Shown: piece after piece, positions 1 through 56,024 of the stretch
Layout of the letters: every line of letters begins with the position of its first letter
Position numbering within the stretch: the stretch's first letter is position 1
Notes under the pieces: model-generated
Databases searched by the model: none
The model's input: the letters and a program-made list of their open reading frames with translations, nothing else
Told to the model about the DNA's origin: nothing
DNA from: Gallionellales bacterium GWA2_55_18
Lineage (GTDB): Bacteria; Pseudomonadota; Gammaproteobacteria; Burkholderiales; Gallionellaceae
Length of the DNA: 56,024 nt
Reading direction: 5' to 3'
Assembly: GCA_001801055.1 (NCBI GenBank)
Contig: MGWP01000012.1
Location: 1-56,024, forward strand
Translations under genes and position numbers: made by a program

Positions 1-1
1 G

Positions 2-1210
2 ATGGAATATCAGGCGCTGCAATCCGGCGCAAATGAATTCAGCCAGCCGGTGGTGCGCCTGATCGACGCGCTGCTCACCGAGGCGGTGCAGCATGGCGCG
101 TCGGACATCCATTTCGAACCGGAAAGCAGTTTTTTGCGCATCCGCTACCGCATCGACGGGGTGCTGCGTCAGGTGCGCAGCCTGCACAAGAGTTTCTGGC
201 CGTCGATGGTGGTGCGCCTGAAAGTGATGGGCAACATGAACATCGCCGAAACGCGTGCGCCGCAGGATGGGCGTGTTTCCCTGCGCCTGTCCGGACGACC
301 GATCGATTTTCGCGTGGCTTCGCATCCCACCACGCATGGCGAAAACCTGGTGTTGCGCATCCTCGACCGGCAGAAAGGCATCGTGCCGCTCGACCAGCTC
401 GGCTTGGACGATGCGCTGCTTGGCCTGCTCAAGACAGTCATCGCCAAACCGGAGGGCATCGTGCTGGTCACCGGCCCGACCGGCAGCGGCAAAACCACCA
501 CGCTGTATTCGGTGCTGAGTCACGCCAACACCGAGTCGGTCAACATCATGACGCTGGAAGACCCGGTGGAATATCCGATGGCGATGATCCGCCAGACCTC
601 GGTCAACGAGGCGGCCAAGCTGGATTTCGTCAACGGCATCCGCTCGATGATGCGCCAGGACCCGGACATTATTCTGGTCGGCGAAATCCGCGACCACCCG
701 ACCGCCGAAATGGCGTTCCGCGCCGCGATGACCGGCCATCAGGTGTATGCGACGCTGCACACCAATTCGGCCATCGGCGCGATCCCGCGCCTGCTCGACA
801 TCGGCATCCTGCCGGACATCCTGTCCGGGAACATCATCGGTATCGTGGCGCAACGGCTGGTGCGGATATTGTGTAAAGAGTGCAAATCACCTTATTCGCC
901 GGATGCGCAAGAACGCAAACTATTGGGTATCGCCGCCAACTGTGATCTCACGCTGTATCGTTCTACCGGCTGCGACGCCTGCCATCACCAGGGTTTCAAG
1001 GGGCGGCTTGCCATCATGGAATTGCTCGACATGAATCGCGATCTGGACGATCTGGTCGCGCAGCGTGCCAGCACCCGTCAAATCCGCGAGGCCGCGCTTG
1101 CTAGCGGGTTCCGCACACTGGCGGCAGATGGTGTGCGGCGCATCTTGCAGGGCGTCACGTCCGTGGCGGAAGTCGGCCGCGTGGTGAATCTAAATGATCG
1201 GATCGACTGA
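2..1210 (+). CDS. GspE/PilB family secretion ATPase, 5' end outside the window
   Basis: Walker A GPTGSGKTT, TLEDPVE, RQDPDIILVGEIRD, TGHQVYATLHTN and the CxxC...CxxC zinc motif. Confidence 0.93.
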   Translation: MEYQALQSGANEFSQPVVRLIDALLTEAVQHGASDIHFEPESSFLRIRYRIDGVLRQVRSLHKSFWPSMVVRLKVMGNMNIAETRAPQDGRVSLRLSGRPIDFRVASHPTTHGENLVLRILDRQKGIVPLDQLGLDDALLGLLKTVIAKPEGIVLVTGPTGSGKTTTLYSVLSHANTESVNIMTLEDPVEYPMAMIRQTSVNEAAKLDFVNGIRSMMRQDPDIILVGEIRDHPTAEMAFRAAMTGHQVYATLHTNSAIGAIPRLLDIGILPDILSGNIIGIVAQRLVRILCKECKSPYSPDAQERKLLGIAANCDLTLYRSTGCDACHHQGFKGRLAIMELLDMNRDLDDLVAQRASTRQIREAALASGFRTLAADGVRRILQGVTSVAEVGRVVNLNDRID

Positions 1211-1239
1211 TGAGCCTGGAAACAGCAGTTGGCGGGTTC

Positions 1240-1297
1240 GTAGGTGCGAATTTATTCGCACTAACAATGAGCTATGTGCGAATGAATTCGCACCTAC
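1240..1297. repeat. GTAG-type REP doublet (REPIN)
   Basis: GTAGGTGCGAATTTATTCGCAC (1240-1261) and its inverted copy GTGCGAATGAATTCGCACCTAC (1276-1297), in the intergenic space. Confidence 0.85.
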
Positions 1298-1316
1298 AAA
1301 TGCAGCCTATTTTTAT

Positions 1317-2519
1317 ATGACGCTCTATTCTTACTGTGCCATCGACGCGCAAGGCAAGCGCCATAAAGGGTTGCATGATGCGGGCAATCTGGTGGATCTG
1401 GAGTTGCGCCTGAAACGCGGCGGACTGGATTTGATCGATGCGAAACCGGATGGCGGCAAAACTCGGCTATTGCGCAACACGATCAAGCGTGCCGAACTGA
1501 TCACTTTTTTCTTCAATCTCGAACAGCTTGCCAGCGCCGGTGTGCCTTTGCTGGAAAGCCTCGGGGATTTGCGCGACACCATGCACGATCCGCATTTCCG
1601 CAAGATCATCGCGAGCCTGATCGAATCCATCGAAGGCGGAAAAAAACTTTCCCAGTCAATGGCGCAACATCCCGGCGCGTTCGGCAAGATTCTGATCAGC
1701 CTGACCCATGCCGGTGAAGAGAGCGGCCGCCTGCCCGAAGTGTTCGCACATATCACCGCATCGTTGAAATGGCAGGATGAGATGGCGTCGCACACCAGAA
1801 ACATCATGCTCTATCCGGCCTTCGTCGGCAGCGTCGTGCTGGCGATCACGGTGTTCCTGATGATCTATCTGGTGCCGCAACTGGTGGGTTTCATCAGGGG
1901 CATGGGGCAGGAAATCCCGGCGCAGACGCGCGCCCTGCTTGCAGTTTCGGCATTCTTTGTCGGCTATTGGTATGTGCTGGTGGCACTGCCTGTCGTACTG
2001 TTCATTGCCGCAAAACTGCTGATCGCTTCCAGCCCGGAGATGCGCTACAAATTCGACCGGCTCAAGCTCGGATTGTGGTTCACCGGCCCGATCCTGCGCA
2101 AGATTATCCTGGCGCGTTTCGCCAACACCTTCGCGATGATGTACGGTTCCGGTATCAGCATCATCGAGTGCATCGCCAATTTGCGCGATGTGGTCAACAA
2201 CTGCGCCGTCGCCAAAAGCCTGGACGACATCAGGCATGAAATCGAATCCGGCCGGAATCTCACCCAGAGCTTCCAGAACACCGGCATGTTCCCGCCGCTG
2301 GTGATACGCATGCTCAAAGTCGGCGAGGCTACCGGCTCGCTGGACAAGGCGCTGCTCAACGTCGGCTATTTTTACGACCGCGAAGTGAAGGATTCCATCA
2401 AAAAAGTGCAGGTCATGATCGAGCCTGCCATGACCATTATTTTGGGTGCGTTGCTCGGTTGGGTGATGCTGTCGGTGCTGTCGCCGATCTACGACATTAT
2501 CGGCAAGGTGAAATTCTGA
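1317..2519 (+). CDS. GspF/PilC family inner-membrane platform protein
   Basis: AGVPLLESL, AGEESGRL, YPAFV, VGEATGSL and EPAM repeats; start moved to ATG 1317 because the upstream ORF extension is REP sequence. Confidence 0.92.
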   Translation: MTLYSYCAIDAQGKRHKGLHDAGNLVDLELRLKRGGLDLIDAKPDGGKTRLLRNTIKRAELITFFFNLEQLASAGVPLLESLGDLRDTMHDPHFRKIIASLIESIEGGKKLSQSMAQHPGAFGKILISLTHAGEESGRLPEVFAHITASLKWQDEMASHTRNIMLYPAFVGSVVLAITVFLMIYLVPQLVGFIRGMGQEIPAQTRALLAVSAFFVGYWYVLVALPVVLFIAAKLLIASSPEMRYKFDRLKLGLWFTGPILRKIILARFANTFAMMYGSGISIIECIANLRDVVNNCAVAKSLDDIRHEIESGRNLTQSFQNTGMFPPLVIRMLKVGEATGSLDKALLNVGYFYDREVKDSIKKVQVMIEPAMTIILGALLGWVMLSVLSPIYDIIGKVKF

Positions 2520-4042
2520 TGAAGCGCCGCCTGCTGCTGTTTTTGAGCGCCAACCGGCTGCATGCGCAACTGATGGCAGGCGGAAAAATAATCGGGCAAC
2601 AGGAATTCGACAGCTCGCAGGAGGGGCGTGAAGGCTTCGCGGCCTTCCTGCAACCGGTGAAATGCCCGGCCTATTTGCTGGCCGATTTAATCGAGGAAGA
2701 TTTTCGCCCGGAAATCATTCCGCACCTGCGAGGGCGCAGCCGCAACGCGCTCCTGCAGCGCAAATTCGACCAACATTACCGGGGCACACCGTTCCATCAG
2801 GCCACCCTGCTGCGACGGCAAAAAACCGGACGGCGCGACGATGAGATGCTGTTATCCGCATTAACTAACCCCGCGCTCATCACACCTTGGCTGGACATCC
2901 TGCGGGTGCAGGAAATCCCGCTTGCGGGAATTTATTCCGTGCCGCAGGCCAGCGCGCCCCTGATCAAAAATCATGCTTCCGATCATCTGCTGCTTGTTTC
3001 ATGGGAGAAGTCCGCCGGGCTGCGTCAAAGCTATTTCATCGAACGCCGCTTGCAGATTTCACGGTTGACGCCGGTGCATGCTGTTTCCTCGTTCCAGGAT
3101 GCCGTGGCAAAAGAGCTCAGCCGCACTTGCCAGTATTTGAAAAGCCTGAGCCTGCTGCCGGAGGGGCAAAGCCTCGACGTGTGCATCATAGGCCATAGCG
3201 GCGACCTTGCCGGGCTGCAAGAGAAACTGCCTCAGACCACCGACTTGCGCTACGAATTCGTCGGGCTTGATGAAATCGCCGCGCAACTCAAGATCGCCTG
3301 CCGCTTCACTGACTCGGATGCCAGCCAGATTTTCCTGCATGAGTTAGCCGCCAAACCACCCAAAAACCACTATGCGAACGCCGCCCATACGCACCACTTT
3401 ACCCTGTGGCAACTGCGCCACGCGCTCGGCTGGATTAGCGCAGCCGGTCTGGCGGGTAGCCTGTTGTGGGGTGCGGCAAACGTCATGCTCAACAACGGCA
3501 ATGCAACGGCTACCGAGTCTCTTGGAATCCAGACACAACACGCCTTGAACGAAACGCGGCAAATCACACAGGGTTTTGCTGACGCTCTACCCGGCACCCA
3601 CGCTTCCGCTACGGAGATGAAAGCGGGTGTTTCGATCATGCGCAAATTCGCTCAATCTTCACCCGGCCCGCGAGCCATCCTGCAACCGATCAGCGCCGTG
3701 CTCGACCGGTTTCCGCAAATCGAACTGGATAATTTCGGCTGGCGGACAAATGCAACCGGATTAGCTAGTAGCGATTCCGCCTCGGCTACCGGACCGCCAG
3801 ACACAAGTACCGGAACAACCATTACCCTGAAGGCCAATCTGCATGGCTTCGCCAGCGATTACCGCGCCGCATTGGCTTATCTGGATAGTTTTCAGCACGA
3901 GTTAAGCACAGCCGGTTATCAGGTCAGCATCACGACCCAGCCACTGGATGTCGGCTCCGGCGGCAGCATTGCAGACCAGCGCGAGACACCTGAAAAGGCG
4001 CTGGATTTTTCCCTGCAACTTATCCGGAGAACACCGGCATGA
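2519..4042 (+). CDS. PilM/PilN-like (GspL-like) assembly protein, putative
   Basis: Operon position, ATG overlapping the upstream stop, one central TM segment, cytoplasmic N-domain. Confidence 0.55.
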   Translation: MKRRLLLFLSANRLHAQLMAGGKIIGQQEFDSSQEGREGFAAFLQPVKCPAYLLADLIEEDFRPEIIPHLRGRSRNALLQRKFDQHYRGTPFHQATLLRRQKTGRRDDEMLLSALTNPALITPWLDILRVQEIPLAGIYSVPQASAPLIKNHASDHLLLVSWEKSAGLRQSYFIERRLQISRLTPVHAVSSFQDAVAKELSRTCQYLKSLSLLPEGQSLDVCIIGHSGDLAGLQEKLPQTTDLRYEFVGLDEIAAQLKIACRFTDSDASQIFLHELAAKPPKNHYANAAHTHHFTLWQLRHALGWISAAGLAGSLLWGAANVMLNNGNATATESLGIQTQHALNETRQITQGFADALPGTHASATEMKAGVSIMRKFAQSSPGPRAILQPISAVLDRFPQIELDNFGWRTNATGLASSDSASATGPPDTSTGTTITLKANLHGFASDYRAALAYLDSFQHELSTAGYQVSITTQPLDVGSGGSIADQRETPEKALDFSLQLIRRTPA

Positions 4043-4638
4043 GATTCTCCAAGGCCGATTTTCTGCTGATGCGCCGGAGCATCCTGATGGCTTCCCTATC
4101 GGCACTGTTAAGCATTACTGTTTTATACGGCAGCAGCCGCTATGCGGAGCATGCGCAACAAGATCAATACAACGCACAACGCTTGCTGAATGAAGCGCAA
4201 AACCGGCTGGCGACGGCGCGCCAGGATCGGGAAAACATGACGGCCTATTCCGGCGAATACGGTGTATTGGAAGAAAATAAAATAATCGGCGACGAGCAGC
4301 GTCTGGACTGGATAGAAGGGTTGGAAAAACTCCGGCGGCAAAACCTGGTCACCGATTTTCACTACAACATCGCACCGCAAAGAAACCACACTGGTATCCC
4401 CGGTTTGGACAGCGGCAATTTTCATATCCGCTACAGCGAAATGAAGCTGCAATTCGACTTGTTGCATGAGGCGCAACTGCTGGATTTTTTCGGCGCACTG
4501 CGCAGCCAGATAAAAGGTCGTTACCAGCTTGAAGGCTGCGCCCTGCAACGCGGCGTTACCGATGAAAACAGCTTTCACCTCAAAGCCGAATGCTACGGCG
4601 GCTGGATAACGCTGAAGAACCGGAACGCGCCGCCATGA
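4039..4638 (+). CDS. PilO/GspM-like bitopic protein, putative
   Basis: N-terminal TM followed by coiled coil, LLHEAQLLDF segment, ATGA coupling. Confidence 0.5.
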   Translation: MRFSKADFLLMRRSILMASLSALLSITVLYGSSRYAEHAQQDQYNAQRLLNEAQNRLATARQDRENMTAYSGEYGVLEENKIIGDEQRLDWIEGLEKLRRQNLVTDFHYNIAPQRNHTGIPGLDSGNFHIRYSEMKLQFDLLHEAQLLDFFGALRSQIKGRYQLEGCALQRGVTDENSFHLKAECYGGWITLKNRNAPP

Positions 4639-5009
4639 ATACGACTCTCAAAATTTGTTTATATGCCTTCGGGTTAAACGTTTCGCTGCCTGTCAGTGCA
4701 GAAGAATTGGGGCGACTATTTTTCACCCCGGAACAACGCGCGCAACTGGAGCAGGGCAAATTGCAAAACACCGACTCCGGCGGCGACCGCCGCGCGCTGA
4801 CCGTCAATGGTATCGTGCAGAAACACGGCGGGGCGCGCACCGTGTGGATCAACGGCATACCACAGTCGGCCACCATGAACGATAGCCGCGCGCCGGAAAG
4901 TTTGTCCATCGCCGCACCGGGGCAAGCGCAACCGGTAAGAATCAAGGTCGGGCAAAAGCTGCTTATCAATCCGCCCGCCTCGGAACACCCGGTTTCTCCG
5001 AGGCAGTAG
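4635..5009 (+). CDS. Small exported pilus-assembly protein (LGRLFFTPEQR motif)
   Basis: Signal peptide ending VSA-EE, translationally coupled within the operon. Confidence 0.55.
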   Translation: MNTTLKICLYAFGLNVSLPVSAEELGRLFFTPEQRAQLEQGKLQNTDSGGDRRALTVNGIVQKHGGARTVWINGIPQSATMNDSRAPESLSIAAPGQAQPVRIKVGQKLLINPPASEHPVSPRQ

Positions 5010-5016
5010 CGCCGCC

Positions 5017-6444
5017 ATGCACCCGCCGCCGCATTGCATTGACGGAACAACACAACGCGGCGCCGCGCTGATCGTGATGCTGGTGATTATGGTGATCGGC
5101 TTCAGCGCATTGCTGGTCAACTCATTCAGCCTAGCCGACTTGAACAATCAGCGCCAGACAAAAACCGCCGCGTCGCTGGCGCAGGCGAAGGAGGCGTTGA
5201 TCGGCTATGCCGTCACCTATGGCGACACTCATTCCGGCAAGGTGCATGGCTACTTGCCCTGCCCCAACCTGTCGGGCGGAGCACTGGGCGCCACCGAAGG
5301 AAATGCCGCCGGGAGCTGTACCGGCAAGAACATCAGCCAGATCGGGCGGCTACCATGGAAAGAACTCAACCTGCCGCCCTTGCGTGACGGCACCGGCGAG
5401 TGCCTGTGGTATGCCGTTTCCGGCACTTACAAGAACAACACGCCGACCAGCCTGATGAACTGGGATACCAACGGGCAGTTGCAGGTATATGCGTCCGACG
5501 GCACCACCCTGCTGACACCGGCAGACAATCAGGCGGTAGCGGTCATCTTCGCGCCGGGAGCGGCACAAACCGGGCAGACTCGCACGCCCGATACCAGCAC
5601 GCCGATTTGCGGTGGAAATTACACCGCGAGCAACTATCTCGACAGCGACGGCACGATCAACAATGCCACGGTATCGGCAGTCGCCAATGCCACCGGCAAA
5701 TTCCGCTTCGGCACGGCAGCCGGGATCAACGACCAGATGCTGTTCATCACCCGGCAGGACATCTGGAACGCCATACAAAAGCGCAACGACTTCCTCGCCA
5801 CGCTCAACAACATGACGCAAAAAACCGCCGAGTGCCTCGCCTTTTTCGGCGCAACCAACGGCAAACCACTCGCCAACCCGGCCTCCAACAAAAGCCTGCC
5901 GTGGGCCGCACCGCTTTCTCTTGCCGACTATGGCGCAAACTCCAACTATGACGACCAGGCAGGCCTGTATGCCGGGCGGGTTCCCTACAAAGTGAACAAC
6001 TCTTATTCAACCACCGCAAGCACCATGCTCAACTCCAACCTGCTGGTCAATGCGACCAACTGCCCGAGCGGCTGGGCGGATGCCTACCCCTGGTGGGATA
6101 ACTGGAAAGACCACCTGTTTTATGCGCTGTCCGGCGAACACCGTCCGGTCAACATCGCGACCGCCCCGTGCGGCAACTGCGTGACCGTGAGCGGCAGCGC
6201 ACCCTATGCCGCAGTAGTCATGCTGGCCGGTAGCCGCCTGACCGCCCAAGTGCGCGCCAGCGACACGAGTGGCGCGGGCAGCACGCCGCGCGGCACTCTC
6301 AATAATTATCTGGAAGGCCGCAACGCTGGCAACTACCCGAACGGCAGCGGTAATGCCGACTACCAGAATCAAACAATCGATGGCGGCTTCAACGACATCC
6401 TGTATTGCATACGAACCGATCTGAGCGTAGCGCCATGCCCCTGA
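5017..6444 (+). CDS. PilX/GspK-like large minor (pseudo)pilin
   Basis: QRG|AALIVMLVIMVIG prepilin-like N-terminus without Glu5; AKEALIGYA...LPCP; Cys-rich. Confidence 0.7.
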   Translation: MHPPPHCIDGTTQRGAALIVMLVIMVIGFSALLVNSFSLADLNNQRQTKTAASLAQAKEALIGYAVTYGDTHSGKVHGYLPCPNLSGGALGATEGNAAGSCTGKNISQIGRLPWKELNLPPLRDGTGECLWYAVSGTYKNNTPTSLMNWDTNGQLQVYASDGTTLLTPADNQAVAVIFAPGAAQTGQTRTPDTSTPICGGNYTASNYLDSDGTINNATVSAVANATGKFRFGTAAGINDQMLFITRQDIWNAIQKRNDFLATLNNMTQKTAECLAFFGATNGKPLANPASNKSLPWAAPLSLADYGANSNYDDQAGLYAGRVPYKVNNSYSTTASTMLNSNLLVNATNCPSGWADAYPWWDNWKDHLFYALSGEHRPVNIATAPCGNCVTVSGSAPYAAVVMLAGSRLTAQVRASDTSGAGSTPRGTLNNYLEGRNAGNYPNGSGNADYQNQTIDGGFNDILYCIRTDLSVAPCP

Positions 6445-7082
6445 AAGAATATCGTCGCAACCCGGCACAACAACATGGCTTCACGCTGCTCGAAATGGCC
6501 GTCGTGCTGGTCATCGTGGGTTTGCTGCTGGGCGGGTTGCTGCCCGTCATATCCGGGCAGATGGATCAGCAGCGCAGGAACGAAACGCGCAAATACATGG
6601 ATGAAGTGCGCGACGCGCTGTTGGGGTATGCCATCTCGACCGCAAACAAACGCTTGCCTTGCCCGGACTCCAACGGCGACGGCACAGCGGAAGCGGCATG
6701 CGCCGCACAGCAAGTCGGCACGCTGCCCTACAAGGATCTGGGCGTGGCGGAAAAAGACGCTTACGGCAGCGTGCTGGTGTATGCCGTCACTAAGGAATTT
6801 GCCGACGGCACAACGCACTTCACCTTGAACACAGCGGGAGCGATGCGCATCTGCACGACGGCAGCCTGCACCGCAAACCTCACCTCCACCACCGCAGCGG
6901 TGATCGTCTCGCGCGGCGCAAATTGGGCAAACACGCCCTCAGCCGACGAAGCGGAAAATACCGATGGCGATACCGATTTTGTCAGCCATGATTTCGTACA
7001 GAATGGTTACGACGATATGGTGATCTGGATTTCGCCCAACATCCTGTTCAACCGCATGGTTGCAGCGGGGCAGTTGCCCTAG
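6435..7082 (+). CDS. Prepilin-type N-terminal cleavage/methylation domain protein
   Basis: HG|[19 protein letters not shown] class III signal. Confidence 0.88.
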
Positions 7083-8485
7083 ATACGCCGCCAGGTTGTG
7101 CCGTTCGCACTATCTTCCAGCACGATACCGGTCTCCAGCAACTCCTTGCGGATACGGTCGGCTTCGGCGAAGTTCTTCGCCTTTTTCGCGGCGATGCGCG
7201 CCTCGATCTGTGCATTGATTGCGGCATCGTCAAGCCCGCCTTTGGCTGAGCCGCCTTGCAAAAATGCCTGCGGGTCGCGTTGCAGCAAACCAAGCATTTC
7301 CGCCAAAGTCTTGAGCTGCGCAGCCGCTTCAGCGGATTGAGTACGGTTCACTTCATTGGCCAAGTCGAACAGTACCGCCATCGCTTCCGGCGTGTTGAAG
7401 TCATCGTCCATCGCAGCTTTGAAGCTCTGGGCGTGGGGTGCATTCCAATCAACTGCAACCCCCCCAGCCCCCCTTGTCAGGGGGGGGCCGGGAGGGGTTA
7501 TGCTTTTCAGCGCCGTATAAAGTCGCGTCAGCGCGCCTTTCGCATCGTCCAGATGCATGTCGGAATAATTCAGCGGGCTGCGGTAATGCGCGCGCAGGAT
7601 GAAGAAGCGCACCACTTCGGCGTCGTATTTCTTCAGCACCTCGCGGATGGTGAAGAAATTGCCGAGCGACTTGGACATTTTTTCCTCGTCCACGCGCACG
7701 AAGCCGTTGTGCATCCAGTAATTCACAAATTTGCACTGGTGCGCGCCCTCACTTTGCGCGATCTCGTTCTCGTGATGCGGAAACTGCAAGTCCGCGCCGC
7801 CGCCGTGGATATCGAAATGCCTGCCCAGGATTTCCGTGCCCATCGCCGAGCATTCGATATGCCAGCCGGGTCGCCCTTTGCCCCATTTGGAATCCCACTT
7901 CACTTCGTCTGCTTCGCTTTCTTTCGCACTCTTCCACAACACGAAGTCGAGCGGATCGTTCTTGCCCTCCACAACATCCACGCGCTCGCCTGCGCGCAAG
8001 TCTTCCAGCGATTTGCCGGACAGTTTTCCATAGCCGTCAAACTTGCGTACCGCATAATTCACGTCGCCATCTGCTGCCCGATAGGCCAGCCCGTTGCTTT
8101 CCAGCCTGGCGATCATGTCCAGCATTTCCGGCACGAATTGCGTGGCGCGCGGCTCATGATCCGGGCGCTGCACGCCCAGCGCATCGGCATCCATATGCAT
8201 CGCGTCGATAAAGCGTTGCGTCAGCGCATGGATGGATTCGTTGTTCTCCGCCGCGCGCCTGATGATCTTGTCGTCGATGTCGGTGATGTTGCGCACATAG
8301 TTGACGTCGTAGCCGGAAGCTTTCAGCCAGCGGTACACCATGTCGAACACCACCATCACGCGCGCATGGCCGAGGTGGCAATAGTCGTACACCGTCATAC
8401 CGCACACGTACATGCCGACCGTGCCCGGCACAATCGGCGTGAACTCTTGTTTGTCACGGGTGAGCGTGTTATAGATTTTTAGCAT
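7079..8485 (-). CDS. cysS: Cysteinyl-tRNA synthetase with an in-frame repeat insert
   Basis: [50 protein letters not shown]. Confidence 0.98.
7457..7500. repeat. CCCC/GGGG palindromic repeat inside cysS
   Basis: AACCCCCCCAGCCCCCCTTGTCAGGGGGGGGCCGGGAGGGGTTA, same family as 18125-18257; encodes [14 protein letters not shown]. Confidence 0.8.
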
Positions 8486-8495
8486 TTGGAAACCT

Positions 8496-8563
8496 TTTTT
8501 GTCCGCAGATTACACAGATTCACGCAGATTTAATCTGTTTAATCTGCGCAATCTGCGGACGAA
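8496..8563. repeat. Intergenic inverted repeat (CCGCAGATT...AATCTGCGG family)
   Basis: TCCGCAGATTACACAGATT...AATCTGCGCAATCTGCGGA; partial copies near 19234-19251 and 30170-30181. Confidence 0.7.
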
Positions 8564-8567
8564 GTTT

Positions 8568-10289
8568 TTACCCTTGTTCCTTCGCCCAAGAATCCTTGAG
8601 CGTCACGGTACGATTGAACACCAGCCTACCGCCCGGCTGATGCTCGCGGCGGTCGGTGCAGAAATAACCCAGACGCTCGAACTGGTAGCGTGTTTCCGGT
8701 GCTGCCTCGCGGACCGCGGCCTCGACCCAGCCCTGCACTACGGTCAGCGAAGCCGGGTTGAGATAGCTACAGAAATCCACCTCCCGATCCGCGTCCGGTT
8801 CAGGTATGGTGAACAGGCGGTCATACAGGCGAATCTCGGCGGGCAGCGCATGTTCGCACGACAGGAAATGGATCACGCCTTTTACCTTGCGCCCTTCCGG
8901 GTTCTTGCCCAGGGTATTGTGGTCGATGCTGCAACGCAACTCGATCACCTTGCCCACCGCATCCTTCACCGCTTCGTCGCAGCGTATCACGTAACTGTGG
9001 CGCAAACGCACCTCGCCGCCGATGGCGAGCCGCTTCCAACCGACTGGTGGCACTTCTGCAAAGTCGTCGGCCTCGATGAATAATTCCTTGCCGAACGGCA
9101 CGATGCGTTTTCCAAGCTCCGGCATGTTGGGATGGAAATCCGCTTCACGAGCCTGCGCGCCGTCAAAGTTGGTGATGGTGACTTTGAGCGGATTGATGAC
9201 TGCCATCACGCGCGGTGCGCGCAATTCGAGGTCTTCGCGGATCGCACCTTCCATGATCGCCATATCGACGCTGTTCTCGCTCTTGGATACGCCGATGCGT
9301 TTGGCGAATTCGCGAATGCCTTCCGGCGTGTAGCCGCGCCTTCTCATGCCGGAAATCGTCGGCATGCGCGGGTCGTCCCAGCCGCTCACATGCTTCTCGT
9401 TCACCAGTTGCAACAGCTTGCGTTTGCTGGTGATGGTGTAGTGCAGCTCCAGCCGTGAAAATTCATATTGGCGCGGATGGCAGGGGATGGTGATGTTGTC
9501 CAGCACCCAATCGTATAGCGGGCGGTGATCCTCGAATTCCAGCGTGCAGATGGAATGGGTGATACCCTCCAGCGCGTCGGAAATGCAGTGCGTGTAGTCG
9601 TACATCGGGTAGATGCACCACTTGTCGCCGGTGCGGATATGGTGCGCGCGGCGGATGCGGTAGATCGCCGGGTCGCGCAGGTTGATGTTGGGCGAGGCCA
9701 TATCGATTTTGGCGCGCAGCACCATCGCACCGTCGGCGAATTCGCCGTTTTTCATGCGCGCGAACAGGTCGAGGTTTTCCGCCACGCCACGATCACGATT
9801 CGGGCTATTTTTGCCCGCCTGCGTCAATGTGCCGCGATATTCGCGCATCTGTTCCGGCGTGAGATCGTCCACATACGCCAGGTTTTTTTTAATCAACTCC
9901 ACTGCAAAATCGTACAGCGCATCAAAATAATCCGACGCCCAGTGCACTTCGCCGCTCCACTGGAAACCCAGCCAGCGCACGTCGTCCTGGATGGATTGCG
10001 CATACTCCTCGCTCTCCTTCTCCGGGTTGGTATCGTCGAAACGCAGGTTGCATTTACCCTGGTAATCCTGCGCCAGCCCGAAGTTCAGGCAAATGGACTT
10101 GGCATGCCCGACGTGCAAATAACCGTTGGGTTCTGGCGGGAAGCGTGTAACAATGCTGCGGTGCTTGCCGCTCGCCAGATCGGCCTCGATGATGCTGCGG
10201 ATAAAATTGGAAACAACGGGTTGGGTCATGCCGCTCATGCTGGGCTTCTTGCTTTCAATTGGATTGATGATCTGTTGGTGGATCGACAA
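8568..10289 (-). CDS. glnS: Glutaminyl-tRNA synthetase (true start may be 10238 or 10229)
   Basis: [51 protein letters not shown]. Confidence 0.97.
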
Positions 10290-10493
10290 AATACACTGCG
10301 GATTTTACCTGAAAATACTGGTATCAGAGGATTGACGGTTGTGGAACGTAAATCGGGCTAAAGCCACTTCTCCATTTTTATCTCACCCCCCGATTTTACT
10401 TCTCCGCGCTTACAAAACTATGGAAATACACGGATTTTTTGGTAGAATCCGCCGCTAGCTGAAATTCGCGCATCCAAGGAACCGAACAACACG

Positions 10494-11576
10494 ATGAATA
10501 TGTTTAACCGTTTTTTTTACCGCCATGCCGCAATATTTGCCGGCGCATTGCTGTTATCTGCCAGCCCCGCTGTTTATGCCGATGATGTACAGGACGCCCA
10601 CAAGTTATTTAAAAAGGGGCAGCATAGCCAAGCGATGGATAAGGTAAATAGTGTTCTGTCTGCCAAGCCGAAAGACGCGCAAGCACGTTTTCTGAAGGGG
10701 TTGATCCTCACCGAGCAAGGCAAGCCCGCCGATGCCATCAAGACATTTTCGGCTTTGACCGAGGATTACCCCGAGCTGCCCGAACCGTATAACAACCTGG
10801 CTGTGTTGTATGCCAGCCAGGGGCAATATGACAAGGCCAAGCAGTCGCTGGAAATGGCGATACGCACCCATCCCAGTTATGCTACCGCGCACGAGAACCT
10901 CGGCGACATTTACGCAAAAATGGCCAGCCAGGCATATGACCGCGCGCTGCAACTGGATCGCAGCAACACCGCCACCAAGACCAAGCTGGCAATGATTCAG
11001 GATTTATTCTCGAACAGCACCCGCGTCAAATCTCCAGCATCGAACAAAGCTGCCCCTGATGCTGCCGCTGCCACGAGCAAACCGCAAACTGCTGCCGCAG
11101 CGCCTGTCCCGCCCGTTGTTGGCACGGTTCTCCCGGTATTGGCGGCAGCTCCTGTACCCGCAGTAGCTGCGCCCACAGCACCCGCACCAGCGGCCAAAGC
11201 AAATGCACCGGAAAAACCAGCCGAACCTGCCGCAGCCAATAACAGCGGTGAAGTATTGAAGGTTGTCAACGCGTGGGCTGCCGCATGGTCAGCCAAGGAT
11301 GTCAAAAAATATCTGTCATTCTATGCGCCCGATTTCAAGACGCCAGACGGCGAAAAACGTGCTGACTGGGAAGCTGCCCGCAAAGAGCGCATCAGCAAAC
11401 CAAAATCCATCCAGGTTGGCATCGGCAACGCGACGGTGAATTTCAATGGCAATCATGCCACCGTGAAATTCCGCCAGTCTTACCAGGCCAAGCACCTGAA
11501 ATCTTCAAGCAACAAAACATTGCTGATGGTGAAGTCCAACGGAAGCTGGTTGATCCTTGAAGAGCATTCCAGATAA
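10494..11576 (+). CDS. Exported TPR protein with an Ala/Pro linker and C-terminal NTF2/SnoaL-like domain
   Basis: Signal peptide, YPELPEPYNNLAVLY TPR, WAAAWSAKDVKKYLSFY. Confidence 0.85.
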   Translation: MNMFNRFFYRHAAIFAGALLLSASPAVYADDVQDAHKLFKKGQHSQAMDKVNSVLSAKPKDAQARFLKGLILTEQGKPADAIKTFSALTEDYPELPEPYNNLAVLYASQGQYDKAKQSLEMAIRTHPSYATAHENLGDIYAKMASQAYDRALQLDRSNTATKTKLAMIQDLFSNSTRVKSPASNKAAPDAAAATSKPQTAAAAPVPPVVGTVLPVLAAAPVPAVAAPTAPAPAAKANAPEKPAEPAAANNSGEVLKVVNAWAAAWSAKDVKKYLSFYAPDFKTPDGEKRADWEAARKERISKPKSIQVGIGNATVNFNGNHATVKFRQSYQAKHLKSSSNKTLLMVKSNGSWLILEEHSR

Positions 11577-11578
11577 TC

Positions 11579-12748
11579 ATGACATATAGGGCACTGACTT
11601 CTTTGCTTCTGTGCGGACTGCTGGCAGGCGTGGCGCAAGCCGCGCCGGATTCGCACAATACTGAGGCGCAGTTGGCAAAAAGCCTGCAAGCCATCAAAAA
11701 CAACCGCCTCGATATTGCGCTTAATGAGGTGGACAACCTGTTGCGGTTCAATCCAAATTTCAAGCTGGCTTATCTGGTCAAAGGCGATTTGCTGATGGCG
11801 CGCGCCGGTGCGATTAATAATTTTGGCAACGCGCCAAATGCCCCGCGCGAGATGATCGAAGGTTTGCGCGATGAGGCTCGGGTGCGCCTGCAACGCGCAC
11901 AGACGCGCCTCTCCATCAAACTCCCGCCGCGCTATCTGTGGAAGCTTGATGCGCGACAAAAATATGCCATCGTGGTGGATACCAGCCGCTCCACGCTGTA
12001 CGTCTACGAGAATGTCAACGGCGAACCGCGTTATGTGGCGGACTACTACATCACTATCGGCAAATTCGGCACGGAAAAGGTTTCCGAGGGCGATCAACGC
12101 ACGCCTATCGGCGTATATTTTGTAAAAACAGAATTACCCAAAGACAAACTTTCTGATTTTTATGGCAATGGTGCTTACCCGCTCAGCTACCCCAACGAAT
12201 GGGATCGGAAAAACAAACGTACCGGAAGCGGTATCTGGCTGCACGGAACACCCAGCGACACTTACAGCCGCCCGCCGCGTGCCAGTAACGGCTGCGTAGT
12301 GCTGGCCAACGATGACCTTGACAAGCTTGCCCCTTACCTGCAAGTTGGCATTACCCCGGTCATCATTACCAACCAGATAGACTGGGCCAACGAACAAGAC
12401 CAGGTCGAGCGCGATGCGTTGCTGCAGGAATTCGAGCAATGGCGCAAGGATTGGTCCAGCCTGGATACGGACACCTACCTCAAGCACTACTCGCACAATT
12501 TTTCCAGCGAAGACATGAATTACCCGGCATGGGCAAAGCAGAAGCAACTGGTGAACAGCGCAAAGTCGTGGATCAAGGTCAATGTTTCAAATGTGAGCAT
12601 ATTCACTTACCCGGAGCAACCCAATATGGCGGTGGTCAACTTCGAGCAGGACTACAACAGCAACAACCTGTCCAATCGCATGAAGAAACGCCAGTACTGG
12701 ATCAAGCAGAACAGCCGCTGGCAGATCGTTTACGAAGGCGCCGCATGA
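11579..12748 (+). CDS. L,D-transpeptidase (YkuD) family protein with C-terminal NTF2-like domain
   Basis: [22 protein letters not shown]...SNGCV catalytic motif. Confidence 0.9.
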
Positions 12749-12749
12749 C

Positions 12750-13325
12750 ATGAAACGCCTGTTTACCGCCCTGCTTGCAGTACTGCTGTGTTGCGCGATG
12801 CAAACTTCCCATTCTCTAACTCAAGGCAAAAAAATCATGGTCAAACTGCACACCAATCACGGCATTATCACGTTAAAGCTGGATGCCGAAAAAGCTCCCA
12901 ATACCGTGAAGAATTTTCTGGAATATGTAAACAGCGGTTTTTACGACAACACCATTTTTCACCGTGTGATTGCAGATTTCATGATTCAGGGCGGCGGCTT
13001 CGAGTCCGGCATGAAACAAAAGAAAGTCAATGCGCCGATTCAAAATGAGGCGGCGAACGGTTTGACCAACGACACTTACAACGTTGCCATGGCGCGCACC
13101 TCAGACCCGCATTCCGCCACCGCACAATTTTTCATCAATACGAAAAGCAACCGTTTTTTGGATTATCCGGGACAGGACGGCTGGGGCTACTGCGTGTTCG
13201 GCAAGGTAGTGGAAGGCGCCGAAGTGGTGGATGCAATCCGCAAGGTCAGCACCGGCTTTCGCGCCGGGCATCATGATGTACCTGAAGAAGACGTCATCAT
13301 TACCAAAGCGGAAGTGGTGAAGTAA
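12750..13325 (+). CDS. ppiB: Cyclophilin-type peptidyl-prolyl isomerase (start may be 12837)
   Basis: [41 protein letters not shown]; adjacent to lpxH. Confidence 0.92.
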
Positions 13326-13330
13326 TCATA

Positions 13331-13361
13331 AAAACGGCGCGCCTCGCGCCGTTTTGTTTTT
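13331..13361 (+). terminator. Rho-independent terminator-like hairpin
   Basis: AAAACGGCGCG-CCT-CGCGCCGTTTT followed by a T-rich tail. Confidence 0.6.
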
Positions 13362-13362
13362 C

Positions 13363-14106
13363 ATGCCCCACACCCTGTTCATCTCCGACCTGCATCTCAG
13401 TGCCGAGCAGCCGCACGGCATGGCAGCGTTCCGGCGTTTCATCGCCACGCTCGCGCCGCAAGAACCCGGTCAAAGAGCAGAAGCGCTTTATATTCTCGGC
13501 GACCTGTTCGATTACTGGGCAGGCGACGACGATCTGGAGGATGCCTTTCACGCCCAAGTAATCGCATCCTTGCGCACCCTCGCAACGCACGGCACCAAGG
13601 TCTATCTGCTGCACGGCAACCGCGACCTGTTGATGGGCGAAGCGCTGGCGAATGCCTGCCAGGCCACACTGCTGAACGACCCCGCGCTGGTCGATTTATA
13701 CGGCACACCGACGCTGCTCAGCCACGGCGACATGCTGTGCACCGGCGACACCGAATACCAGCGCTATCGCGCCGAGGTGCATGATGCGGATTTCCAGCAG
13801 CAGTTTCTCGCCAAACCGTTGGCAGAACGCAAAACCTACATCGCGCAACTGCGTTCGCGCAGCATGGCCGAGAAACAAAGCAAGGACAGCGCGATCATGG
13901 ACGTGAACGATGACGCGGTCGCCGCGCTGCTGCGCGAACATGGCTATCCGCGCCTGATCCACGGCCACACCCACCGCCCGGATCATCATGAGCATATGGT
14001 GGACGGGCACAGTTGCGAACGCTGGGTATTGGGTGACTGGAACGACAAGGCAAATGCGCTACGCTGCGACAGCAGCGGCATAAGGTGGGAAATCGTCCCG
14101 AACTAA
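13363..14106 (+). CDS. lpxH: UDP-2,3-diacylglucosamine diphosphatase
   Basis: FISDLHL, LGDLFDYWAGDD, HGNRD, HGD, IHGHTHRP, VLGDW. Confidence 0.95.
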   Translation: MPHTLFISDLHLSAEQPHGMAAFRRFIATLAPQEPGQRAEALYILGDLFDYWAGDDDLEDAFHAQVIASLRTLATHGTKVYLLHGNRDLLMGEALANACQATLLNDPALVDLYGTPTLLSHGDMLCTGDTEYQRYRAEVHDADFQQQFLAKPLAERKTYIAQLRSRSMAEKQSKDSAIMDVNDDAVAALLREHGYPRLIHGHTHRPDHHEHMVDGHSCERWVLGDWNDKANALRCDSSGIRWEIVPN

Positions 14107-14291
14107 CTTCGGAATGTGTCTCGGTGAATGTCTGCTAACAGGGCAGCATTTCGTATTTTCCAAAAACAGACGCCGTTAGGTTGGTGTATACAAAAGCGGG
14201 GCAAGCCCTTTGCTGCTATGTAAAATCAACTCCTGAGCCTGATGGTTGCTGCCCGCCTCGCGACCATGTTCAGCGCCTCATGACCGATTGG

Positions 14292-16454
14292 TCAGGCATC
14301 GTCGTTACGCTGAACCGTAGCAACATGCTCCCCATTTGTTTCAGCAATGGATAACCACTTGGCCAGCACCTTCCTGAGTTGCATCAGGTCGGCGGGTTTG
14401 ACCAGCAGCTCATCCATGCCAGCGGCATGACAGAGCACCACCTCTTCAGCAAGTGCATTCGCTGTCCATGCGATAACCGGGATGCGTCGGCGCGACTCCG
14501 CAGCTTCGATCTTGCGTATCTCCCGGGCGAACTCATAGCCGTCCATCTCGGGCATATGGCAGTCGGTGATAACCATCGCGAAGCGGCCATCACGCCACAT
14601 CGACAGGGCGACTTGCCCGTTTTCCGCCGTTTCGGCACGCAGGCCGAGCAGCCGGATCTGATGTGCCAGCAGCTTCTGGTTGATCGGATTATCGTCTACA
14701 GCCAGCACCAGCGGGGCATCCTCGCTGTTAGCGAGCAGCGGTCTGATATCCCTTTGCCTGACTTCAAGGTGTGTATTCCGCACGCCCTCTACCGGTGCGT
14801 CTGAAATGGGCAGGGTCAGCGTGATGCTGAAGATGGATCCCTGCCCCACCTCACTTTCCAGCTCGATCTGCCCATCCATCATCTCCGCCAAACAACGACA
14901 TATCGCTAGCCCCAAGCCGGTTCCGCCATACATGCGCGCGGTGTCTGCGCTTTCCTGGTGGTAGCGCTGAAACAATTTTCCCTGAACCTTCTGAGGAATG
15001 CCCTTGCCCGTGTCTTTGACAGAGAATCGTATCTGATCGCTACTTTCCAGATGATTCATCAATTCGGCGCGCACTTCGATCTCGCCATGTTGCGTGAATT
15101 TGATGGCATTGCTGACGAAATTGTTGAGCACCTGCGAAAGGCGCAGAGAATCGACGGTATAGGCCGAATGTAGCCGGGCATCGGCATGCTGCCAGAGCAG
15201 CAAAGTCTTGGCGCTGGCAACACGCGAGTAGGTATTGACGACATCTTGCAGCATCTGCGTGATCGAAACGGGGTGAGGGGACAACTCAAGTTTCCCCTCT
15301 TCGATTTTCGACCAGTCGAGGATATCGCTGACGATACGCAACAGCCCTCTGCCGGAATCCCAGGCCGCATCCAATGTATCCCGTTGCTCGTTATCAAGAT
15401 CGGTCAACGAAAGCAGCTCCAGCATCCCGAGCATACCGGTAAGCGGGGTGCGAATCTCATGGCTCATGGTGGCAAGGAACGAGTCTTTTGCACTATTGGC
15501 GTTTTCGGCGGCTATTTTCAGTTCGTTGAGCGCCTGTTCTTTTGCTTTCGCTTCGCTGACATCGTTGATCACCCATATTTCGCTGCCCGGCTGGCTGTTC
15601 GTATCGAGCGATTTGGCTATCAGATGGCTCCAGAATTCCTCTCCGTCCTGGCGCAACATCCGCGACTCGACGCTGAACACCCCGTCCTCGGCCAAGCGCT
15701 CCTTGGCTATATCGATCAACGACAGGCTGGTATCCGCAGTACTCAGCAGAGTTTGCAGCGGCGTGGTAATCATGGCATCCGGCGATGCGCACCTGAATAT
15801 TTCAGATGACTTGGGGTTGGCGCGAACGATGCGGCCATCCACCGAAAACACGATTCCAACCTGTACGTTATCGAGTATGGACTGTAGTTCCGAGGTGCGC
15901 TGTTGCACCCGTTGCTCGAGCTCCTCATAGACGCGGACATTCTCCATGGCCACGGCCGTGGTATCCGCGAGCGCCTGCAACACCTTGACCTGCTCCGGAG
16001 TCGGAAGATGTTGCGTGGCCCAGTAATTGCCAATCGCACCGACCGGGTCGATGGTGCGGATCGGTACCATGGCGAGACTGCGCACAAAAGTTGGACGGTA
16101 GGCATCGGCCGGAATGCGTGGGTCGGCATAAATATCCTCGATCACCGCCGGCTGCCGGTTGATCATTGCCCAGCCGCTGATGCAGGCGCTCATCGGAAAA
16201 CGCTGTCCCTTCCAGAGCGGGCTGATGGCATCTTCCTCGGCATAGAAACACTTGCCGTTATCGCGCAGCACGAACGTTGCTCCATCGGCACCGGTCAATT
16301 TACGTGCCGCATGCCGGACAATATCCATTACCGTCGGCAGATCGCGGGCAAGGGAAAGTAACTGCACGACCTCCACCAATTGTTCCATGGCTTGCGCATA
16401 CCACAGGCACGGCGTAGGCACTTCCTGACTACCTAAATCGTGGTGTTCATTCAT
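14292..16454 (-). CDS. GAF-PAS hybrid sensor histidine kinase with receiver domain
   Basis: FLATMSHEIRTPL, NFVSNAIKFT, GGTGLGLAI, VDDNPINQ, TDCHMPEMDG. Confidence 0.93.
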   Translation of the reverse strand: MNEHHDLGSQEVPTPCLWYAQAMEQLVEVVQLLSLARDLPTVMDIVRHAARKLTGADGATFVLRDNGKCFYAEEDAISPLWKGQRFPMSACISGWAMINRQPAVIEDIYADPRIPADAYRPTFVRSLAMVPIRTIDPVGAIGNYWATQHLPTPEQVKVLQALADTTAVAMENVRVYEELEQRVQQRTSELQSILDNVQVGIVFSVDGRIVRANPKSSEIFRCASPDAMITTPLQTLLSTADTSLSLIDIAKERLAEDGVFSVESRMLRQDGEEFWSHLIAKSLDTNSQPGSEIWVINDVSEAKAKEQALNELKIAAENANSAKDSFLATMSHEIRTPLTGMLGMLELLSLTDLDNEQRDTLDAAWDSGRGLLRIVSDILDWSKIEEGKLELSPHPVSITQMLQDVVNTYSRVASAKTLLLWQHADARLHSAYTVDSLRLSQVLNNFVSNAIKFTQHGEIEVRAELMNHLESSDQIRFSVKDTGKGIPQKVQGKLFQRYHQESADTARMYGGTGLGLAICRCLAEMMDGQIELESEVGQGSIFSITLTLPISDAPVEGVRNTHLEVRQRDIRPLLANSEDAPLVLAVDDNPINQKLLAHQIRLLGLRAETAENGQVALSMWRDGRFAMVITDCHMPEMDGYEFAREIRKIEAAESRRRIPVIAWTANALAEEVVLCHAAGMDELLVKPADLMQLRKVLAKWLSIAETNGEHVATVQRNDDA

Positions 16455-16753
16455 GGCTGCAGCTCCCGAGAACCGACCACCTCCGCCTGCTTGCAACGGA
16501 GTAATGAGTTTTGATTTATGACTCTATCAACCACTATCAGTCCTTGCAATATGCCGAAATATCTAGATAATTCGGCGTAAGTGTTTATCTGACAAACTAT
16601 ATGAATTTGCTGAGAGTGCATAAGGAGGGCATGCTGGAATGTGCATTGCCAAGGTGCCGCAGGAGCACAATCCGGAAATATTCGAATACCAGTGCCTAAT
16701 GACCACTATTGGCTGCGGATCCAACAGGTCAACATACTAAAATCAGCGCTCGC

Positions 16754-17422
16754 TCACTTCCTGCTGCCGCATAAATTGTCGCACGGTACTCCGTCACCAT
16801 TGCCGTCCAGCGTCTTGATGCCGCACTGTGTCAGGTAATGTCTCGCTTCTTCACAAGAGGTCATTTCCGAACAACGCTTCTTGCTGCCACAGCCGGGCAA
16901 ATTTGCGTTACCCGTTATGGCTGCTGATGCAACAGGAGGCTTGCCGTCCACATTGGGATGCAATTTACGCCACTCCCACGGAGGCATCGGATCGCTCAAC
17001 GCCCACAAACCGCGCGGAACTTGTTTGGCTTCCTCCTGCAACGCGACCAATGCCTTGTTGCCGTGAAAATGCGAATATTCCCATGCCATGCCACGGCGGA
17101 TTTGCTCGGCATTCACATCCATGCCGTTCAGGTCGAGATGCGCGACCATGCGCCCGTATTGATCCATGGCTTGACTGGATATTTTTACCTGTTTGCCCAG
17201 CACCATCTCGGACAGCGAACGCTTGGACGTTTCGCCGAAGGTTTGCGCTTTTTCCGGCGCGTCGATTTCATTCAGCCGAATTTTTACCAGTCCGCTCTTG
17301 CGCTGCACCATCACCGTGTCGCCATCCAGCACCGCGATCACCTTGGCGGTAAATTCTGCCCCATGAGTTGCGCTGCTTGTACCGAGCAACGCCAGATAAA
17401 TCAGGGAGCGCAGGATATTCAT
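16754..17422 (-). CDS. Thermonuclease (SNase) family protein with a C-terminal excalibur Ca-binding domain
   Basis: VLDGDT, IRLNEIDAPE, DQYGR; C-terminal CSEMTSCEEA...LDGNGDGVPC. Confidence 0.9.
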   Translation of the reverse strand: MNILRSLIYLALLGTSSATHGAEFTAKVIAVLDGDTVMVQRKSGLVKIRLNEIDAPEKAQTFGETSKRSLSEMVLGKQVKISSQAMDQYGRMVAHLDLNGMDVNAEQIRRGMAWEYSHFHGNKALVALQEEAKQVPRGLWALSDPMPPWEWRKLHPNVDGKPPVASAAITGNANLPGCGSKKRCSEMTSCEEARHYLTQCGIKTLDGNGDGVPCDNLCGSRK

Positions 17423-17922
17423 GAAAGAATGCTTTTTACGATAGCCAGGCACAGCAACGCATAACCTGCGGCCAGCAGGTCGTCAAACATCACGCCCAGC
17501 CCGCCGTGCCAGTTGCTGTCGAAATAGCGGATCGGCGACGGTTTGGCAATATCGAAAAAACGGAACAGCCCGAAGGCCAGCAGCGACCAATCCAGACCCG
17601 GCGGGGTGAAGAACAATACCAGCATGAAAGCGACGATCTCGTCCCACACGATGCCGCCATAATCGGCCACGCCCAGCACTTTGCCGGTAATGCCGCACGC
17701 CCACACGCCGACGGCGAATGCGCCAGCCAGCATGAGCAGGAACATCGCATCCGTGAGGCGCGGCGCGAGATACCAGTAGATCGGGAAGGCGGCCAAGGTG
17801 CCGAACGTGCCGGGCGCCTTGCGCGCCAAACCGCTGCCGAAACCGAACGACAGCAGATGCGCCGGGTGGCTCAGCACAAACTGCAAGCTCGGTTTGACGA
17901 GCAATTCACCGGAAGTGGTCAT
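17419..17922 (-). CDS. pgpA: Phosphatidylglycerophosphatase A
   Basis: [40 protein letters not shown]; follows thiL. Confidence 0.95.
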
Positions 17923-19141
17923 AACCGCAAGCCTCGATGTTGAGTGGATTACCCGACGCATCGTGCACGATACAGCCGCGCCCCGCAACAACTTTCCCGA
18001 TACAGGCCAGCGGCAGATCAAGCCTTGCTGCGATATTCAACAGTTCAGCATGGCGCGCAGCCGGTGCGGTGAAGCACAATTCGTAATCGTCGCCACCGCA
18101 CAGGATGCATTGTTTAAGCAACTCAACCCCTCCCGGCCTCCCCTTGTCATAACCAGCGACTTGGTCATCGTCTTTTGATGGCCTAGTCGAATGGCTAGTT
18201 GTTTTATCAGGGGAGGAGTTAGGCTTCCCCCCTGACAAGGGGGGATTGAGGGGGGTTAGGCGCTCACGCAACACAGCCGAAACCGGCAACGCATCGAACT
18301 CAATCTCCGCCCCCACCTGCGAGGCTTCGAGAATATGTCCAAGATCGGCGAGCAGGCCGTCGGAAATATCAATCGCGCTGTTGGCGATGCCGCGCAATAC
18401 CAGCCCCAGCGCCACGCGCGGCTGCGGTTGATGCAATGCGGCAGTGCAAGCGGCGAACTCTGTTGCGTTCAGCAGGATACGGCCTTGCAGATGCGCGAGC
18501 GCCAGCGCCGCATCGCCCAGACAACCAGACACCCAGATTTCATCGCCAACTTGCGCGCCGCTACGGCGCAACGCCTGTTGCGCGGGTACTTCGCCGAAGA
18601 TGGTCACGCATAGATTAAGCGGCCCGCGCGTGGTGTCGCCACCGACCAATTCCACGCCATGCTGCTGTGCCAAGGCAAAAAATCCCGCACTGAATTGCGC
18701 CAGCCATGCCTCATCCACAGTAAACATAAGTTCGCGTAGCGATTCGTTTGTCCCCTCTCCCGCCGGGGTAACCAGCGACTTGGCTGCGGTCGTTTGCAGC
18801 CTAGTCGAATGGCTAGTTGTTTCATCCAGAGGGTTAGGGTGGGGGCATTCATGGCTTGTTTCTTTGCCTTGAACGAAGGGCAACGCGATGGCCAGCGTTG
18901 CCCAGCGCGGCGCGGCGCCCATTGCCGCCATATCGGACAGGTTTACCGCGAGGGTCTTGTGCCCCAGCATGAACGGGTCGGCATTGGGAAGAAAATGCGT
19001 GCCGCATACCAGCATGTCGCTGGACACCGCCAGCACATTGCCCGCACTCGCTTGCAGCAGCGCGGCATCGTCGCCCACGCCAAGCAGTGCACCGGGAGTG
19101 GCGCGGGTGAAATAGCGACGGATCAGGTCAAATTCGGACAT
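17906..19141 (-). CDS. thiL: Thiamine-monophosphate kinase carrying two in-frame composite repeat inserts
   Basis: [52 protein letters not shown]; 411 aa versus roughly 320 for typical ThiL. Confidence 0.95.
18125..18257. repeat. Palindromic doublet with a nested 60-bp element (18149-18208)
   Basis: CCCTCCCGGCCTCCCCTTGTC[60 bp]AGGGGAGG...CCCCCCTGACAAGGGGGGATTGAGGGGGGTT. Confidence 0.85.
18730..18846. repeat. CCCCTCTCCC/GAGGG-type repeat with a nested ~60-bp element (18768-18827)
   Basis: CCCCTCTCCCGCCGGG[TAACCAGCGACTTGG...CTAGTCGAATGGCTAGTTGTT]AGAGGGTTAGGGTGGGGG. Confidence 0.82.
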
Positions 19142-19146
19142 GGTTT

Positions 19147-19226
19147 GTAGGATGGGTTGAGCGCAGCGATACCCATCGTTTTACGTTAACAAATTGATGG
19201 GTATCGCTGCGCTCAACCCATCCTAC
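19147..19226. repeat. GTAG-type REP doublet
   Basis: GTAGGATGGGTTGAGCGCAGCGATACCCATC and its perfect inverted copy, between nusB and thiL. Confidence 0.9.
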
Positions 19227-19265
19227 GGCTTTAATCTGTTAAATCTGCGGATAAAGTTTTGAAAG

Positions 19266-19748
19266 TTACTTCGCCGCCACTTCCGCCGCGCGTACCTGCA
19301 TCGCCAGCTTGTCGAGCACGCCGTTGACGTATTTGTGGCCGTCGGTGCCGCCAAAAGTTTTGGCCAGTTCGACCGCCTCGTTGATGACGACTTTGTAGGG
19401 CACCTCGGGGTGCTGCGACAATTCAAATGCCCCCAGCATCAATACAGCAAACTCCACCGGGCTGAGTTCTGCAAGCGTTCTGTCGAGATGCGTAGCGAGC
19501 AGTGTTTCAAGTTCGGCATGACTACCCAACGTGCCGCGCAGCAATTTGGAGAATAATTCCTTGTCGTAGCGACCGAGATTCTTTTCGGCATGAATCTGTT
19601 TTTCTATTTGCGCAGCGTCGCCCGCCGTGACACGCCATTGATAGACTCCCTGCAGCGCAAGTTCGCGCGCGCGATGGCGCGGGCTTTTATTCGACGTTTT
19701 TTTTATTTCCTGATCGGCGGCCAGGTTGCTCAAGCCAGGATTGCTCAT
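19266..19748 (-). CDS. nusB: Transcription antitermination factor NusB
   Basis: [37 protein letters not shown]. Confidence 0.97.
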
Positions 19749-20197
19749 CCCAGGTCACGCAGCAGGTTGGCCATCTCGATCGCCACCAGCGCGGCCTCTC
19801 CACCCTTTACATGCATGCGCGCGATGGCCTGCTCATCGGTATCGGTGGTGAGAATCGCGTTGGCCACCGGCACACCGCATGACAATTGGACTTCATTCAC
19901 GCAGCGCGCCGACTCGTTCGATACCACTTCGAAATGATAGGTATCGCCGCGTATCACCGCACCCAGCGCGATCAGCGCGTCAAATTTCTCGCTTTCCGCC
20001 ATATACAGCAGCACCAGCGGGATTTCCAGCGCGCCCGGCACCGTGGCCAGTGTGATGTCATCTTCAGCCACGCCCTGCTGTATCAGCCTTGCGCGGCATT
20101 CGCCGAGCAAGCCTTCGCATACCTCAGGATTAAAACGGCTTTGCACGATACCGATACGCAGCCCGGAACCGTTCAGGTTTTTTTCGATTTCTTTCAT
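19745..20197 (-). CDS. ribH: Lumazine synthase
   Basis: [27 protein letters not shown]. Confidence 0.97.
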
Positions 20198-21297
20198 TTA
20201 TTTTCCTTGGCCTGACAATAACCCACCACTTCAAGACCGAAGCCGGTCATGCTCGGCAGTTTGCGCGGTGTGCCCAGCAGGCACATCTTGCCCACGCCGA
20301 GGTCGCGCAGTATTTGCGCGCCGATACCGTAACTGCGCGGATCCCAGCGCAACACCGGGTGCGCCTCCTGCGTTGCTGCGGCGCGCGTCAGCAAATCCTG
20401 CGAAGTTTCGCCGTGGTGCATCAACACCAGCACGCCGCACGGCGACTGGCTGATTTTATTCAGCGCGTCGTGCACGCTGGTGGAATGCGAATAGTCGACC
20501 TGTTCCAGGAAATCCATCACCGACAGCGGTTCATGCACACGTACCAGGGTTTCAACATCGGCGCGAATCTTGCCCTTGCACAGCGCCAGATGGGCGCGTT
20601 GCGTGGTCTTGTCCACATAGGTAAACAAATCCATCTCGCCGTAAGCCGTCTGCACGCTACGGTGCGCCACGCGCTCGACCAGCTTTTCGTTATGGCTGCG
20701 GTACTCGATCAGGCTGGCGATAGTGCCGATTTTCAGGCCGTGCAATTTGGCGAACTCGATCAGGTCGGGCAGGCGCGCCATCTCGCCGTCGTCCTTGAGG
20801 ATTTCGCAGATCACCGCAGCAGGCGTCAAATCGGCCAGTTGCGCCAGGTCGCAACCCGCTTCGGTGTGCCCGGCGCGCACCAGCACGCCGCCGTTCTGCG
20901 CGCGCAACGGGAAGATATGGCCGGGTTGCACGATGTCGGCAGGCTTGGCGTTCTTGTCAGCCGCCGCCCGAATAGTGCGCGCGCGGTCGGCGGCGGAAAT
21001 GCCGGTGGTCACGCCCGTTGCAGCTTCTATCGAAACCGTGAAATTAGTGCCCAGTGGCGAGCCGTTGTCGCGCACCATCAGCGGCAGGCTAAGCTGCTTG
21101 CAATGCGCCTCGGTCAACGTCAGGCAGATCAGCCCGCGCCCGTGCTTGGCCATGAAATTAATTTTTTCCGGCGTGACAAACTCGGCGGCGAACACCAGGT
21201 CGCCTTCGTTCTCGCGCTCTTCTTCATCCACCAGCACCACCATCCGCCCGGCGCGGATTTCGGCAATGATGTCGTGTATCGGTGCTATATCGGTCAT
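20194..21297 (-). CDS. ribB: DHBP synthase fused to a degenerate GTP cyclohydrolase II-like domain (RibBX type)
   Basis: [25 protein letters not shown]; the C-domain has VRVHEPLS in place of the Cys zinc motif. Confidence 0.92.
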
Positions 21298-21899
21298 TTC
21301 AATCCATTCCTCTCAGCCTGCATCATGCGCTCGACATAGCGCGCAATCAAATCAATTTCAAGGTTCACTTGCGCCCCCGCGCGTAATTCGGAGAGCGTAG
21401 TTACCGCCAGCGTATGCGGAATCAGGTTGACGCTGAACACCGCGCCATCCACTTCATTTACGGTGAGGCTCACGCCGTTGATGGTGATGGAGCCTTTTAC
21501 CGCGATATATTTTGCCAGCGCCTGCGGCGCGCGCACCACGAGTTTCCAGCTCTCGCCGATATCGGTGAATGCAACCACATCGCCCACGCCATCCACATGG
21601 CCGCTGACCAGATGCCCGCCCAACTGGTCTGCCAAGCGTAGCGCCTTTTCCAGGTTGACGCGCGCGTTCTGCGCTTCCAACCCGACAGTGCAATTCAAGG
21701 TCTCGCGCGAAACATCCACTGTAAATATATCGCCTTTCTTCTCCACAACGGTGAGGCACACGCCGTTCACCGCGATGCTGTCGCCGAGCTGCACGTCGTC
21801 CATGCCGAGCGCCCTGGTTGAAACCGAGAGACACAGGCCGCCGCTGCGGTCTTCCGCGTTTGTGATGGTGCCTATATCTGCGATGATTCCGCTGAACAT
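21294..21899 (-). CDS. ribE: Riboflavin synthase alpha chain
   Basis: [44 protein letters not shown]. Confidence 0.96.
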
Positions 21900-21901
21900 A
21901 T

Positions 21902-23044
21902 TTATCCTTTTTTTACCCGCGCCACGATGCGCAAATCCTTGCCGACGTGACGCACATCTTTCCATTCCAGTTCGATGCGCTGTTCCAAACTGGCTAGCTC
22001 ACCCAATTGCGCCATGCCGCGCGCCATGTCGCCGAGCAACTGCGGCGCAAGATACAGCACCAGCTCATCCACCAGCCCGGCCTTCAACAAGGCCCCATTC
22101 AATTTGCTGCCCGCTTCCACCAGCACTTCGTTGCAGCCCTGTGCGGCGAGGTCGTGCAGCACTGCTGCTGTATCCACCTGGCCGCTCGCATCCGGCAGCA
22201 CCACGACTCGCGCTCCTGCTTGCTCCAATGCGGCAATTTTCTGCGCATCTTGCATGGCGGTGTAAATCAGGACGCTACCGCCTCCTGATTCCCCCCCACC
22301 CCCAGCCCCTCCCCCGGAGGGAGAGGGGTGTTGTTGCAGCAGGCGTGCGCTCGACGGCATTTGCAAGCGGCTATCCACCACCGCGCGTAGCGGCTGGCGC
22401 GACGTCTCGATACCGCGCACATTGAGTTGCGGATCATCCGCCAGCACGGTGCCGATACCGGTCAACACAACGCAAGAGCGCGCGCGCCAATGCTGCACAT
22501 TCTGCCGCGCCGCGTCGCCGGTAATCCACTTGCTTTCGCCGTTGTTGAGCGCGGTACGCCCGTCCAGGCTCATGGCGATCTTGCTTCTTACCCACGGCAT
22601 ACCGCGTGTCATGCGCGCAAAAAAACCGATATTCAATTCGCGCGCCGCCGCTTCCATCAGGCCGCATTCCACTTCGATGCCTGCCGCACGCAATTTTTCG
22701 ATACCTTGCCCGGCTACCTGCGGATTGGGGTCTTGCACCGCCACCACCACGCGCGCCACTCCGGCCTGGACCAACGCATCCGCGCAGGGCGGGGTGCGGC
22801 CATGATGGCTGCATGGCTCCAGCGTCACATAGGCGGTTGCGCCGTGTGCCGCCTCACCGGCTGCTTGCAGCGCATGCACTTCCGCATGGGGTTCACCGGC
22901 GCATTCGTGCCAGCCTTCGCCAACGACGCTGCCCTCGCGCACCAGCATGCAGCCGACGCGCGGGTTAGGGCTGGTGGTGTACAGGCCGCGCTCCGCCAGC
23001 CGGAGCGCCTGCGCCATCCATAGGCTGTCTTGTGCGGAGAACAT
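21902..23044 (-). CDS. ribD: Bifunctional deaminase/reductase RibD with an in-frame repeat insert
   Basis: PNPRVG, HAE, TLEPCSHHGRTPPC, SLDGRTA, VEAG. Confidence 0.97.
   Translation of the reverse strand: MFSAQDSLWMAQALRLAERGLYTTSPNPRVGCMLVREGSVVGEGWHECAGEPHAEVHALQAAGEAAHGATAYVTLEPCSHHGRTPPCADALVQAGVARVVVAVQDPNPQVAGQGIEKLRAAGIEVECGLMEAAARELNIGFFARMTRGMPWVRSKIAMSLDGRTALNNGESKWITGDAARQNVQHWRARSCVVLTGIGTVLADDPQLNVRGIETSRQPLRAVVDSRLQMPSSARLLQQHPSPSGGGAGGGGESGGGSVLIYTAMQDAQKIAALEQAGARVVVLPDASGQVDTAAVLHDLAAQGCNEVLVEAGSKLNGALLKAGLVDELVLYLAPQLLGDMARGMAQLGELASLEQRIELEWKDVRHVGKDLRIVARVKKG
22290..22330. repeat. CCCC/GGGG palindromic repeat inside ribD
   Basis: CCCCCCCACCCCCAGCCCCTCCCCCGGAGGGAGAGGGGTG; encodes HPSPSGGGAGGGG. 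Confidence 0.78.
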
Positions 23045-23161
23045 AATTATGCAGCCCACTTCCCGCTATATCTCGTGGTTCTGCGTATCAAAAACTTGCA
23101 CACGGCACCTACCATCTGAATATCACCGCCTTTACGGAATTTATAATTTTTATTATGCTAA

Positions 23162-23740
23162 TTAAGTGCTTAGCAGTATATACCAAGGGAAAAGCGCCAA
23201 AACAAGTTGCGTTAACCAATCCATACGTTGCATCCAATCAATTGTCTGGCTGGCAACCACATGTGACCGAACAAACCATATAAAGCCAATAATTGGCACA
23301 CTTAAGAATGCAACAGAATGCACCCATGCAACGGTCTCATCAGCAGGGTTAATAAACAACCAAATCGCAATAGAAGCTCCTACTGCAAGGTTTAATTGTG
23401 ATGAGCGAAGGAGCAATATCCCATCGGGGTAGTTATGCACAACCTCTCGAAAATATTGCTGAATTGACCAACCACTCCAACCTAAAGCTGATTCTGACCG
23501 AGCATCTATCTTTACTCCCAAATACATCAGCAAAGATCCTAAACACATCCAAAGCGATCCGGTAACCAGCTTGGCAACCATGTCACCAAAAACTGACTGC
23601 ATCAACAAACCTAAACCACAGATTGCTCTACACGTGTGTCCTGTTGCTGGTTGAACTGATTCGTACCCGAGCAAATAACGCACACCGACATATAGACCGA
23701 AGAGGCCAAGCAAAAATATGAACGGTTTAACCCCTCGCAT
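23162..23740 (-). CDS. AT-rich hypothetical membrane protein
   Basis: Fills the glyA-ribD gap; several hydrophobic segments; visibly lower GC than its neighbours. Confidence 0.55.
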   Translation of the reverse strand: MRGVKPFIFLLGLFGLYVGVRYLLGYESVQPATGHTCRAICGLGLLMQSVFGDMVAKLVTGSLWMCLGSLLMYLGVKIDARSESALGWSGWSIQQYFREVVHNYPDGILLLRSSQLNLAVGASIAIWLFINPADETVAWVHSVAFLSVPIIGFIWFVRSHVVASQTIDWMQRMDWLTQLVLALFPWYILLST

Positions 23741-23760
23741 GTGTAATCATTACATCTTGC

Positions 23761-25008
23761 TCAAACCCCGTAGACCGGAAACTGCATGGTCAGTTTTTTC
23801 ACTTCGCCGATCACGCGCGCGATCACCGCATCGTCATTCGGCGCGTCCAGCACGTCGGCGATCAGATGCGCGAGTTTTTCCGCTTCCAGTTCCTTGAAGC
23901 CGCGCGTGGTCATCGCCGGGCTGCCGATGCGGATGCCGCTGGTCACGAACGGTTTCTGCGGGTCGTTGGGAATGGCGTTCTTGTTCACCGTGATATGCGC
24001 GCGTCCCAGCGCGGCTTCGGCATCCTTGCCGGTGATGTTTTTGGCCTGCAAATCCACCAGGAACAAATGGCTGTCGGTGCGCCCGGAGACGATGCGCAGG
24101 CCGCGCTCGTGCAGCACCATCGCCATCACGCGCGCATTGTCCACCACCTGCTTCTGGTAGGCCTTGAATTCCTTACTGGCCGCTTCCTTGAACGCGACTG
24201 CCTTGGCGGCGATCACGTGCATCAGCGGGCCGCCCTGAATGCCGGGGAAGATCGCCGAGTTCAGCACTTTTTCAAATTCCGCCTTGGCGAGAATAAAGCC
24301 GCCGCGCGGGCCGCGCATGGTTTTGTGGGTGGTGCTGGTGACGAAATCCGCGATACCGACCGGGCTGGGGTACACGCCCGCCGCGATCAACCCGGCATAG
24401 TGCGCCATGTCCACGAACAGATACGCGCCGACGCTGTCGGCAATCGCGCGAAAACGCTTCCAGTCGATCACCAGGGCGTAGGCCGAAGCGCCTGCCACGA
24501 TCATCTTTGGCTTATGCGCCGTCGCCAATGCCTGTACCTGGTCGTAGTCAATTTCCTCGTTTTTATCCAGGCCATACTGGATGGCGTTATACAGCTTGCC
24601 GCTGGCATTGACCGACGCGCCGTGCGTCAAATGCCCGCCATGCGCCAGCGACAGGCCGAGTATCGTGTCGCCGGGTTTCAGCACCGACATATATACCGCC
24701 TGATTGGCCTGCGAACCGGAATTCGGCTGCACGTTGGCGTACTCCGCGCCAAACAGCGCCTTCAAGCGGTCGATCGCCAGTTGCTCGGCCACGTCCACAT
24801 ATTCGCAGCCGCCGTAATAACGCTTGCCGGGATAGCCCTCGGCATACTTGTTGGTCAATTGGCTGCCCTGCGCTTCCATCACCGCCGGGCTGGCGTAATT
24901 TTCCGAGGCGATCAGCTCGATATGGTCTTCCTGGCGGCGGTTTTCGTTCTGGATCACGTCCCACAGTTCCGGGTCGGCATGGGCGATGGTGTTTTGTCTG
25001 GAGAACAT
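23761..25008 (-). CDS. glyA: Serine hydroxymethyltransferase
   Basis: [41 protein letters not shown]. Confidence 0.98.
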
Positions 25009-25179
25009 GGCGTTTATTCCTGAAATATTGAAAACGGGAAAGATGCGAATTCTACCATGTCGGGCGAAAAGGCCGCGACGTCCGCCAGCGGTTATTCTAT
25101 GGATACGTCACGATGCATTTGTTGTGAATTTAAGAGTTGCGCATCGGCCCGATTGTCTGTTAGATTTTGCCCTGCTGTC

Positions 25180-25328
25180 TTAAGGGAGCCTCTAAAAATC
25201 CATATTTCATCCCAACTGTTGCGTTGCGTAAAAAATTTCTTGCTTACATATCAAACATATGCGACGCGGCGAAATTTTTTACGCGCCTTGCATTTGGGCG
25301 AACTCTGAATTTTTAGAGGCTCCCTTAA
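25180..25328. mobile_element. MITE-like element with TTAA ends
   Basis: Perfect 20-bp terminal inverted repeat TTAAGGGAGCCTCTAAAAAT, plus an inner hairpin GCGTAAAAAATTTC/GAAATTTTTTACGC. Confidence 0.85.
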
Positions 25329-25361
25329 CAGCACGCCACCAAACCAACTCAGGGAGAAAAC

Positions 25362-26069
25362 ATGTTCAAGAAGCAATTCGCGGCCTTGCTGGCCGCCGCC
25401 GCATTCGCTATGCCCATGGCTGCCCATGCCAGCAGCGACCATGCTCACGGCGATGCTGCCGTAGCACAAGCCTTTATCAAGGAAATTCAGGCCGACCAGA
25501 CCGCCTATGCCGCAACCAAGGGCACCGCTTTTTTCAAGGAACTGTCCAAGGGACAGACACCGCGTGCCACCGTCGTGACTTGCTCTGACTCGCGCGTTCA
25601 TACCAACATGCTCGACAAGACGCCCGAGGGCGACCTGTTCATGGTGCGCAATATCGGCAACCAGATGGCTACCTCCAAGGGTTCCGTGCAATACGGCGTG
25701 AACCATCTGGCTTCTTCGCTGCTGCTGGTTATCGGCCATTCTTCCTGCGGCGCGATCAAGGCTGCCGGTGGCGATTACTCGACGCTGGAAGAGCCGATCA
25801 AGAAGGAGCTGGATACCATCAATATCACCAAGGGCAGCGCCAATATCGACGGCGTGAAGACCAACGTCAATAACCAGGTTGCCGCCGCACTCAAGGAATG
25901 GGCGGACAAGGTTAAAAAAGGCGAGTTGCTGGTAGTTGGCGCGGTGTATGACTTTGCCGACGACATGAAGCAAGGCGCAGGCAAGCTCAACATCATCAAC
26001 ATCAACGGCGAGACCGATCCGGCCAAGCTGCGCAATATGCCCGCACCGGCGGCAAAAGCGGCGCATTAG
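25362..26069 (+). CDS. Exported beta-class carbonic anhydrase
   Basis: Sec signal ending AHA; CSDSRV, VRNIGN and GHSSCGA zinc ligands. Confidence 0.92.
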   Translation: MFKKQFAALLAAAAFAMPMAAHASSDHAHGDAAVAQAFIKEIQADQTAYAATKGTAFFKELSKGQTPRATVVTCSDSRVHTNMLDKTPEGDLFMVRNIGNQMATSKGSVQYGVNHLASSLLLVIGHSSCGAIKAAGGDYSTLEEPIKKELDTINITKGSANIDGVKTNVNNQVAAALKEWADKVKKGELLVVGAVYDFADDMKQGAGKLNIININGETDPAKLRNMPAPAAKAAH

Positions 26070-26091
26070 CATTTTTAAGGATGCGATGACA

Positions 26092-26117
26092 ACAAAGCCG
26101 GCGCAAGCCGGCTTTGT
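26092..26117 (+). terminator. Rho-independent terminator
   Basis: ACAAAGCCGGC-GCAA-GCCGGCTTTGT. Confidence 0.75.
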
Positions 26118-26232
26118 AATTTATGCGCCTTCCTGATCCGCCATACCGGACGGCTTATATGAATGCTCATGCGCATCAAATATAATCGCGCCTCTTTCTG
26201 AACAGATACGCCTCTTTCGGCACGGTAAAAAT

Positions 26233-27408
26233 ATGATCCTGATAACCGGCAGTGCAGGCTTCATCGGCGCAAACTTTGTCCTGGACTGGCTTGCGCAGCA
26301 TGACGAAACCGTTGTTGGTCTGGACAAGCTGACCTACGCGGGCAATCTGGAAAGCCTTGCGTCCCTCAAGGACGATCCGCGCCATATTTTTGTGCGCGGC
26401 GATATCGGCGATGCGGAATTGGTGGGGCAGTTGCTGAAACAACACCGCCCGCGCGCCGTCATCAATTTTGCGGCGGAAAGCCATGTGGACCGTTCCATCC
26501 ACGGCCCGGAGGATTTCATCCAGACCAACATCGTCGGCACCTTTCATTTGCTGGAGGCAGTGCGCGCCTATTGGCAAAACCTCCCCTCTCCCGCGGGCGG
26601 GAGAGGGGCTGGGGGGCGAGAAGGGGAATTCACGGAGCATGCTCCGTGCCCTTCAAGCGGTTCCGGAATGCAGTCCGGAACACGCTCTGCAAGAGAGGGT
26701 GTCATTCAAGATAGCTTCCGCTTCCTGCATGTTTCCACCGATGAAGTGTATGGCTCGCTTGCCAAAGGCGATCCCGCTTTCGGCGAAACGCACCGTTACG
26801 AGCCGAACAGCCCGTATTCCGCCAGCAAGGCCGCCAGCGACCATCTGGTGCGCGCCTACCATCACACCTATGGGTTGCCGGTGCTGACCACCAACTGCTC
26901 CAACAACTATGGCCCGTATCACTTTCCCGAGAAACTCATCCCATTGATGATCGTCAATGCCCTCGCGGAAAAACCGCTGCCGGTGTATGGCGACGGGCAG
27001 CAAATCCGCGACTGGCTGTATGTCAAAGATCATTGCAGCGCGATCCGCTGTGTGCTGGAAAAAGGCAGGCCGGGCGAGGTTTACAACGTGGGCGGCTGGA
27101 ACGAAAAAGCCAACCTCGATATCGTGCATATCATCTGCACCTTGCTCGACGAACTGCGCCCGCGCAAGGACAGCCAGTCATACCGTGAACAGATTTCCTT
27201 TGTTGCCGACCGCCCCGGCCATGACCGCCGCTATGCGATCGATGCGCGCAAGATTGAGCGTGAACTGGGCTGGAAACCAACCGAGACTTTCGAGACCGGT
27301 ATCCGCAAGACCGTGCAATGGTATCTCGACAATCAGGGCTGGGTGAATAACGTGCAGTCCGGGAACTACCGGCAATGGGTTGAGAAAAACTACGCGGGGC
27401 GGGGTTGA
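26233..27408 (+). CDS. rfbB: dTDP-glucose 4,6-dehydratase with an in-frame composite repeat insert
   Basis: [50 protein letters not shown]. Confidence 0.97.
26581..26700. repeat. CCCCTCTCCC repeat with a nested ~78-bp two-hairpin element
   Basis: CCCCTCTCCCGCGGGCGGGAGAGGGGCTGGGGG[insert ~26616-26693]AGAGGG. Confidence 0.82.
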
Positions 27409-28304
27409 TGAGAATCCTCCTGTTTGGCAAAAACGGCCAGGTAGGATGGGAATTGCAACGCAGTCTTGCACCGCTCGGTGAGCTGGTCGCGCTGGATGCC
27501 GACAGCCGCGAGTTGTGCGGAGATTTCACCGATCCAGATGGCCTCATTCAGACGATCCGCGCCGTGGCACCGGATGTGATCGTCAATGCTGCCGCCCATA
27601 CGGCGGTGGACAAGGCGGAGAGCGAGCCAGAGTTGGCGCGTACTATCAACGCACTGGCGCCCGGTGTGCTGGCGCAGGAAGCCAAACGCGGCAACGCCTG
27701 GCTGATTCATTACTCCACCGACTATGTGTTCGACGGCAGTGGCAACCAGCCCTGGCGTGAGACAGATGCTACCGCACCGCTCAGCGTGTATGGCAAAACC
27801 AAGCTGGAAGGCGAGCAACTCATCCGGCAATCTGGCTGCAAACACCTCATTTTCCGCACCAGTTGGGTGTATGGCACGCGCGGCGGCAACTTCGCCAAGA
27901 CCATGCTGCGGCTGGCGCAGGAGCGCGACAGCCTTGCAGTCGTCAACGACCAGGTCGGTGCGCCCACCGGTGCGGACCTGCTGGCCGACGTTACCGCCCA
28001 CGCCATCCGCGCCGCGCGACCGGAACTGTCAGGCCTGTATCACCTGGCTGCTGCGGGCGAAACCTCATGGTACGGCTATGCCAGTTTCGTTATCGATTTC
28101 GCAAGACGCGCAGGTGTGCCGCTCAAAACCACACCCGATGCCATACAGGCAGCGCCCAGCAGTGATTTCTCTTTACCAGCTTGCCGTCCGCTCAACTCGC
28201 GCTTGGATACTGCGAAGCTGCAAAGCACCTTTGGCTTGACCTTACCGGTGTGGCAAAATGGCGTGACGCATATGCTCACAGAAATCCTGGATAAACAACC
28301 ATGA
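27408..28304 (+). CDS. rfbD: dTDP-4-dehydrorhamnose reductase
   Basis: [35 protein letters not shown]. Confidence 0.96.
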
Positions 28305-29194
28305 CCCAACGCAAAGGTATCATCCTCGCAGGTGGCTCCGGCACCCGCCTGCACCCCGTCACTTTGGCGGTATCCAAACAGCTCCTGCCGATCTACGATA
28401 AACCGATGATCTACTATCCGCTGTCGACGCTGATGCTGGCGGGGATACGCGATATCCTGATCATTTCTACGCCGCAGGACACGCCGCGTTTCGAGCAGTT
28501 GCTGGGCGACGGCAGCGCATGGGGACTGAATCTGCAATATGCCGTACAACCTTCGCCGGATGGCTTGGCGCAGGCGTTTATCATCGGCCGTGAATTCATC
28601 GGCAACCACCCTTCCGCGCTGGTGCTGGGTGACAATATTTTTTATGGGCATTCCTTCCATCGGCAATTGCAGAACGCCGCCAGCCGCGATCAAGGGGCGT
28701 CGATTTTTGCTTATCATGTGCGCGACCCGGAGCGTTATGGGGTAGTGGAATTCGATGACAACGGGCACGCCATTTCTCTGGAAGAAAAACCTGCAAAGCC
28801 AAAGTCAAACTATGCCGTCACCGGCCTGTATTTTTACGATAATTCGGTAGTGGATATTGCCGCCAATCTCCAGCCCTCTCCGCGCGGCGAGCTGGAAATC
28901 ACCGATGTCAACCGCATCTATCTGGAGCGCGGCAAATTAGCCGTCGAAATGATGGGGCGCGGCTATGCATGGCTGGATACCGGCACGCATGAATCGCTGC
29001 TCGAAGCCAGCCAGTTCATACAGACCGTCGAACGTCGCCAAGGGTTGAAAATTGCCTGCCCTGAAGAAATAGCCTACCGCGAGGGATTCATCGATGCCGC
29101 ACAACTGGAAAAGCTTGCAGTGCCGTTGCTGAAGAGCGGCTATGGTGACTACCTGATGCAGGTGCTGGCCGAGAAAACCACCAAGCGGTTATGA
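28301..29194 (+). CDS. rfbA: Glucose-1-phosphate thymidylyltransferase
   Basis: [33 protein letters not shown]. Confidence 0.97.
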
Positions 29195-29224
29195 CGCCTT
29201 GGATAAACCTAGAAAAATCAGTTG

Positions 29225-29354
29225 TCCACGAAAGGCACGAAAAAATACAAACAGATTCAAATGTATGCAAATGTTAGCAGCATCACCTGATCGGTGAGTA
29301 GCCAAGGCTGAGTAACAAATTGATTTATTTTGTGACTTTCGTGTTTTTCGTGGA
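29225..29354. repeat. Intergenic inverted-repeat element (CCACGAAA...TTTCGTGG)
   Basis: TCCACGAAAGGCACGAAA ... TTTCGTGTTTTTCGTGGA, between convergent genes. Confidence 0.6.
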
Positions 29355-29393
29355 TGAAAAGAGCTATTGGCGGCGCTGGAGATTTGAGGGTTC

Positions 29394-30128
29394 TCAAAAG
29401 CTGTTTTTCAGCCGCTGCATGCTGTTTATATAGCGCTGCAACAAAATATTGGCCGAGCCGCTGAGATTGATGAACTGGCATCCTGCACGCTTGACCGCCT
29501 GCCCGGATTTGGTAGGTAATGAAAACAGGCTCCTCACTATTATCGTGACACTGATTGTGCCCATGTCGTGCAATTTGATTTGGCAATTTTCATAAGTTTT
29601 CCCCTGCACAAGTTCGGCCTCACCCTCTGCGTAGGTCAGTTTCATGCCTCCTGCGCTGATATCCATCAGGTTCACTTCGCACGACTGTCCAGACTTTGGT
29701 TCGCCTGCCGGAATGATGCAGCACAAAGGTTTTGCGGATGGAATATCGAGCCGAAAACTTTCCCTTCGCTGCAACCGGTAAATAGTTTTGGGCAATGGCA
29801 GATGAAAGGCGGCATAACCCTGATACTCCATGCCGCGTATCTGATTGGCGGCAAACTGCACCTTGACCTCCAAATGAGTGCTGACAAGCAACAAGTTGCC
29901 GCTTTCGAGAATACGTTGATTGTCGAGGCCATTTGCGGCCTGCTCCAACCATAAACCTTTGTCGCTGACTCCCAGCAGCGTGGTCAGGATAAAGTAACTG
30001 CCATCAACGTAATAAAGCGCAACGCGAGTTGCATTTTCGACAATATGTTTCAATACCGATACAATTTCTTTGGCCGAAACGATACCATGCTCATTTTCCT
30101 CTCCGCGCGAAAGAGTTTCATATTTCAT
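29394..30128 (-). CDS. YcgR/PilZ c-di-GMP-binding flagellar brake-like protein
   Basis: QRRESFR and DISAGG PilZ motifs, with an N-terminal YcgR-like domain. Confidence 0.88.
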   Translation of the reverse strand: MKYETLSRGEENEHGIVSAKEIVSVLKHIVENATRVALYYVDGSYFILTTLLGVSDKGLWLEQAANGLDNQRILESGNLLLVSTHLEVKVQFAANQIRGMEYQGYAAFHLPLPKTIYRLQRRESFRLDIPSAKPLCCIIPAGEPKSGQSCEVNLMDISAGGMKLTYAEGEAELVQGKTYENCQIKLHDMGTISVTIIVRSLFSLPTKSGQAVKRAGCQFINLSGSANILLQRYINSMQRLKNSF

Positions 30129-30198
30129 GGGACTATTTCACTCATATTCTTGAAAGACTAAAAGGCATTTGTCCGCAGATTAAACAGTCCGCTTTAAC

Positions 30199-31116
30199 TC
30201 ACTGAATGTAACAACTTGCTCCAGGTTCTGTTTGAAGTATTGGCGCTACGTTATTGCTCCGTATTGTCGAATTTCCAGAATCGTCCGGTGCTGGCGTCCC
30301 CTGAGTTGGCGCAGTGGACGCTGTTGTTGCGCGCTGCTGCGACGAAGACAAGATCCCTGCTTTCTCGACGACGACGAGTGTCGCCTGGTTGGCTGGTCCG
30401 GCCCCGTTTGTTGCAGGCCTTGGCTGATTCGGCGTATTTGCGGCAGCGGGGTCGGCTTGCTTTTTCTTCTCGTCCAGCTTCGGAATCACAGTTGGCGGCG
30501 TGAAGCCGATGCCCGGATCGCGCGGCAGCAGCACCGGCCGTAGTCCGGCCGGCGCATACACCACCTGTCCCGCCGCCACAGTCAGGCGGCCTTGGGGATT
30601 GGTGACCTGCATCGCACCGAAGCGCACCGCCAGATACGTCCCATCCTTCAGCGCCCCGCAGTTACCCTGACAGACCCGAATGTCATATCGGGTGCCGCGG
30701 ATGCCGATGGTGGCGGTCTGGGTCTTGAGTTCGTAGGCATCCTGGTTGCCGCGCTTGCCGATGAGTCCGGTCACCGTGCGCAGGCCGCCTTTCAGCATGC
30801 TGAAGATGAAGTTGTCTTCGACCGGTTTGGCCTCGACGAACTTGTAGCTCTCCACCCTGAGTTGTGAGTCCGGGCGCAGTACCATCTCGCCGCCGTCGGT
30901 CATTTCCACGCGGACATAGCCTCCCGCACCGGTGATCACCGTGTCGCCGACGCTGACTTTGACCCCGGCCGCGCCGGGAAGAACCCTGCCATCGACCTTC
31001 TGTACCGACACTGCTCCGGACAGGTGGGTGAGCGTGCCGTCGGCCCAGGCAGGAAGGGCGGCGAGCAGGAGCAACAGGGCGGCAAGGGCGGACAGATGGG
31101 TGGTGTTCGGTTTCAT
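30199..31116 (-). CDS. Exported FecR-domain protein
   Basis: Signal peptide ending AWA, GDTVITG, KGGLRTVTGLIGK, TATIGIRGT. Confidence 0.85.
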   Translation of the reverse strand: MKPNTTHLSALAALLLLLAALPAWADGTLTHLSGAVSVQKVDGRVLPGAAGVKVSVGDTVITGAGGYVRVEMTDGGEMVLRPDSQLRVESYKFVEAKPVEDNFIFSMLKGGLRTVTGLIGKRGNQDAYELKTQTATIGIRGTRYDIRVCQGNCGALKDGTYLAVRFGAMQVTNPQGRLTVAAGQVVYAPAGLRPVLLPRDPGIGFTPPTVIPKLDEKKKQADPAAANTPNQPRPATNGAGPANQATLVVVEKAGILSSSQQRATTASTAPTQGTPAPDDSGNSTIRSNNVAPILQTEPGASCYIQ

Positions 31117-31118
31117 CG

Positions 31119-34100
31119 TCATCCCCCTTTGCGGCACACCAGTGCCTGGCCCATCGGTCGGTCGATTTGGATGATCTCCTCGACGGGCCTCCGTATCACG
31201 AAATTGGCGACGGTGATGGTCTGGATCATCGAGACGATGGCGTCGGTGACGGTGGTGGTCGTGGTGGAGGTACCGCTGCTGGTCGTCGAAACCGTTGTTT
31301 GCGTCTCGGTCGTGCCGGATGGGGCCGTCGTGGTGGTCATCGTGGTGGTCATCGTGGTCGGCGCCAGCACGGTGGTCTGGATCATCGAGGCGATGGCGTC
31401 GGTGACGGTGGTGGTCGTGGTGGAAGTCGTGACCGGCGGAGGCGGCACTGCGGTGATGGTGAGCGTACCGTCGATGTAGGCTAGGCTATAGTTGTTCGCG
31501 GTCAAGCCAGTGGGCGTAATGGCGTAGCTGCCGGCGTTGACGGCGCCCTGTGCCGTGCCGCCGTAGCCGAGCGTACCGGAAAGCACGGAACTGTTCTCGC
31601 CATTGACGAAGCCGACGTAGCTGACGCCATTGCCGCCGCTGTAGGCGAAGCCGTCGTAGGTCTTGCCGGCGGCGTTGGCGGTGACGGTCAGTGGTGCCGG
31701 GGTAATGGTGGCGACCTGCGTGCCGCCGGTGAAGGTGTAGTTGCTGGCTAGGCCGTTGGTGCCATTGCCCAGCGCGAGGGTGTTCAGGGTAACCGGCTTG
31801 TTGGCGCCGACGTTGGGGTTGGCGAGGATGCCGACGCCGCTGAGCGTGAGGTCTTGACCGCTCACCAGACCGCTCAGCGTGAAGATGTTTGCATTTACAT
31901 TGGTCGTGCCGTCGTAGGCGCGCGTGCCGTTCAAGCTGATTGCGCTCAGGGCGACGGGGTTGATGGTCAGGTTTCCGCCAGTGAGGTCATAGCCTTGCTG
32001 GTTGGAATAATAGCCATTATAAAAACCCGCATTGGTTCCCGTGGCGGCTACACCAAAGAAATTACCAATGTCGGGCATGCTACTTGCGCCGCTTTGCGCC
32101 ATACCGTTGTACGTCACGGCCACATCCGGCGCGTCGGCAAGCGTCAGGGGTGTCAAGAAGCTGGTGAGCAAGGGCGCGCTATGGCCTTCATAGATGCGCC
32201 ACACGGCACCGCTGCCGCCGGTGTTGGCGATGTCCCATCCCGCAGCAGTGAAGTTCGACATCGCCGTCATCTGGGCGGTGGATAGCCCTGTCTCAGGTCC
32301 GCTGCTAGTTGCACGGCCGGATGCTTGAACATCCCAGTAGTTGTTGTTGCTGGCGAACCCTTCTTCCCAACCAATCAACCCGCCGCCATTGCTGCCGCCA
32401 GCAGCAACGGCGTTGGTGCTGTAGGAAGTGTCAACTATGTTCCAGTTGGCACCCACCAGCCCACCAAAATACGAAGTCCCACTCACCGTGCCGCCGCTGG
32501 AATAGGTATCCGTAATGGTGCCGCTATTTTCGCCTGCCAAGCCGCCGACATACCGATTACTACCCACTGTGACGCCGCTGGAATAACTGTTGCTGATACT
32601 GCCATTGTTATACCCCACCAAGCCGCCGACATCGCTGTTTCCGCCATTAACCGTGCCGCCGCTGACATAAGAGTTGCTGATATTGCCGTTGTTCGTACCC
32701 GCTAAAGCACCAACAAAATCGCTCCCAATAACATTGCTAGTCAACAAGCCCAGGTTGCTCACCGTGCCGCCCGTCGCTATGTTGCCGAACAAGCCTACAT
32801 AACCAGCCGCCGGACGATTGATAGCGAGATTGCTGATGGTGTGGTTCAGCCCGTTAAACGTGCCGGTGAATTGAGTGGTGACATCCCCGATCGGCGCAAA
32901 GCCGCTGGTAATGCCCGTAGCCACCGTCAGCGTAGCACCGCCGACCCCGGCGACACTCGCTGTACCCCATATGTCATTGGGATTGGCAAGGGCTGCGGCG
33001 AGGTCAAGGTCGTTCGCCAAGGTATAATTCGCGGCCAAATTCATACCGATCAACTGCAACTGGTGCGCGTTGCTGATCGTGGTGCTGTATTCCATGCGCA
33101 GGATGGGACGGGTGCTGCCTTCGACCATGTACCATTTATTGGTAAAGTCCCATTGCCCACCAGCTTGCGGATAGGTTGCTTGCGTCATCATTGCGGTGGT
33201 GGTTAAACCTGTGCCGACTGCGGAAGTTGCCCAGCCTGATGTTATGGTATCCCAGAAATTGTTGCTGACCGTGCCGCCTGCATTCATCCCCACCAGCCCG
33301 CCGACATTGCTGGTACCGGTCACACCGCCCGTGCTGTAGGAGTTGGTGATTGTGCCGGTATTGCCACCCACCAGCCCGCCGACATTTGACGCGCTGCCGC
33401 TCACTGTGCCGGTGCTGTAGGAGCTGTAGATTGCGCCGCCATTATTCCCTAACAGCCCGCCGACATTGTTGGCACCGCTCACTGTGCCGGTGCTGTAGGA
33501 ATAGTAGATTGCGGCGCTGCCGGAGGCGTTCCCTCCCACCAGCCCGCCGACATAGTTGCCGCTGCCGCTGCTGACTGTGCCTGTGCTGTAGGAACTGACA
33601 ACTGTGGCTGTGTTATAGCCCACCAGCCCGCCGACATAGCCGGTGGTTCCGATGCCGGTCACAGTGCCGGTGCTGTAGGAATTGGTGATTGTGCCAGTAC
33701 CGTTAAGCCCCGCCAGCCCGCCGACCTGATTGCGGCCGGTTATACTGCCGCCAACCAGCCCGACATTGCGGATAGTTCCATTCGTATATCCGAAAAGACC
33801 GACATTATCTGTGGCAGGCCTGTTTATAGTCAGCCATGTAAGGGTATGCCCGAGCCCGTCAAAGTTGCCGGTGAATGTGCCCACAGGCAGAAAGCCCGCG
33901 TAAGTGGTGCCGCTGACAAAATTCCAAGTTGACGTTGCCGTCGCGTCGATATTGCTGCCCAACGCATAGTTCGCGGCCAGTCCGCCATTCATCCCTTGCA
34001 AATCCATAGCCGTGACGCTACCCGCCGCACCCAGGCTGGTGATAACGGTGTAGTTTTTGGCGGGGCTGCCCGCCGAACCCAGCTTGGTGCTGAAATTATT

Positions 34101-35624
34101 TCCGGCGGGGAGGTTGACGGCGGCGTTGACGTTGTAAGTGTTGTTACCGCCGCCCCATGCCGAAGCTTGACCATATTCCAGCGCGAGGCTTGCGCTGCCG
34201 GAGCCGTTCAGGTTGGCGTTGATGTTGATGTTGTTTTGCGCGTTGAGGGTGAGCTTGTTGGCCGACCAGGTCACCACATCATTCACGTTGACATCGCCCA
34301 ATGTTCCGGTGCCACCGCTGGTACTCAAGATGCTGAAATTTCCACCTGACAGTGCCGTGCTGACGGCAGTCCCGGTCATGTCACCGCCAGTGGCAGCGAT
34401 GGTGAAGTCGAACGGGTCAATCAGCCAGATGCCATTTATGCCGTTGTCTGCAAGGGTGGTAACGCGCGCGGTATCCGCCACTTGCACATGCGCCGCACTG
34501 GTTTCGATGAAGCCGCCGTTGCCGTTCAAGGATGAGGCATCCAGCGTGCCACCAACCTTGACCATGCCACCCGCCATGTCGCCCATGAGCTTGATTTGCC
34601 CGCCGCCGTTGGCGCCGGAGGCGACGATGCTGCCGGTGTTTTCGACGATGGCGCCTTCGAGCAGGATTTCGCCGCCTTTCATGGTCAGCCCGATGGCGCG
34701 GATGATGCCGCTGTTGTTCACGACCCGATCCAGCGTTTCCCTCGCCTGCCCGGCGGTGAGCGTGATCTGGGCGCCATCAATGCTGCCGCTGTTCTCGATG
34801 CTCGCTTTGAGCGCGGCATCCTCGACACGGGCGCGGATGAGGCCGTCGGCGGTAAGATCAATAGCCACGGTGTTGCCCGCCGCCAGCGTGACGGTGGTGG
34901 CGATGATTTTCCCGGCGTTGTGTGTGGTGTTGCCGATGAGCGCTACACTGCCCAGCGCATTGATGGTTCCCTCGTTGCGGATGCTGCCTGAGCCGGGGTT
35001 GGTGAGCCGGTAATTGCCCGCCATGAAATCGCTGTTGCCGAGGCTCATCGTCGTAGCGAGAATGCCGCCGACATTGACCTGTGCCCCGCGTGCGAACAGC
35101 ATCCCGTTGGGGTTGCTGAAGAAGACCTGGCCGTTGGCGTTGAGTTTGCCGTATATCTCGGATGCGCTGTTGCCGCCGATGCGATTCAAAGCCACCGCAT
35201 TCGCATTGGGTTGGTTGAAATTGACCGTAGCGGAAGCGCCGATGTTGAAGCTTTTCCAGTCGATTGCCGCACGCTGGCTGGATTGTTGGACGATGAGGAT
35301 ATTGGCGACCTGGCTGATGGTCGCGCTGCCTGCGGTGACGCTCCCGCCGGTGGGCAGCGCGCCCACGTCGAGGGCGTGGGCGGGTGCGCCGATGATGGCG
35401 AGCGCGAGAGTAAGTGGGAGAAGTGCGTAGGATTGTGTAAACGATAATCGCTTCGACAGGCTCAGGACAGGCATGGTGGGCATAGCCCACCCTACGGTTG
35501 CTTCATCCGGTTTGGGGCTGGCTCCGACCGTGCTGCTGCGCTTGCCGCGCCCCTTGGCGATTTCGGCGACAGCCGCCCAGGTGTTGGCAATCTCGCTCCA
35601 GACAAGACGATAGATGTGGTTCAT
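31119..35624 (-). CDS. TpsA filamentous haemagglutinin-like exoprotein (ESPR, TPS domain, GLUG repeats, YDG/MBG, Thr-rich tail)
   Basis: MNHIYRLVW ESPR, IDWKSFNIG, NPNG, repeated YSTGTVSG..VGGLVG, RAYDG/KTYDG. Confidence 0.92.
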   Translation of the reverse strand: MNHIYRLVWSEIANTWAAVAEIAKGRGKRSSTVGASPKPDEATVGWAMPTMPVLSLSKRLSFTQSYALLPLTLALAIIGAPAHALDVGALPTGGSVTAGSATISQVANILIVQQSSQRAAIDWKSFNIGASATVNFNQPNANAVALNRIGGNSASEIYGKLNANGQVFFSNPNGMLFARGAQVNVGGILATTMSLGNSDFMAGNYRLTNPGSGSIRNEGTINALGSVALIGNTTHNAGKIIATTVTLAAGNTVAIDLTADGLIRARVEDAALKASIENSGSIDGAQITLTAGQARETLDRVVNNSGIIRAIGLTMKGGEILLEGAIVENTGSIVASGANGGGQIKLMGDMAGGMVKVGGTLDASSLNGNGGFIETSAAHVQVADTARVTTLADNGINGIWLIDPFDFTIAATGGDMTGTAVSTALSGGNFSILSTSGGTGTLGDVNVNDVVTWSANKLTLNAQNNININANLNGSGSASLALEYGQASAWGGGNNTYNVNAAVNLPAGNNFSTKLGSAGSPAKNYTVITSLGAAGSVTAMDLQGMNGGLAANYALGSNIDATATSTWNFVSGTTYAGFLPVGTFTGNFDGLGHTLTWLTINRPATDNVGLFGYTNGTIRNVGLVGGSITGRNQVGGLAGLNGTGTITNSYSTGTVTGIGTTGYVGGLVGYNTATVVSSYSTGTVSSGSGNYVGGLVGGNASGSAAIYYSYSTGTVSGANNVGGLLGNNGGAIYSSYSTGTVSGSASNVGGLVGGNTGTITNSYSTGGVTGTSNVGGLVGMNAGGTVSNNFWDTITSGWATSAVGTGLTTTAMMTQATYPQAGGQWDFTNKWYMVEGSTRPILRMEYSTTISNAHQLQLIGMNLAANYTLANDLDLAAALANPNDIWGTASVAGVGGATLTVATGITSGFAPIGDVTTQFTGTFNGLNHTISNLAINRPAAGYVGLFGNIATGGTVSNLGLLTSNVIGSDFVGALAGTNNGNISNSYVSGGTVNGGNSDVGGLVGYNNGSISNSYSSGVTVGSNRYVGGLAGENSGTITDTYSSGGTVSGTSYFGGLVGANWNIVDTSYSTNAVAAGGSNGGGLIGWEEGFASNNNYWDVQASGRATSSGPETGLSTAQMTAMSNFTAAGWDIANTGGSGAVWRIYEGHSAPLLTSFLTPLTLADAPDVAVTYNGMAQSGASSMPDIGNFFGVAATGTNAGFYNGYYSNQQGYDLTGGNLTINPVALSAISLNGTRAYDGTTNVNANIFTLSGLVSGQDLTLSGVGILANPNVGANKPVTLNTLALGNGTNGLASNYTFTGGTQVATITPAPLTVTANAAGKTYDGFAYSGGNGVSYVGFVNGENSSVLSGTLGYGGTAQGAVNAGSYAITPTGLTANNYSLAYIDGTLTITAVPPPPVTTSTTTTTVTDAIASMIQTTVLAPTTMTTTMTTTTAPSGTTETQTTVSTTSSGTSTTTTTVTDAIVSMIQTITVANFVIRRPVEEIIQIDRPMGQALVCRKGG
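35449..35495. repeat. Two different REP-like units inside the tpsA signal region
   Basis: CTTCGACAGGCTCAGGAC (family of 44785-44846) and GGTGGGCATAGCCCACCCTAC (GTAG REP on the minus strand). Confidence 0.72.
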
Positions 35625-35659
35625 GGGCTCACCTCTGCAATGATCTCATTCAATTTCTC

Positions 35660-37402
35660 TCACCACGTATAGGCCATGCTGAACCATAGCCTCGGTCTGT
35701 CGTTGTCCGTCGGGTTGGGTGCCTCTTTGCCCGCCCAAGCCAGAATCGCCGAAGCAGTCAAGCCACCGAAAACATTCCAGTCAATATTGACGCCAGAATC
35801 ACTGAGCCGCTTATGGTTGGAGGCGGCGGTGGACAACGGTGTATGGGCCAGGCGTAACCTGGCGTAGTCGGCGAACACGCCCACGGCCAGATCGTTGTAT
35901 ATTTGCCAGCGCAAGTTGAGTTTGGCTTGGCCTCCCGAATCACCGCTGGCTTCACCGTTGGCGTAGCCGGGCAGGGTGAGCGGACCGCCCAGGCTGAGTT
36001 TTTCGGAAGAATCGAGGTTTTTGTCGGCGAGTTGGTAATTGAGTTGCATTTGCAGGGAAACTTTCGGATGGATGGCCTGCTGGCGCATCAGCATCAGGTT
36101 GGCCTTGTTGAAGCCGCCTGCGGTTCCCGGCCCGGCAGGAAAGGCGTCAAGCGCCGCGCTGGTTGGCCCAAGTGATAACACGCCGTGGCGCCAGGCCAAA
36201 TCAATGCGGCTGGAGCCGCCACCCCAAACTTCATCCAGCCAGTCGCCGCTCAGGGTGGCGGTCAAACCACGGCTGCGCTTGCCCAAGTCCAAATCAACGC
36301 TAGCGATGCGATCATTGAGTTGGATATGATCCGCAACGATCTGGAAATTGAGATTCGATGCCCGGCTGCGCAGGAAGGGATAGGCGGCACCCATGCGTAT
36401 CGATTTGGCCTGTCCGCTGGCGTTCAGGCTGGCGAAATTACCGCCCAAAGAGTATTCGGCCAGCGAGGCGGCAGCAGTGAGGCGCCAACCGTCCCCGCCT
36501 ACAGGCAATTCGTAACGCAAGTTGTAGCTGGAGAGGTTGCCGGTCTCTGTGGCCATCACGTTAGCGCTCAGTTGGTCGCCAAGATTCCAGGGGCTGTTGC
36601 CGATCAGGCTGATGCCTACGCGTTTTTCTCCGGTGGAAGGGCTGCCGTGGTTGCTGACATCCAGCCGCCCGATCACCGGAGCTCCCATCGTCTGGGCCAG
36701 GACGATGTCGGTGCTGCCGGGCGTCTCTCCGGCCTGAAGATCGAGCACGGCACGTTCACCGGCCAGTTCATTGATGAGCAGTATCTGGCGCTCGACATTT
36801 GCCATGGTAACCGCTTGGCCTTTGGGTATGCGGTCGAGGTACTTGAATACCACATCGGGATTGACCCGGCTTTCCCCTTCGAGACGGGCTTCACCCAGCT
36901 TGCCTTCGGTGATCAATATCTCGATGTCGCCGTCCCTGATTTTTTGTGGCGGCAGGTATGCCTGAGCCAGGAAGTAGCCCGCTTCCTTGTAGCGCGCTTC
37001 GACGGCTTCTACCGCCTCCATGAGTTCGCCGAAATTAAGCGGGCGTTGTGCCCATTGGGCGACAGCGGCCTGCAGGGTTTCTTGGCTTAACGCGCTATTG
37101 CCGGAGAAGGTAAAGTGGGTGACGTTGACCCTGGCGTCATATGGGGATGCCGCCGCCGGAGGTGGCCGGCTGGGCGCCGGAGCCTGAATCGGCGGTAATG
37201 TGCCGGGAACGGAAAGCTTGGGCTGCCCCAGTTGCTGTGACTCTTGCAATACGCGACCGGCATCGGGAGTAACTTCGGCAAGAGCGGGTATGGCTGTTAA
37301 GAAAAGCGCGCACCATGCTACTCGGGCCAAAGACGGTAGCAGCGATGCACAGGCATGCTTTGAGTGCGTTTGTTTATTTCTCACTAACATTTCGGAGTTC
37401 AT
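35660..37402 (-). CDS. TpsB (ShlB/FhaC/HecB) two-partner secretion transporter
   Basis: POTRA YKEAGYFLAQAYLPPQKI, NLDSSEKLSLGG loop, beta-barrel ending in aromatic W. Confidence 0.92.
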   Translation of the reverse strand: MNSEMLVRNKQTHSKHACASLLPSLARVAWCALFLTAIPALAEVTPDAGRVLQESQQLGQPKLSVPGTLPPIQAPAPSRPPPAAASPYDARVNVTHFTFSGNSALSQETLQAAVAQWAQRPLNFGELMEAVEAVEARYKEAGYFLAQAYLPPQKIRDGDIEILITEGKLGEARLEGESRVNPDVVFKYLDRIPKGQAVTMANVERQILLINELAGERAVLDLQAGETPGSTDIVLAQTMGAPVIGRLDVSNHGSPSTGEKRVGISLIGNSPWNLGDQLSANVMATETGNLSSYNLRYELPVGGDGWRLTAAASLAEYSLGGNFASLNASGQAKSIRMGAAYPFLRSRASNLNFQIVADHIQLNDRIASVDLDLGKRSRGLTATLSGDWLDEVWGGGSSRIDLAWRHGVLSLGPTSAALDAFPAGPGTAGGFNKANLMLMRQQAIHPKVSLQMQLNYQLADKNLDSSEKLSLGGPLTLPGYANGEASGDSGGQAKLNLRWQIYNDLAVGVFADYARLRLAHTPLSTAASNHKRLSDSGVNIDWNVFGGLTASAILAWAGKEAPNPTDNDRPRLWFSMAYTW

Positions 37403-37590
37403 TATTTACAACACGAACCCGTGCTGGCGACACTGCGTGCATAATGCTGGGCCTCACGATAAGCGCTAGCCCAATTACCAAATTTTCTTGGTCTTTCATT
37501 CATAACGGAAGATGCGATTCGTCGATGAGTGGCGTTTCATGGTTATTCGTTTCATATAGGCAACGGTGTCTTTCTACTCAACGAGCGTCC

Positions 37591-40500
37591 ATGAAACGTC
37601 CATTGCATGAACGCCGCATAAGCCGCCATAATTCGGCTATGGGGAAAAAACAGCTTGCCGGTTCTGAAAGCAAGGTATTGAGCCTTGCGCTGCTGGGGTG
37701 CTTCGATGCCCGTGTGGCGGGTGGTTCTCTCAATGTCGGCTATGCCAAGCTGCGCGGTTTGCTGGCGCTTCTGGCAATGTCGGCTGGGGTTCCCTTGCGG
37801 CGTGAATACCTGGCTGATCTGCTCTGGCCTGAAATGCCGGAGTTGGCAGGCCGCCAAAATCTGCGGCGGGCACTCTTCAATTTAAAATCCGCCATGGGTG
37901 GCGCAGGCCAACTGCTCTCTGCAAAGCGGGATGCGGTAACGCTGACCCTCCCGGATTCATGGACAAGCTCATGGCTGGATGTGGCGGAGTTCACCTCCAC
38001 CGCCCAATCTTGCATAACCGCCCCCACCCCGGCTTACTGCACCCCCTGCATCGCACAAATGGAACTCATGGCAGGGCTTTATCGCGGCGAATTCATGGCT
38101 GGATTCTCGCTGCCGGATTGTTCCGATTTCGAGGACTGGCTCCAGATACAGCGCGAATTCCTGCGCCGCCACGCCCTCGTCTTGTTGGAGCGTTTGTCGA
38201 ATTGCCACGAGCAGTTTGGTGCTTACGGAAGGGCGCTACCGTTCGCCTTGCGTTATACGGAGATGGAACCGTGGAACGAAGCAGGTCATCGCCGGGCAAT
38301 GCGTTTATACGCGCTAAAGGGTCAGAGCAGCGCGGCCATCGGCCAGTACGAAGCCTGCTGTCGCCTGCTAAAAAAAGAGCTGGGTGTATTGCCCGGCGAG
38401 GAGACCCTGCATCTGGCCGAACGTATCCGTAGCGGCGAAATAGGACGCGGGTCGCCCGCCATCGTCCCGGTGCTGCCGCTGCAAACCATTCCGCAACTCC
38501 CGACAGAGCGGCGCCAGGTAACCGTGCTGTACTGCGAATTAGCTCCCACTGCAACTGACGATCCCGATGAGGTGATGGCGTTGCTACGCATCCCGCAGCC
38601 CCGTTGCATGGAAATTATCCGGCAGCTTTCTGGGTATATCGTGCAGGCGCATGGCGGCGGCTTGCTGGCTTATTTCGGCTACCCGCAAGCGCGTGAAGAT
38701 GCCGCCCGCCGTGCCGTGCAGGCAGCCCTTGCCGTCATACGCGAAGCTGCTCATGGCATTGAGATTCGCGCGGGTGTGCATACCGGGCTCATCATCACCA
38801 GCGGCGAGTTGCTCATGCCGGACACGGCCGGCAAGACCTCCAGTGTCGCCATCCAGTTGCGTCATGGCGTAGCGTATAACGAGGTGGCGATCAGCCGGGA
38901 GACACGCGGCATTGTGGCCGGGTATTTCGATTGCACCAGCCTGGGCGTTCAATCCTTATCGGGCGTTGCGCGGCCTGTGGAAATATTCAAGGTGGCGCGG
39001 GAAAGTGGCGCGCACACCCGTCTTGATGCGGCAGCGCAGTTAACGCCCTTCACCGGGCGCAAAGCAGAAATCACCGAATTGATGGGGTCGTGGCAAAAGG
39101 CTGCGCAAGGTGTGTGCCATGCTGTGCTGATTCAGGGCGAGGCAGGCATCGGCAAATCCCGCCTGCTGCACACAGTGAAAGAGCGGCTGGCCGACAAGCC
39201 GCACGCGATACGCGAGTTGCGCTGCTTCCCGGAATTCAGCCAGTCACCGTTTTATCCGCTCATCGCGATGCTCGAAACTTTTTATGGTTTCGCGCACGGT
39301 GACACGCCCGGGGCCAAGTTCGACAAGCTGGCGAAGTTTTTTGAAATACATTACCCGGCAGCGGCGCAGCATGCCGTCCCCTTGCTCGCCCAGCTGCTTT
39401 GCTTGCCTCTCGGTGGAGATTGCCATGCCCCCGGTTTGTCGCCACAAAAGCAGAAGGAGCAGACTATCGCTCTCCTGCTTGGTCTGCTGCGGGCACTGGC
39501 TGCACAGCAGCCCGTATTGCTTATCGTCGAAGACTTGCACTGGATCGATCCCTCCATGCTGGAGTTGCTGACCCTGTTCGTCGAACAAAAAGAAAGCGTG
39601 CCTATTCTCTCGGTGTTCACTGCCCGGCCCGAGTTTATTCCACCATGGGACGAAGCACTTGTATCATCGTTGGCGCTTGCGCCTCTGGCCGAGAGCGAGG
39701 TGGCGGAAATGGTCGCTTCGATCAGCGAGGAGATTCCGGTATCGACAGTCCGCCGCATCGTGGAACGCGCCGATGGGGTGCCGCTGTTTGTCGAAGAAGT
39801 GGCAAAAATTGCAACGATGGACAATCAGGCAAGCATTCCAACAGCGCTGCACGATCTTCTGGCGGCGCGTTTGGATAACATGGGTGAAGCAAAATATACC
39901 GCGCAGCTTGCTGCCACCCTCGGTCGTGAGTTCGATCTGGATTTGCTGCGCAAGATTTCCCCATGCGATCCCGCCGTGCTGGTGACATCACTGGGCATAT
40001 TGCAGGATGCCGGATTGATATTGAAGATAAGCAAAACAGCCTGTCAATTCAAACATGCCCTGATTCAGGAAACGGCCTATCAATCCCAAGCTATGGCCGA
40101 CAGACAGGCTGCGCATCGACGCATCGCTCAAGCGCTGCAGAGCGACTTCCCCAGTGTTGCGGCAACCCGGCCCGAGCTGCTGGCACAGCACTTGTCCGCT
40201 GGCGGTGAGGCACAACAGGCTATCGAATACTGGATCAAGGCCGGTCAGCGCGCCGCCATGAATTCAGCCAATCTGGAAGCGATAGGGCATTTCAATTCCG
40301 GCTTGCAACTCCTGATGGCTTTGCCTGAAAATCAAGAGAGAGATCGGACGGAATTCAAAATACTGGTCAGCCTCTGCCCCCTTTTGTATGCCGTCAAGGG
40401 CTACGGCTCAGAGGGTGCCACACAGGCCAATGCACGCATTTCCGCCTTGAGTGGGCTGGTAGGCGATAGCCAGGAATTGTTCCATGCGAAATGGGTGCTC

Positions 40501-41502
40501 GTATTCAACACGATTACAAATTCGGGAGCCACTAAAATCGGTGCTCTGGAAACCGCAATACAGCTATTGGGCATGGCACATGACGACCCGCTGAGGAAAC
40601 AGGCGGCACACTATGCCGTAGCCAATGCCGCTTTCTGGCTGGGCGAGTTTGAAACTACGCGCATCCACACCGAACAGGCGATTTCGCTTCACCAACCGGA
40701 TCAGCGCCAGATGCTGATTGAACAATTCGGCGATGATCTGTCCGTAATTTACGAAATAATTCTGTCTCATGCGCTTTATTTCCTCGGTTTCCCGGGTCGC
40801 GCGCAACAGGTTTGCGAACAGATGCTCAAGAAGGCACGAAAGCATATATATCCCCATACCCTTGCGTTCGCGCTCAGTTTCTCTTCCCTGCTGTATCGCT
40901 GGTTAAACAAACCTGCGGAAACCTTATCGCTATCGGCCGAGGCTATCTTTATCTCACGACAACATGACTTCCCCGTTTGGCTGTCTGTGGGTGAAGTGAC
41001 ACACGGTTGGGCGCTTGTCATGCACGAAAAGAAGAAGAAAGGCATCGCTGAACTCAAGTCGGGCATATCAGGAATGCATGCAACAGTCTGTGGAGTGCAA
41101 GTAACGTTCCTGTCCCCCTTGGCTGAAATCTATGTGCATCTGAAACTTTACAATGAGGCACTCGGCCTGCTCGCGGAAGCATTGGCCGATGCGACAAGCA
41201 CCGGAGATGACCATTTCACCGCCGAGCTTCAGCGGCTCAAGGGGGTATGCCTGCTGGAAATTTCACCCTCCAACGCGGCGCAAGCCGAATCCTGTTTTGA
41301 TCAGGCACTCGCCATCAGCCGCAAGCAACAGGCAAAATCTATGGGGTTGCGCGCGGCTATGAGCATGGCGCGGCTATGGCGGCAACAAGGCAAGCAAGAT
41401 GAGGCACGGCACATGCTGGAAGAAATCTACAATTGGTTCACCGAGGGTTTCGACACCCACGATCTTCAGGAGGCATCAAAACTGCTGGCTTCACTCAGAT
41501 AA
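37591..41502 (+). CDS. SARP (HTH-BTAD) + degenerate cyclase + STAND AAA ATPase + TPR regulator
   Basis: LADLLWPE...NLRRAL, LYRGEFM, EPWNE; ERRQVTVLYCEL; GEAGIGKSRL, VEDLHWID, FKHALIQ; WFTEGFDT. Confidence 0.88.
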   Translation: MKRPLHERRISRHNSAMGKKQLAGSESKVLSLALLGCFDARVAGGSLNVGYAKLRGLLALLAMSAGVPLRREYLADLLWPEMPELAGRQNLRRALFNLKSAMGGAGQLLSAKRDAVTLTLPDSWTSSWLDVAEFTSTAQSCITAPTPAYCTPCIAQMELMAGLYRGEFMAGFSLPDCSDFEDWLQIQREFLRRHALVLLERLSNCHEQFGAYGRALPFALRYTEMEPWNEAGHRRAMRLYALKGQSSAAIGQYEACCRLLKKELGVLPGEETLHLAERIRSGEIGRGSPAIVPVLPLQTIPQLPTERRQVTVLYCELAPTATDDPDEVMALLRIPQPRCMEIIRQLSGYIVQAHGGGLLAYFGYPQAREDAARRAVQAALAVIREAAHGIEIRAGVHTGLIITSGELLMPDTAGKTSSVAIQLRHGVAYNEVAISRETRGIVAGYFDCTSLGVQSLSGVARPVEIFKVARESGAHTRLDAAAQLTPFTGRKAEITELMGSWQKAAQGVCHAVLIQGEAGIGKSRLLHTVKERLADKPHAIRELRCFPEFSQSPFYPLIAMLETFYGFAHGDTPGAKFDKLAKFFEIHYPAAAQHAVPLLAQLLCLPLGGDCHAPGLSPQKQKEQTIALLLGLLRALAAQQPVLLIVEDLHWIDPSMLELLTLFVEQKESVPILSVFTARPEFIPPWDEALVSSLALAPLAESEVAEMVASISEEIPVSTVRRIVERADGVPLFVEEVAKIATMDNQASIPTALHDLLAARLDNMGEAKYTAQLAATLGREFDLDLLRKISPCDPAVLVTSLGILQDAGLILKISKTACQFKHALIQETAYQSQAMADRQAAHRRIAQALQSDFPSVAATRPELLAQHLSAGGEAQQAIEYWIKAGQRAAMNSANLEAIGHFNSGLQLLMALPENQERDRTEFKILVSLCPLLYAVKGYGSEGATQANARISALSGLVGDSQELFHAKWVLVFNTITNSGATKIGALETAIQLLGMAHDDPLRKQAAHYAVANAAFWLGEFETTRIHTEQAISLHQPDQRQMLIEQFGDDLSVIYEIILSHALYFLGFPGRAQQVCEQMLKKARKHIYPHTLAFALSFSSLLYRWLNKPAETLSLSAEAIFISRQHDFPVWLSVGEVTHGWALVMHEKKKKGIAELKSGISGMHATVCGVQVTFLSPLAEIYVHLKLYNEALGLLAEALADATSTGDDHFTAELQRLKGVCLLEISPSNAAQAESCFDQALAISRKQQAKSMGLRAAMSMARLWRQQGKQDEARHMLEEIYNWFTEGFDTHDLQEASKLLASLR

Positions 41503-41554
41503 AACAGCAAGCACTTACTGCAAAGGCTGCGACACAAAGAAAGTCCGCTCTCCT

Positions 41555-42724
41555 CTAGCTCACCGGCTCCATCGCCCGCTGATAATACTTGAACGCCTCA
41601 TCGGGTTTGCCTAGCCGCTCGGCAAGCTGGCCTAACGCGGTGTAGGCCGCGTGGCTGGGCGATACGCTGATGCTGGCATCCAGATAGTTTTGCGCCTTGC
41701 CCCATAATTTCTGGTGCAGACACAGTTTGCCGAGCGCGAGCAGCAGCCCGGCATCGTCCTTGTGTTGTTTGAGCCACTTCTCCGCCTGTTCGATTTGCGC
41801 GACTCCATCATCAAGCTGGCAATCTCCGTACAGCGCGACCAGATCGCTGTCCCATTGAGCATTTAGGCTATCGGAAAGCAATTGTTGCGCAAGCGGGCTG
41901 CCGCCGTATTGGATCAGCGCACGTGCGGCCGTAGCGGCAATCGTGCTGCGCCGTTTGAAATCGGCGGGAATTTTTTTCAGGCAATCAGTCAACCCGGCTA
42001 AATCGTCCTGCTGGCGTATCTTCTCCAGCCAGGCCTGCTGGCGCAATTGCGCCGCCGCCGTCATATCGATCACTGCGCGCTTCTCCAACTGGTCAAGCAC
42101 GTTCAACACCTCATCCCAGTTACCTGCTTGTTGCTGCGCCTTCAGTTCCAGCGACAACGCGCCCGGATGCCCCTTGACGCCGTTGTCGCGCAACTCCAGC
42201 AGGGCATGCAGCGCGCCGCGCGGATCGCGCTGGTCGAGCATGAATTTGGCGGTCGCCATCAGGCGCATGGTGGCATCACCCGCCGATTTACCTTCAGCGG
42301 CGGACAAATAGGCATCGCGTTTTTCATATTCGCGCAATTCGTGCGCGGAGCGCGCCGCGATAATGGGATGCAAAGCGGAGGTGTCGCCCAACTCCATCGC
42401 TCGGGCGGAGGCTTTTTCTGCCGCCGCATAGTGCCCTTCGAAAAACGCGCCGAGCGCATCGTCCAACAGCTCGCGCGCCTTGCCCCGCGCGCGCTCCAGG
42501 CGGAATTTCCGTACATATGTCGGCAGTTGCAATGCGGCGATCGTCAGGCGCACCAGCCCGTAGCCCGATATGAACGCGAACATGGATAAGGCAATGAATA
42601 ACGTAAGCGACAACTCAATGCGGTACGGCGGATACACCAGCAGCACATAACCCGGATTATGTGAAGCCGTCACCAGCGCAACCGCAGCGGCGAACAGCAG
42701 CAGTATCCAGAGCAGGTATTTCAT
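41555..42724 (-). CDS. hemY: Heme biosynthesis-associated TPR protein HemY
   Basis: GYVLLVYPPYRIELSL, LGKLCLHQKLWGKA; follows hemX. Confidence 0.93.
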   Translation of the reverse strand: MKYLLWILLLFAAAVALVTASHNPGYVLLVYPPYRIELSLTLFIALSMFAFISGYGLVRLTIAALQLPTYVRKFRLERARGKARELLDDALGAFFEGHYAAAEKASARAMELGDTSALHPIIAARSAHELREYEKRDAYLSAAEGKSAGDATMRLMATAKFMLDQRDPRGALHALLELRDNGVKGHPGALSLELKAQQQAGNWDEVLNVLDQLEKRAVIDMTAAAQLRQQAWLEKIRQQDDLAGLTDCLKKIPADFKRRSTIAATAARALIQYGGSPLAQQLLSDSLNAQWDSDLVALYGDCQLDDGVAQIEQAEKWLKQHKDDAGLLLALGKLCLHQKLWGKAQNYLDASISVSPSHAAYTALGQLAERLGKPDEAFKYYQRAMEPVS

Positions 42725-42727
42725 CGC

Positions 42728-42869
42728 GTGAACCCCTGTAAATCCGTTTTGCGGGCGAATCGCGGCGTCGCGTGCTCGTTCGCTCCTCGCCTATCTATCC
42801 GATATGTCTCGTCGTTCACTGCGCGGCTCCTTGCGTTTCATCCCGTAAAACGGATTTCTAGGGGTTCCC
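42728..42869. mobile_element. MITE between hemX and hemY
   Basis: Imperfect ~28-bp TIR GAACCCCT(GT/AG)AAATCCGTTTT(G/A)CGGG, flanked by direct TCGC(G). Confidence 0.85.
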
Positions 42870-43988
42870 TCGCGCCGTCTTTTTGGCAAGACCGCGTTCC
42901 GGCGAATTTTCGTGCGTCAGGCGGTAATTGCGCACCGCCTGCAGGCTCGGGCTGACATCCGGCAATTCGATGCTGACGGGGGATGCGGCAATCTTCTTCA
43001 GCCCTGCCAGCATCCGCATGGCCTCGTTCGATTTGCCATCGAAATAGCGCGTCGTCCAGAGCTGCGCGGTTTTTAGTTCCTGCTTGAAACCATCCTCGTC
43101 GCGCGATAGCAAAGCGAGGCGCGCCGACAGCAGGCGCAGTTTGAGATTTTCGCGCAGGAAAAATTCCTGGTTTGGCGGCAGCAGCGGGATATCGGCCTTG
43201 CCGGTATCCTCGATACGCACCAGTTGTTTTGCGTCCTGCCAGATTTCGCGCAGCAGCATCTGCCAAGCCGTTTCATCCTTTGGCGTAGCGGTTTGCATTA
43301 CCGCTTCCTTTTTCGCCACACGCTGCTGATATACCAGCGGCAACTCGTCCACGGTAGCAATCAGGTTGTCGAGCTGGAGATTGATGCCGGTAATGTCCAC
43401 GCTGGGCAATGCGCGCAGCTTGTCCATATCCTGTCCGATGGCCTTGCGTAGCCCGTTGAATGCCGGTCGATCCATGCGCTGCAAGCGGGTGTCGGCGCTC
43501 TGCATGGCGATCAGCGCGGCCTTGACGTTGGACGACAGTTGCAATTGCTGCCCGGCGATCAGCAGCATTTGCTCTACTTCCGCCAATGCGGTTTCGTCGC
43601 GGCTGACCGACAGGTCGTTGTACAAAGCCTCCAACGCGGCGCGCTGATTTTGTGCTTCGGCGTAGCGTGATTCTATCGTCGCCACTTTGGCTGACAATTC
43701 GCGCACCTCGCCCTGGCTTTGCGTCAGCAGCATCTGGTTGGCCTTGCCGGCGCCATCCATCTCGGCGATCTTCTTCGCCAACTGCTGTTGCATGTCGCCG
43801 ATCACGCGATGCCCGTCGATCCATTGCCACAGGAAGATCACTACCAGAACCGCCAGCGTCATCTGCGTAATGTTGATACGCGCCAGCGCCGCGGCTACCG
43901 AAGTTTTGTGCGTCAATCGCGGCGGCGATTCAGGCAATGTGGAGCCGTCTTGTCTGCCATTATCCGGTTGTGTGGTTTGTTCGTTCAT
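42858..43988 (-). CDS. hemX: HemX family protein
   Basis: LAEVEQML..AGQQLQL, FFLRENLKLRLLSARLALL; hemCDXY order. Confidence 0.92.
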   Translation of the reverse strand: MNEQTTQPDNGRQDGSTLPESPPRLTHKTSVAAALARINITQMTLAVLVVIFLWQWIDGHRVIGDMQQQLAKKIAEMDGAGKANQMLLTQSQGEVRELSAKVATIESRYAEAQNQRAALEALYNDLSVSRDETALAEVEQMLLIAGQQLQLSSNVKAALIAMQSADTRLQRMDRPAFNGLRKAIGQDMDKLRALPSVDITGINLQLDNLIATVDELPLVYQQRVAKKEAVMQTATPKDETAWQMLLREIWQDAKQLVRIEDTGKADIPLLPPNQEFFLRENLKLRLLSARLALLSRDEDGFKQELKTAQLWTTRYFDGKSNEAMRMLAGLKKIAASPVSIELPDVSPSLQAVRNYRLTHENSPERGLAKKTARGNP

Positions 43989-44779
43989 GCTGCATCCTTT
44001 TTTTTGCATTCCGAACCCCATGCTACCAAAGCAGACAGTAATCCGTCATCCCCCGCACCGGTCAGCAACACTTTCCGCCAGCCTTGCCGCTGCGCCAATT
44101 CTGCGATACGTTTGTGCGGCACGAACAGCGGTATAGCGCATACGCTATCGCGCCGCGTATCGCCCAGCATCTGCCACAGATGATCCAGCGCCTCGCTGCT
44201 CGTCACCGTCAGCGCATCCGGCACAGCATCAATCAATGCGGCAATATCCTGCTGCGGTTTGCTGCGCCGGTAGCAGGCGGCATATTCCACCGTCGCGCCG
44301 CGCGCCCTGAGCGTATCGCCCAGCAGCTCGCGCCCGCCGTCACCGCGCAAAATCAACACGCGCCACCCGGCGACATGCTGCAATTCCGGCAGGGCCAGCA
44401 GGCCCTCGCTGTCGAAACGCTCTGCGGGCGCGATGACCTCTGCGATGCCCAGCTCGCGCAACGCTTTCGCGCTGCCCTGCCCGACGGTGGCGATCTTTAA
44501 TTTTTGTGGTAGTTCGCCCGCAGCGCGGATTGCCGCCATGCCGTACTGTACGGCATTCGGGCTGATGAAGATGGCGAGGTCGAATTCGGCGAGGCGGGAA
44601 ATCTGTTCGCGCAGCACCCGTTGATCCTGCGCAGGTGCGATATCCAGCAGCGGGAACAGCAGCGGAATGCCACCCGCCTGCTCGATGTGCCGCGCCAGCC
44701 GCGCGGCCTGGTCACGCGGTCGCGTGACGGCGATTTTTAAACCGGCCAGCGGAAGGTCATTGGCTGAATATGTCAACAA
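43985..44779 (-). CDS. hemD: Uroporphyrinogen-III synthase (start uncertain)
   Basis: VTRP, FISPNAV, DSEGLL, RGDGGRELL, TSSE. Confidence 0.94.
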   Translation of the reverse strand: MLTYSANDLPLAGLKIAVTRPRDQAARLARHIEQAGGIPLLFPLLDIAPAQDQRVLREQISRLAEFDLAIFISPNAVQYGMAAIRAAGELPQKLKIATVGQGSAKALRELGIAEVIAPAERFDSEGLLALPELQHVAGWRVLILRGDGGRELLGDTLRARGATVEYAACYRRSKPQQDIAALIDAVPDALTVTSSEALDHLWQMLGDTRRDSVCAIPLFVPHKRIAELAQRQGWRKVLLTGAGDDGLLSALVAWGSECKKKDAA

Positions 44780-44784
44780 TCACT

Positions 44785-44846
44785 CCGTTCGTGCTGAGCC
44801 TGTCGAAGCATGAATGTTCACCCTTCGACAAGCTCAGGGCGAACGG
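44785..44846. repeat. REP-like doublet (CTGAGCCTGTCGAAG / CTTCGACAAGCTCAG)
   Basis: Inverted pair between hemC and hemD; the same family occurs inside 46060-46195. Confidence 0.85.
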
Positions 44847-44867
44847 GGAAATTTTTTGTATGCAAGT

Positions 44868-45815
44868 TCAAGAATGGTTCAGCGCCGCAAGAATCTCGCC
44901 CGCACCCTGAGCCAGCAAGGCATCGGCTACCTGTTTGCCCAGTGCTTCGGGGTCGGCAATCTCGCCGGTCATTTCGGCGCGCACCATACGCTTGCCATCC
45001 GGGCTGGCGACGAAGCCGCGCATGCGCAGCTTGCCGTTCTGTACTTCGGCAAAACCGCCCAGCGGCACCTGGCAGCTGCCCGCCAGCACGCGGCTCATGG
45101 CGCGTTCCGCCAGCACGCAGGCGGCGGTATCGGGATGATGCAGCGGTTGCAGCAAAGCGATCACGTCGGCGCGGTCGGTGCGGCATTCGATGCCGAGCGC
45201 GCCCTGCCCGACGGCGGGCAGGCTGTCTTCGCTGGAAATGATGTTCCTGATGCGCGCGCCCAGCCCGAGGCGTTTCAGCCCGGCGGCGGCAAGGATGATC
45301 GCGGCATACTTTCCTTCGTCCAGCTTGCGCAAACGGGTCTGCACGTTGCCGCGCAGCGGCTCAATCTTCAGGTGCGGGAAGCGTGCGCGCAACTGGCTCT
45401 CGCGGCGCAGGCTGGAAGTGCCCACCACGCTGCCCGGCGGCAACGCGGCCAGGTTTTCATGTTTATTCGACACAAATGCATCGTGCGGATCTTCGCGTTC
45501 GCCGATGGCGGCCAGCACGAAACCTTCCGGCATGTGCATCGGCACATCCTTCAGCGAATGCACAGCGAGGTCGGCGCGCCCGTCTTCCAGCGCCGTTTCC
45601 AGCTCTTTCACGAACAGGCCCTTGCCGCCGATTTTCGACAGCGTCACATCGAGAATTTGGTCGCCCTGCGTGGTCATGCCGAGGATGCTGACTTCGGTCT
45701 GTGGATATAGCGCGCGCAGCCGGTCGCGGATGTGTTCTGCCTGCCACATGGCCAGCGCGCTTTCGCGCGAAGCGATTACCAGACGGGAGGGTGGAGCTGA
45801 GGATACTTGATTCAT
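44868..45815 (-). CDS. hemC: Porphobilinogen deaminase
   Basis: [44 protein letters not shown]. Confidence 0.98.
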
Positions 45816-46059
45816 CGGATTTCCTGAATTTTATTGGTCGTACGCGGCGCATTTTAACATGACGCGCGTCATACTTTTTTGTATGAATGTGGGGAGAATT
45901 GCTTCAACAATCGAAGTACAAGCGATGGGTACGCACTTCGATTTCTAGCACTTTTCCCGCGTTTTATACACTGTGTGTTTAGTGCTAAATCTCACAGTCG
46001 CCCTCAACTCTGGAGCGCGGCTCCAAGCCTTTTTCGTCAACGCAGGCACTGACCGAATC

Positions 46060-46195
46060 TAAGGAAACACTGAATAAGTCCGTTCGCCCTGAGCCTGTCG
46101 AAGGGCGAACTTCGCAACTTATTGATCGTGCGCCATCTTCCGTTCATGGTTCGACAGGCTCACCACGAGCGGAATACTTATTCAGTGTTTCCTTA
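46060..46195. mobile_element. MITE enclosing a REP doublet
   Basis: Perfect 20-bp TIR TAAGGAAACACTGAATAAGT; inner CTGAGCCTGTCGAAG...TTCGACAGGCTCAC. Confidence 0.85.
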
Positions 46196-46252
46196 ACGTA
46201 ATTTAACCGGCTCCGCGCTTTTGCGGAGTCCCGCTTGAGCGTAGGGTTGGAC
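46191..46252 (-). other. attC site (last of the array)
   Basis: Minus strand GTCCAAC-CCTACGCTCAAGCGGGACTCCGCAAAAGCGCGGAGCCGGTTAAATTAC-GTTAAGG. Confidence 0.8.
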
Positions 46253-46358
46253 GAAGCCGCTATCGCGGAGAAATGCCCCCCATCAATTTGAGTCAAAGCC
46301 ATAATTCTCCTCAGCCCCGCAAGGGATTTTTTTGCACTTTAACATGAGGAGAATGTCT

Positions 46359-47266
46359 ATGACACACGAATTTCCACAACCATTTGCGAGGCATTACGAG
46401 AGCCTGCTCAAGCGCTTGAAGTTGCGCGGCATGCAGCCCAAGACGGTCGAAGCGTACAGCCACGGCGTGCGCCGGGCAGGCGCGCATTTCGACTACCGCA
46501 TCGATGACTTGAACAAAGATCAACTGACCGATTATTTCGCGGAGATCCTGGATCATCTGTCGTGGAGCACGCTCAAGCACGATTTATATGGGCTGAAGTT
46601 TTACTACGCCTATGTGCTGGGCAAACCCTGGCCCGGAGCCGAGTTGACCAAAGCGCCCAAGGTGTCGCGTCTGCCGGATATCGTGACGGTGGCGCAGATG
46701 CAGCAGATCGTGGATGCGACGCGCGTGCTCAGCTACCGGGTGTTCTTTTTTGCCCTGTACAGCATGGGCTTGCGTCTGGGGGAAGGGTTGCAGTTGCGGG
46801 TGGGCGATCTCGATGCGGGGCGGATGCGGGTGCATGTCCGCGATGCCAAGGGCAACCGGGACCGGCTGGTGCCACTGCCTGCCCACACGCTGGAAGTGTT
46901 GCGCGAGTTCTGGAAAGTGCATCGCAACCCGGTGCTGTTATTTCCCAACCGCAAAAAAGGACTCGGGGGCGCAGCCAATGCGACGACGCACATGGATCGT
47001 GGCGGCGTGCAACAGGCGTTGCGTCAGGTCACCGAGCATATCGGTTTAAAAAAAGAATTACGCCGCATTGCCTTCGCCACAGCTATGCCACCCACCTGAT
47101 CGAAGCGGGCGTCGGCCTGCTCGAAGTGCAAAAAATTCTCGGTCACCACTCGGTGATCACTACCAGCCGCTACACCCATCTCACCGAACATCGCAAAGAG
47201 TCCGCCGAAGCGTACATCAACACTCTGATGGGCCAGATCAAGGTCGGCTGGAACAGAGTCGTATGA
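46359..47266 (+). CDS. Tyrosine recombinase requiring a -1 frameshift at 47048-47054
   Basis: Frame 0 has GLRLGE and [10 protein letters not shown]; frame -1 has [14 protein letters not shown] and TTSRYTH; junction TTA AAA AAA GAA. Confidence 0.85.
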
Positions 47267-48339
47267 TGCGCCTCGCCGATATTGTGTCCCAATACGCGCC
47301 CGACCTGCTCGAACGGCACGGGCACGAACTGCTGCCCGGCCAACTGAAAGCACTCAACGCGTTCGGGCAGTGCCGCAGCGCGGGCGCGCCCAGAATGCTG
47401 CTGTCCTGCGACGGCTGCGAGCAGGAATGCTGGCTACCGCATTCCTGCGGCAACCGGCACTGCCCGCAGTGTCAGGCTCACGAATCGCAGCGCTGGATTG
47501 ACAAGCAGTTGCAGCGGCTGGTGCCGGGCGAGTATTTCTTGATCACGTTTACCTTGCCCGCACAATTCCGTGCGTTGGCCTGGTGGCACCAGCGCGTGCT
47601 GTACGAGCTCATCATTCGCAACGCCTGGGCCACGGCCAACACCTTCAGCCAGAACGACAAGAAGCTGCGCGGGACGGCGGGCGCGGTGGCGGTGTTGCAC
47701 ACGCACAACCGCCGTCTGGATTTCCACCCGCACGTACATCTGGTGATGCCGTCGGTCGCGTTCGATGCCCGGCAGCGGCTGTGGCGCAACAAAGACAGCG
47801 GTTTTCTGTTCGACCACAAAGCGCTGGCCAAAGTATTCCGCGCCAAGATGCTGGACGGCATCAAACGGGCGGGGTTAAAACTTCCCGAGCAGTATCCCGA
47901 AGAATGGGTGGTGCATTGCGAGGCGGTGGGTTCCGGCCAGAAGGCCTTGGTGTATCTGGGACGGTATTTGTATCGCGGGGTGTTGCCCGAGAAAAACATC
48001 GTGTCAAACCGTGATGGCAACGTCACGTTCCGCTACCAGAACAGCGAAACCCGCAAGATGGAAACCCGTACTTTGAGCGGCGTGGCGTTCCTGCGCAAAA
48101 TCCTGCTGCATATCCTCCCGAAGGGTTTCAGGCGCGCGCGCAATTTTGGTTTTCTGCACCCCAACAGCAAGCTGGTCAAACTGGTGCAACTAATCAAACA
48201 GGTGCTTGTTCCACCCAGACCGCGCCCGGTGGTGAGCTGCACCTGCTGCGGCAAGCCAATGCGGATTGTGCGCACGCGGGTGAGGTGCGCGGGGGATGCA
48301 TCGCGCAGCCTGGTGCCGATCAGGGAGACCGCCATGTAA
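47263..48339 (+). CDS. IS91-family rolling-circle (HUH/Y2) transposase
   Basis: Zn-binding [21 protein letters not shown]...HPHVH, YLGRY, HILPKGF. Confidence 0.93.
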
Positions 48340-48559
48340 ACCGGCGCACCCCGCAAACCTGCTGCCACCAGCAGGTGCGGACAAACTCACTCTGAAATCG
48401 GCGGAAGTCGCATAAAACAGCCACTTGGGGCACGGGAAACGGCGATGTCGTCTTGCCCCAAGTGGCATTTTAAAATATCCGGGGGAAGCTCAGCCCTTGA
48501 ATGCGAGGCCGGATTTTTGGAGATATTTGCATAGCGTTTGTGAGGCCCCCGCCGAGCTC

Positions 48560-48622
48560 GTCCAACAAACGGTTCAGATCGCGGCTCGCTTCGCGATCAC
48601 GATCTAACCTTAATCGTTAGGC
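48560..48622 (+). other. attC-like site, opposite polarity to the array
   Basis: GTCCAAC...GGTT(C)AGATCG / CGATCTAACC...GTTAGGC, with the extrahelical-base L-box signature. Confidence 0.78.
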
Positions 48623-48875
48623 TTTCGGTCGAAGCTATCAATGGAAAGGCAGAAGGGTTGCGTATGGACTCGACGGCTAAGTCAATGTCCAGCGATGGCC
48701 AAAAAAGGTGATTTTCGGCAGGCCACTCGACCTCGCATAACTGCTCGATTGTTGCACCCCGAAACCACGGGAAATCAGTAAACGGTAAAAATAACTCTTC
48801 GTCGGCAAGTAACAGCCAGAAGCCATGTTTTGAAACATGGGTGATTTCAGCTTGGGAAGTGAGTGTGCCAGGCAT
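48597..48875 (-). CDS. DUF2442-type putative antitoxin (cassette gene)
   Basis: LPFTDFPWF, HLFWPSLDIDLAVESI; overlaps the upstream DUF4160 gene. Confidence 0.8.
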   Translation of the reverse strand: MPGTLTSQAEITHVSKHGFWLLLADEELFLPFTDFPWFRGATIEQLCEVEWPAENHLFWPSLDIDLAVESIRNPSAFPLIASTESLTIKVRS

Positions 48876-49086
48876 GGGTTATCTCCTCCATGTGAACAAC
48901 GACAAGACGTTGAGCTTCCTTGATTTGTTTGGGCGACAGCCCGGTGCTTGTTGCCAGTGCCAGTCTTGGCGACAGCCAAAATTTGGCTTCCCCATCTGGA
49001 TGGCTGACATGCACATGCATCTTCGGCTCTTCCCGCGAAAAGAAAAAGAACCGAAAGCTACCCTCACGAAAAATTGTCGGCGACAT
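48847..49086 (-). CDS. DUF4160-type putative toxin (cassette gene)
   Basis: MSPTIFREGSFRFFFFSREEPKMHVHV, EAKFWL, AWHTHF. Confidence 0.82.
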   Translation of the reverse strand: MSPTIFREGSFRFFFFSREEPKMHVHVSHPDGEAKFWLSPRLALATSTGLSPKQIKEAQRLVVVHMEEITHAWHTHFPS

Positions 49087-49107
49087 GACCGAATTATAGC
49101 CCCTAAC

Positions 49108-50177
49108 GAATGAAAGGGACTTCCCCGTCCCGAGGCAGCGGAGAAGTTTCCGCAAACGGCAACAAGTGCCATGATGGAATTTTGGTCATTTCATCAACAC
49201 CACGAAAGGGGAAGCCCATGAACATTATCACCGTAGGAATCGATCTCACCAAGAACGTGTTTGCCGTGCACGGCGTAGATGATAACGGCAAGCCCGCACT
49301 GGTCAAGCCGAAAGTTTCACGCGCGGATTCGCTGCCGCTGATCGCGCAACTGCCGCCATGCACCATCGGCATGGAGGCGTGTTCCGGTGCACACCACTGG
49401 GCGCGGCAGTTCAGGCAATACGGCCACACCGTCAAACTGATGGCGCCGAAGTTCGTCGCGCCCTACCGCATGACCGGCAAGCGCGGCAAGAACGATGCGG
49501 CGGATGCCGCCGCGATCTGCGAGGCCGTCACTCGCCCGGCCATGCTTTTCGTCCCGGTCAAGGAAGAACACCAGCAGATCATCCTGTGCCTGCACCGCAC
49601 ACGCCAAGGATTCGTCGAAGAGCGCACCGCCAGCTACAACCGCCTGCGCGGATTGATCGCCGAATTCGGCATCGTCCTGCCGCAGAAAGTGACTGCCTGC
49701 GCCGCGAGATCGGCGCGCACCTGGAAGACCTGCCGGGTTACGCCAAGGCGCGGCTCGGGCGGATTACCAAGGCCGGAGACAACTACCTGCGCAGCCTGCT
49801 CGTCATGGGCGCGCGGGCGGTGCTCAACAGCATCGGCGACAAGCAAGATAGATTCAGCCGCTGGGCGCGCGCACTGCAAGAGCGGCGCGGCTACTGGCGC
49901 GCGGTGATCGCCATCGCGGCGAAGAATGCGCGGCTGGCGTGGGCGGTGTTGAGGTATGGCGAAGATTTCAAACTGGAGCTGGGCAAAGAGTAAAAACCAA
50001 AACCGTCTGCCAAAGAGAAGATACCTGAAAGGAATAACGTGATAGTGACCTCATTCAGCGAATTCCATCAGGGATAGAGGCGAAGGCCTCACCAAAAATC
50101 CGGATGTGTGGCTGCAATCTTTACCTGCCCTCAAAATCATCGAATGAAAGTGCTTGGCAAAAGTGGGCGTCCATGTA
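49108..50177 (+). mobile_element. IS110 family, IS1111-attC type element, internally deleted
   Basis: Splits attC CCCTAAC(G)|TGGAGCTAAGGGG; sub-terminal IRs; downstream non-coding region. Confidence 0.85.
49218..49993 (+). pseudogene. IS110 DEDD transposase with frameshift and internal deletion
   Basis: GIDLTK, GMEAC, KNDAADA; frame change near 49697; C-terminal RLGRITKAGDNYLRSLL lacks the preceding SG motif region. Confidence 0.85.
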
Positions 50178-50232
50178 TGGAGCTAAGGGGCTGCGCGCTT
50201 TTGTGCAGTCCCGCTTGAGCGTAGGGTTAGAG
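50178..50232 (-). other. attC site (R' part displaced to 49101-49108)
   Basis: Minus strand CTCTAAC-CCTACGCTCAAGCGGGACTGCACAAAAGCGCGCAGCCCCTTAGCTCCA|CGTTAGGG. Confidence 0.85.
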
Positions 50233-50452
50233 GCAACGCTTCGAGGCGCTCGGCAAGCCATACCTTAATAATGGACTGCCGGGTTACGCCAAGCTTTCTC
50301 GCTTCACGATCTAACGATTCGATCATCCACGTAGGGAAATCAACATTAACGCGCTTTTGCTTTTGCAGCACGCGCTTCGATTTGGATAAGTCCAGTGAAC
50401 CGGTGATGTCAATACCCTTGTCAAACTGTTGGTCAAAAATTTTAGCTTTCAT
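50183..50452 (-). CDS. BrnA/CopG-like RHH antitoxin; ORF reads through the attC
   Basis: RVNVDFPTWMIESLDREARKLGVTRQSIIKVWLAERL. Confidence 0.85.
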   Translation of the reverse strand: MKAKIFDQQFDKGIDITGSLDLSKSKRVLQKQKRVNVDFPTWMIESLDREARKLGVTRQSIIKVWLAERLEALPLTLRSSGTAQKRAAP

Positions 50453-50705
50453 ATAAGGCAACCTCCTCAGGCCGTGAACGACGAACAGAAATTAGTCGGA
50501 CACTTTCATTTCTATAAGTGATTACGGCTGACCAGTGCTTCCCGTTAATCAGACCTATCAGCAAGTACCGAGGTTCATCTTCTGTTTTCGCGGGAATTTC
50601 CAATAATCTTGGGTCATCCCACAAAGCCTGTGCATCAATAAAATTGATGCCGTGCTTCAGAAGATTAGCTTGGCTTTTCTGCTCGTTAAATTCAAAAGTA
50701 ATCAA
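50442..50705 (-). CDS. BrnT family toxin (start uncertain)
   Basis: FEFNEQKSQANLLKHGINF, VRLISVRRS. Confidence 0.88.
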   Translation of the reverse strand: MITFEFNEQKSQANLLKHGINFIDAQALWDDPRLLEIPAKTEDEPRYLLIGLINGKHWSAVITYRNESVRLISVRRSRPEEVALYES

Positions 50706-50755
50706 AGTATAGAAAATATACCATTTTTGGTGAGAGTGCAAGTGCCGGAGGTTGC

Positions 50756-50815
50756 CTCTAACGTAGAATTAACCGGCTCCGCGCTTTTGCGGCCGGGTTG
50801 AATGTCGGGTTGGGC
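50756..50815 (-). other. attC site (uninterrupted)
   Basis: Minus strand GCCCAAC-CCGACATTCAACCCGGCCGCAAAAGCGCGGAGCCGGTTAATTCTAC-GTTAGAG. Confidence 0.88.
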
Positions 50816-50821
50816 ATAGGA

Positions 50822-51097
50822 TTACATCGACCTAGAAAATTGCTGCTCATTTGCAAACTGGCGGGAGAAGAATGTCGTGGAGCAGTCACAGTGTTCCAAA
50901 TTTTTGGGGCAATAATGTTCGAAGAGCGCGACATCTTCAAAGTGTGCCACCTTAATGGTAAAGAAATTTGCTCCGGCATTCATCGCTAAAGGGATTGCTT
51001 TCTGCTCGCCGTAGGCGGATAGCATAAAAAGCGGCCCCCACGCGTTTTGTGGTTTCACACTTGCGGTTACAGAAAATTTAGGTGTTGAATCTGACAC
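50822..51097 (-). CDS. Hypothetical cassette ORF
   Basis: Open frame from a GTG right after the core site to a stop just before the attC; no recognisable motif. Confidence 0.35.
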   Translation of the reverse strand: MSDSTPKFSVTASVKPQNAWGPLFMLSAYGEQKAIPLAMNAGANFFTIKVAHFEDVALFEHYCPKNLEHCDCSTTFFSRQFANEQQFSRSM

Positions 51098-51101
51098 AAC
51101 G

Positions 51102-51875
51102 TAATGGAATGGACGCCCACTTCCTAATACGGCATCGAAGTGCCAAAGTAGTGGTGGCTTTACTACCACTAACCATAGAAAGGGGCATCCAAAAATGAAG
51201 ATTACGACAATTGGCATCGATCTGGCAAAAAATGTTTTTCAGATACACGGCGTGGATGAACGCGGCAAGGTGGCTGCGCGCAAGCAGTTGAAGCGCGCGG
51301 AGATGTCGAAATATTTCGCCAAACTGGAGCCGTGCTTGATCGGCATGGAGGCTTGCGGCAGCGCGCATCACTGGGCGAGGAAACTGGAAGGGTACGGGCA
51401 CACGGTCAAACTGATGGCGCCCCAGTTTGTAAAACCCTATGTCAAAACGAACAAGAACGACATGGCCGATGCGGAAGCGATCTGCGAAGCGGTGTGCAGG
51501 CCGAACATGCGGTTTGTCGCAAAGAAGACGGTCGAGCAGCAAGCGATTATTTCGGTGCACCGGGCGCGCCAGGGATTCGTGAAAGCCCGCACGGCGCAGG
51601 GCAACCAGATACGGGGTTTGCTCTCAGAGTTCGGGATCGTGATACCACAGGGTATTGCCTCGATCACGAAGCAGGTGCCGGAGATTCTGGAGGACGGAGA
51701 GAACGGATTGCCTGGCGCGATGCGCAACCTGATAGAACGGCTGACGGAGACCGGTTGTAGTTTAGCAGTCCTTCACCTTCTCGCACGATGCAAGCAGCGC
51801 GATTTGAAACGGAACGGAGAATGGCAATGAGATAGAAATTTCAAAACCGCTTGCTAAATTGGGGAAGCCCTTGTA
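51102..51875 (+). mobile_element. IS110 family, IS1111-attC type element, truncated
   Basis: Splits attC GACACAACG|GTAAAGTGAGGGG; sub-terminal IRs 7 bp and 3 bp from the ends. Confidence 0.85.
51195..51830 (+). pseudogene. IS110 transposase, N-terminal half only
   Basis: GIDLAKNVFQIHG, GMEACGSAHHWAR, KNDMADAEAI; similarity is lost after about 51750. Confidence 0.85.
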
Positions 51876-51930
51876 GTAAAGTGAGGGGCTGCGCGCTTTT
51901 GCGCAGTCCCGCTCGACTGCCGGGTTGGGC
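51876..51930 (-). other. attC site (R' part displaced to 51094-51101)
   Basis: Minus strand GCCCAAC-CCGGCAGTCGAGCGGGACTGCGCAAAAGCGCGCAGCCCCTCACTTTAC. Confidence 0.85.
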
Positions 51931-51931
51931 T

Positions 51932-53266
51932 TCATTTCAATCCATTTGCATTTTTAAAGACATTAAGCATCGCCTCAGATACAAAATCAGTTAAAAGTCT
52001 TGTTGATTTTGTCTGCATACTTTTGCCAACATCATTTTGTATTGAAGAAAATTTACCGACATATTTTGATGATTTTTTGTCGTTAGTGATGGACTGCAAC
52101 TCGTTAGAATCAAAAAATTCTGCATAGGAGCGAGCAAGGTTTGCATCCCATTGTTCTTGGTATTTCGGTTGCAATCGTTTCAACTCGTCTTTAGTAAGAG
52201 ATTGCGCAGTTGAGTCGCCGACTTTTTTAACAACCATGAGATAAGTTTGGCTTGCTGATGCAACGCGATAACTCATGGTTTCCAAATTGTTTCCAAGATG
52301 TAACGTCTTAACCATCGAAAGTGCAACATGATAAGTTTTAGTATCTAGGGTCGTGATTGGTTCTGCCAGAGCAGCGTTGTGTGTTGCGTCAGGATTGAGC
52401 GATTTGCTTGAAGGCGGAATTTGAATATCTAAAAGCATATCGTCCACCATGCGAAGTATTTTCTGGTGGATCAGTTTCCAACTAGCGAGGTTTTTCTTGT
52501 AAAACCAGTAGTTGACTCCTAGGCCCTGAACACCGCCAAACAGACTTTGTCGCTCTTTGTTCCATAGTGTATGAGGAAGAATAAATGTTACTTCGCACAA
52601 GACTGCATCTTCAACCTTTTCCCACCAGTTGCTATAACAACCAATCACAAGCGGGTTTCCGTTGGACGTAAGAATACGGTCAGAATCCGCGATATAAAAA
52701 GAGGGGAATACTGGCTCTTTGCGTTTCGGATCGCGATACTCTTTTAAGCCAAGCGAAGGATGATTTGCTGTTTCGACTAATTTTCCGTCCTTAATTTCAT
52801 TCTGTAAATTAACGTGCGCTGTTTCATGTGAAAGTGATCCAACACGAACCTTTATGAGATCAAGCGATGCTCCTTCGGCAAATAGCGCTTTGTTTTTCAA
52901 TGTGCGTGGAGAAAACTCTGGCCATAGCGCTTCAAGAAAGACTAAATCCCAATATTGGTGTGCTATGCGTGCACAGTTTCGATGAATCGACTGCAGATAG
53001 TTGCGAGGAACAACAACCTTTGTATTTATTGGTCTGAGATCAAAACGAGCAAGGTTAGAAGAATATCGATCTTCTATCACTTGGCCGGGTCGTTGCGTCT
53101 TAATAAGAAAAGGTTTCTTTGCGAATTTTTCCTTTGGCACAAAGTAGTAGTCCGGCGGCTGATCGCTATTACATGATTCACCTTCCGACAAACCGGACTG
53201 GCTGGCGTACGCTGTACTGACCACAAAAAAAGTAGCTAGCAATGCAATTGAGAAGACTCTTAGCAT
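51932..53266 (-). CDS. AT-rich exported hypothetical cassette protein, probably a two-cassette fusion
   Basis: Signal peptide ending AYA; bounded by core site GTTGGGC (53279-53273) and complementary GCCCAAC. Confidence 0.75.
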   Translation of the reverse strand: MLRVFSIALLATFFVVSTAYASQSGLSEGESCNSDQPPDYYFVPKEKFAKKPFLIKTQRPGQVIEDRYSSNLARFDLRPINTKVVVPRNYLQSIHRNCARIAHQYWDLVFLEALWPEFSPRTLKNKALFAEGASLDLIKVRVGSLSHETAHVNLQNEIKDGKLVETANHPSLGLKEYRDPKRKEPVFPSFYIADSDRILTSNGNPLVIGCYSNWWEKVEDAVLCEVTFILPHTLWNKERQSLFGGVQGLGVNYWFYKKNLASWKLIHQKILRMVDDMLLDIQIPPSSKSLNPDATHNAALAEPITTLDTKTYHVALSMVKTLHLGNNLETMSYRVASASQTYLMVVKKVGDSTAQSLTKDELKRLQPKYQEQWDANLARSYAEFFDSNELQSITNDKKSSKYVGKFSSIQNDVGKSMQTKSTRLLTDFVSEAMLNVFKNANGLK

Positions 53267-53279
53267 GATGATGCCCAAC

Positions 53280-53547
53280 GAGGCTGTAGAAAAAGTATCT
53301 TTATAACCGCATCGTGCCGGGAACCAAAATAAATATCAAGGTCGAATTGCGGAGTGATATTTTGGAGAAGCAAATGGCGCGTTACAAACACATCGATACC
53401 AGTCCGCGATTTCTTGCCGTCGACCTGCAACGGCAGTTGCTACCCGGCACTTTCGAGCACGCGATAAACCACCTGATCGACCGTGAACTTGATCTTTCCG
53501 GTTTCGATGCCCGCTTCAAAAACGACGCAACGGGCGCATCAGCTTAG
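53280..53547 (+). mobile_element. IS1182-family left end and truncated transposase
   Basis: GAGGCTGTAGAAAAAG end abutting the core site; MARYKHIDTSPRFLAVDLQRQLLPGTFEHA starts at 53374 and breaks off at GASA. Confidence 0.7.
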
Positions 53548-53643
53548 CCACGATTTGCCGGAGTTGTGTGAAAAAGGGTTGGTGTAAAGTCTTGCATTAA
53601 CACATTCAAGCACACCCCATTATCGCGGTTTAAAATAAATGCC

Positions 53644-53943
53644 TCACCCCTCCCGCGCCGCCAGCCACTGCTGAAACGAATGCGGGCTTTCACCAGAGCG
53701 CTTGCCAAGCAGAAGCCCCTCGATACTGATGTCTTCGTCAATGTCGTCCCAATGAATGCCAGCACCTTGTCCAATCAGTCGCCAGCACTTGCGTTCTTCC
53801 GGCTTGGCGTGGGCGAGACGCGGATACCAGCCGAGCGGCGCAGAGAGCGTGCGGCCATCTTCCAAATCCACGGTCAGAGCCTCGTCGGATACCGAAACAT
53901 GCTGTGCGTTCGGGATTGAGATTTCAGTTTGCGAAATAATCAT
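53644..53943 (-). CDS. DUF2442-type putative antitoxin
   Basis: VDLEDGRTLSAPLGWYPRL, GIHWDDIDEDISIEGLL. Confidence 0.85.
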   Translation of the reverse strand: MIISQTEISIPNAQHVSVSDEALTVDLEDGRTLSAPLGWYPRLAHAKPEERKCWRLIGQGAGIHWDDIDEDISIEGLLLGKRSGESPHSFQQWLAAREG

Positions 53944-53951
53944 TCCATGCC

Positions 53952-54273
53952 TTCATGGCACTACCTTAAGCACAATGATGGCAAACCCCCTCCCCCTTCA
54001 AGGGGAGGGTTGGGGTGGCGGCCATGACACGGCGTTGCGAAGCATCTGGAGCGGGAATGGCCGCCTCACACCCGCTCCCGCAAACGGCTGGCTGCGCCAG
54101 TAACGTGTCGCGGGATGTGGGGATGGGGTTGAATGTGGCGAAATAACCCATCCCCATCCTAGCCTTCCCCTTGAAGGGGAAGGGACGATAGCTCCCCACG
54201 ATTTTTTTGGGGAAAGGAAATATGTTGATTTGTGCAGCATCTGGTGCTTTTACGCTTAAGGTAGTGCCATGAA
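53952..54273. mobile_element. 322-bp composite MITE
   Basis: Perfect 19-bp TIR TTCATGGCACTACCTTAAG; 9-bp direct repeat TTCCATGCC at 53943-53951 and 54274-54282. Confidence 0.88.
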
Positions 54274-54481
54274 TTCCATGCCTCCATTATTGTTTCGCGG
54301 TGCTCCACTATGAGGTTTTCGACCTTGACGAGTTCGGCGCGACTGAACCCGATGCTGTGCTGCAGCTTTACCGGAACCAGCCAGAACTTGGCAAATGCAG
54401 CATCGCACTCGATATGGATGTGCATGGGTTCGTCACGGTCACCGGAGTAAAAAAAGAGCCGATCCGCATCACCGTTGGCAT
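54274..54481 (-). pseudogene. DUF4160-type toxin, frameshifted and interrupted
   Basis: MPTVMRIG / LFFYSGDRDEPMHIHI..AKFWL..EAWN; its tail DYFAN* lies on the other side of the MITE. Confidence 0.78.
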
Positions 54482-54632
54482 CGTAAGTGCTCCGTAGTAA
54501 AGCAAGCGACTCTTGTAGGTCTATTCTCAAAGCGCCACAGTGAGCAAGTACTGTACTCAGGGCTGATCGAGGCATCTCCGCAGGGCGAGCAAGCGGTGGC
54601 GGCTCTTGGTTGTTTATTGACGAAGCAAGTGG

Positions 54633-56018
54633 CTAGGCGCGGCGACGCTTCCACCACATCAGCCCGCCGACCACTGACAATAGCAGCGGCAAGCCGACCA
54701 GAAAGCCGACGCCGATGACGGTGAGCTGCGTTTTGCCGAGCACCAGATTGTTGTCCTTGGCGGCGCGCGGTTGCAGGGTGATGAGACGTTCCTCGCTGGC
54801 CAGCCAGTTCACCATGTTTACGCCCAGATCCACATTGCCGCCGTTGCCGGCGAAACTGTTGGCGAGGAACGCGCCGCTGCCGACCACCACGATGCGCTGT
54901 TCGCGGTCATTGACATTGCGTTGCAGCGCCAGCGCGATGACGGCGGGGCCGGGGGTGTCGTGCTGTTTGTCGAAGCGCGGCGGCTTGTCACCTGCCGCGT
55001 TGCGGCTCACCCAGCCGCGCGCCGCAACTTCCACCAGCACCTGGTGCTGCCATTCCGGGTTTTCATTCCACATCAGCGGGCGCGCGGAAGGAAAGGCGGT
55101 GATCAGGTTGAAATTGCGCGTGATGGGATGCTGCGGCGGATAACCGGCACCGAGCGACCAAGTGGCCGGCGCGTTCATCCCGGTGGAGGCCGGATCGATC
55201 ACGATGCCGGGCGGCAGCAACAGGTCGAGTTTTTCGGCGAGACGCTCCAGCCCGCGCAATGGCTCTGCATCCACCAGCCACAGCAGGTTGCCGCCGAGAT
55301 CGACATAGCGCAGCAGCTTATCCATTTCGCCCGGCATGAGATCGACCTGAGGCTGGGTGACGATCAGCACGCTGGCATTGCGCGGCACTTCCTGCGCTAG
55401 CGCCAGATTCAGGCTGTTGATGCGGAAGCCGTTCTGTTTGAGTTTCGCACCGAACAGCGCACCGAGGTCATGGTTGGCGATGCCGTCCAGCTTGCGCTCG
55501 CCGTGCCCGTCCAGATACATCACTAGCTGGTCGCGGCTGTGCGCCAGGCGCAGCAGGGTGCCGGTGAGCACTTGCTCGTTGAGCTGGGTGAGATGCTCGC
55601 TACGCCCGGCGTATTCGACCACCAGTTCGCCGTTGAGCTGGACGCGCGCCGCACGGGTTTTTTCCGGCTCTTTCTCCGGGTCGATGAATTCCAGTTTGAT
55701 GTCGGGTTTGTAGCGCTGGTAGAGCGACATGAAGTTGCGGATGATCTTGCGGATGTCGCCGAGGCGCGCGTCCTGCTCGGTGGCATACACGGTGATGTTG
55801 ACCGGGCCAGCCAGTTGCTTGAGCACCTCCACGCTGCCCGGCTCCAGACTGTTGCTGGCATTGAACGTGATGTCGCGCTGCGCGTGATAGCGCGTGGCGA
55901 AATAGCCCAGCCCCAGCACAACGCCCAACAGCAGCAACACGAACAGCAGGTTGCGCAACATCGGGGAAGTAAAAAATTTACGCAGCATGATAAATTCTAT
56001 AAAAGTTGGCGGATTCAA
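54633..56018 (-). CDS. GldG-like ABC-type uncharacterised transport auxiliary protein (start probably 55988 or later)
   Basis: N- and C-terminal TM segments, EFIDP, YLDGHGE, GGNLLWLVD, NMVNWL. Confidence 0.85.
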   Translation of the reverse strand: MNPPTFIEFIMLRKFFTSPMLRNLLFVLLLLGVVLGLGYFATRYHAQRDITFNASNSLEPGSVEVLKQLAGPVNITVYATEQDARLGDIRKIIRNFMSLYQRYKPDIKLEFIDPEKEPEKTRAARVQLNGELVVEYAGRSEHLTQLNEQVLTGTLLRLAHSRDQLVMYLDGHGERKLDGIANHDLGALFGAKLKQNGFRINSLNLALAQEVPRNASVLIVTQPQVDLMPGEMDKLLRYVDLGGNLLWLVDAEPLRGLERLAEKLDLLLPPGIVIDPASTGMNAPATWSLGAGYPPQHPITRNFNLITAFPSARPLMWNENPEWQHQVLVEVAARGWVSRNAAGDKPPRFDKQHDTPGPAVIALALQRNVNDREQRIVVVGSGAFLANSFAGNGGNVDLGVNMVNWLASEERLITLQPRAAKDNNLVLGKTQLTVIGVGFLVGLPLLLSVVGGLMWWKRRRA

Positions 56019-56024
56019 TAACCA

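What the first reader, a model, noticed from the sequence alone, without database searches (positions are those of the whole stretch)
7457..35495. Palindromic repeats inserted in frame in multiple housekeeping genes
Seen: repeat DNA translates as P/G-rich loops in CysS ([13 protein letters not shown]), ThiL (two inserts, about 45-55 aa each), RibD (HPSPSGGGAGGGG), RfbB (about 40 aa) and the TpsA leader, with every frame and catalytic motif intact. Known precedent: Rickettsia palindromic elements in coding regions. Inference: here several unrelated repeat families colonise CDSs at high density (six sites in 28 kb), which could be an active route to new protein sequence in this lineage.
Basis: partly seen in the sequence, partly recalled or inferred. 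Interest (0 to 1): 0.85.

Follow-up and report, generated by a model that had tools for sequence, protein, structure and literature searches.

The report
Repeats within repeats inside core enzymes
In this groundwater bacterium several families of tiny hairpin DNA repeats sit in frame inside dozens of core genes and a 60-base element sits inside those repeats; they are likely selfish DNA tolerated as floppy protein loops, a known phenomenon whose predicted mobilising enzymes are still untested.

Summary
Confirmed. Net inserts are CysS ~9 aa, ThiL 52 and 42, RibD 17, RfbB 37 and the TpsA leader ~17 (TpsA is not housekeeping). Relatives show empty loops. Genome-wide, 51 repeat loci add ≥6 aa in 47 of 1,093 orthologue pairs. 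In-frame palindromes are known (Rickettsia RPEs, intragenic REPs). Added here: (1) The main coding family matches the BoxC/triplex consensus and brackets DUF559 nuclease genes (49 of 61 loci on both sides); one whole cassette is in frame in a helicase. (2) Both ThiL inserts contain a 60-nt covarying hairpin element that lands inside other repeats (112 of 226 sites vs 7 of 904 controls), mostly at C|T, without target duplication. (3) The same loops were hit repeatedly by different families. (4) The one insert tested shows no protein-level selection, and both ThiL inserts are modelled as low-confidence loops. Best reading: layered selfish DNA filtered for frame and tolerance. Translation and mobilising enzymes are untested; no partner gene for the 60-mer was found. 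This scan already reported both the BoxC–DUF559 link and the 60-nt element on other genomes.

The parts
7454..7501 (-). CysS loop insert, A2-type hairpin-plus-tail repeat (aa 329-344; net ~9 aa); likely an eroded form of the dimer seen in G024
18722..18877 (-). ThiL insert 1 (aa 89-140; net 52 aa): 32-aa BoxC-type insert shared with G016 and G018, plus nested 60-nt element
18769..18828 (-). 60-nt hairpin element 'B' nested in ThiL insert 1; precise insertion relative to G016/G018, no duplication
18122..18259 (-). ThiL insert 2 (aa 295-340; net 42 aa): A2-type dimer also in G024 and G020, plus nested 60-nt element
18150..18209 (-). 60-nt hairpin element 'B' nested in ThiL insert 2 at a C|T step
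22286..22336 (-). RibD insert (net 17 aa), BoxC/TMECO-type repeat (1 substitution from the consensus with relaxed spacing)
26575..26715 (+). RfbB insert (net 37 aa): 11-aa BoxC-type repeat common among homologues plus a nested 26-aa double-hairpin piece
35448..35498 (-). GTAG-REP plus E-type composite repeat in the extended signal-peptide region of a TpsA exoprotein; the composite recurs at 5 other places in G000
8495..8567 (.). intergenic C2-type repeat cluster between glnS and cysS
19146..19259 (.). intergenic GTAG-REP dimer plus C2-type repeat between nusB and thiL
25180..25329 (.). intergenic F-type long inverted repeat upstream of glyA (a family that hosts B elsewhere)
29215..29361 (.). 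intergenic C1-type inverted repeat pair (the family that flanks a GxxExxY nuclease gene on C26)

Best explanation
The inserts are copies of small multi-copy hairpin repeats lying in frame in loop-coding positions of conserved genes, and they are likely selfish DNA that accumulates in layers and survives only where the frame is kept and the extra residues are tolerated as a predicted disordered loop. Layer 1 (shown): BoxC/triplex-type repeats supply most coding inserts and are the same sequences that bracket DUF559 nuclease genes in inverted orientation. Inferred (about 50%): they are the non-autonomous ends of that cassette, spread when the nuclease nicks DNA and repair copies a repeat or the whole cassette. 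Layer 2 (shown): a 54-60-nt structured element inserts precisely, without duplication, mostly at C|T, inside pre-existing repeats of many families and inside itself. Inferred (about 40%): it moves as single-stranded DNA by an HUH/Y1 enzyme acting in trans, because TnpA-REP cuts at C|T and C|A. Filter (inferred from counts): frame-breaking or core-disrupting events are purged; a tolerated repeat then becomes a landing pad for the next element, so loops grow. Translation of the inserts is inferred, not shown.
For: Filled/empty orthologous sites for all five enzyme inserts. Three paired sites differ by exactly the 60-mer: ThiL-1 G000 vs G016/G018, ThiL-2 G000 vs G024 (protein alignment), CysS G029 vs G025. 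62 of 500 G000 repeat loci are internal to ORFs matched on both sides in G029, and 51 add ≥6 aa in 47 genes, including MetG, MutS, MutL, Mfd, RecG, AddA/B-like, GlnD, GlnE, FolC, LysA and CoaBC (run on 48 of the 54 G029 counterparts). A-type 37 of 89 loci internal vs GTAG REPs 0 of 159 and C1 0 of 88. 45 bracketed loci intact vs 8 flagged broken, most of the 8 being shadow-frame or gap artefacts by inspection. DUF559: hairpin within 150 nt upstream 60 of 67, downstream 59 of 67, both 49 of 61; 600-750 nt away 0 of 52 and 2 of 55; whole cassette in frame (+182 aa) in a DEAH helicase on C29. Element B: C before 205 of 229, T after 195 of 229; empty site inside a profiled repeat 112 of 226 vs 7 of 904 random CT sites; compensatory pairs in 157 copies; 16 of 16 coding copies are multiples of three vs 36 of 60 intergenic or unmatched copies. 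ThiL model: inserts pLDDT <50, core matches 3mcq at TM 0.87. Insert 1 pN about equal to pS. TnpA-REP C|T and C|A cleavage: PMC8266576 passages.
Against: No partner gene for B was found: no recurring mobile-enzyme ORF within 250 nt of 276 copies and no split ends, and the 6 Y1 genes of G000 and G029 are flanked by GTAG REPs, not B. B shows no replication-strand bias in G029 (15 of 25, p=0.42), and B lacks a GTAG tag 5' of its hairpin. B subtypes cluster by host family (nearest neighbour same host 0.89 vs 0.41 shuffled), so many copies may have spread as host+B composites and the counts are not independent events. The DUF559 link is co-location only, among relatives of one query. Synonymous divergence in ThiL insert 1 (0.05-0.14) is far below the gene's (0.45-0.49), which pure neutrality does not predict. 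Low pLDDT partly reflects thin alignment columns. No shuffle control was run for the covariation.
Confidence: 0.72

Rival explanations
1. The repeats are kept by the host as DNA or RNA structural elements (mRNA folding, pausing, protein-binding sites) and the peptides are by-products.
For: ThiL insert 1 is conserved at synonymous sites far more than its gene, with no lowered divergence in the flanks. The 11-aa RfbB insert is retained in 46 of 118 parsed homologues, although that list is ranked by likeness to the insert. B shows strong compensatory pairing.
Against: Most congeners lack each insert, different families occupy the same loop, and PIT/BoxC elements showed no promoter, terminator or in vivo effect in E. 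coli (PMC4666352 passages). Recent lateral spread or conversion among copies also gives low divergence.
Confidence: 0.15
2. The inserts are an adaptive source of new protein sequence: the peptides have acquired function.
For: Frames are intact in essential genes, and some inserts persist across species.
Against: pN about equal to pS in the one insert tested; no single conserved peptide, since B is read in three frames on both strands; modelled as low-confidence coil; loops interchangeable among families.
Confidence: 0.08
3. Element B is moved not by an HUH enzyme but by an IS110-type recombinase (as MITEPpu9 into REPs) or through an RNA intermediate (as proposed for cyanobacterial SDRs).
For: IS110 members target REPs and mobilise a gene-less module (PMC12288879 passages); two IS110 fragments lie in this window; no target duplication; no strand bias. 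Self-nesting and covariation resemble SDRs (recalled, paper not held).
Against: ISPpu9 leaves its core dinucleotide at both ends, whereas B has CT on the left and AT, AA or AC on the right. B enters many unrelated target sequences, and 60 nt is too short to carry a bridge RNA (own knowledge).
Confidence: 0.35
4. Shared inserts move between species as filled alleles (recombination or homing) rather than by fresh insertion.
For: Carriers of the same A2 dimer at ThiL site 2 (G000, G024, G020) are not one clade on the insert-free thiL tree (p-AU 0.003), nor are the two E2 carriers (0.0008); insert DNA is less diverged than the gene. This is compatible with, and may add to, the best explanation.
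Against: Single-gene tree of 942 nt, AU run with only 2,000 replicates (program warning); no co-conversion tract in the flanks; site-1 carriers are not rejected as a clade (p-AU 0.12); multiple precise losses are an alternative.
Confidence: 0.4
5. The inserts are removed from the RNA or protein, or are assembly artefacts.
For: Joints skipping ThiL-1 and RfbB inserts appear in metagenome contigs at 90% likeness.
Against: Those joints occur in DNA runs and are explained by relatives with empty sites; at 98% likeness none joins the gene flanks. All four outer junctions of the ThiL inserts are bridged by exact contigs in X1 (X1 may be the source sample), and other genomes carry the same inserts. 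16 of 16 coding B copies keep the frame, which removal would not require.
Confidence: 0.04

Closest known systems
Rickettsia palindromic elements (RPE; Ogata 2000/2002, seen only as summarised in PMC10969869 and PMC3733652)
   Same: Palindromic repeats in frame in unrelated housekeeping genes; several families; also intergenic copies.
   Different: Here 27-156-nt heterogeneous, layered inserts read in several frames; free-living groundwater bacterium; candidate partner nuclease; sequence homology to RPEs not tested.
Intragenic GTAG/CGTC REPs (Di Nocera 2013, PMC3733652, section 15 and passages read)
   Same: Small palindromes and dimers inside ORFs, often DNA-repair genes and tRNA synthetases, up to 43-82 aa.
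   Different: In G000 GTAG REPs are never internal to conserved regions (0 of 159); the coding families are BoxC-type and other untagged repeats.
BoxC / PIT / TMECO triplex motif (Holder 2015, PMC4666352, passages read)
   Same: Consensus matched exactly 28 times in G000 and 23 times in G029; RibD and RfbB inserts within 1-2 substitutions.
   Different: Always intergenic and not linked to mobile elements in E. coli per that paper; here 37 of 89 A-type loci are inside genes and the repeat brackets DUF559 genes.
REPtrons: TnpA-REP/RAYT with REP ends (PMC8266576, passages read)
   Same: Enzyme gene bracketed by inverted hairpin repeats (as DUF559 here); C|T and C|A cut sites match B's junctions.
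   Different: DUF559 is a PD-(D/E)XK-type nuclease, not HUH (own knowledge); B has no 5' GTAG tag and was never seen flanking a Y1 gene.
Small dispersed repeats SDR1-8 of Nostocaceae (Elhai 2008; recalled, paper not held)
   Same: Tiny, structured, lineage-confined elements found inside other repeats and inside themselves, with compensatory changes.
   Different: SDRs recalled as 21-27 nt; B is 54-60 nt, has a fixed 5' leader and a C|T preference.
MITEPpu9 / ISPpu9 (IS110 family; PMC12288879, passages read)
   Same: Gene-less module mobilised in trans into REP targets via circles.
   Different: One REP family, core dinucleotide at both ends, carries an sRNA gene; none of these holds for B.

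Membership tests
Rickettsia palindromic elements | Palindromic repeat inserted in frame in protein-coding genes | tested here: met
Rickettsia palindromic elements | About 105-150 bp unit encoding one conserved peptide | tested here: not met
   net inserts 9-52 aa; B read in three frames on both strands
Rickettsia palindromic elements | Sequence homology to RPE families | not tested
   no RPE sequence was fetched
BoxC/PIT/TMECO (A1 family) | Published consensus of hairpin plus purine third strand | tested here: met
   28 exact, 73 relaxed in G000 vs 2 in reversed control; RibD 1 and RfbB 2 substitutions with relaxed spacing
BoxC/PIT/TMECO (A2 family: CysS, ThiL-2) | Published consensus | tested here: not met
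   no match within 5 substitutions (ThiL-2 tested with B in place); same hairpin-plus-tail layout by eye
BoxC/PIT/TMECO | Intrastrand triplex formation in vitro | not testable with these tools
   needs CD/NMR as in PMC4666352
BoxC/PIT/TMECO | Intergenic location | tested here: not met
   37 of 89 A-type loci internal to conserved ORFs
GTAG REP / RAYT system (TpsA insert, D families) | GTAG tag 5' of a hairpin, same type flanking a Y1 gene | tested here: met
   (flanks read by eye)
GTAG REP / RAYT system (element B) | GTAG tag 5' of hairpin | tested here: not met
GTAG REP / RAYT system (element B) | Flanks a Y1 transposase gene | tested here: not met
   0 of 6 Y1 loci in G000 (72% complete) and G029
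GTAG REP / RAYT system (element B) | C|T (and C|A) junction chemistry | tested here: met
   C before 205 of 229; T after 195, A 25, C 9; enzyme activity itself untested
IS200/IS605-type single-strand elements (element B) | Orientation bias relative to replication | tested here: inconclusive
   15 of 25, p=0.42, origin taken from GC skew
MITE (element B) | Terminal inverted repeats and target-site duplication | tested here: not met
   precise insertion at paired sites, asymmetric ends
IS110-mobilised module (element B) | Core dinucleotide at both ends | tested here: not met
   left CT, right AT/AA/AC vs PMC12288879
SDR-like very small mobile repeats (recalled) | Nesting in other repeats and in itself, compensatory pairing, lineage confinement | tested here: met
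   the definition itself is from recall
SDR-like very small mobile repeats (recalled) | 21-27 nt length | tested here: not met
   54-61 nt
Known Rfam RNA family (element B) | Match at gathering score | tested here: not met
   window 17900-19300, no match at gathering score

The most novel reading that the evidence does not exclude
DUF559 cassettes bracketed by BoxC repeats are an undescribed class of nuclease-driven mobile element that homes between repeat copies and across species, and the 60-nt hairpin is a hyperparasite that recognises hairpin-bearing repeats by structure rather than sequence; together they form a ratchet that lengthens the same protein loops again and again across a whole bacterial family.
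Probability: 0.3. Interest if true: 0.85.

Novelty: new variant of a known kind. Interest (0 to 1): 0.55.

Why it matters
In-frame palindromes are known, but how such repeats spread is open. This genome names testable candidates: a DUF559 nuclease for the long-orphan BoxC motif, and a precisely bounded 60-nt element with C|T junctions that fit HUH chemistry. Recurrently invaded loops in about 4% of conserved genes also map natural insertion-tolerant sites and offer a direct test of whether repeat-derived peptides are neutral or become functional.

Tried and rejected
No RNA holder listed for the thiL-ribD stretch; the laid runs were contigs only, so expression and junction reads could not be tested. 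Rfam: only sub-threshold miRNA-like hairpin hits. First copy-number test of insertions was unusable because the control was contaminated by paralogues (175 of 965); replaced by profile-based calls. First frame-break test was unusable because of shadow ORFs (52 intact vs 48 flagged); redone. A 9-locus protein cluster near B looked like one orthologous site but was joined only by the shared repeat peptide. No partner gene for B among 1,501 nearby ORFs, no split ends. GIY-YIG family not found in G000 (72% complete), so the E-type repeats have no shown partner. One seed family (H1) had no hits. The ThiL-1 'empty' string printed was cut two bases off and was not used. RibD and RfbB loops in congeners other than G029 were not seen at DNA level; RibD lengths in other congeners come from match coordinates only. 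ThiL loci of G007 and G002 did not parse and 4 of 31 CysS loci did not parse. Literature searches that found no paper on a BoxC-DUF559 link or on element B: (listings only; open-licence library; supplements such as Additional file 3 of PMC3733652 were not read and may list such repeats). Rejected readings: assembly artefact; MITE; RPE membership in the strict sense.
Full report
Setting. The window is contig C12 of a 1.69-Mb, 72%-complete assembly, G000. The lineage is inferred to be Gallionella-like: the closest named homologues of two window proteins are labelled Gallionella, and the 80 titles shown for a pattern of the nested element are Gallionellaceae or less specifically labelled betaproteobacteria, plus one Sulfuricella and one Thiobacillus.

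Observation. CysS, ThiL, RibD and RfbB pass their NCBIfam cut-offs and carry the described loops in frame; each loop's DNA folds into hairpins. ThiL site 1 is 57 aa against 5 aa in 22 of 27 congeners (4 carry inserts, 1 unparsed), and site 2 is 42 aa longer than in 22 of 27 (5 carry inserts) (28 of 30 fetched loci parsed). The CysS loop is 18 aa against 8-10 aa in 11 of 27 parsed loops, while 14 others carry repeat-like inserts of at least three families and one is frame-broken. RibD has 17 aa more than G029. The RfbB loop is 47 aa against 10 aa in 28 and 21 aa in 46 of 118 parsed homologues, a list ranked by likeness to the insert. The TpsA leader is 88 aa against a median of 71 in 41 homologues, and other repeat types occupy the same leader in P0005 and P0008; TpsA is an exoprotein next to a ShlB/FhaC-family gene, not housekeeping. 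Exact contigs of run X1 bridge all four outer junctions of the ThiL inserts (X1 may be the source sample, and the inner B junctions are not bridged by 31 letters on both sides). An AlphaFold model places both ThiL inserts between core elements at pLDDT below 50, and the core matches ThiL 3mcq with TM 0.87; low confidence partly reflects thin alignment columns.

Genome-wide. Eighteen profiles give 742 hits merging to 500 loci in G000, with 2 hits in reversed sequence. Sixty-two loci lie inside ORFs matched on both sides to G029; 51 add at least 6 aa, in 47 genes of 1,093 orthologue-like pairs. A few of the 62 are shadow-frame or doubtful, and RibD was missed, so the count is approximate. Hosts include MetG, MutS, MutL, Mfd, RecG, AddA/B-like, GlnD, GlnE, FolC, LysA and CoaBC (on 48 of 54 G029 counterparts). 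G029 has 24 internal loci of 170, so this is a genus-level trait. Families differ sharply: A-type 37 of 89 internal, G1 5 of 12, E 7 of 53, GTAG REPs 0 of 159, C1 0 of 88, although C1 has about five open frames of six. Among loci bracketed by one G029 gene, 45 are intact and 8 flagged, most of the 8 being shadow-frame or gap artefacts by inspection.

Layer 1. The A1 family matches the TMECO/BoxC consensus of PMC4666352 (passages read): 28 exact copies in G000, and RibD and RfbB within 1-2 substitutions; the A2 variant in CysS and ThiL-2 does not match. The BoxC name came from earlier notes of this scan and was tested here. Four of five DUF559 hits in G000 have A-type hairpins upstream and three also downstream; one whole cassette adds 182 aa in frame to a DEAH helicase, HrpA-like by recalled motifs. 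In 80 metagenome relatives of one DUF559 (7 duplicates dropped), hairpins lie upstream in 60 of 67, downstream in 59 of 67, on both sides in 49 of 61, tails pointing inward, against 0 of 52 and 2 of 55 windows 600-750 nt away. This is co-location among kin; that the nuclease spreads the repeat is inference (about 50%). Other families have their own neighbours: GTAG REPs flank Y1 genes, C1 flanks a GxxExxY gene.

Layer 2. Both ThiL inserts contain a 60-nt element (18769-18828 and 18150-18209, minus strand). A profile finds 87 copies in G000, 45 in G029 and 147 in fetched loci; of 229 with defined ends, 172 are 60 nt, 34 are 59 and 10 are 54, with C before in 205 and T after in 195 (the loci were chosen by a pattern that fixes the element, not its flanks). 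Paired sites show precise insertion without duplication: ThiL-1 against G016/G018, CysS of G029 against G025, and at protein level ThiL-2 against G024. Reconstructed empty sites fall inside one of 17 other repeat profiles in 112 of 226 cases against 7 of 904 random CT sites, 150 of 226 with looser motifs including 12 self-insertions. Stems show compensatory changes across 157 copies (no shuffle control). All 16 coding copies are multiples of three against 36 of 60 intergenic or unmatched copies; three of six frames are nearly always open. The element also sits in the RfbB loop of P0125, P0130, P0141 and P0148 and in the flanking repeats of 6 DUF559 loci. C|T and C|A are the TnpA-REP cut sites (PMC8266576 passages), which favours an HUH mechanism. 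Against it: no partner gene, no B beside six Y1 genes, no replichore bias (15 of 25), no 5' GTAG tag. Subtypes cluster by host, so some copies spread as composites.

Selection. In ThiL insert 1 across G000, G016 and G018, pS is 0.05-0.14 against 0.45-0.49 in the rest of the gene, and pN is 0.07-0.08 in the insert and 0.06-0.08 in the rest: no protein-level constraint, but young or constrained DNA. On an insert-free thiL tree the site-2 carriers are rejected as a clade (p-AU 0.003) and site-1 carriers are not (0.12) (one gene, 2,000 replicates), pointing to repeated gain or lateral spread of filled alleles.

Comparison and verdict. In-frame palindromes are established for Rickettsia (as summarised in PMC10969869, passages), for REPs in many taxa (PMC3733652, section 15 and passages) and for Geobacter repeats (PMC2700814, passages); PMC3184786 (passages) reviews the idea of new peptides. 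The system works like RPEs but fails their size and single-peptide features; A1 is BoxC by consensus; B resembles cyanobacterial SDRs (recalled) and fails MITE, GTAG-REP and IS110-module tests. My searches listed no paper on a BoxC-DUF559 link or on B, within an open-licence library and without supplements. Earlier notes of this scan reported both on other genomes; they are not independent support. Verdict: real, a new variant of a known kind, interest 0.55.

Noticed in passing
G000:C29:4141-4686(-): Complete repeat-DUF559-repeat cassette adds 182 aa in frame to a 1,431-aa DEAH helicase (HrpA-like by recalled motifs); a second A-type insert lies upstream in the same gene.
   Followed up: partly
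G000:C78:6719-7030(+): DUF559 read through its 3' repeat into an SdhE-like protein (identified from a recalled motif only).
   Followed up: no
G000:C26:8944-9391(+): GxxExxY nuclease gene flanked by C1 repeats; the upstream one carries the 59-nt B variant found in about 17 C1+B composites in G000.
   Followed up: partly
window 46191-46262, 50171-50240, 50760-50830, 51869-51940: Four related imperfect palindromes with ends resembling integron attC sites (recalled pattern) around low-GC ORFs; possible cassette array interrupted by IS elements.
   Followed up: no
window 46332-48339 and 49110-49907, 51195-51830: Tyrosine recombinase plus IS91-family Y2 transposase pair, and two truncated IS110 transposase genes.
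   Followed up: partly
G000:C51 about 25-27 kb: About 50 identical 36-37-nt spaced repeats, CRISPR-like array.
   Followed up: no
L236:1350-2100: A run of about ten B elements nested in one another, both subtypes.
   Followed up: partly
G000 and G029, several loci: A second B subtype with a different 5' leader inserts before A and is the one usually found in GTAG REPs.
   Followed up: partly
window 1237-1300: GTAG-REP dimer between the gspE-like and gspF-like genes; it makes the longest gspF ORF look 42 aa longer than the likely true start.
   Followed up: partly
G000:C5:6016-6330 and G029:C1:1009559-1009867: Four-helix-bundle (PF05635) genes bracketed by short purine/pyrimidine heptamer-like inverted repeats, another small gene-plus-repeat cassette.
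   Followed up: no
G000:C75:21186-21231: An integrase-like gene appears broken by an A1 repeat, one of very few candidate frame-breaking insertions.
   Followed up: no
window 26618-26716: Double-hairpin 78-nt piece nested in the RfbB repeat; no other copy in the DNA held, shared with P0121; perhaps a rarer nested element.
   Followed up: partly

Follow-up and report, generated by a model that had tools for sequence, protein, structure and literature searches.

A 60-nucleotide gene-less hairpin element nested within host repeats of thiL and dispersed among Gallionellaceae

The window, by which we mean the whole 56,024-nucleotide stretch of contig MGWP01000012.1 of Gallionellales bacterium GWA2_55_18 that was analysed, contains a thiL gene carrying two copies of a 60-nt, gene-less element, each inside a host repeat (Table 1). 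Comparison of ThiL with PDB entry 3mcq (E 2e-105) places both inserts between aligned blocks; the protein has 411 aa here versus 313–319 aa in relatives whose gene is naked, and a single-sequence AlphaFold model of it has a pLDDT of 36. Both copies lie within one open thiL frame and each reads TTSHSTR on the coding strand, as the initial annotation had stated. Three repeats within 46191–51926 of the window we take to be attC-like.

Table 1. Features of the thiL region and of the remainder of the window.
Feature	Position in window	Strand	Remarks
Empty host-1-family copy inside cysS frame	7456..7501		Bounds approximate
thiL, thiamine-monophosphate kinase, 411 aa	17906..19141	-	AIRS and AIRS_C domains; best solved match 3mcq
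Host repeat 1	18125..18257		Inverted C-tract/G-tract arm pair, 73 nt minus element, in frame
Element copy 1, A tail	18150..18209	+	48-nt hairpin (18150–18197) and 12-nt tail ending CA
Host repeat 2	18717..18877		About 96 nt minus element, in frame; BoxC/TMECO-type core at 18753–18845
Element copy 2, A tail	18769..18828	+	47-nt core followed by a 13-nt tail (subfamily)
Pair of GTAG-type REPs upstream of thiL	19147..19228		Empty here
Two-partner secretion pair	31119-37402		1501-aa GLUG/YDG/MBG-repeat protein and ShlB-type transporter
Integrase fragment, IS91-type Y2 transposase, two truncated IS110 transposases	46191-51926

Comparison of empty with filled host copies fixes the ends of the element, which starts with TAAC and ends with CA: the base preceding TAAC belongs to the host, and the final A to the element. 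Empty host copies read TTCGT|GG, and filled copies begin with T there. Both copies had been recognised in the initial annotation, one base too far to the left (18149–18208 and 18768–18827), and the blocks that it described as shared by them, as well as both inner stems, are present in the sequence. The element has no terminal inverted repeats and makes no target duplication. Copy 1 lies at an A|G junction, likewise without duplication, and its removal restores, as had been claimed, a motif that is seen empty in the cysS repeat at 7470–7483 (chance expectation 0.03). Copy 2 lies at a G|G junction and belongs to a subfamily that in this genome is confined to BoxC-type hosts. The two hosts were said to be hairpins of different repeat families; the families are indeed distinct, but both are BoxC-like repeats of G and C tracts, and copy 2 sits in a G-rich stem, not in a loop. 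The empty site of host 2 fits the BoxC/TMECO pattern with one mismatch, hence not strictly, an assignment by sequence pattern of which triplex formation is no part; host 1 does not match that pattern. According to PMC4666352, the pattern consists of a C-tract, a 3–6-nt loop and two G-tracts 3 nt apart. It is that of host 2 and not of the element, and according to the same text the BoxC/PIT/TMECO triplex motif is always intergenic in Escherichia coli K-12 MG1655, whereas here it is also found in frame within genes.

Orthologous thiL alleles supply the stages of this nesting, from the naked gene through the host repeat only to host plus element. In 30 loci read, from the 56 genomes with a match, 14 alleles are naked, 15 have inserts at these two positions, and one is truncated. 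Host 1 is empty in L143, where it adds 22 aa, and belongs to the same family as the cysS repeat; host 2 is empty in L140, L142 and L149, reading GGGG|GAGGG, and adds 32 aa in L140 and L149. At site 1, another repeat is lodged in the loop of the element in L140, and L148 has a 54-nt variant inside a different host. Contigs from public sequencing runs include other strains in which hosts are empty or alleles naked. The repeat in the loop of the element at site 1 of L140, which is also seen in L035, is about 27 nt long and elsewhere serves as a host of the element, so that nesting runs both ways. Both thiL sites are hot spots, with at least five unrelated repeat types inserted in frame across relatives (L140–L168).

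Comparison of four further loci with relatives gave a resident host precisely filled by the element (contig C35 of this genome; L544), a composite of host and element inserted whole (C16), a locus whose relatives have neither host nor element (C17), and a rearranged locus (C48). The fill at C35 and the composite at C16 indicate that true insertion and hitchhiking both occur. As the resident base at position -1 was kept at thiL site 2, and the resident loop was kept at C35, conversion from a filled donor is argued against.

An iterated profile search identified 90 matches to the element in this genome (1.69 Mb, 72% complete), and a covariance model, the kind of search that the initial annotation had proposed, identified 85. 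Together with the empty and filled alleles these bear out its suggestion of a non-autonomous mobile element. Exact-pattern copies are present in 53 of 60 relatives of the genus, the reversed control giving 0 or 1; the genome richest in them, G051 (99% complete), has 65. An estimated 3300 stretches were matched in the genome collection, and the 80 matches listed come mostly from Gallionellaceae. Beyond the family, the covariance model found the element in 6 of 146 genomes of the order, 1 of 149 of the class and 0 of 149 of the phylum. One viral contig carries a match; the plasmid and phage collections held none, and Rfam gave no match over the element. We found no description of it in the literature searched, a body that subscription papers and ISfinder lay outside.

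Copies of 60, 57, 54 and 51 nt occur, and 263 of 295 A-tailed copies have one of these lengths; inside long ORFs, 10 of 11 copies have 60 nt (p 0.04). Lone halves in two complete genomes were considered as possible ends of a larger element and rejected, all five being broken copies that had decayed, been truncated or been interrupted by a different repeat. Of about 60 matches to cores with other tails, 30 loci were read, and these proved to be point mutants or recombinants. Behind some copies (L012, L017, and C35:10671–10830 of this genome) 12-nt tails are stacked without a hairpin, and are likely the remnants of collapsed nested arrays. In several genomes another short repeat, with inverted ends, splits the element at a TA beside the T-T mismatch described below, and the TA is apparently duplicated (L539, L541, L464, and C29:14899 of this genome).

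The hairpin occupies positions 1–48 of the element, with its foot at the very first base, and is thus larger than had been claimed. A T-T mismatch is fixed in it, and the main family has an A-C mismatch as well; the stem includes a small internal loop and ends in an apical loop rich in T. The 12-nt tail comes after the hairpin. Folding of the + strand as DNA gave z-scores against shuffles of -4.9 for copy 1 and -4.3 for copy 2. Across 152 distinct cores, the T-T mismatch is kept in 147 and the A-C mismatch in 150, and the four pairs of highest mutual information are all stem pairs; in this set the search pattern had fixed some outer columns and left the inner stem free. G-T pairs outnumber A-C pairs in the same cores by 98 to 15, which indicates that one strand, the top, folds. 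The covariation that the initial annotation saw between its two copies recurs among 28 diverse copies, in which 13 of 18 pairs are altered on both sides; their covariation score is 0.379 versus 0.157 when shuffled and at most 0.122 in slid controls, a test that leans toward the structure since the structure had been drawn from such sequences. Independent support for the hairpin comes from variant families, in which the basal stem is made up of different letters while the tail is kept. These data support the initial proposal that the structure is under selection. By crude ORF calls, its orientation shows no bias with respect to host transcription (19 vs 15 between co-directional genes, 7 vs 4 inside ORFs), which suggests that the structure acts at the level of DNA.

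Two forms of the element share this hairpin and differ in their tails and in the base that follows. After the 12-nt A tail, which ends in CA, the next base is a purine in 291 of 295 distinct flank pairs (213 junctions A|G, 35 T|G, 28 A|A, 14 G|G and one T|A). The other four are A|T, a junction produced where copies stand in tandem. In the B form, 56 nt long in all, the tail has 8 nt and ends in GC, and the next base is a pyrimidine in 48 of 48 cases, or in 48 of 49 if one hybrid is counted. In both counts composites and orthologues appear repeatedly, so the flank pairs are not independent of one another. The B form was found in 26 of 120 genomes of the family, located in the loops of REPs and of the A form; in L151 and L152 it fills the REP upstream of thiL at 19169|19170. 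Target constraint is limited to the -1 and +1 positions, and 184 targets showed no covariation between tail and target bases.

The element was initially said to target the hairpins of other repeats. Repeats are indeed preferred: the empty sites of 62 of the 74 canonical copies recur elsewhere in the genome, versus 56 of 500 AG sites chosen at random and 109 of 500 chosen from non-coding DNA, and once targets are collapsed into classes, 19 of 30 are repeats versus 22% of the non-coding AG controls (Fisher p 3e-6). Unique DNA makes up the other 11 of 30 classes, and 35 of the 74 copies fall into two classes. A preference for hairpins was not borne out for the A form, whose empty sites are not enriched in hairpin strength (9 of 30 classes vs 85 of 500 and 123 of 500 controls; p 0.08 and 0.52) and which has no preference for loops (89 of 295, 30%, vs 163 of 600, 27%), and the host family with the most members in this genome is a non-folding one. 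The B form does prefer loops (26 of 48, 54%, vs 179 of 600, 30%; p 0.001). Hosts of BoxC type, called by the pattern of PMC4666352, hold 16 of 16 copies in the same orientation, at three positions that are all in G-tracts, and at two loci a resident BoxC copy has received the same subfamily at an identical base. Self-nesting occurs too, at two fixed AG sites of the element. Element copy number correlates with BoxC count (rho 0.48, among kin that are not independent); G051 has 65 copies and 2 strict BoxC, and G065 has 25 BoxC and no copies.

The initial annotation had envisaged a transposase gene flanked by the same ends, and the search for one was negative. The element forms an end at none of 80 Y1 loci; 30 IS110 loci have no ends in common with it, three 19-bit matches in such loci being inside the coding region and apparently due to chance; and of 25 Y2 loci one holds a copy, outside the common stretch, and none has matching ends. 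This speaks against an IS91 or other rolling-circle derivative, and Y2 is absent from 29 of 47 copy-bearing genomes. No protein family recurs among the neighbours of copies in this genome and in 80 loci. No transposase was found in 135 of 164 neighbouring ORFs (the other 29, all long, lay outside the scan) or in 106 further ORFs from metagenomes and out-of-family loci, and none of the 241 neighbouring ORFs is a reverse transcriptase. Y1 genes are present in 49 of 60 genomes of the genus and correlate weakly with copy number, at rho 0.30, again among kin that are not independent; the copy-richest genome, G051, has no Y1 match, and 6 of 47 genomes with at least five copies are without Y1. Two copy-rich genomes, 99–100% complete, gave no IS110 match. 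Unlike IS608 and ISDra2, the element is not biased toward one replication strand in two complete genomes (30 of 62 and 23 of 45 copies), in a test that assumes the origin at dnaA, has noisy skew windows and may be blurred by hitchhiking. The sole Y1 match of this genome is an ordinary RAYT flanked by GTAG REPs (C55:46357–46683; L011). At L239:420–1085 (- strand) a RAYT gene has a B form in the loop of its 3' REP, and its reading frame enters the B form. The right ends of IS200-type elements in relatives (L173–L187) are a hairpin with a short T-rich tail, loosely like the A tail, to which the covariance model gave no score. In contig C48 (L333:1581–1910, - strand) BoxC-type repeats stand on both sides of a DUF559 gene, and the element fills one of these repeats. 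On inspection the guide rules of IS608 and TnpA-REP do not fit, and attC, the hammerhead and group II intron domain V were rejected as well, their consensus being at odds with the ends and the invariant bases.

In architecture the closest known element is the terminal-only PATE of Haloquadratum, which is 52 bp with a single palindrome (PMC3119063). The likeness extends to a similar size, one palindrome, a conserved terminal oligonucleotide, strain-specific insertions and the lack of terminal inverted repeats, duplication and genes. The element, which is too short for a transposase, shares the absence of inverted repeats and duplication with PATE and the IS200/IS605 group. PATE palindromes are reported there to match known IS605-type elements, with targets of 4–6 nt; here, unlike in PATE, no parent was found (no IS end matched in the 80 Y1 loci, a set that TnpB-only elements are outside), the target rule is 1–2 nt with no 4–6-nt target beside one end, the hairpin begins at the first base, and there is no lagging-strand-template bias. 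SMR-A of Haloquadratum (PMC3119063) is also gene-less and without duplication, enters other mobile repeats and has an unexplained mobilisation. It is about 110 bp with terminal inverted repeats and inserts in PATE/IS605 palindromes, whereas the present element has 60 nt, no inverted repeats and many unrelated hosts, including non-folding ones, and survives in frame.

The element is also like REP/REPIN-RAYT systems (PMC3333891, PMC8266576 and PMC3116915) in its strand-specific imperfect hairpin, conserved mismatches, high copy number and dinucleotide-level cut rule, with C|T the commonest target on one strand. Unlike them it is single rather than paired, does not flank RAYT and is often inside genes; GTAG is absent from the foot of the hairpin, the folded strand starting at base 1 and the other strand having CAAC or CTAC. 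With the REP-targeting insertion sequences and MITEPpu9 it shares being non-autonomous, landing in repeats and having AG at the junction, but those (PMC1525189 and PMC12288879) have a single long target consensus, a core at each end and an identified recombinase. The palindromic elements of Rickettsia likewise lie in frame in housekeeping genes with a recurring peptide, and are about 150 bp, as reviewed in PMC10969869, versus 60 nt and usually nested in another repeat here. A classical MITE is excluded by the absence of terminal inverted repeats and target-site duplication. PATE, REP, classical MITE, IS110 MITE and SMR-A each have defining features that the element lacks.

What is observed, then, is an element with fixed ends, a junction rule, covariation and no duplication, which filled resident hosts and spread in composites. 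We suggest, at about even odds, that it is a non-autonomous PATE- or SMR-like element that was moved by an HUH-type enzyme and then multiplied with its host repeats. The strand starting with TAAC would fold and be recognised via its two conserved mismatches, T-T and A-C; an enzyme of HUH type (Y1-like), encoded elsewhere, would cut at the foot of the hairpin and after the tail, moving the element as single-stranded DNA, and would join it into a transiently single-stranded or non-B site by a one- or two-base rule. The tail may help to set that rule, N|purine, mostly A|G, for A and N|pyrimidine for B. Once inside a mobile repeat, the element would be multiplied by the machinery of that repeat, and lengths of 60, 57, 54 and 51 nt would permit in-frame survival in proteins. 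Favouring an HUH-type enzyme are the lack of duplication, the strand-specific mismatched hairpin, the short cut rule and the likeness to terminal-only PATE; TnpA-REP and IS608 have strand-specific hairpins with functional mismatches and dinucleotide-level cleavage (PMC3333891 and PMC8266576), and E. coli TnpA-REP cuts C|T (PMC3333891). Here the commonest target is C|T on the bottom strand only, and the wobble pairs mark the top strand as folded; that C|T is read only opposite the folded strand is a tension that counts against an HUH enzyme. So do the failure to find one, the lack of Y1 in G051, its lack in 6 of 47 genomes with at least five copies, and the absence of replication-strand bias, of a GTAG guide, of a 4–5-nt target and of tail–target covariation among 184 targets.

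A somewhat unlikely reading is a minimal modular transposon, in which the constant hairpin would be a handle and the exchangeable 8- or 12-nt tail would switch the target, the A form entering the purine side of G-rich repeats and the B form the loops of REPs and of the element itself, by means of an enzyme outside Y1, Y2 and IS110; if true, this would be a new scarless single-strand insertion system. To a like degree we doubt that the element has no enzyme of its own and is spliced into breaks made by those that service the repeats it lives in (RAYT in the case of REPs, DUF559 in that of BoxC, and small GIY-YIG nucleases), target and tail following whichever host system is exploited. That subfamilies track host families at fixed positions within the host, that a B form sits in a RAYT's own REP, that a DUF559 gene adjoins a filled BoxC and one GIY-YIG gene a filled host, and that copy number follows BoxC count (rho 0.48, in kin that are not independent) are all consistent with this. 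Yet G051 and G065 break that correspondence, with 65 copies for 2 strict BoxC and none for 25, and the same ends and A|G rule hold across unrelated hosts, unique DNA (11 of 30 classes) and the element itself, which makes a single enzyme the simpler explanation. Doubtful to a greater extent is the proposal that the dinucleotide alone is needed and that the link to repeats stems from survival and hitchhiking, repeats being harmless landing places that multiply. The 35 of 74 copies in two target classes, the composite inserted whole at C16, the 60-nt length of 10 of 11 in-gene copies (p 0.04) and the indifference of the A form to hairpins and loops would all follow from it; but collapsed classes are still repeats in 19 of 30 cases versus 22% of non-coding AG sites, BoxC orientation is fixed, resident BoxC were filled at one base by one subfamily at two loci, and the element repeatedly enters the same two AG sites of itself.

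An RNA route, in which the folded strand is transcribed, reverse-transcribed and inserted, would fit the wobble asymmetry, which suits an RNA fold, and the absent replication-strand bias. We consider it very unlikely given the lack of orientation bias to host transcription, of an Rfam match and of a reverse transcriptase in the 241 neighbouring ORFs, and given exact 5' ends without duplication. About as unlikely is a MITE of an IS110/IS1111 recombinase, like MITEPpu9, with an AG/CT core: the commonest target, AG, is the core of ISPpu9 and IS621, which target REPs (PMC12288879 and PMC11208160), and two IS110 fragments lie within the window, but the left (A|T) and right (A|G) junctions do not both have the core, targets include T|G and G|G, the 30 or more unrelated target classes give no single long consensus, 0 of 30 IS110 loci have the ends of the element, and the two copy-rich genomes that are 99–100% complete have no detected IS110.

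This element bears on the question of how short bacterial repeats that lack terminal inverted repeats come to spread. Its exact ends, junction rule, hundreds of covarying copies and natural empty and filled alleles make it testable with oligonucleotides, and one hairpin with two tails and opposite target rules is a natural experiment in target choice. If its enzyme is new, a 60-nt scarless donor could serve as a tool. In thiL itself, the nested repeats record the stepwise growth of a protein, by 94 residues through four nested insertions with the frame kept.

What the first reader, a model, noticed from the sequence alone, without database searches (positions are those of the whole stretch)
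46247..48622. Self-mobilising cassette: HUH transposase + tyrosine recombinase with its own attC, inserted backwards into an attC
Seen: on the + strand the element starts G/TTGGAC and ends with a complementary GTCCAAC...GGTT(C)AGATCG/CGATCTAACC...G/TTAGGC hairpin, a full attC with bulged base. Deleting it rejoins GCCTAAC-CCTACGCTCAAG, the normal attC of the DUF2442 cassette, so the crossover used the R'' GTT in the opposite polarity to the array. Known: a subset of IS91-family elements carry a tyrosine recombinase gene. Inference: rolling-circle ssDNA plus attC-type recombination lets this element enter integrons without obeying cassette polarity; I know of no mechanistic description of this.
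Basis: partly seen in the sequence, partly recalled or inferred. Interest (0 to 1): 0.88.

Follow-up and report, generated by a model that had tools for sequence, protein, structure and literature searches.

The report
IS91 element that mimics integron cassettes
This is a 2.4-kb jumping gene of a widespread family whose two ends, once joined, fold like an integron cassette site; it sits backwards at one exact spot of such a site, as many relatives do, and it likely moves as a single-stranded circle that its own recombinase pastes in.

Summary
Confirmed and general. Window 46246-48615 holds a tyrosine recombinase (YR) gene, split by a conserved -1 shift, and an IS91-type HUH transposase, and ends in an attC-like hairpin. 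It interrupts the R'' box of the DUF2442 cassette's attC, opposite to the array; empty alleles exist in four relatives.

Of 136 distinct homologue junctions, 38 sit exactly at an attC R'' in reverse, 2 at R' in normal polarity; most lie outside recognisable attC. A linear motif learned from non-attC targets prefers the reversed R'' side in 19 of 19 intact attC sites, so polarity likely comes from linear target recognition. The element's hairpin covaries and pairs fully only across the end-to-end junction, seen in two contigs.

Best mechanism (inferred, 0.58): HUH copy-out of a bottom-strand circle, then integration by the element's YR, which lacks the IntI-specific insertion. The crossover base within GTT is unresolved.

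The gene pair is a known IS91 subgroup (recalled); one paper notes ISShvi3 beside an attC. Ten searches found no description of the targeting or mechanism. This scan found the family before in other genomes.

The parts
46191..46248 (-). Host attC of the DUF2442 cassette (AAC of R'', spacer, L'', stem, L', R'), now cut off from its gene; R' is hit by a MITE
   Evidence: Model hit 46191-46252, 40.5 bits; empty alleles L202-L204
46246..46268 (+). Left end: GTT core, GGAC (GTCC on the bottom strand, an IS91-family cleavage tetranucleotide) and a small palindrome; terIS-like, and R' of the joined site
   Evidence: Sharp homologue boundary; 4-bp hairpin, z -1.5; tetranucleotides from PMC13181058
46359..47266 (+). 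Tyrosine recombinase gene in two frames; the catalytic HxxR, H and Y lie after the shift; its stop overlaps the transposase start
   Evidence: PF13495 and PF00589; catalytic residues kept in 45-47 of 47 copies
47045..47055 (+). TTTAAAAAAAG run at the -1 shift, a likely programmed frameshift or slippage site
   Evidence: 33 of 47 copies are -1, 9 in frame, 5 +1; pN well below pS after the shift in 7 of 8 pairs; position
47263..48339 (+). IS91-family HUH (Y2) transposase, 358 aa, with zinc domain, HxH and YxxxY
   Evidence: NF033538 352.7 bits, cut-off 125; HxH in 71 of 72, YxxxY in 69 of 72
48552..48618 (+). Right end: attC-like hairpin (extended R'' arm, GTCCAAC, 5-nt spacer, bulged L box, stem, L', 7-nt spacer, GTT)
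   Evidence: Covariation in 55 variants; folding
48616..48622 (-). Host R'' (GCCTAAC) of the DUF2442 cassette; the insertion point is within GTT
48597..49089 (-). DUF4160-DUF2442 cassette genes whose attC was invaded
   Evidence: PF13711 and PF10387

Best explanation
This is an IS91-family element carrying a tyrosine recombinase and an attC-like right end, inserted in reverse at the R'' box of a cassette attC; it likely moves in two steps, the HUH transposase copying out a bottom-strand single-stranded circle and the element's own recombinase likely inserting that circle. Shown: the anatomy, the sharp ends, the shared GTT with no target duplication beyond it, the covarying hairpin, the end-to-end junction and the reverse bias. 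Inferred: joining the ends completes an attC-like fold on the bottom strand, which would be the donor site. Inferred: the target would be read as a linear, probably double-stranded site (T at -11, A at -8, no C at -1, then GTTAG), as attI is. The R''-spacer-L'' half of an attC read backwards fits that motif better than the L'-R' half, which would explain the polarity. Inferred: the -1 shift would keep recombinase levels low.
For: (1) 38 of 136 junctions are at R'' reversed, all at offset 0; 2 of 136 are normal. A rule-based test gave 32 reversed against 9 of 638 control GTTs. (2) The natural junction in L005 folds at -23 kcal/mol on the bottom strand (z -4.8); the integrated window end gives -14 (z -1.4). 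(3) R'' tracks the left end across lineages: GTTGGAC/GTCCAAC, GTTGAAC/GTTCAAC, GTTCAAG/CTTGAAC. That pairing exists only once the ends are joined, and it puts the GTT/AAC core in a duplex, which suits a recombinase (inference). (4) The hairpin has 5 of 15 pairs with two-sided changes, 0 of 500 shuffles as high; the bulged base varies: C 67, T 4, A 3 of 74. (5) Only 1 of 63 right flanks carries an IS91-family tetranucleotide after GTT, although every left end examined has one inside. (6) 51 non-attC, weak-hairpin targets keep A-8 (33), T-11 (31) and avoid C-1 (2); a matrix from them prefers reversed R'' in 19 of 19 intact attC. (7) YR catalytic residues are conserved. (8) IS91 inserts only its bottom-strand circle (PMC13181058), the strand that carries this site's better fold.
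Against: No activity was tested. In IS91 the transposase alone inserts the circle. The YR lacks about 33 residues of the IntI-specific insertion (80 against 113 residues) and forms its own clade with unresolved ties to IntI (quick tree). The right junction has a target-derived, non-canonical tetranucleotide, so how the transposase restarts from an inserted copy is unexplained. The L005 and L176 junctions could be head-to-tail tandems, not circles. No end-to-end joint appeared in the listed joints of the six runs laid. 14 of 38 complete elements pair GTTGAAC with GTCCAAC, a wobble on the bottom strand only.
Confidence: 0.58

Rival explanations
1. The HUH transposase does both copy-out and insertion, as in IS91; the attC top strand (AAC followed by a hairpin) mimics its origin, and the recombinase only resolves circles or cointegrates.
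For: TnpA alone inserts IS91 circles. The left end is terIS-like. No target duplication. The YR lacks the IntI insertion. One right junction reads ATT (L123).
Against: Targets do not carry the element's own tetranucleotide (1 of 63). Conserved positions lie on both sides of the core, and 51 targets have no strong hairpin. R''-left end pairing is conserved and buries the core.
Confidence: 0.22
2. The recombinase both excises and integrates; the HUH enzyme only amplifies the free circle from the complete tetranucleotide-AAC junction, as a rolling-circle replicon would.
For: A canonical tetranucleotide precedes the right-end hairpin only in the joined form.
Against: No excision product was seen in the window's runs. 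The element's own right end scores poorly on the target matrix (-0.9 and 0.2 bits).
Confidence: 0.1
3. Host IntI inserts the circle as an ordinary cassette, at attG-like sites or attC top strands, and normal-polarity copies are later excised, leaving a survivor bias.
For: An intI is in this genome on another contig and beside L003 and L010. IntI inserts cassettes at GWT sites. Two normal-polarity copies exist (L127, L131).
Against: IntI recombines top strands orders of magnitude less often (PMC5027507). The non-attC motif differs from the attG consensus read (GWT, CRGM at +6 to +9). The motif predicts polarity without selection. This genome's intI is interrupted.
Confidence: 0.08
4. It is an ordinary cassette in normal polarity with its genes written backwards, and the hairpin at 48560-48615 belongs to the DUF2442 cassette.
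For: On the - strand both sites read RYYYAAC...GTTRRRY.
Against: The hairpin travels with the element in all 74 right ends found, its bulge marks + polarity, and empty DUF2442 alleles carry the other attC.
Confidence: 0.02

Closest known systems
IS91 family (IS91, IS801, IS1294, IS1294b)
   Same: HUH Y2 transposase, no target duplication, terIS-like end upstream of tnpA with tetranucleotide and palindrome, upstream gene overlapping the tnpA start (PMC13181058, passages and section 11).
   Different: The upstream gene is a tyrosine recombinase; the right end is attC-like; targets share GTT plus a bipartite motif, not GTTC/CTTG.
Two-gene IS91 subgroup with an integrase (ISShvi3, ISSod25, ISWz1; gene content recalled from ISfinder, not checked)
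   Same: Probably the same family. [quoted passage not shown]
   Different: That passage gives no polarity, own attC, target motif or mechanism, and says no IS was found interrupting attC. I could not compare sequences with ISShvi3 or ISSod25.
Integron cassette with IntI (attC x attI, attC x attG)
   Same: Folded donor with R and L boxes, bulged base and AAC/GTT core; linear target.
   Different: Encodes its own enzymes; YR lacks the IntI insertion; 7-nt spacer; enters R'' in reverse.
Group IIC-attC introns and IS1111-attC
   Same: Invade attC; the introns insert opposite to the cassettes (PMC9229058) and split gene from attC (PMC8876359).
   Different: Different enzymes (reverse transcriptase, DEDD recombinase); neither is described in those passages as carrying its own attC.
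CTXphi and other Xer-exploiting elements (largely recalled; one sentence in PMC9345347)
   Same: HUH-made single strand, folded, then integrated by a tyrosine recombinase.
   Different: They use host XerCD at dif; this element brings its own recombinase and has many targets.

Membership tests
IS91 family | HUH Y2 transposase with zinc domain | tested here: met
IS91 family | No target site duplication or terminal inverted repeats of DDE type | tested here: met
   Only GTT is shared against empty alleles
IS91 family | terIS upstream: tetranucleotide next to a palindrome | tested here: met
   GTCC, GTTC or CTTG before AAC on the bottom strand; weak hairpin
IS91 family | Canonical oriIS and GTTC/CTTG/GTCC/CTCG target | tested here: not met
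   1 of 63 right flanks; a recalled oriIS motif is absent from window 47117-50380
IS91 family | Rolling-circle intermediate | tested here: inconclusive
   Junction in L005 and L176 may be circle or tandem
Integron gene cassette | attC with R''/L''/L'/R', bulged L'' base, R'' complementary to the unit's start | tested here: met
   the 7-nt spacer is atypical
Integron gene cassette | Inserts at attI or attC R' in array polarity | tested here: not met
   2 normal against 38 reversed of 136
Integron gene cassette | Mobilised by IntI | not testable with these tools
   Needs an assay
Integron integrase (IntI) | TIGR02249 above cut-off and IntI-specific insertion | tested here: not met
   80.9 + 50.4 bits against cut-off 265; insertion missing
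Tyrosine recombinases | R-K-H-R-H-Y catalytic set | tested here: met
   45-47 of 47 copies at each position

The most novel reading that the evidence does not exclude
A hybrid transposition pathway: an IS91 HUH enzyme makes a single-stranded circle whose junction folds into an attC-like site, and a dedicated recombinase without the IntI insertion integrates it into linear targets, using attC R'' boxes in reverse as hotspots. That would be a third class of attC invader, a self-mobile cassette, and a candidate living model of how single-strand hairpin recombination and cassettes arose.
Probability: 0.5. Interest if true: 0.88.

Novelty: new variant of a known kind. Interest (0 to 1): 0.75.

Why it matters
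It would join two separately studied systems, IS91 rolling-circle transposition and integron attC recombination. It gives a testable role to the recombinase of two-gene IS91 elements and a natural test of whether hairpin recombination needs the IntI insertion. The family is abundant (about 1400 metagenome stretches estimated). It has reached an aadA1 attC in an E. coli resistance plasmid, where it separates the gene from its attC, so it bears on how cassette arrays get locked or rearranged.

Tried and rejected
Normal cassette with reversed genes: rejected. Sequencing error for the YR shift: rejected, 33 of 47 copies share it; no stimulatory RNA structure follows it (z 0.04). Rfam gave nothing relevant. 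No sigma-70 promoter or terminator excess. Single-sequence AlphaFold of the L035 YR failed (pLDDT 41.7) and was not used. The first strict rule under-called attC: 22 reversed, 3 normal of 136. Placing the crossover failed: right junctions read GTT 70, GTC 2, GAT 1, ATT 1 of 74; unforced left ends read GTT in 34 of 34 genome loci, and GTT 1, GCT 1, ATT 2 in the four viral-collection loci that are real ends (the other four of eight were chance hits). Laying contigs of six runs showed no end-to-end joint among the listed joints; tables were cut and contigs drop rare forms. Two of seven distant plasmid relatives (L233, L235) showed no such ends with my search. The tree is the quick one and leaves the IntI relationship open. 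My early note that the genome has no intI was wrong. One C-part pN/pS pair (L004) is an outlier, probably misregistered; I did not check.

Full report
OBSERVATION. The window holds a cassette array without intI, running on the - strand between hemC and an ABC-type gene. Four attC sites are found there by a covariance model built from 16 attC sites away from element junctions, one of them from this window; all four are on the - strand. Between 46246 and 48615 (2370 bp) lie a tyrosine recombinase (YR) gene and an IS91-family transposase gene on the + strand. The right end is GTCCAAC-5 nt-GTT(C)AGAT...ATCTAAC-7 nt-GTT, an attC-like site with + polarity. Of six close DUF2442 matches among 251 family genomes, four carry an intact attC at this point (L202, L203, L204, L207), one carries the element (L206, identical in the stretch compared to L002) and one has no attC (L205).

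A FAMILY WITH SHARP ENDS. A genome scan gave 41 loci, an order-wide search 30 more, and a metagenome scan for the left end 120 loci from 6 of 64 parts, about 1400 estimated. Similarity starts at 46246 and stops near 48618-48620. Five of seven distant plasmid relatives examined (33-41% transposase identity), plus the E. coli copy, have the same left end and a hairpin right end. Short non-autonomous versions exist: 368 bp in L118 and about 150 bp in L192. Only this one copy is in the 72%-complete host genome.

TARGETS AND POLARITY. From 155 left ends I kept 136 with a distinct flank of at least 100 nt, leaving out the window's own. One of them, L059, comes from unpublished genome G294; it was not called as attC and changes no conclusion. 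The model (18 bits or more) puts 38 at an attC R'' in reverse, all at offset 0, and 2 at R' in normal polarity. Other attC hits in the same loci are opposite to the element in 21 of 23 cases. A symmetrical rule gave 32 reversed and 5 normal (2 of them the element's own junction) against 9 and 6 of 638 control GTTs. Several junctions come from one genome, so they are not fully independent. Model and rule together loci, so most targets are not recognisable attC. Among 51 targets with no attC call and weak folding, A-8 (33), T-11 (31) and lack of C-1 (2) persist against backgrounds of 22-29%. Removing 10 that look like half-sites by eye leaves 24 and 22 of 41. A matrix from these targets scores the reversed R'' side above the R' side in 19 of 19 intact attC sites; 3 of 22 were skipped for ragged ends. 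Reverse polarity therefore follows from a linear motif and needs neither top-strand folding nor selection. In E. coli plasmid NZ_LT985243.1 a relative sits reversed at the aadA1 R''.

THE ELEMENT'S OWN SITE. In 55 variants, 5 of 15 pairs show two-sided changes, the slid controls are far lower, and the bulged base is free to vary; relatedness inflates the shuffle test. R'' complements the left end across lineages, including GTTCAAG/CTTGAAC in L035. Two contigs hold the junction TTA(A/T)TC-GTTGGAC (L005, L176). The L005 junction folds far better than the integrated end, and best on the bottom strand. It may be a circle or a tandem. On the bottom strand the left end reads palindrome, then GTCC, GTTC or CTTG, then AAC; these are IS91-family tetranucleotides listed in PMC13181058. 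So the left end is both terIS-like and the R' box. Targets do not carry such a tetranucleotide (1 of 63 right flanks, junction copies excluded).

ENZYMES. The transposase keeps HxH and YxxxY. The YR keeps all catalytic residues; 33 of 47 copies have a -1 shift at an A run, with purifying selection after it in 7 of 8 pairs. Distant members are in frame. The best solved-structure match of an in-frame member is IntI4 (101 bits), nearly tied with XerA (98). The IntI-specific insertion is missing, and the YRs form their own clade. The host has an intI on contig C75, interrupted by an insert.

MECHANISM. Shown: anatomy, ends, targets, polarity, covariation. Inferred: the transposase copies out the bottom strand, as in IS91; the joined ends fold into the donor; the YR integrates it into a linear target, as IntI does with attI or attG. 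IntI itself strongly disfavours this polarity. The main rival is insertion by the transposase alone. The crossover base and the restart from an inserted copy are open. A likely consequence is that the invaded cassette is left with an inverted site and would be excised only together with the element.

LITERATURE. Ten searches of the open-licence library found no description of the own attC, the polarity or the mechanism. Seen: passages of PMC9229058, PMC5027507, PMC9345347, PMC11322121, PMC11970703 and PMC8876359; passages and section 11 of PMC13181058; passages and section 33 of bioRxiv 2022.09.11.507474. Figure S2 of PMC9229058 (ISShvi3 orientation) and Figure S8 of the preprint (left attG motif) were not seen and may bear on novelty and on rival 3. 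A recalled Shewanella mobile-element paper was not held. ISfinder, TnPedia and subscription journals were not searchable, and the known two-gene subgroup is recalled. Eight earlier notes of this scan describe the family in other genomes; they are not independent support.

VERDICT. A real, widespread and mechanistically surprising variant of the IS91 family, with a clear test. Interest 0.75.

Noticed in passing
window 46062-46193: 132-bp MITE with long terminal inverted repeats and an apparent TA duplication, inserted in R' of the same attC; abundant relatives in groundwater runs.
   Followed up: partly
window ~49110-50165 and ~51110-51870: Two broken IS110-family elements, each inside an attC near L'/R' (IS1111-attC type, label recalled), so three kinds of element hit attC sites in this array.
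   Followed up: partly
window 46198-46245: The invaded attC looks like a hybrid: its left half matches the site at 50169-50232 and its right half the site at 50756-50815, with poor L''/L' pairing.
   Followed up: no
G000:C75:20841-21951: Host intI interrupted by a short repeat-like insert that breaks the frame.
   Followed up: partly
window 48597-49089, 50183-50741, 53644-54575: The array is rich in toxin-antitoxin-like pairs: two DUF4160-DUF2442 pairs and BrnT with a CopG antitoxin.
   Followed up: no
L131 (positions 135 and 197 on the - strand): Two element left ends back to back on one attC: one at R'' reversed, one at R' normal.
   Followed up: partly
L118:580-947, L192:2799-2950: Non-autonomous mini-elements with both ends and no genes.
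   Followed up: partly
L070:1505-1563: The element's hairpin has a reversed attC half joined at the GTT of its L'' box, a possible crossover at the L box.
   Followed up: no
L195, L197: A distant subfamily whose left ends begin ATTGAAC.
   Followed up: no
L228:3003-5350 (NZ_LT985243.1): Intact relative between aadA1 and its attC in an E. coli resistance cassette array.
   Followed up: yes
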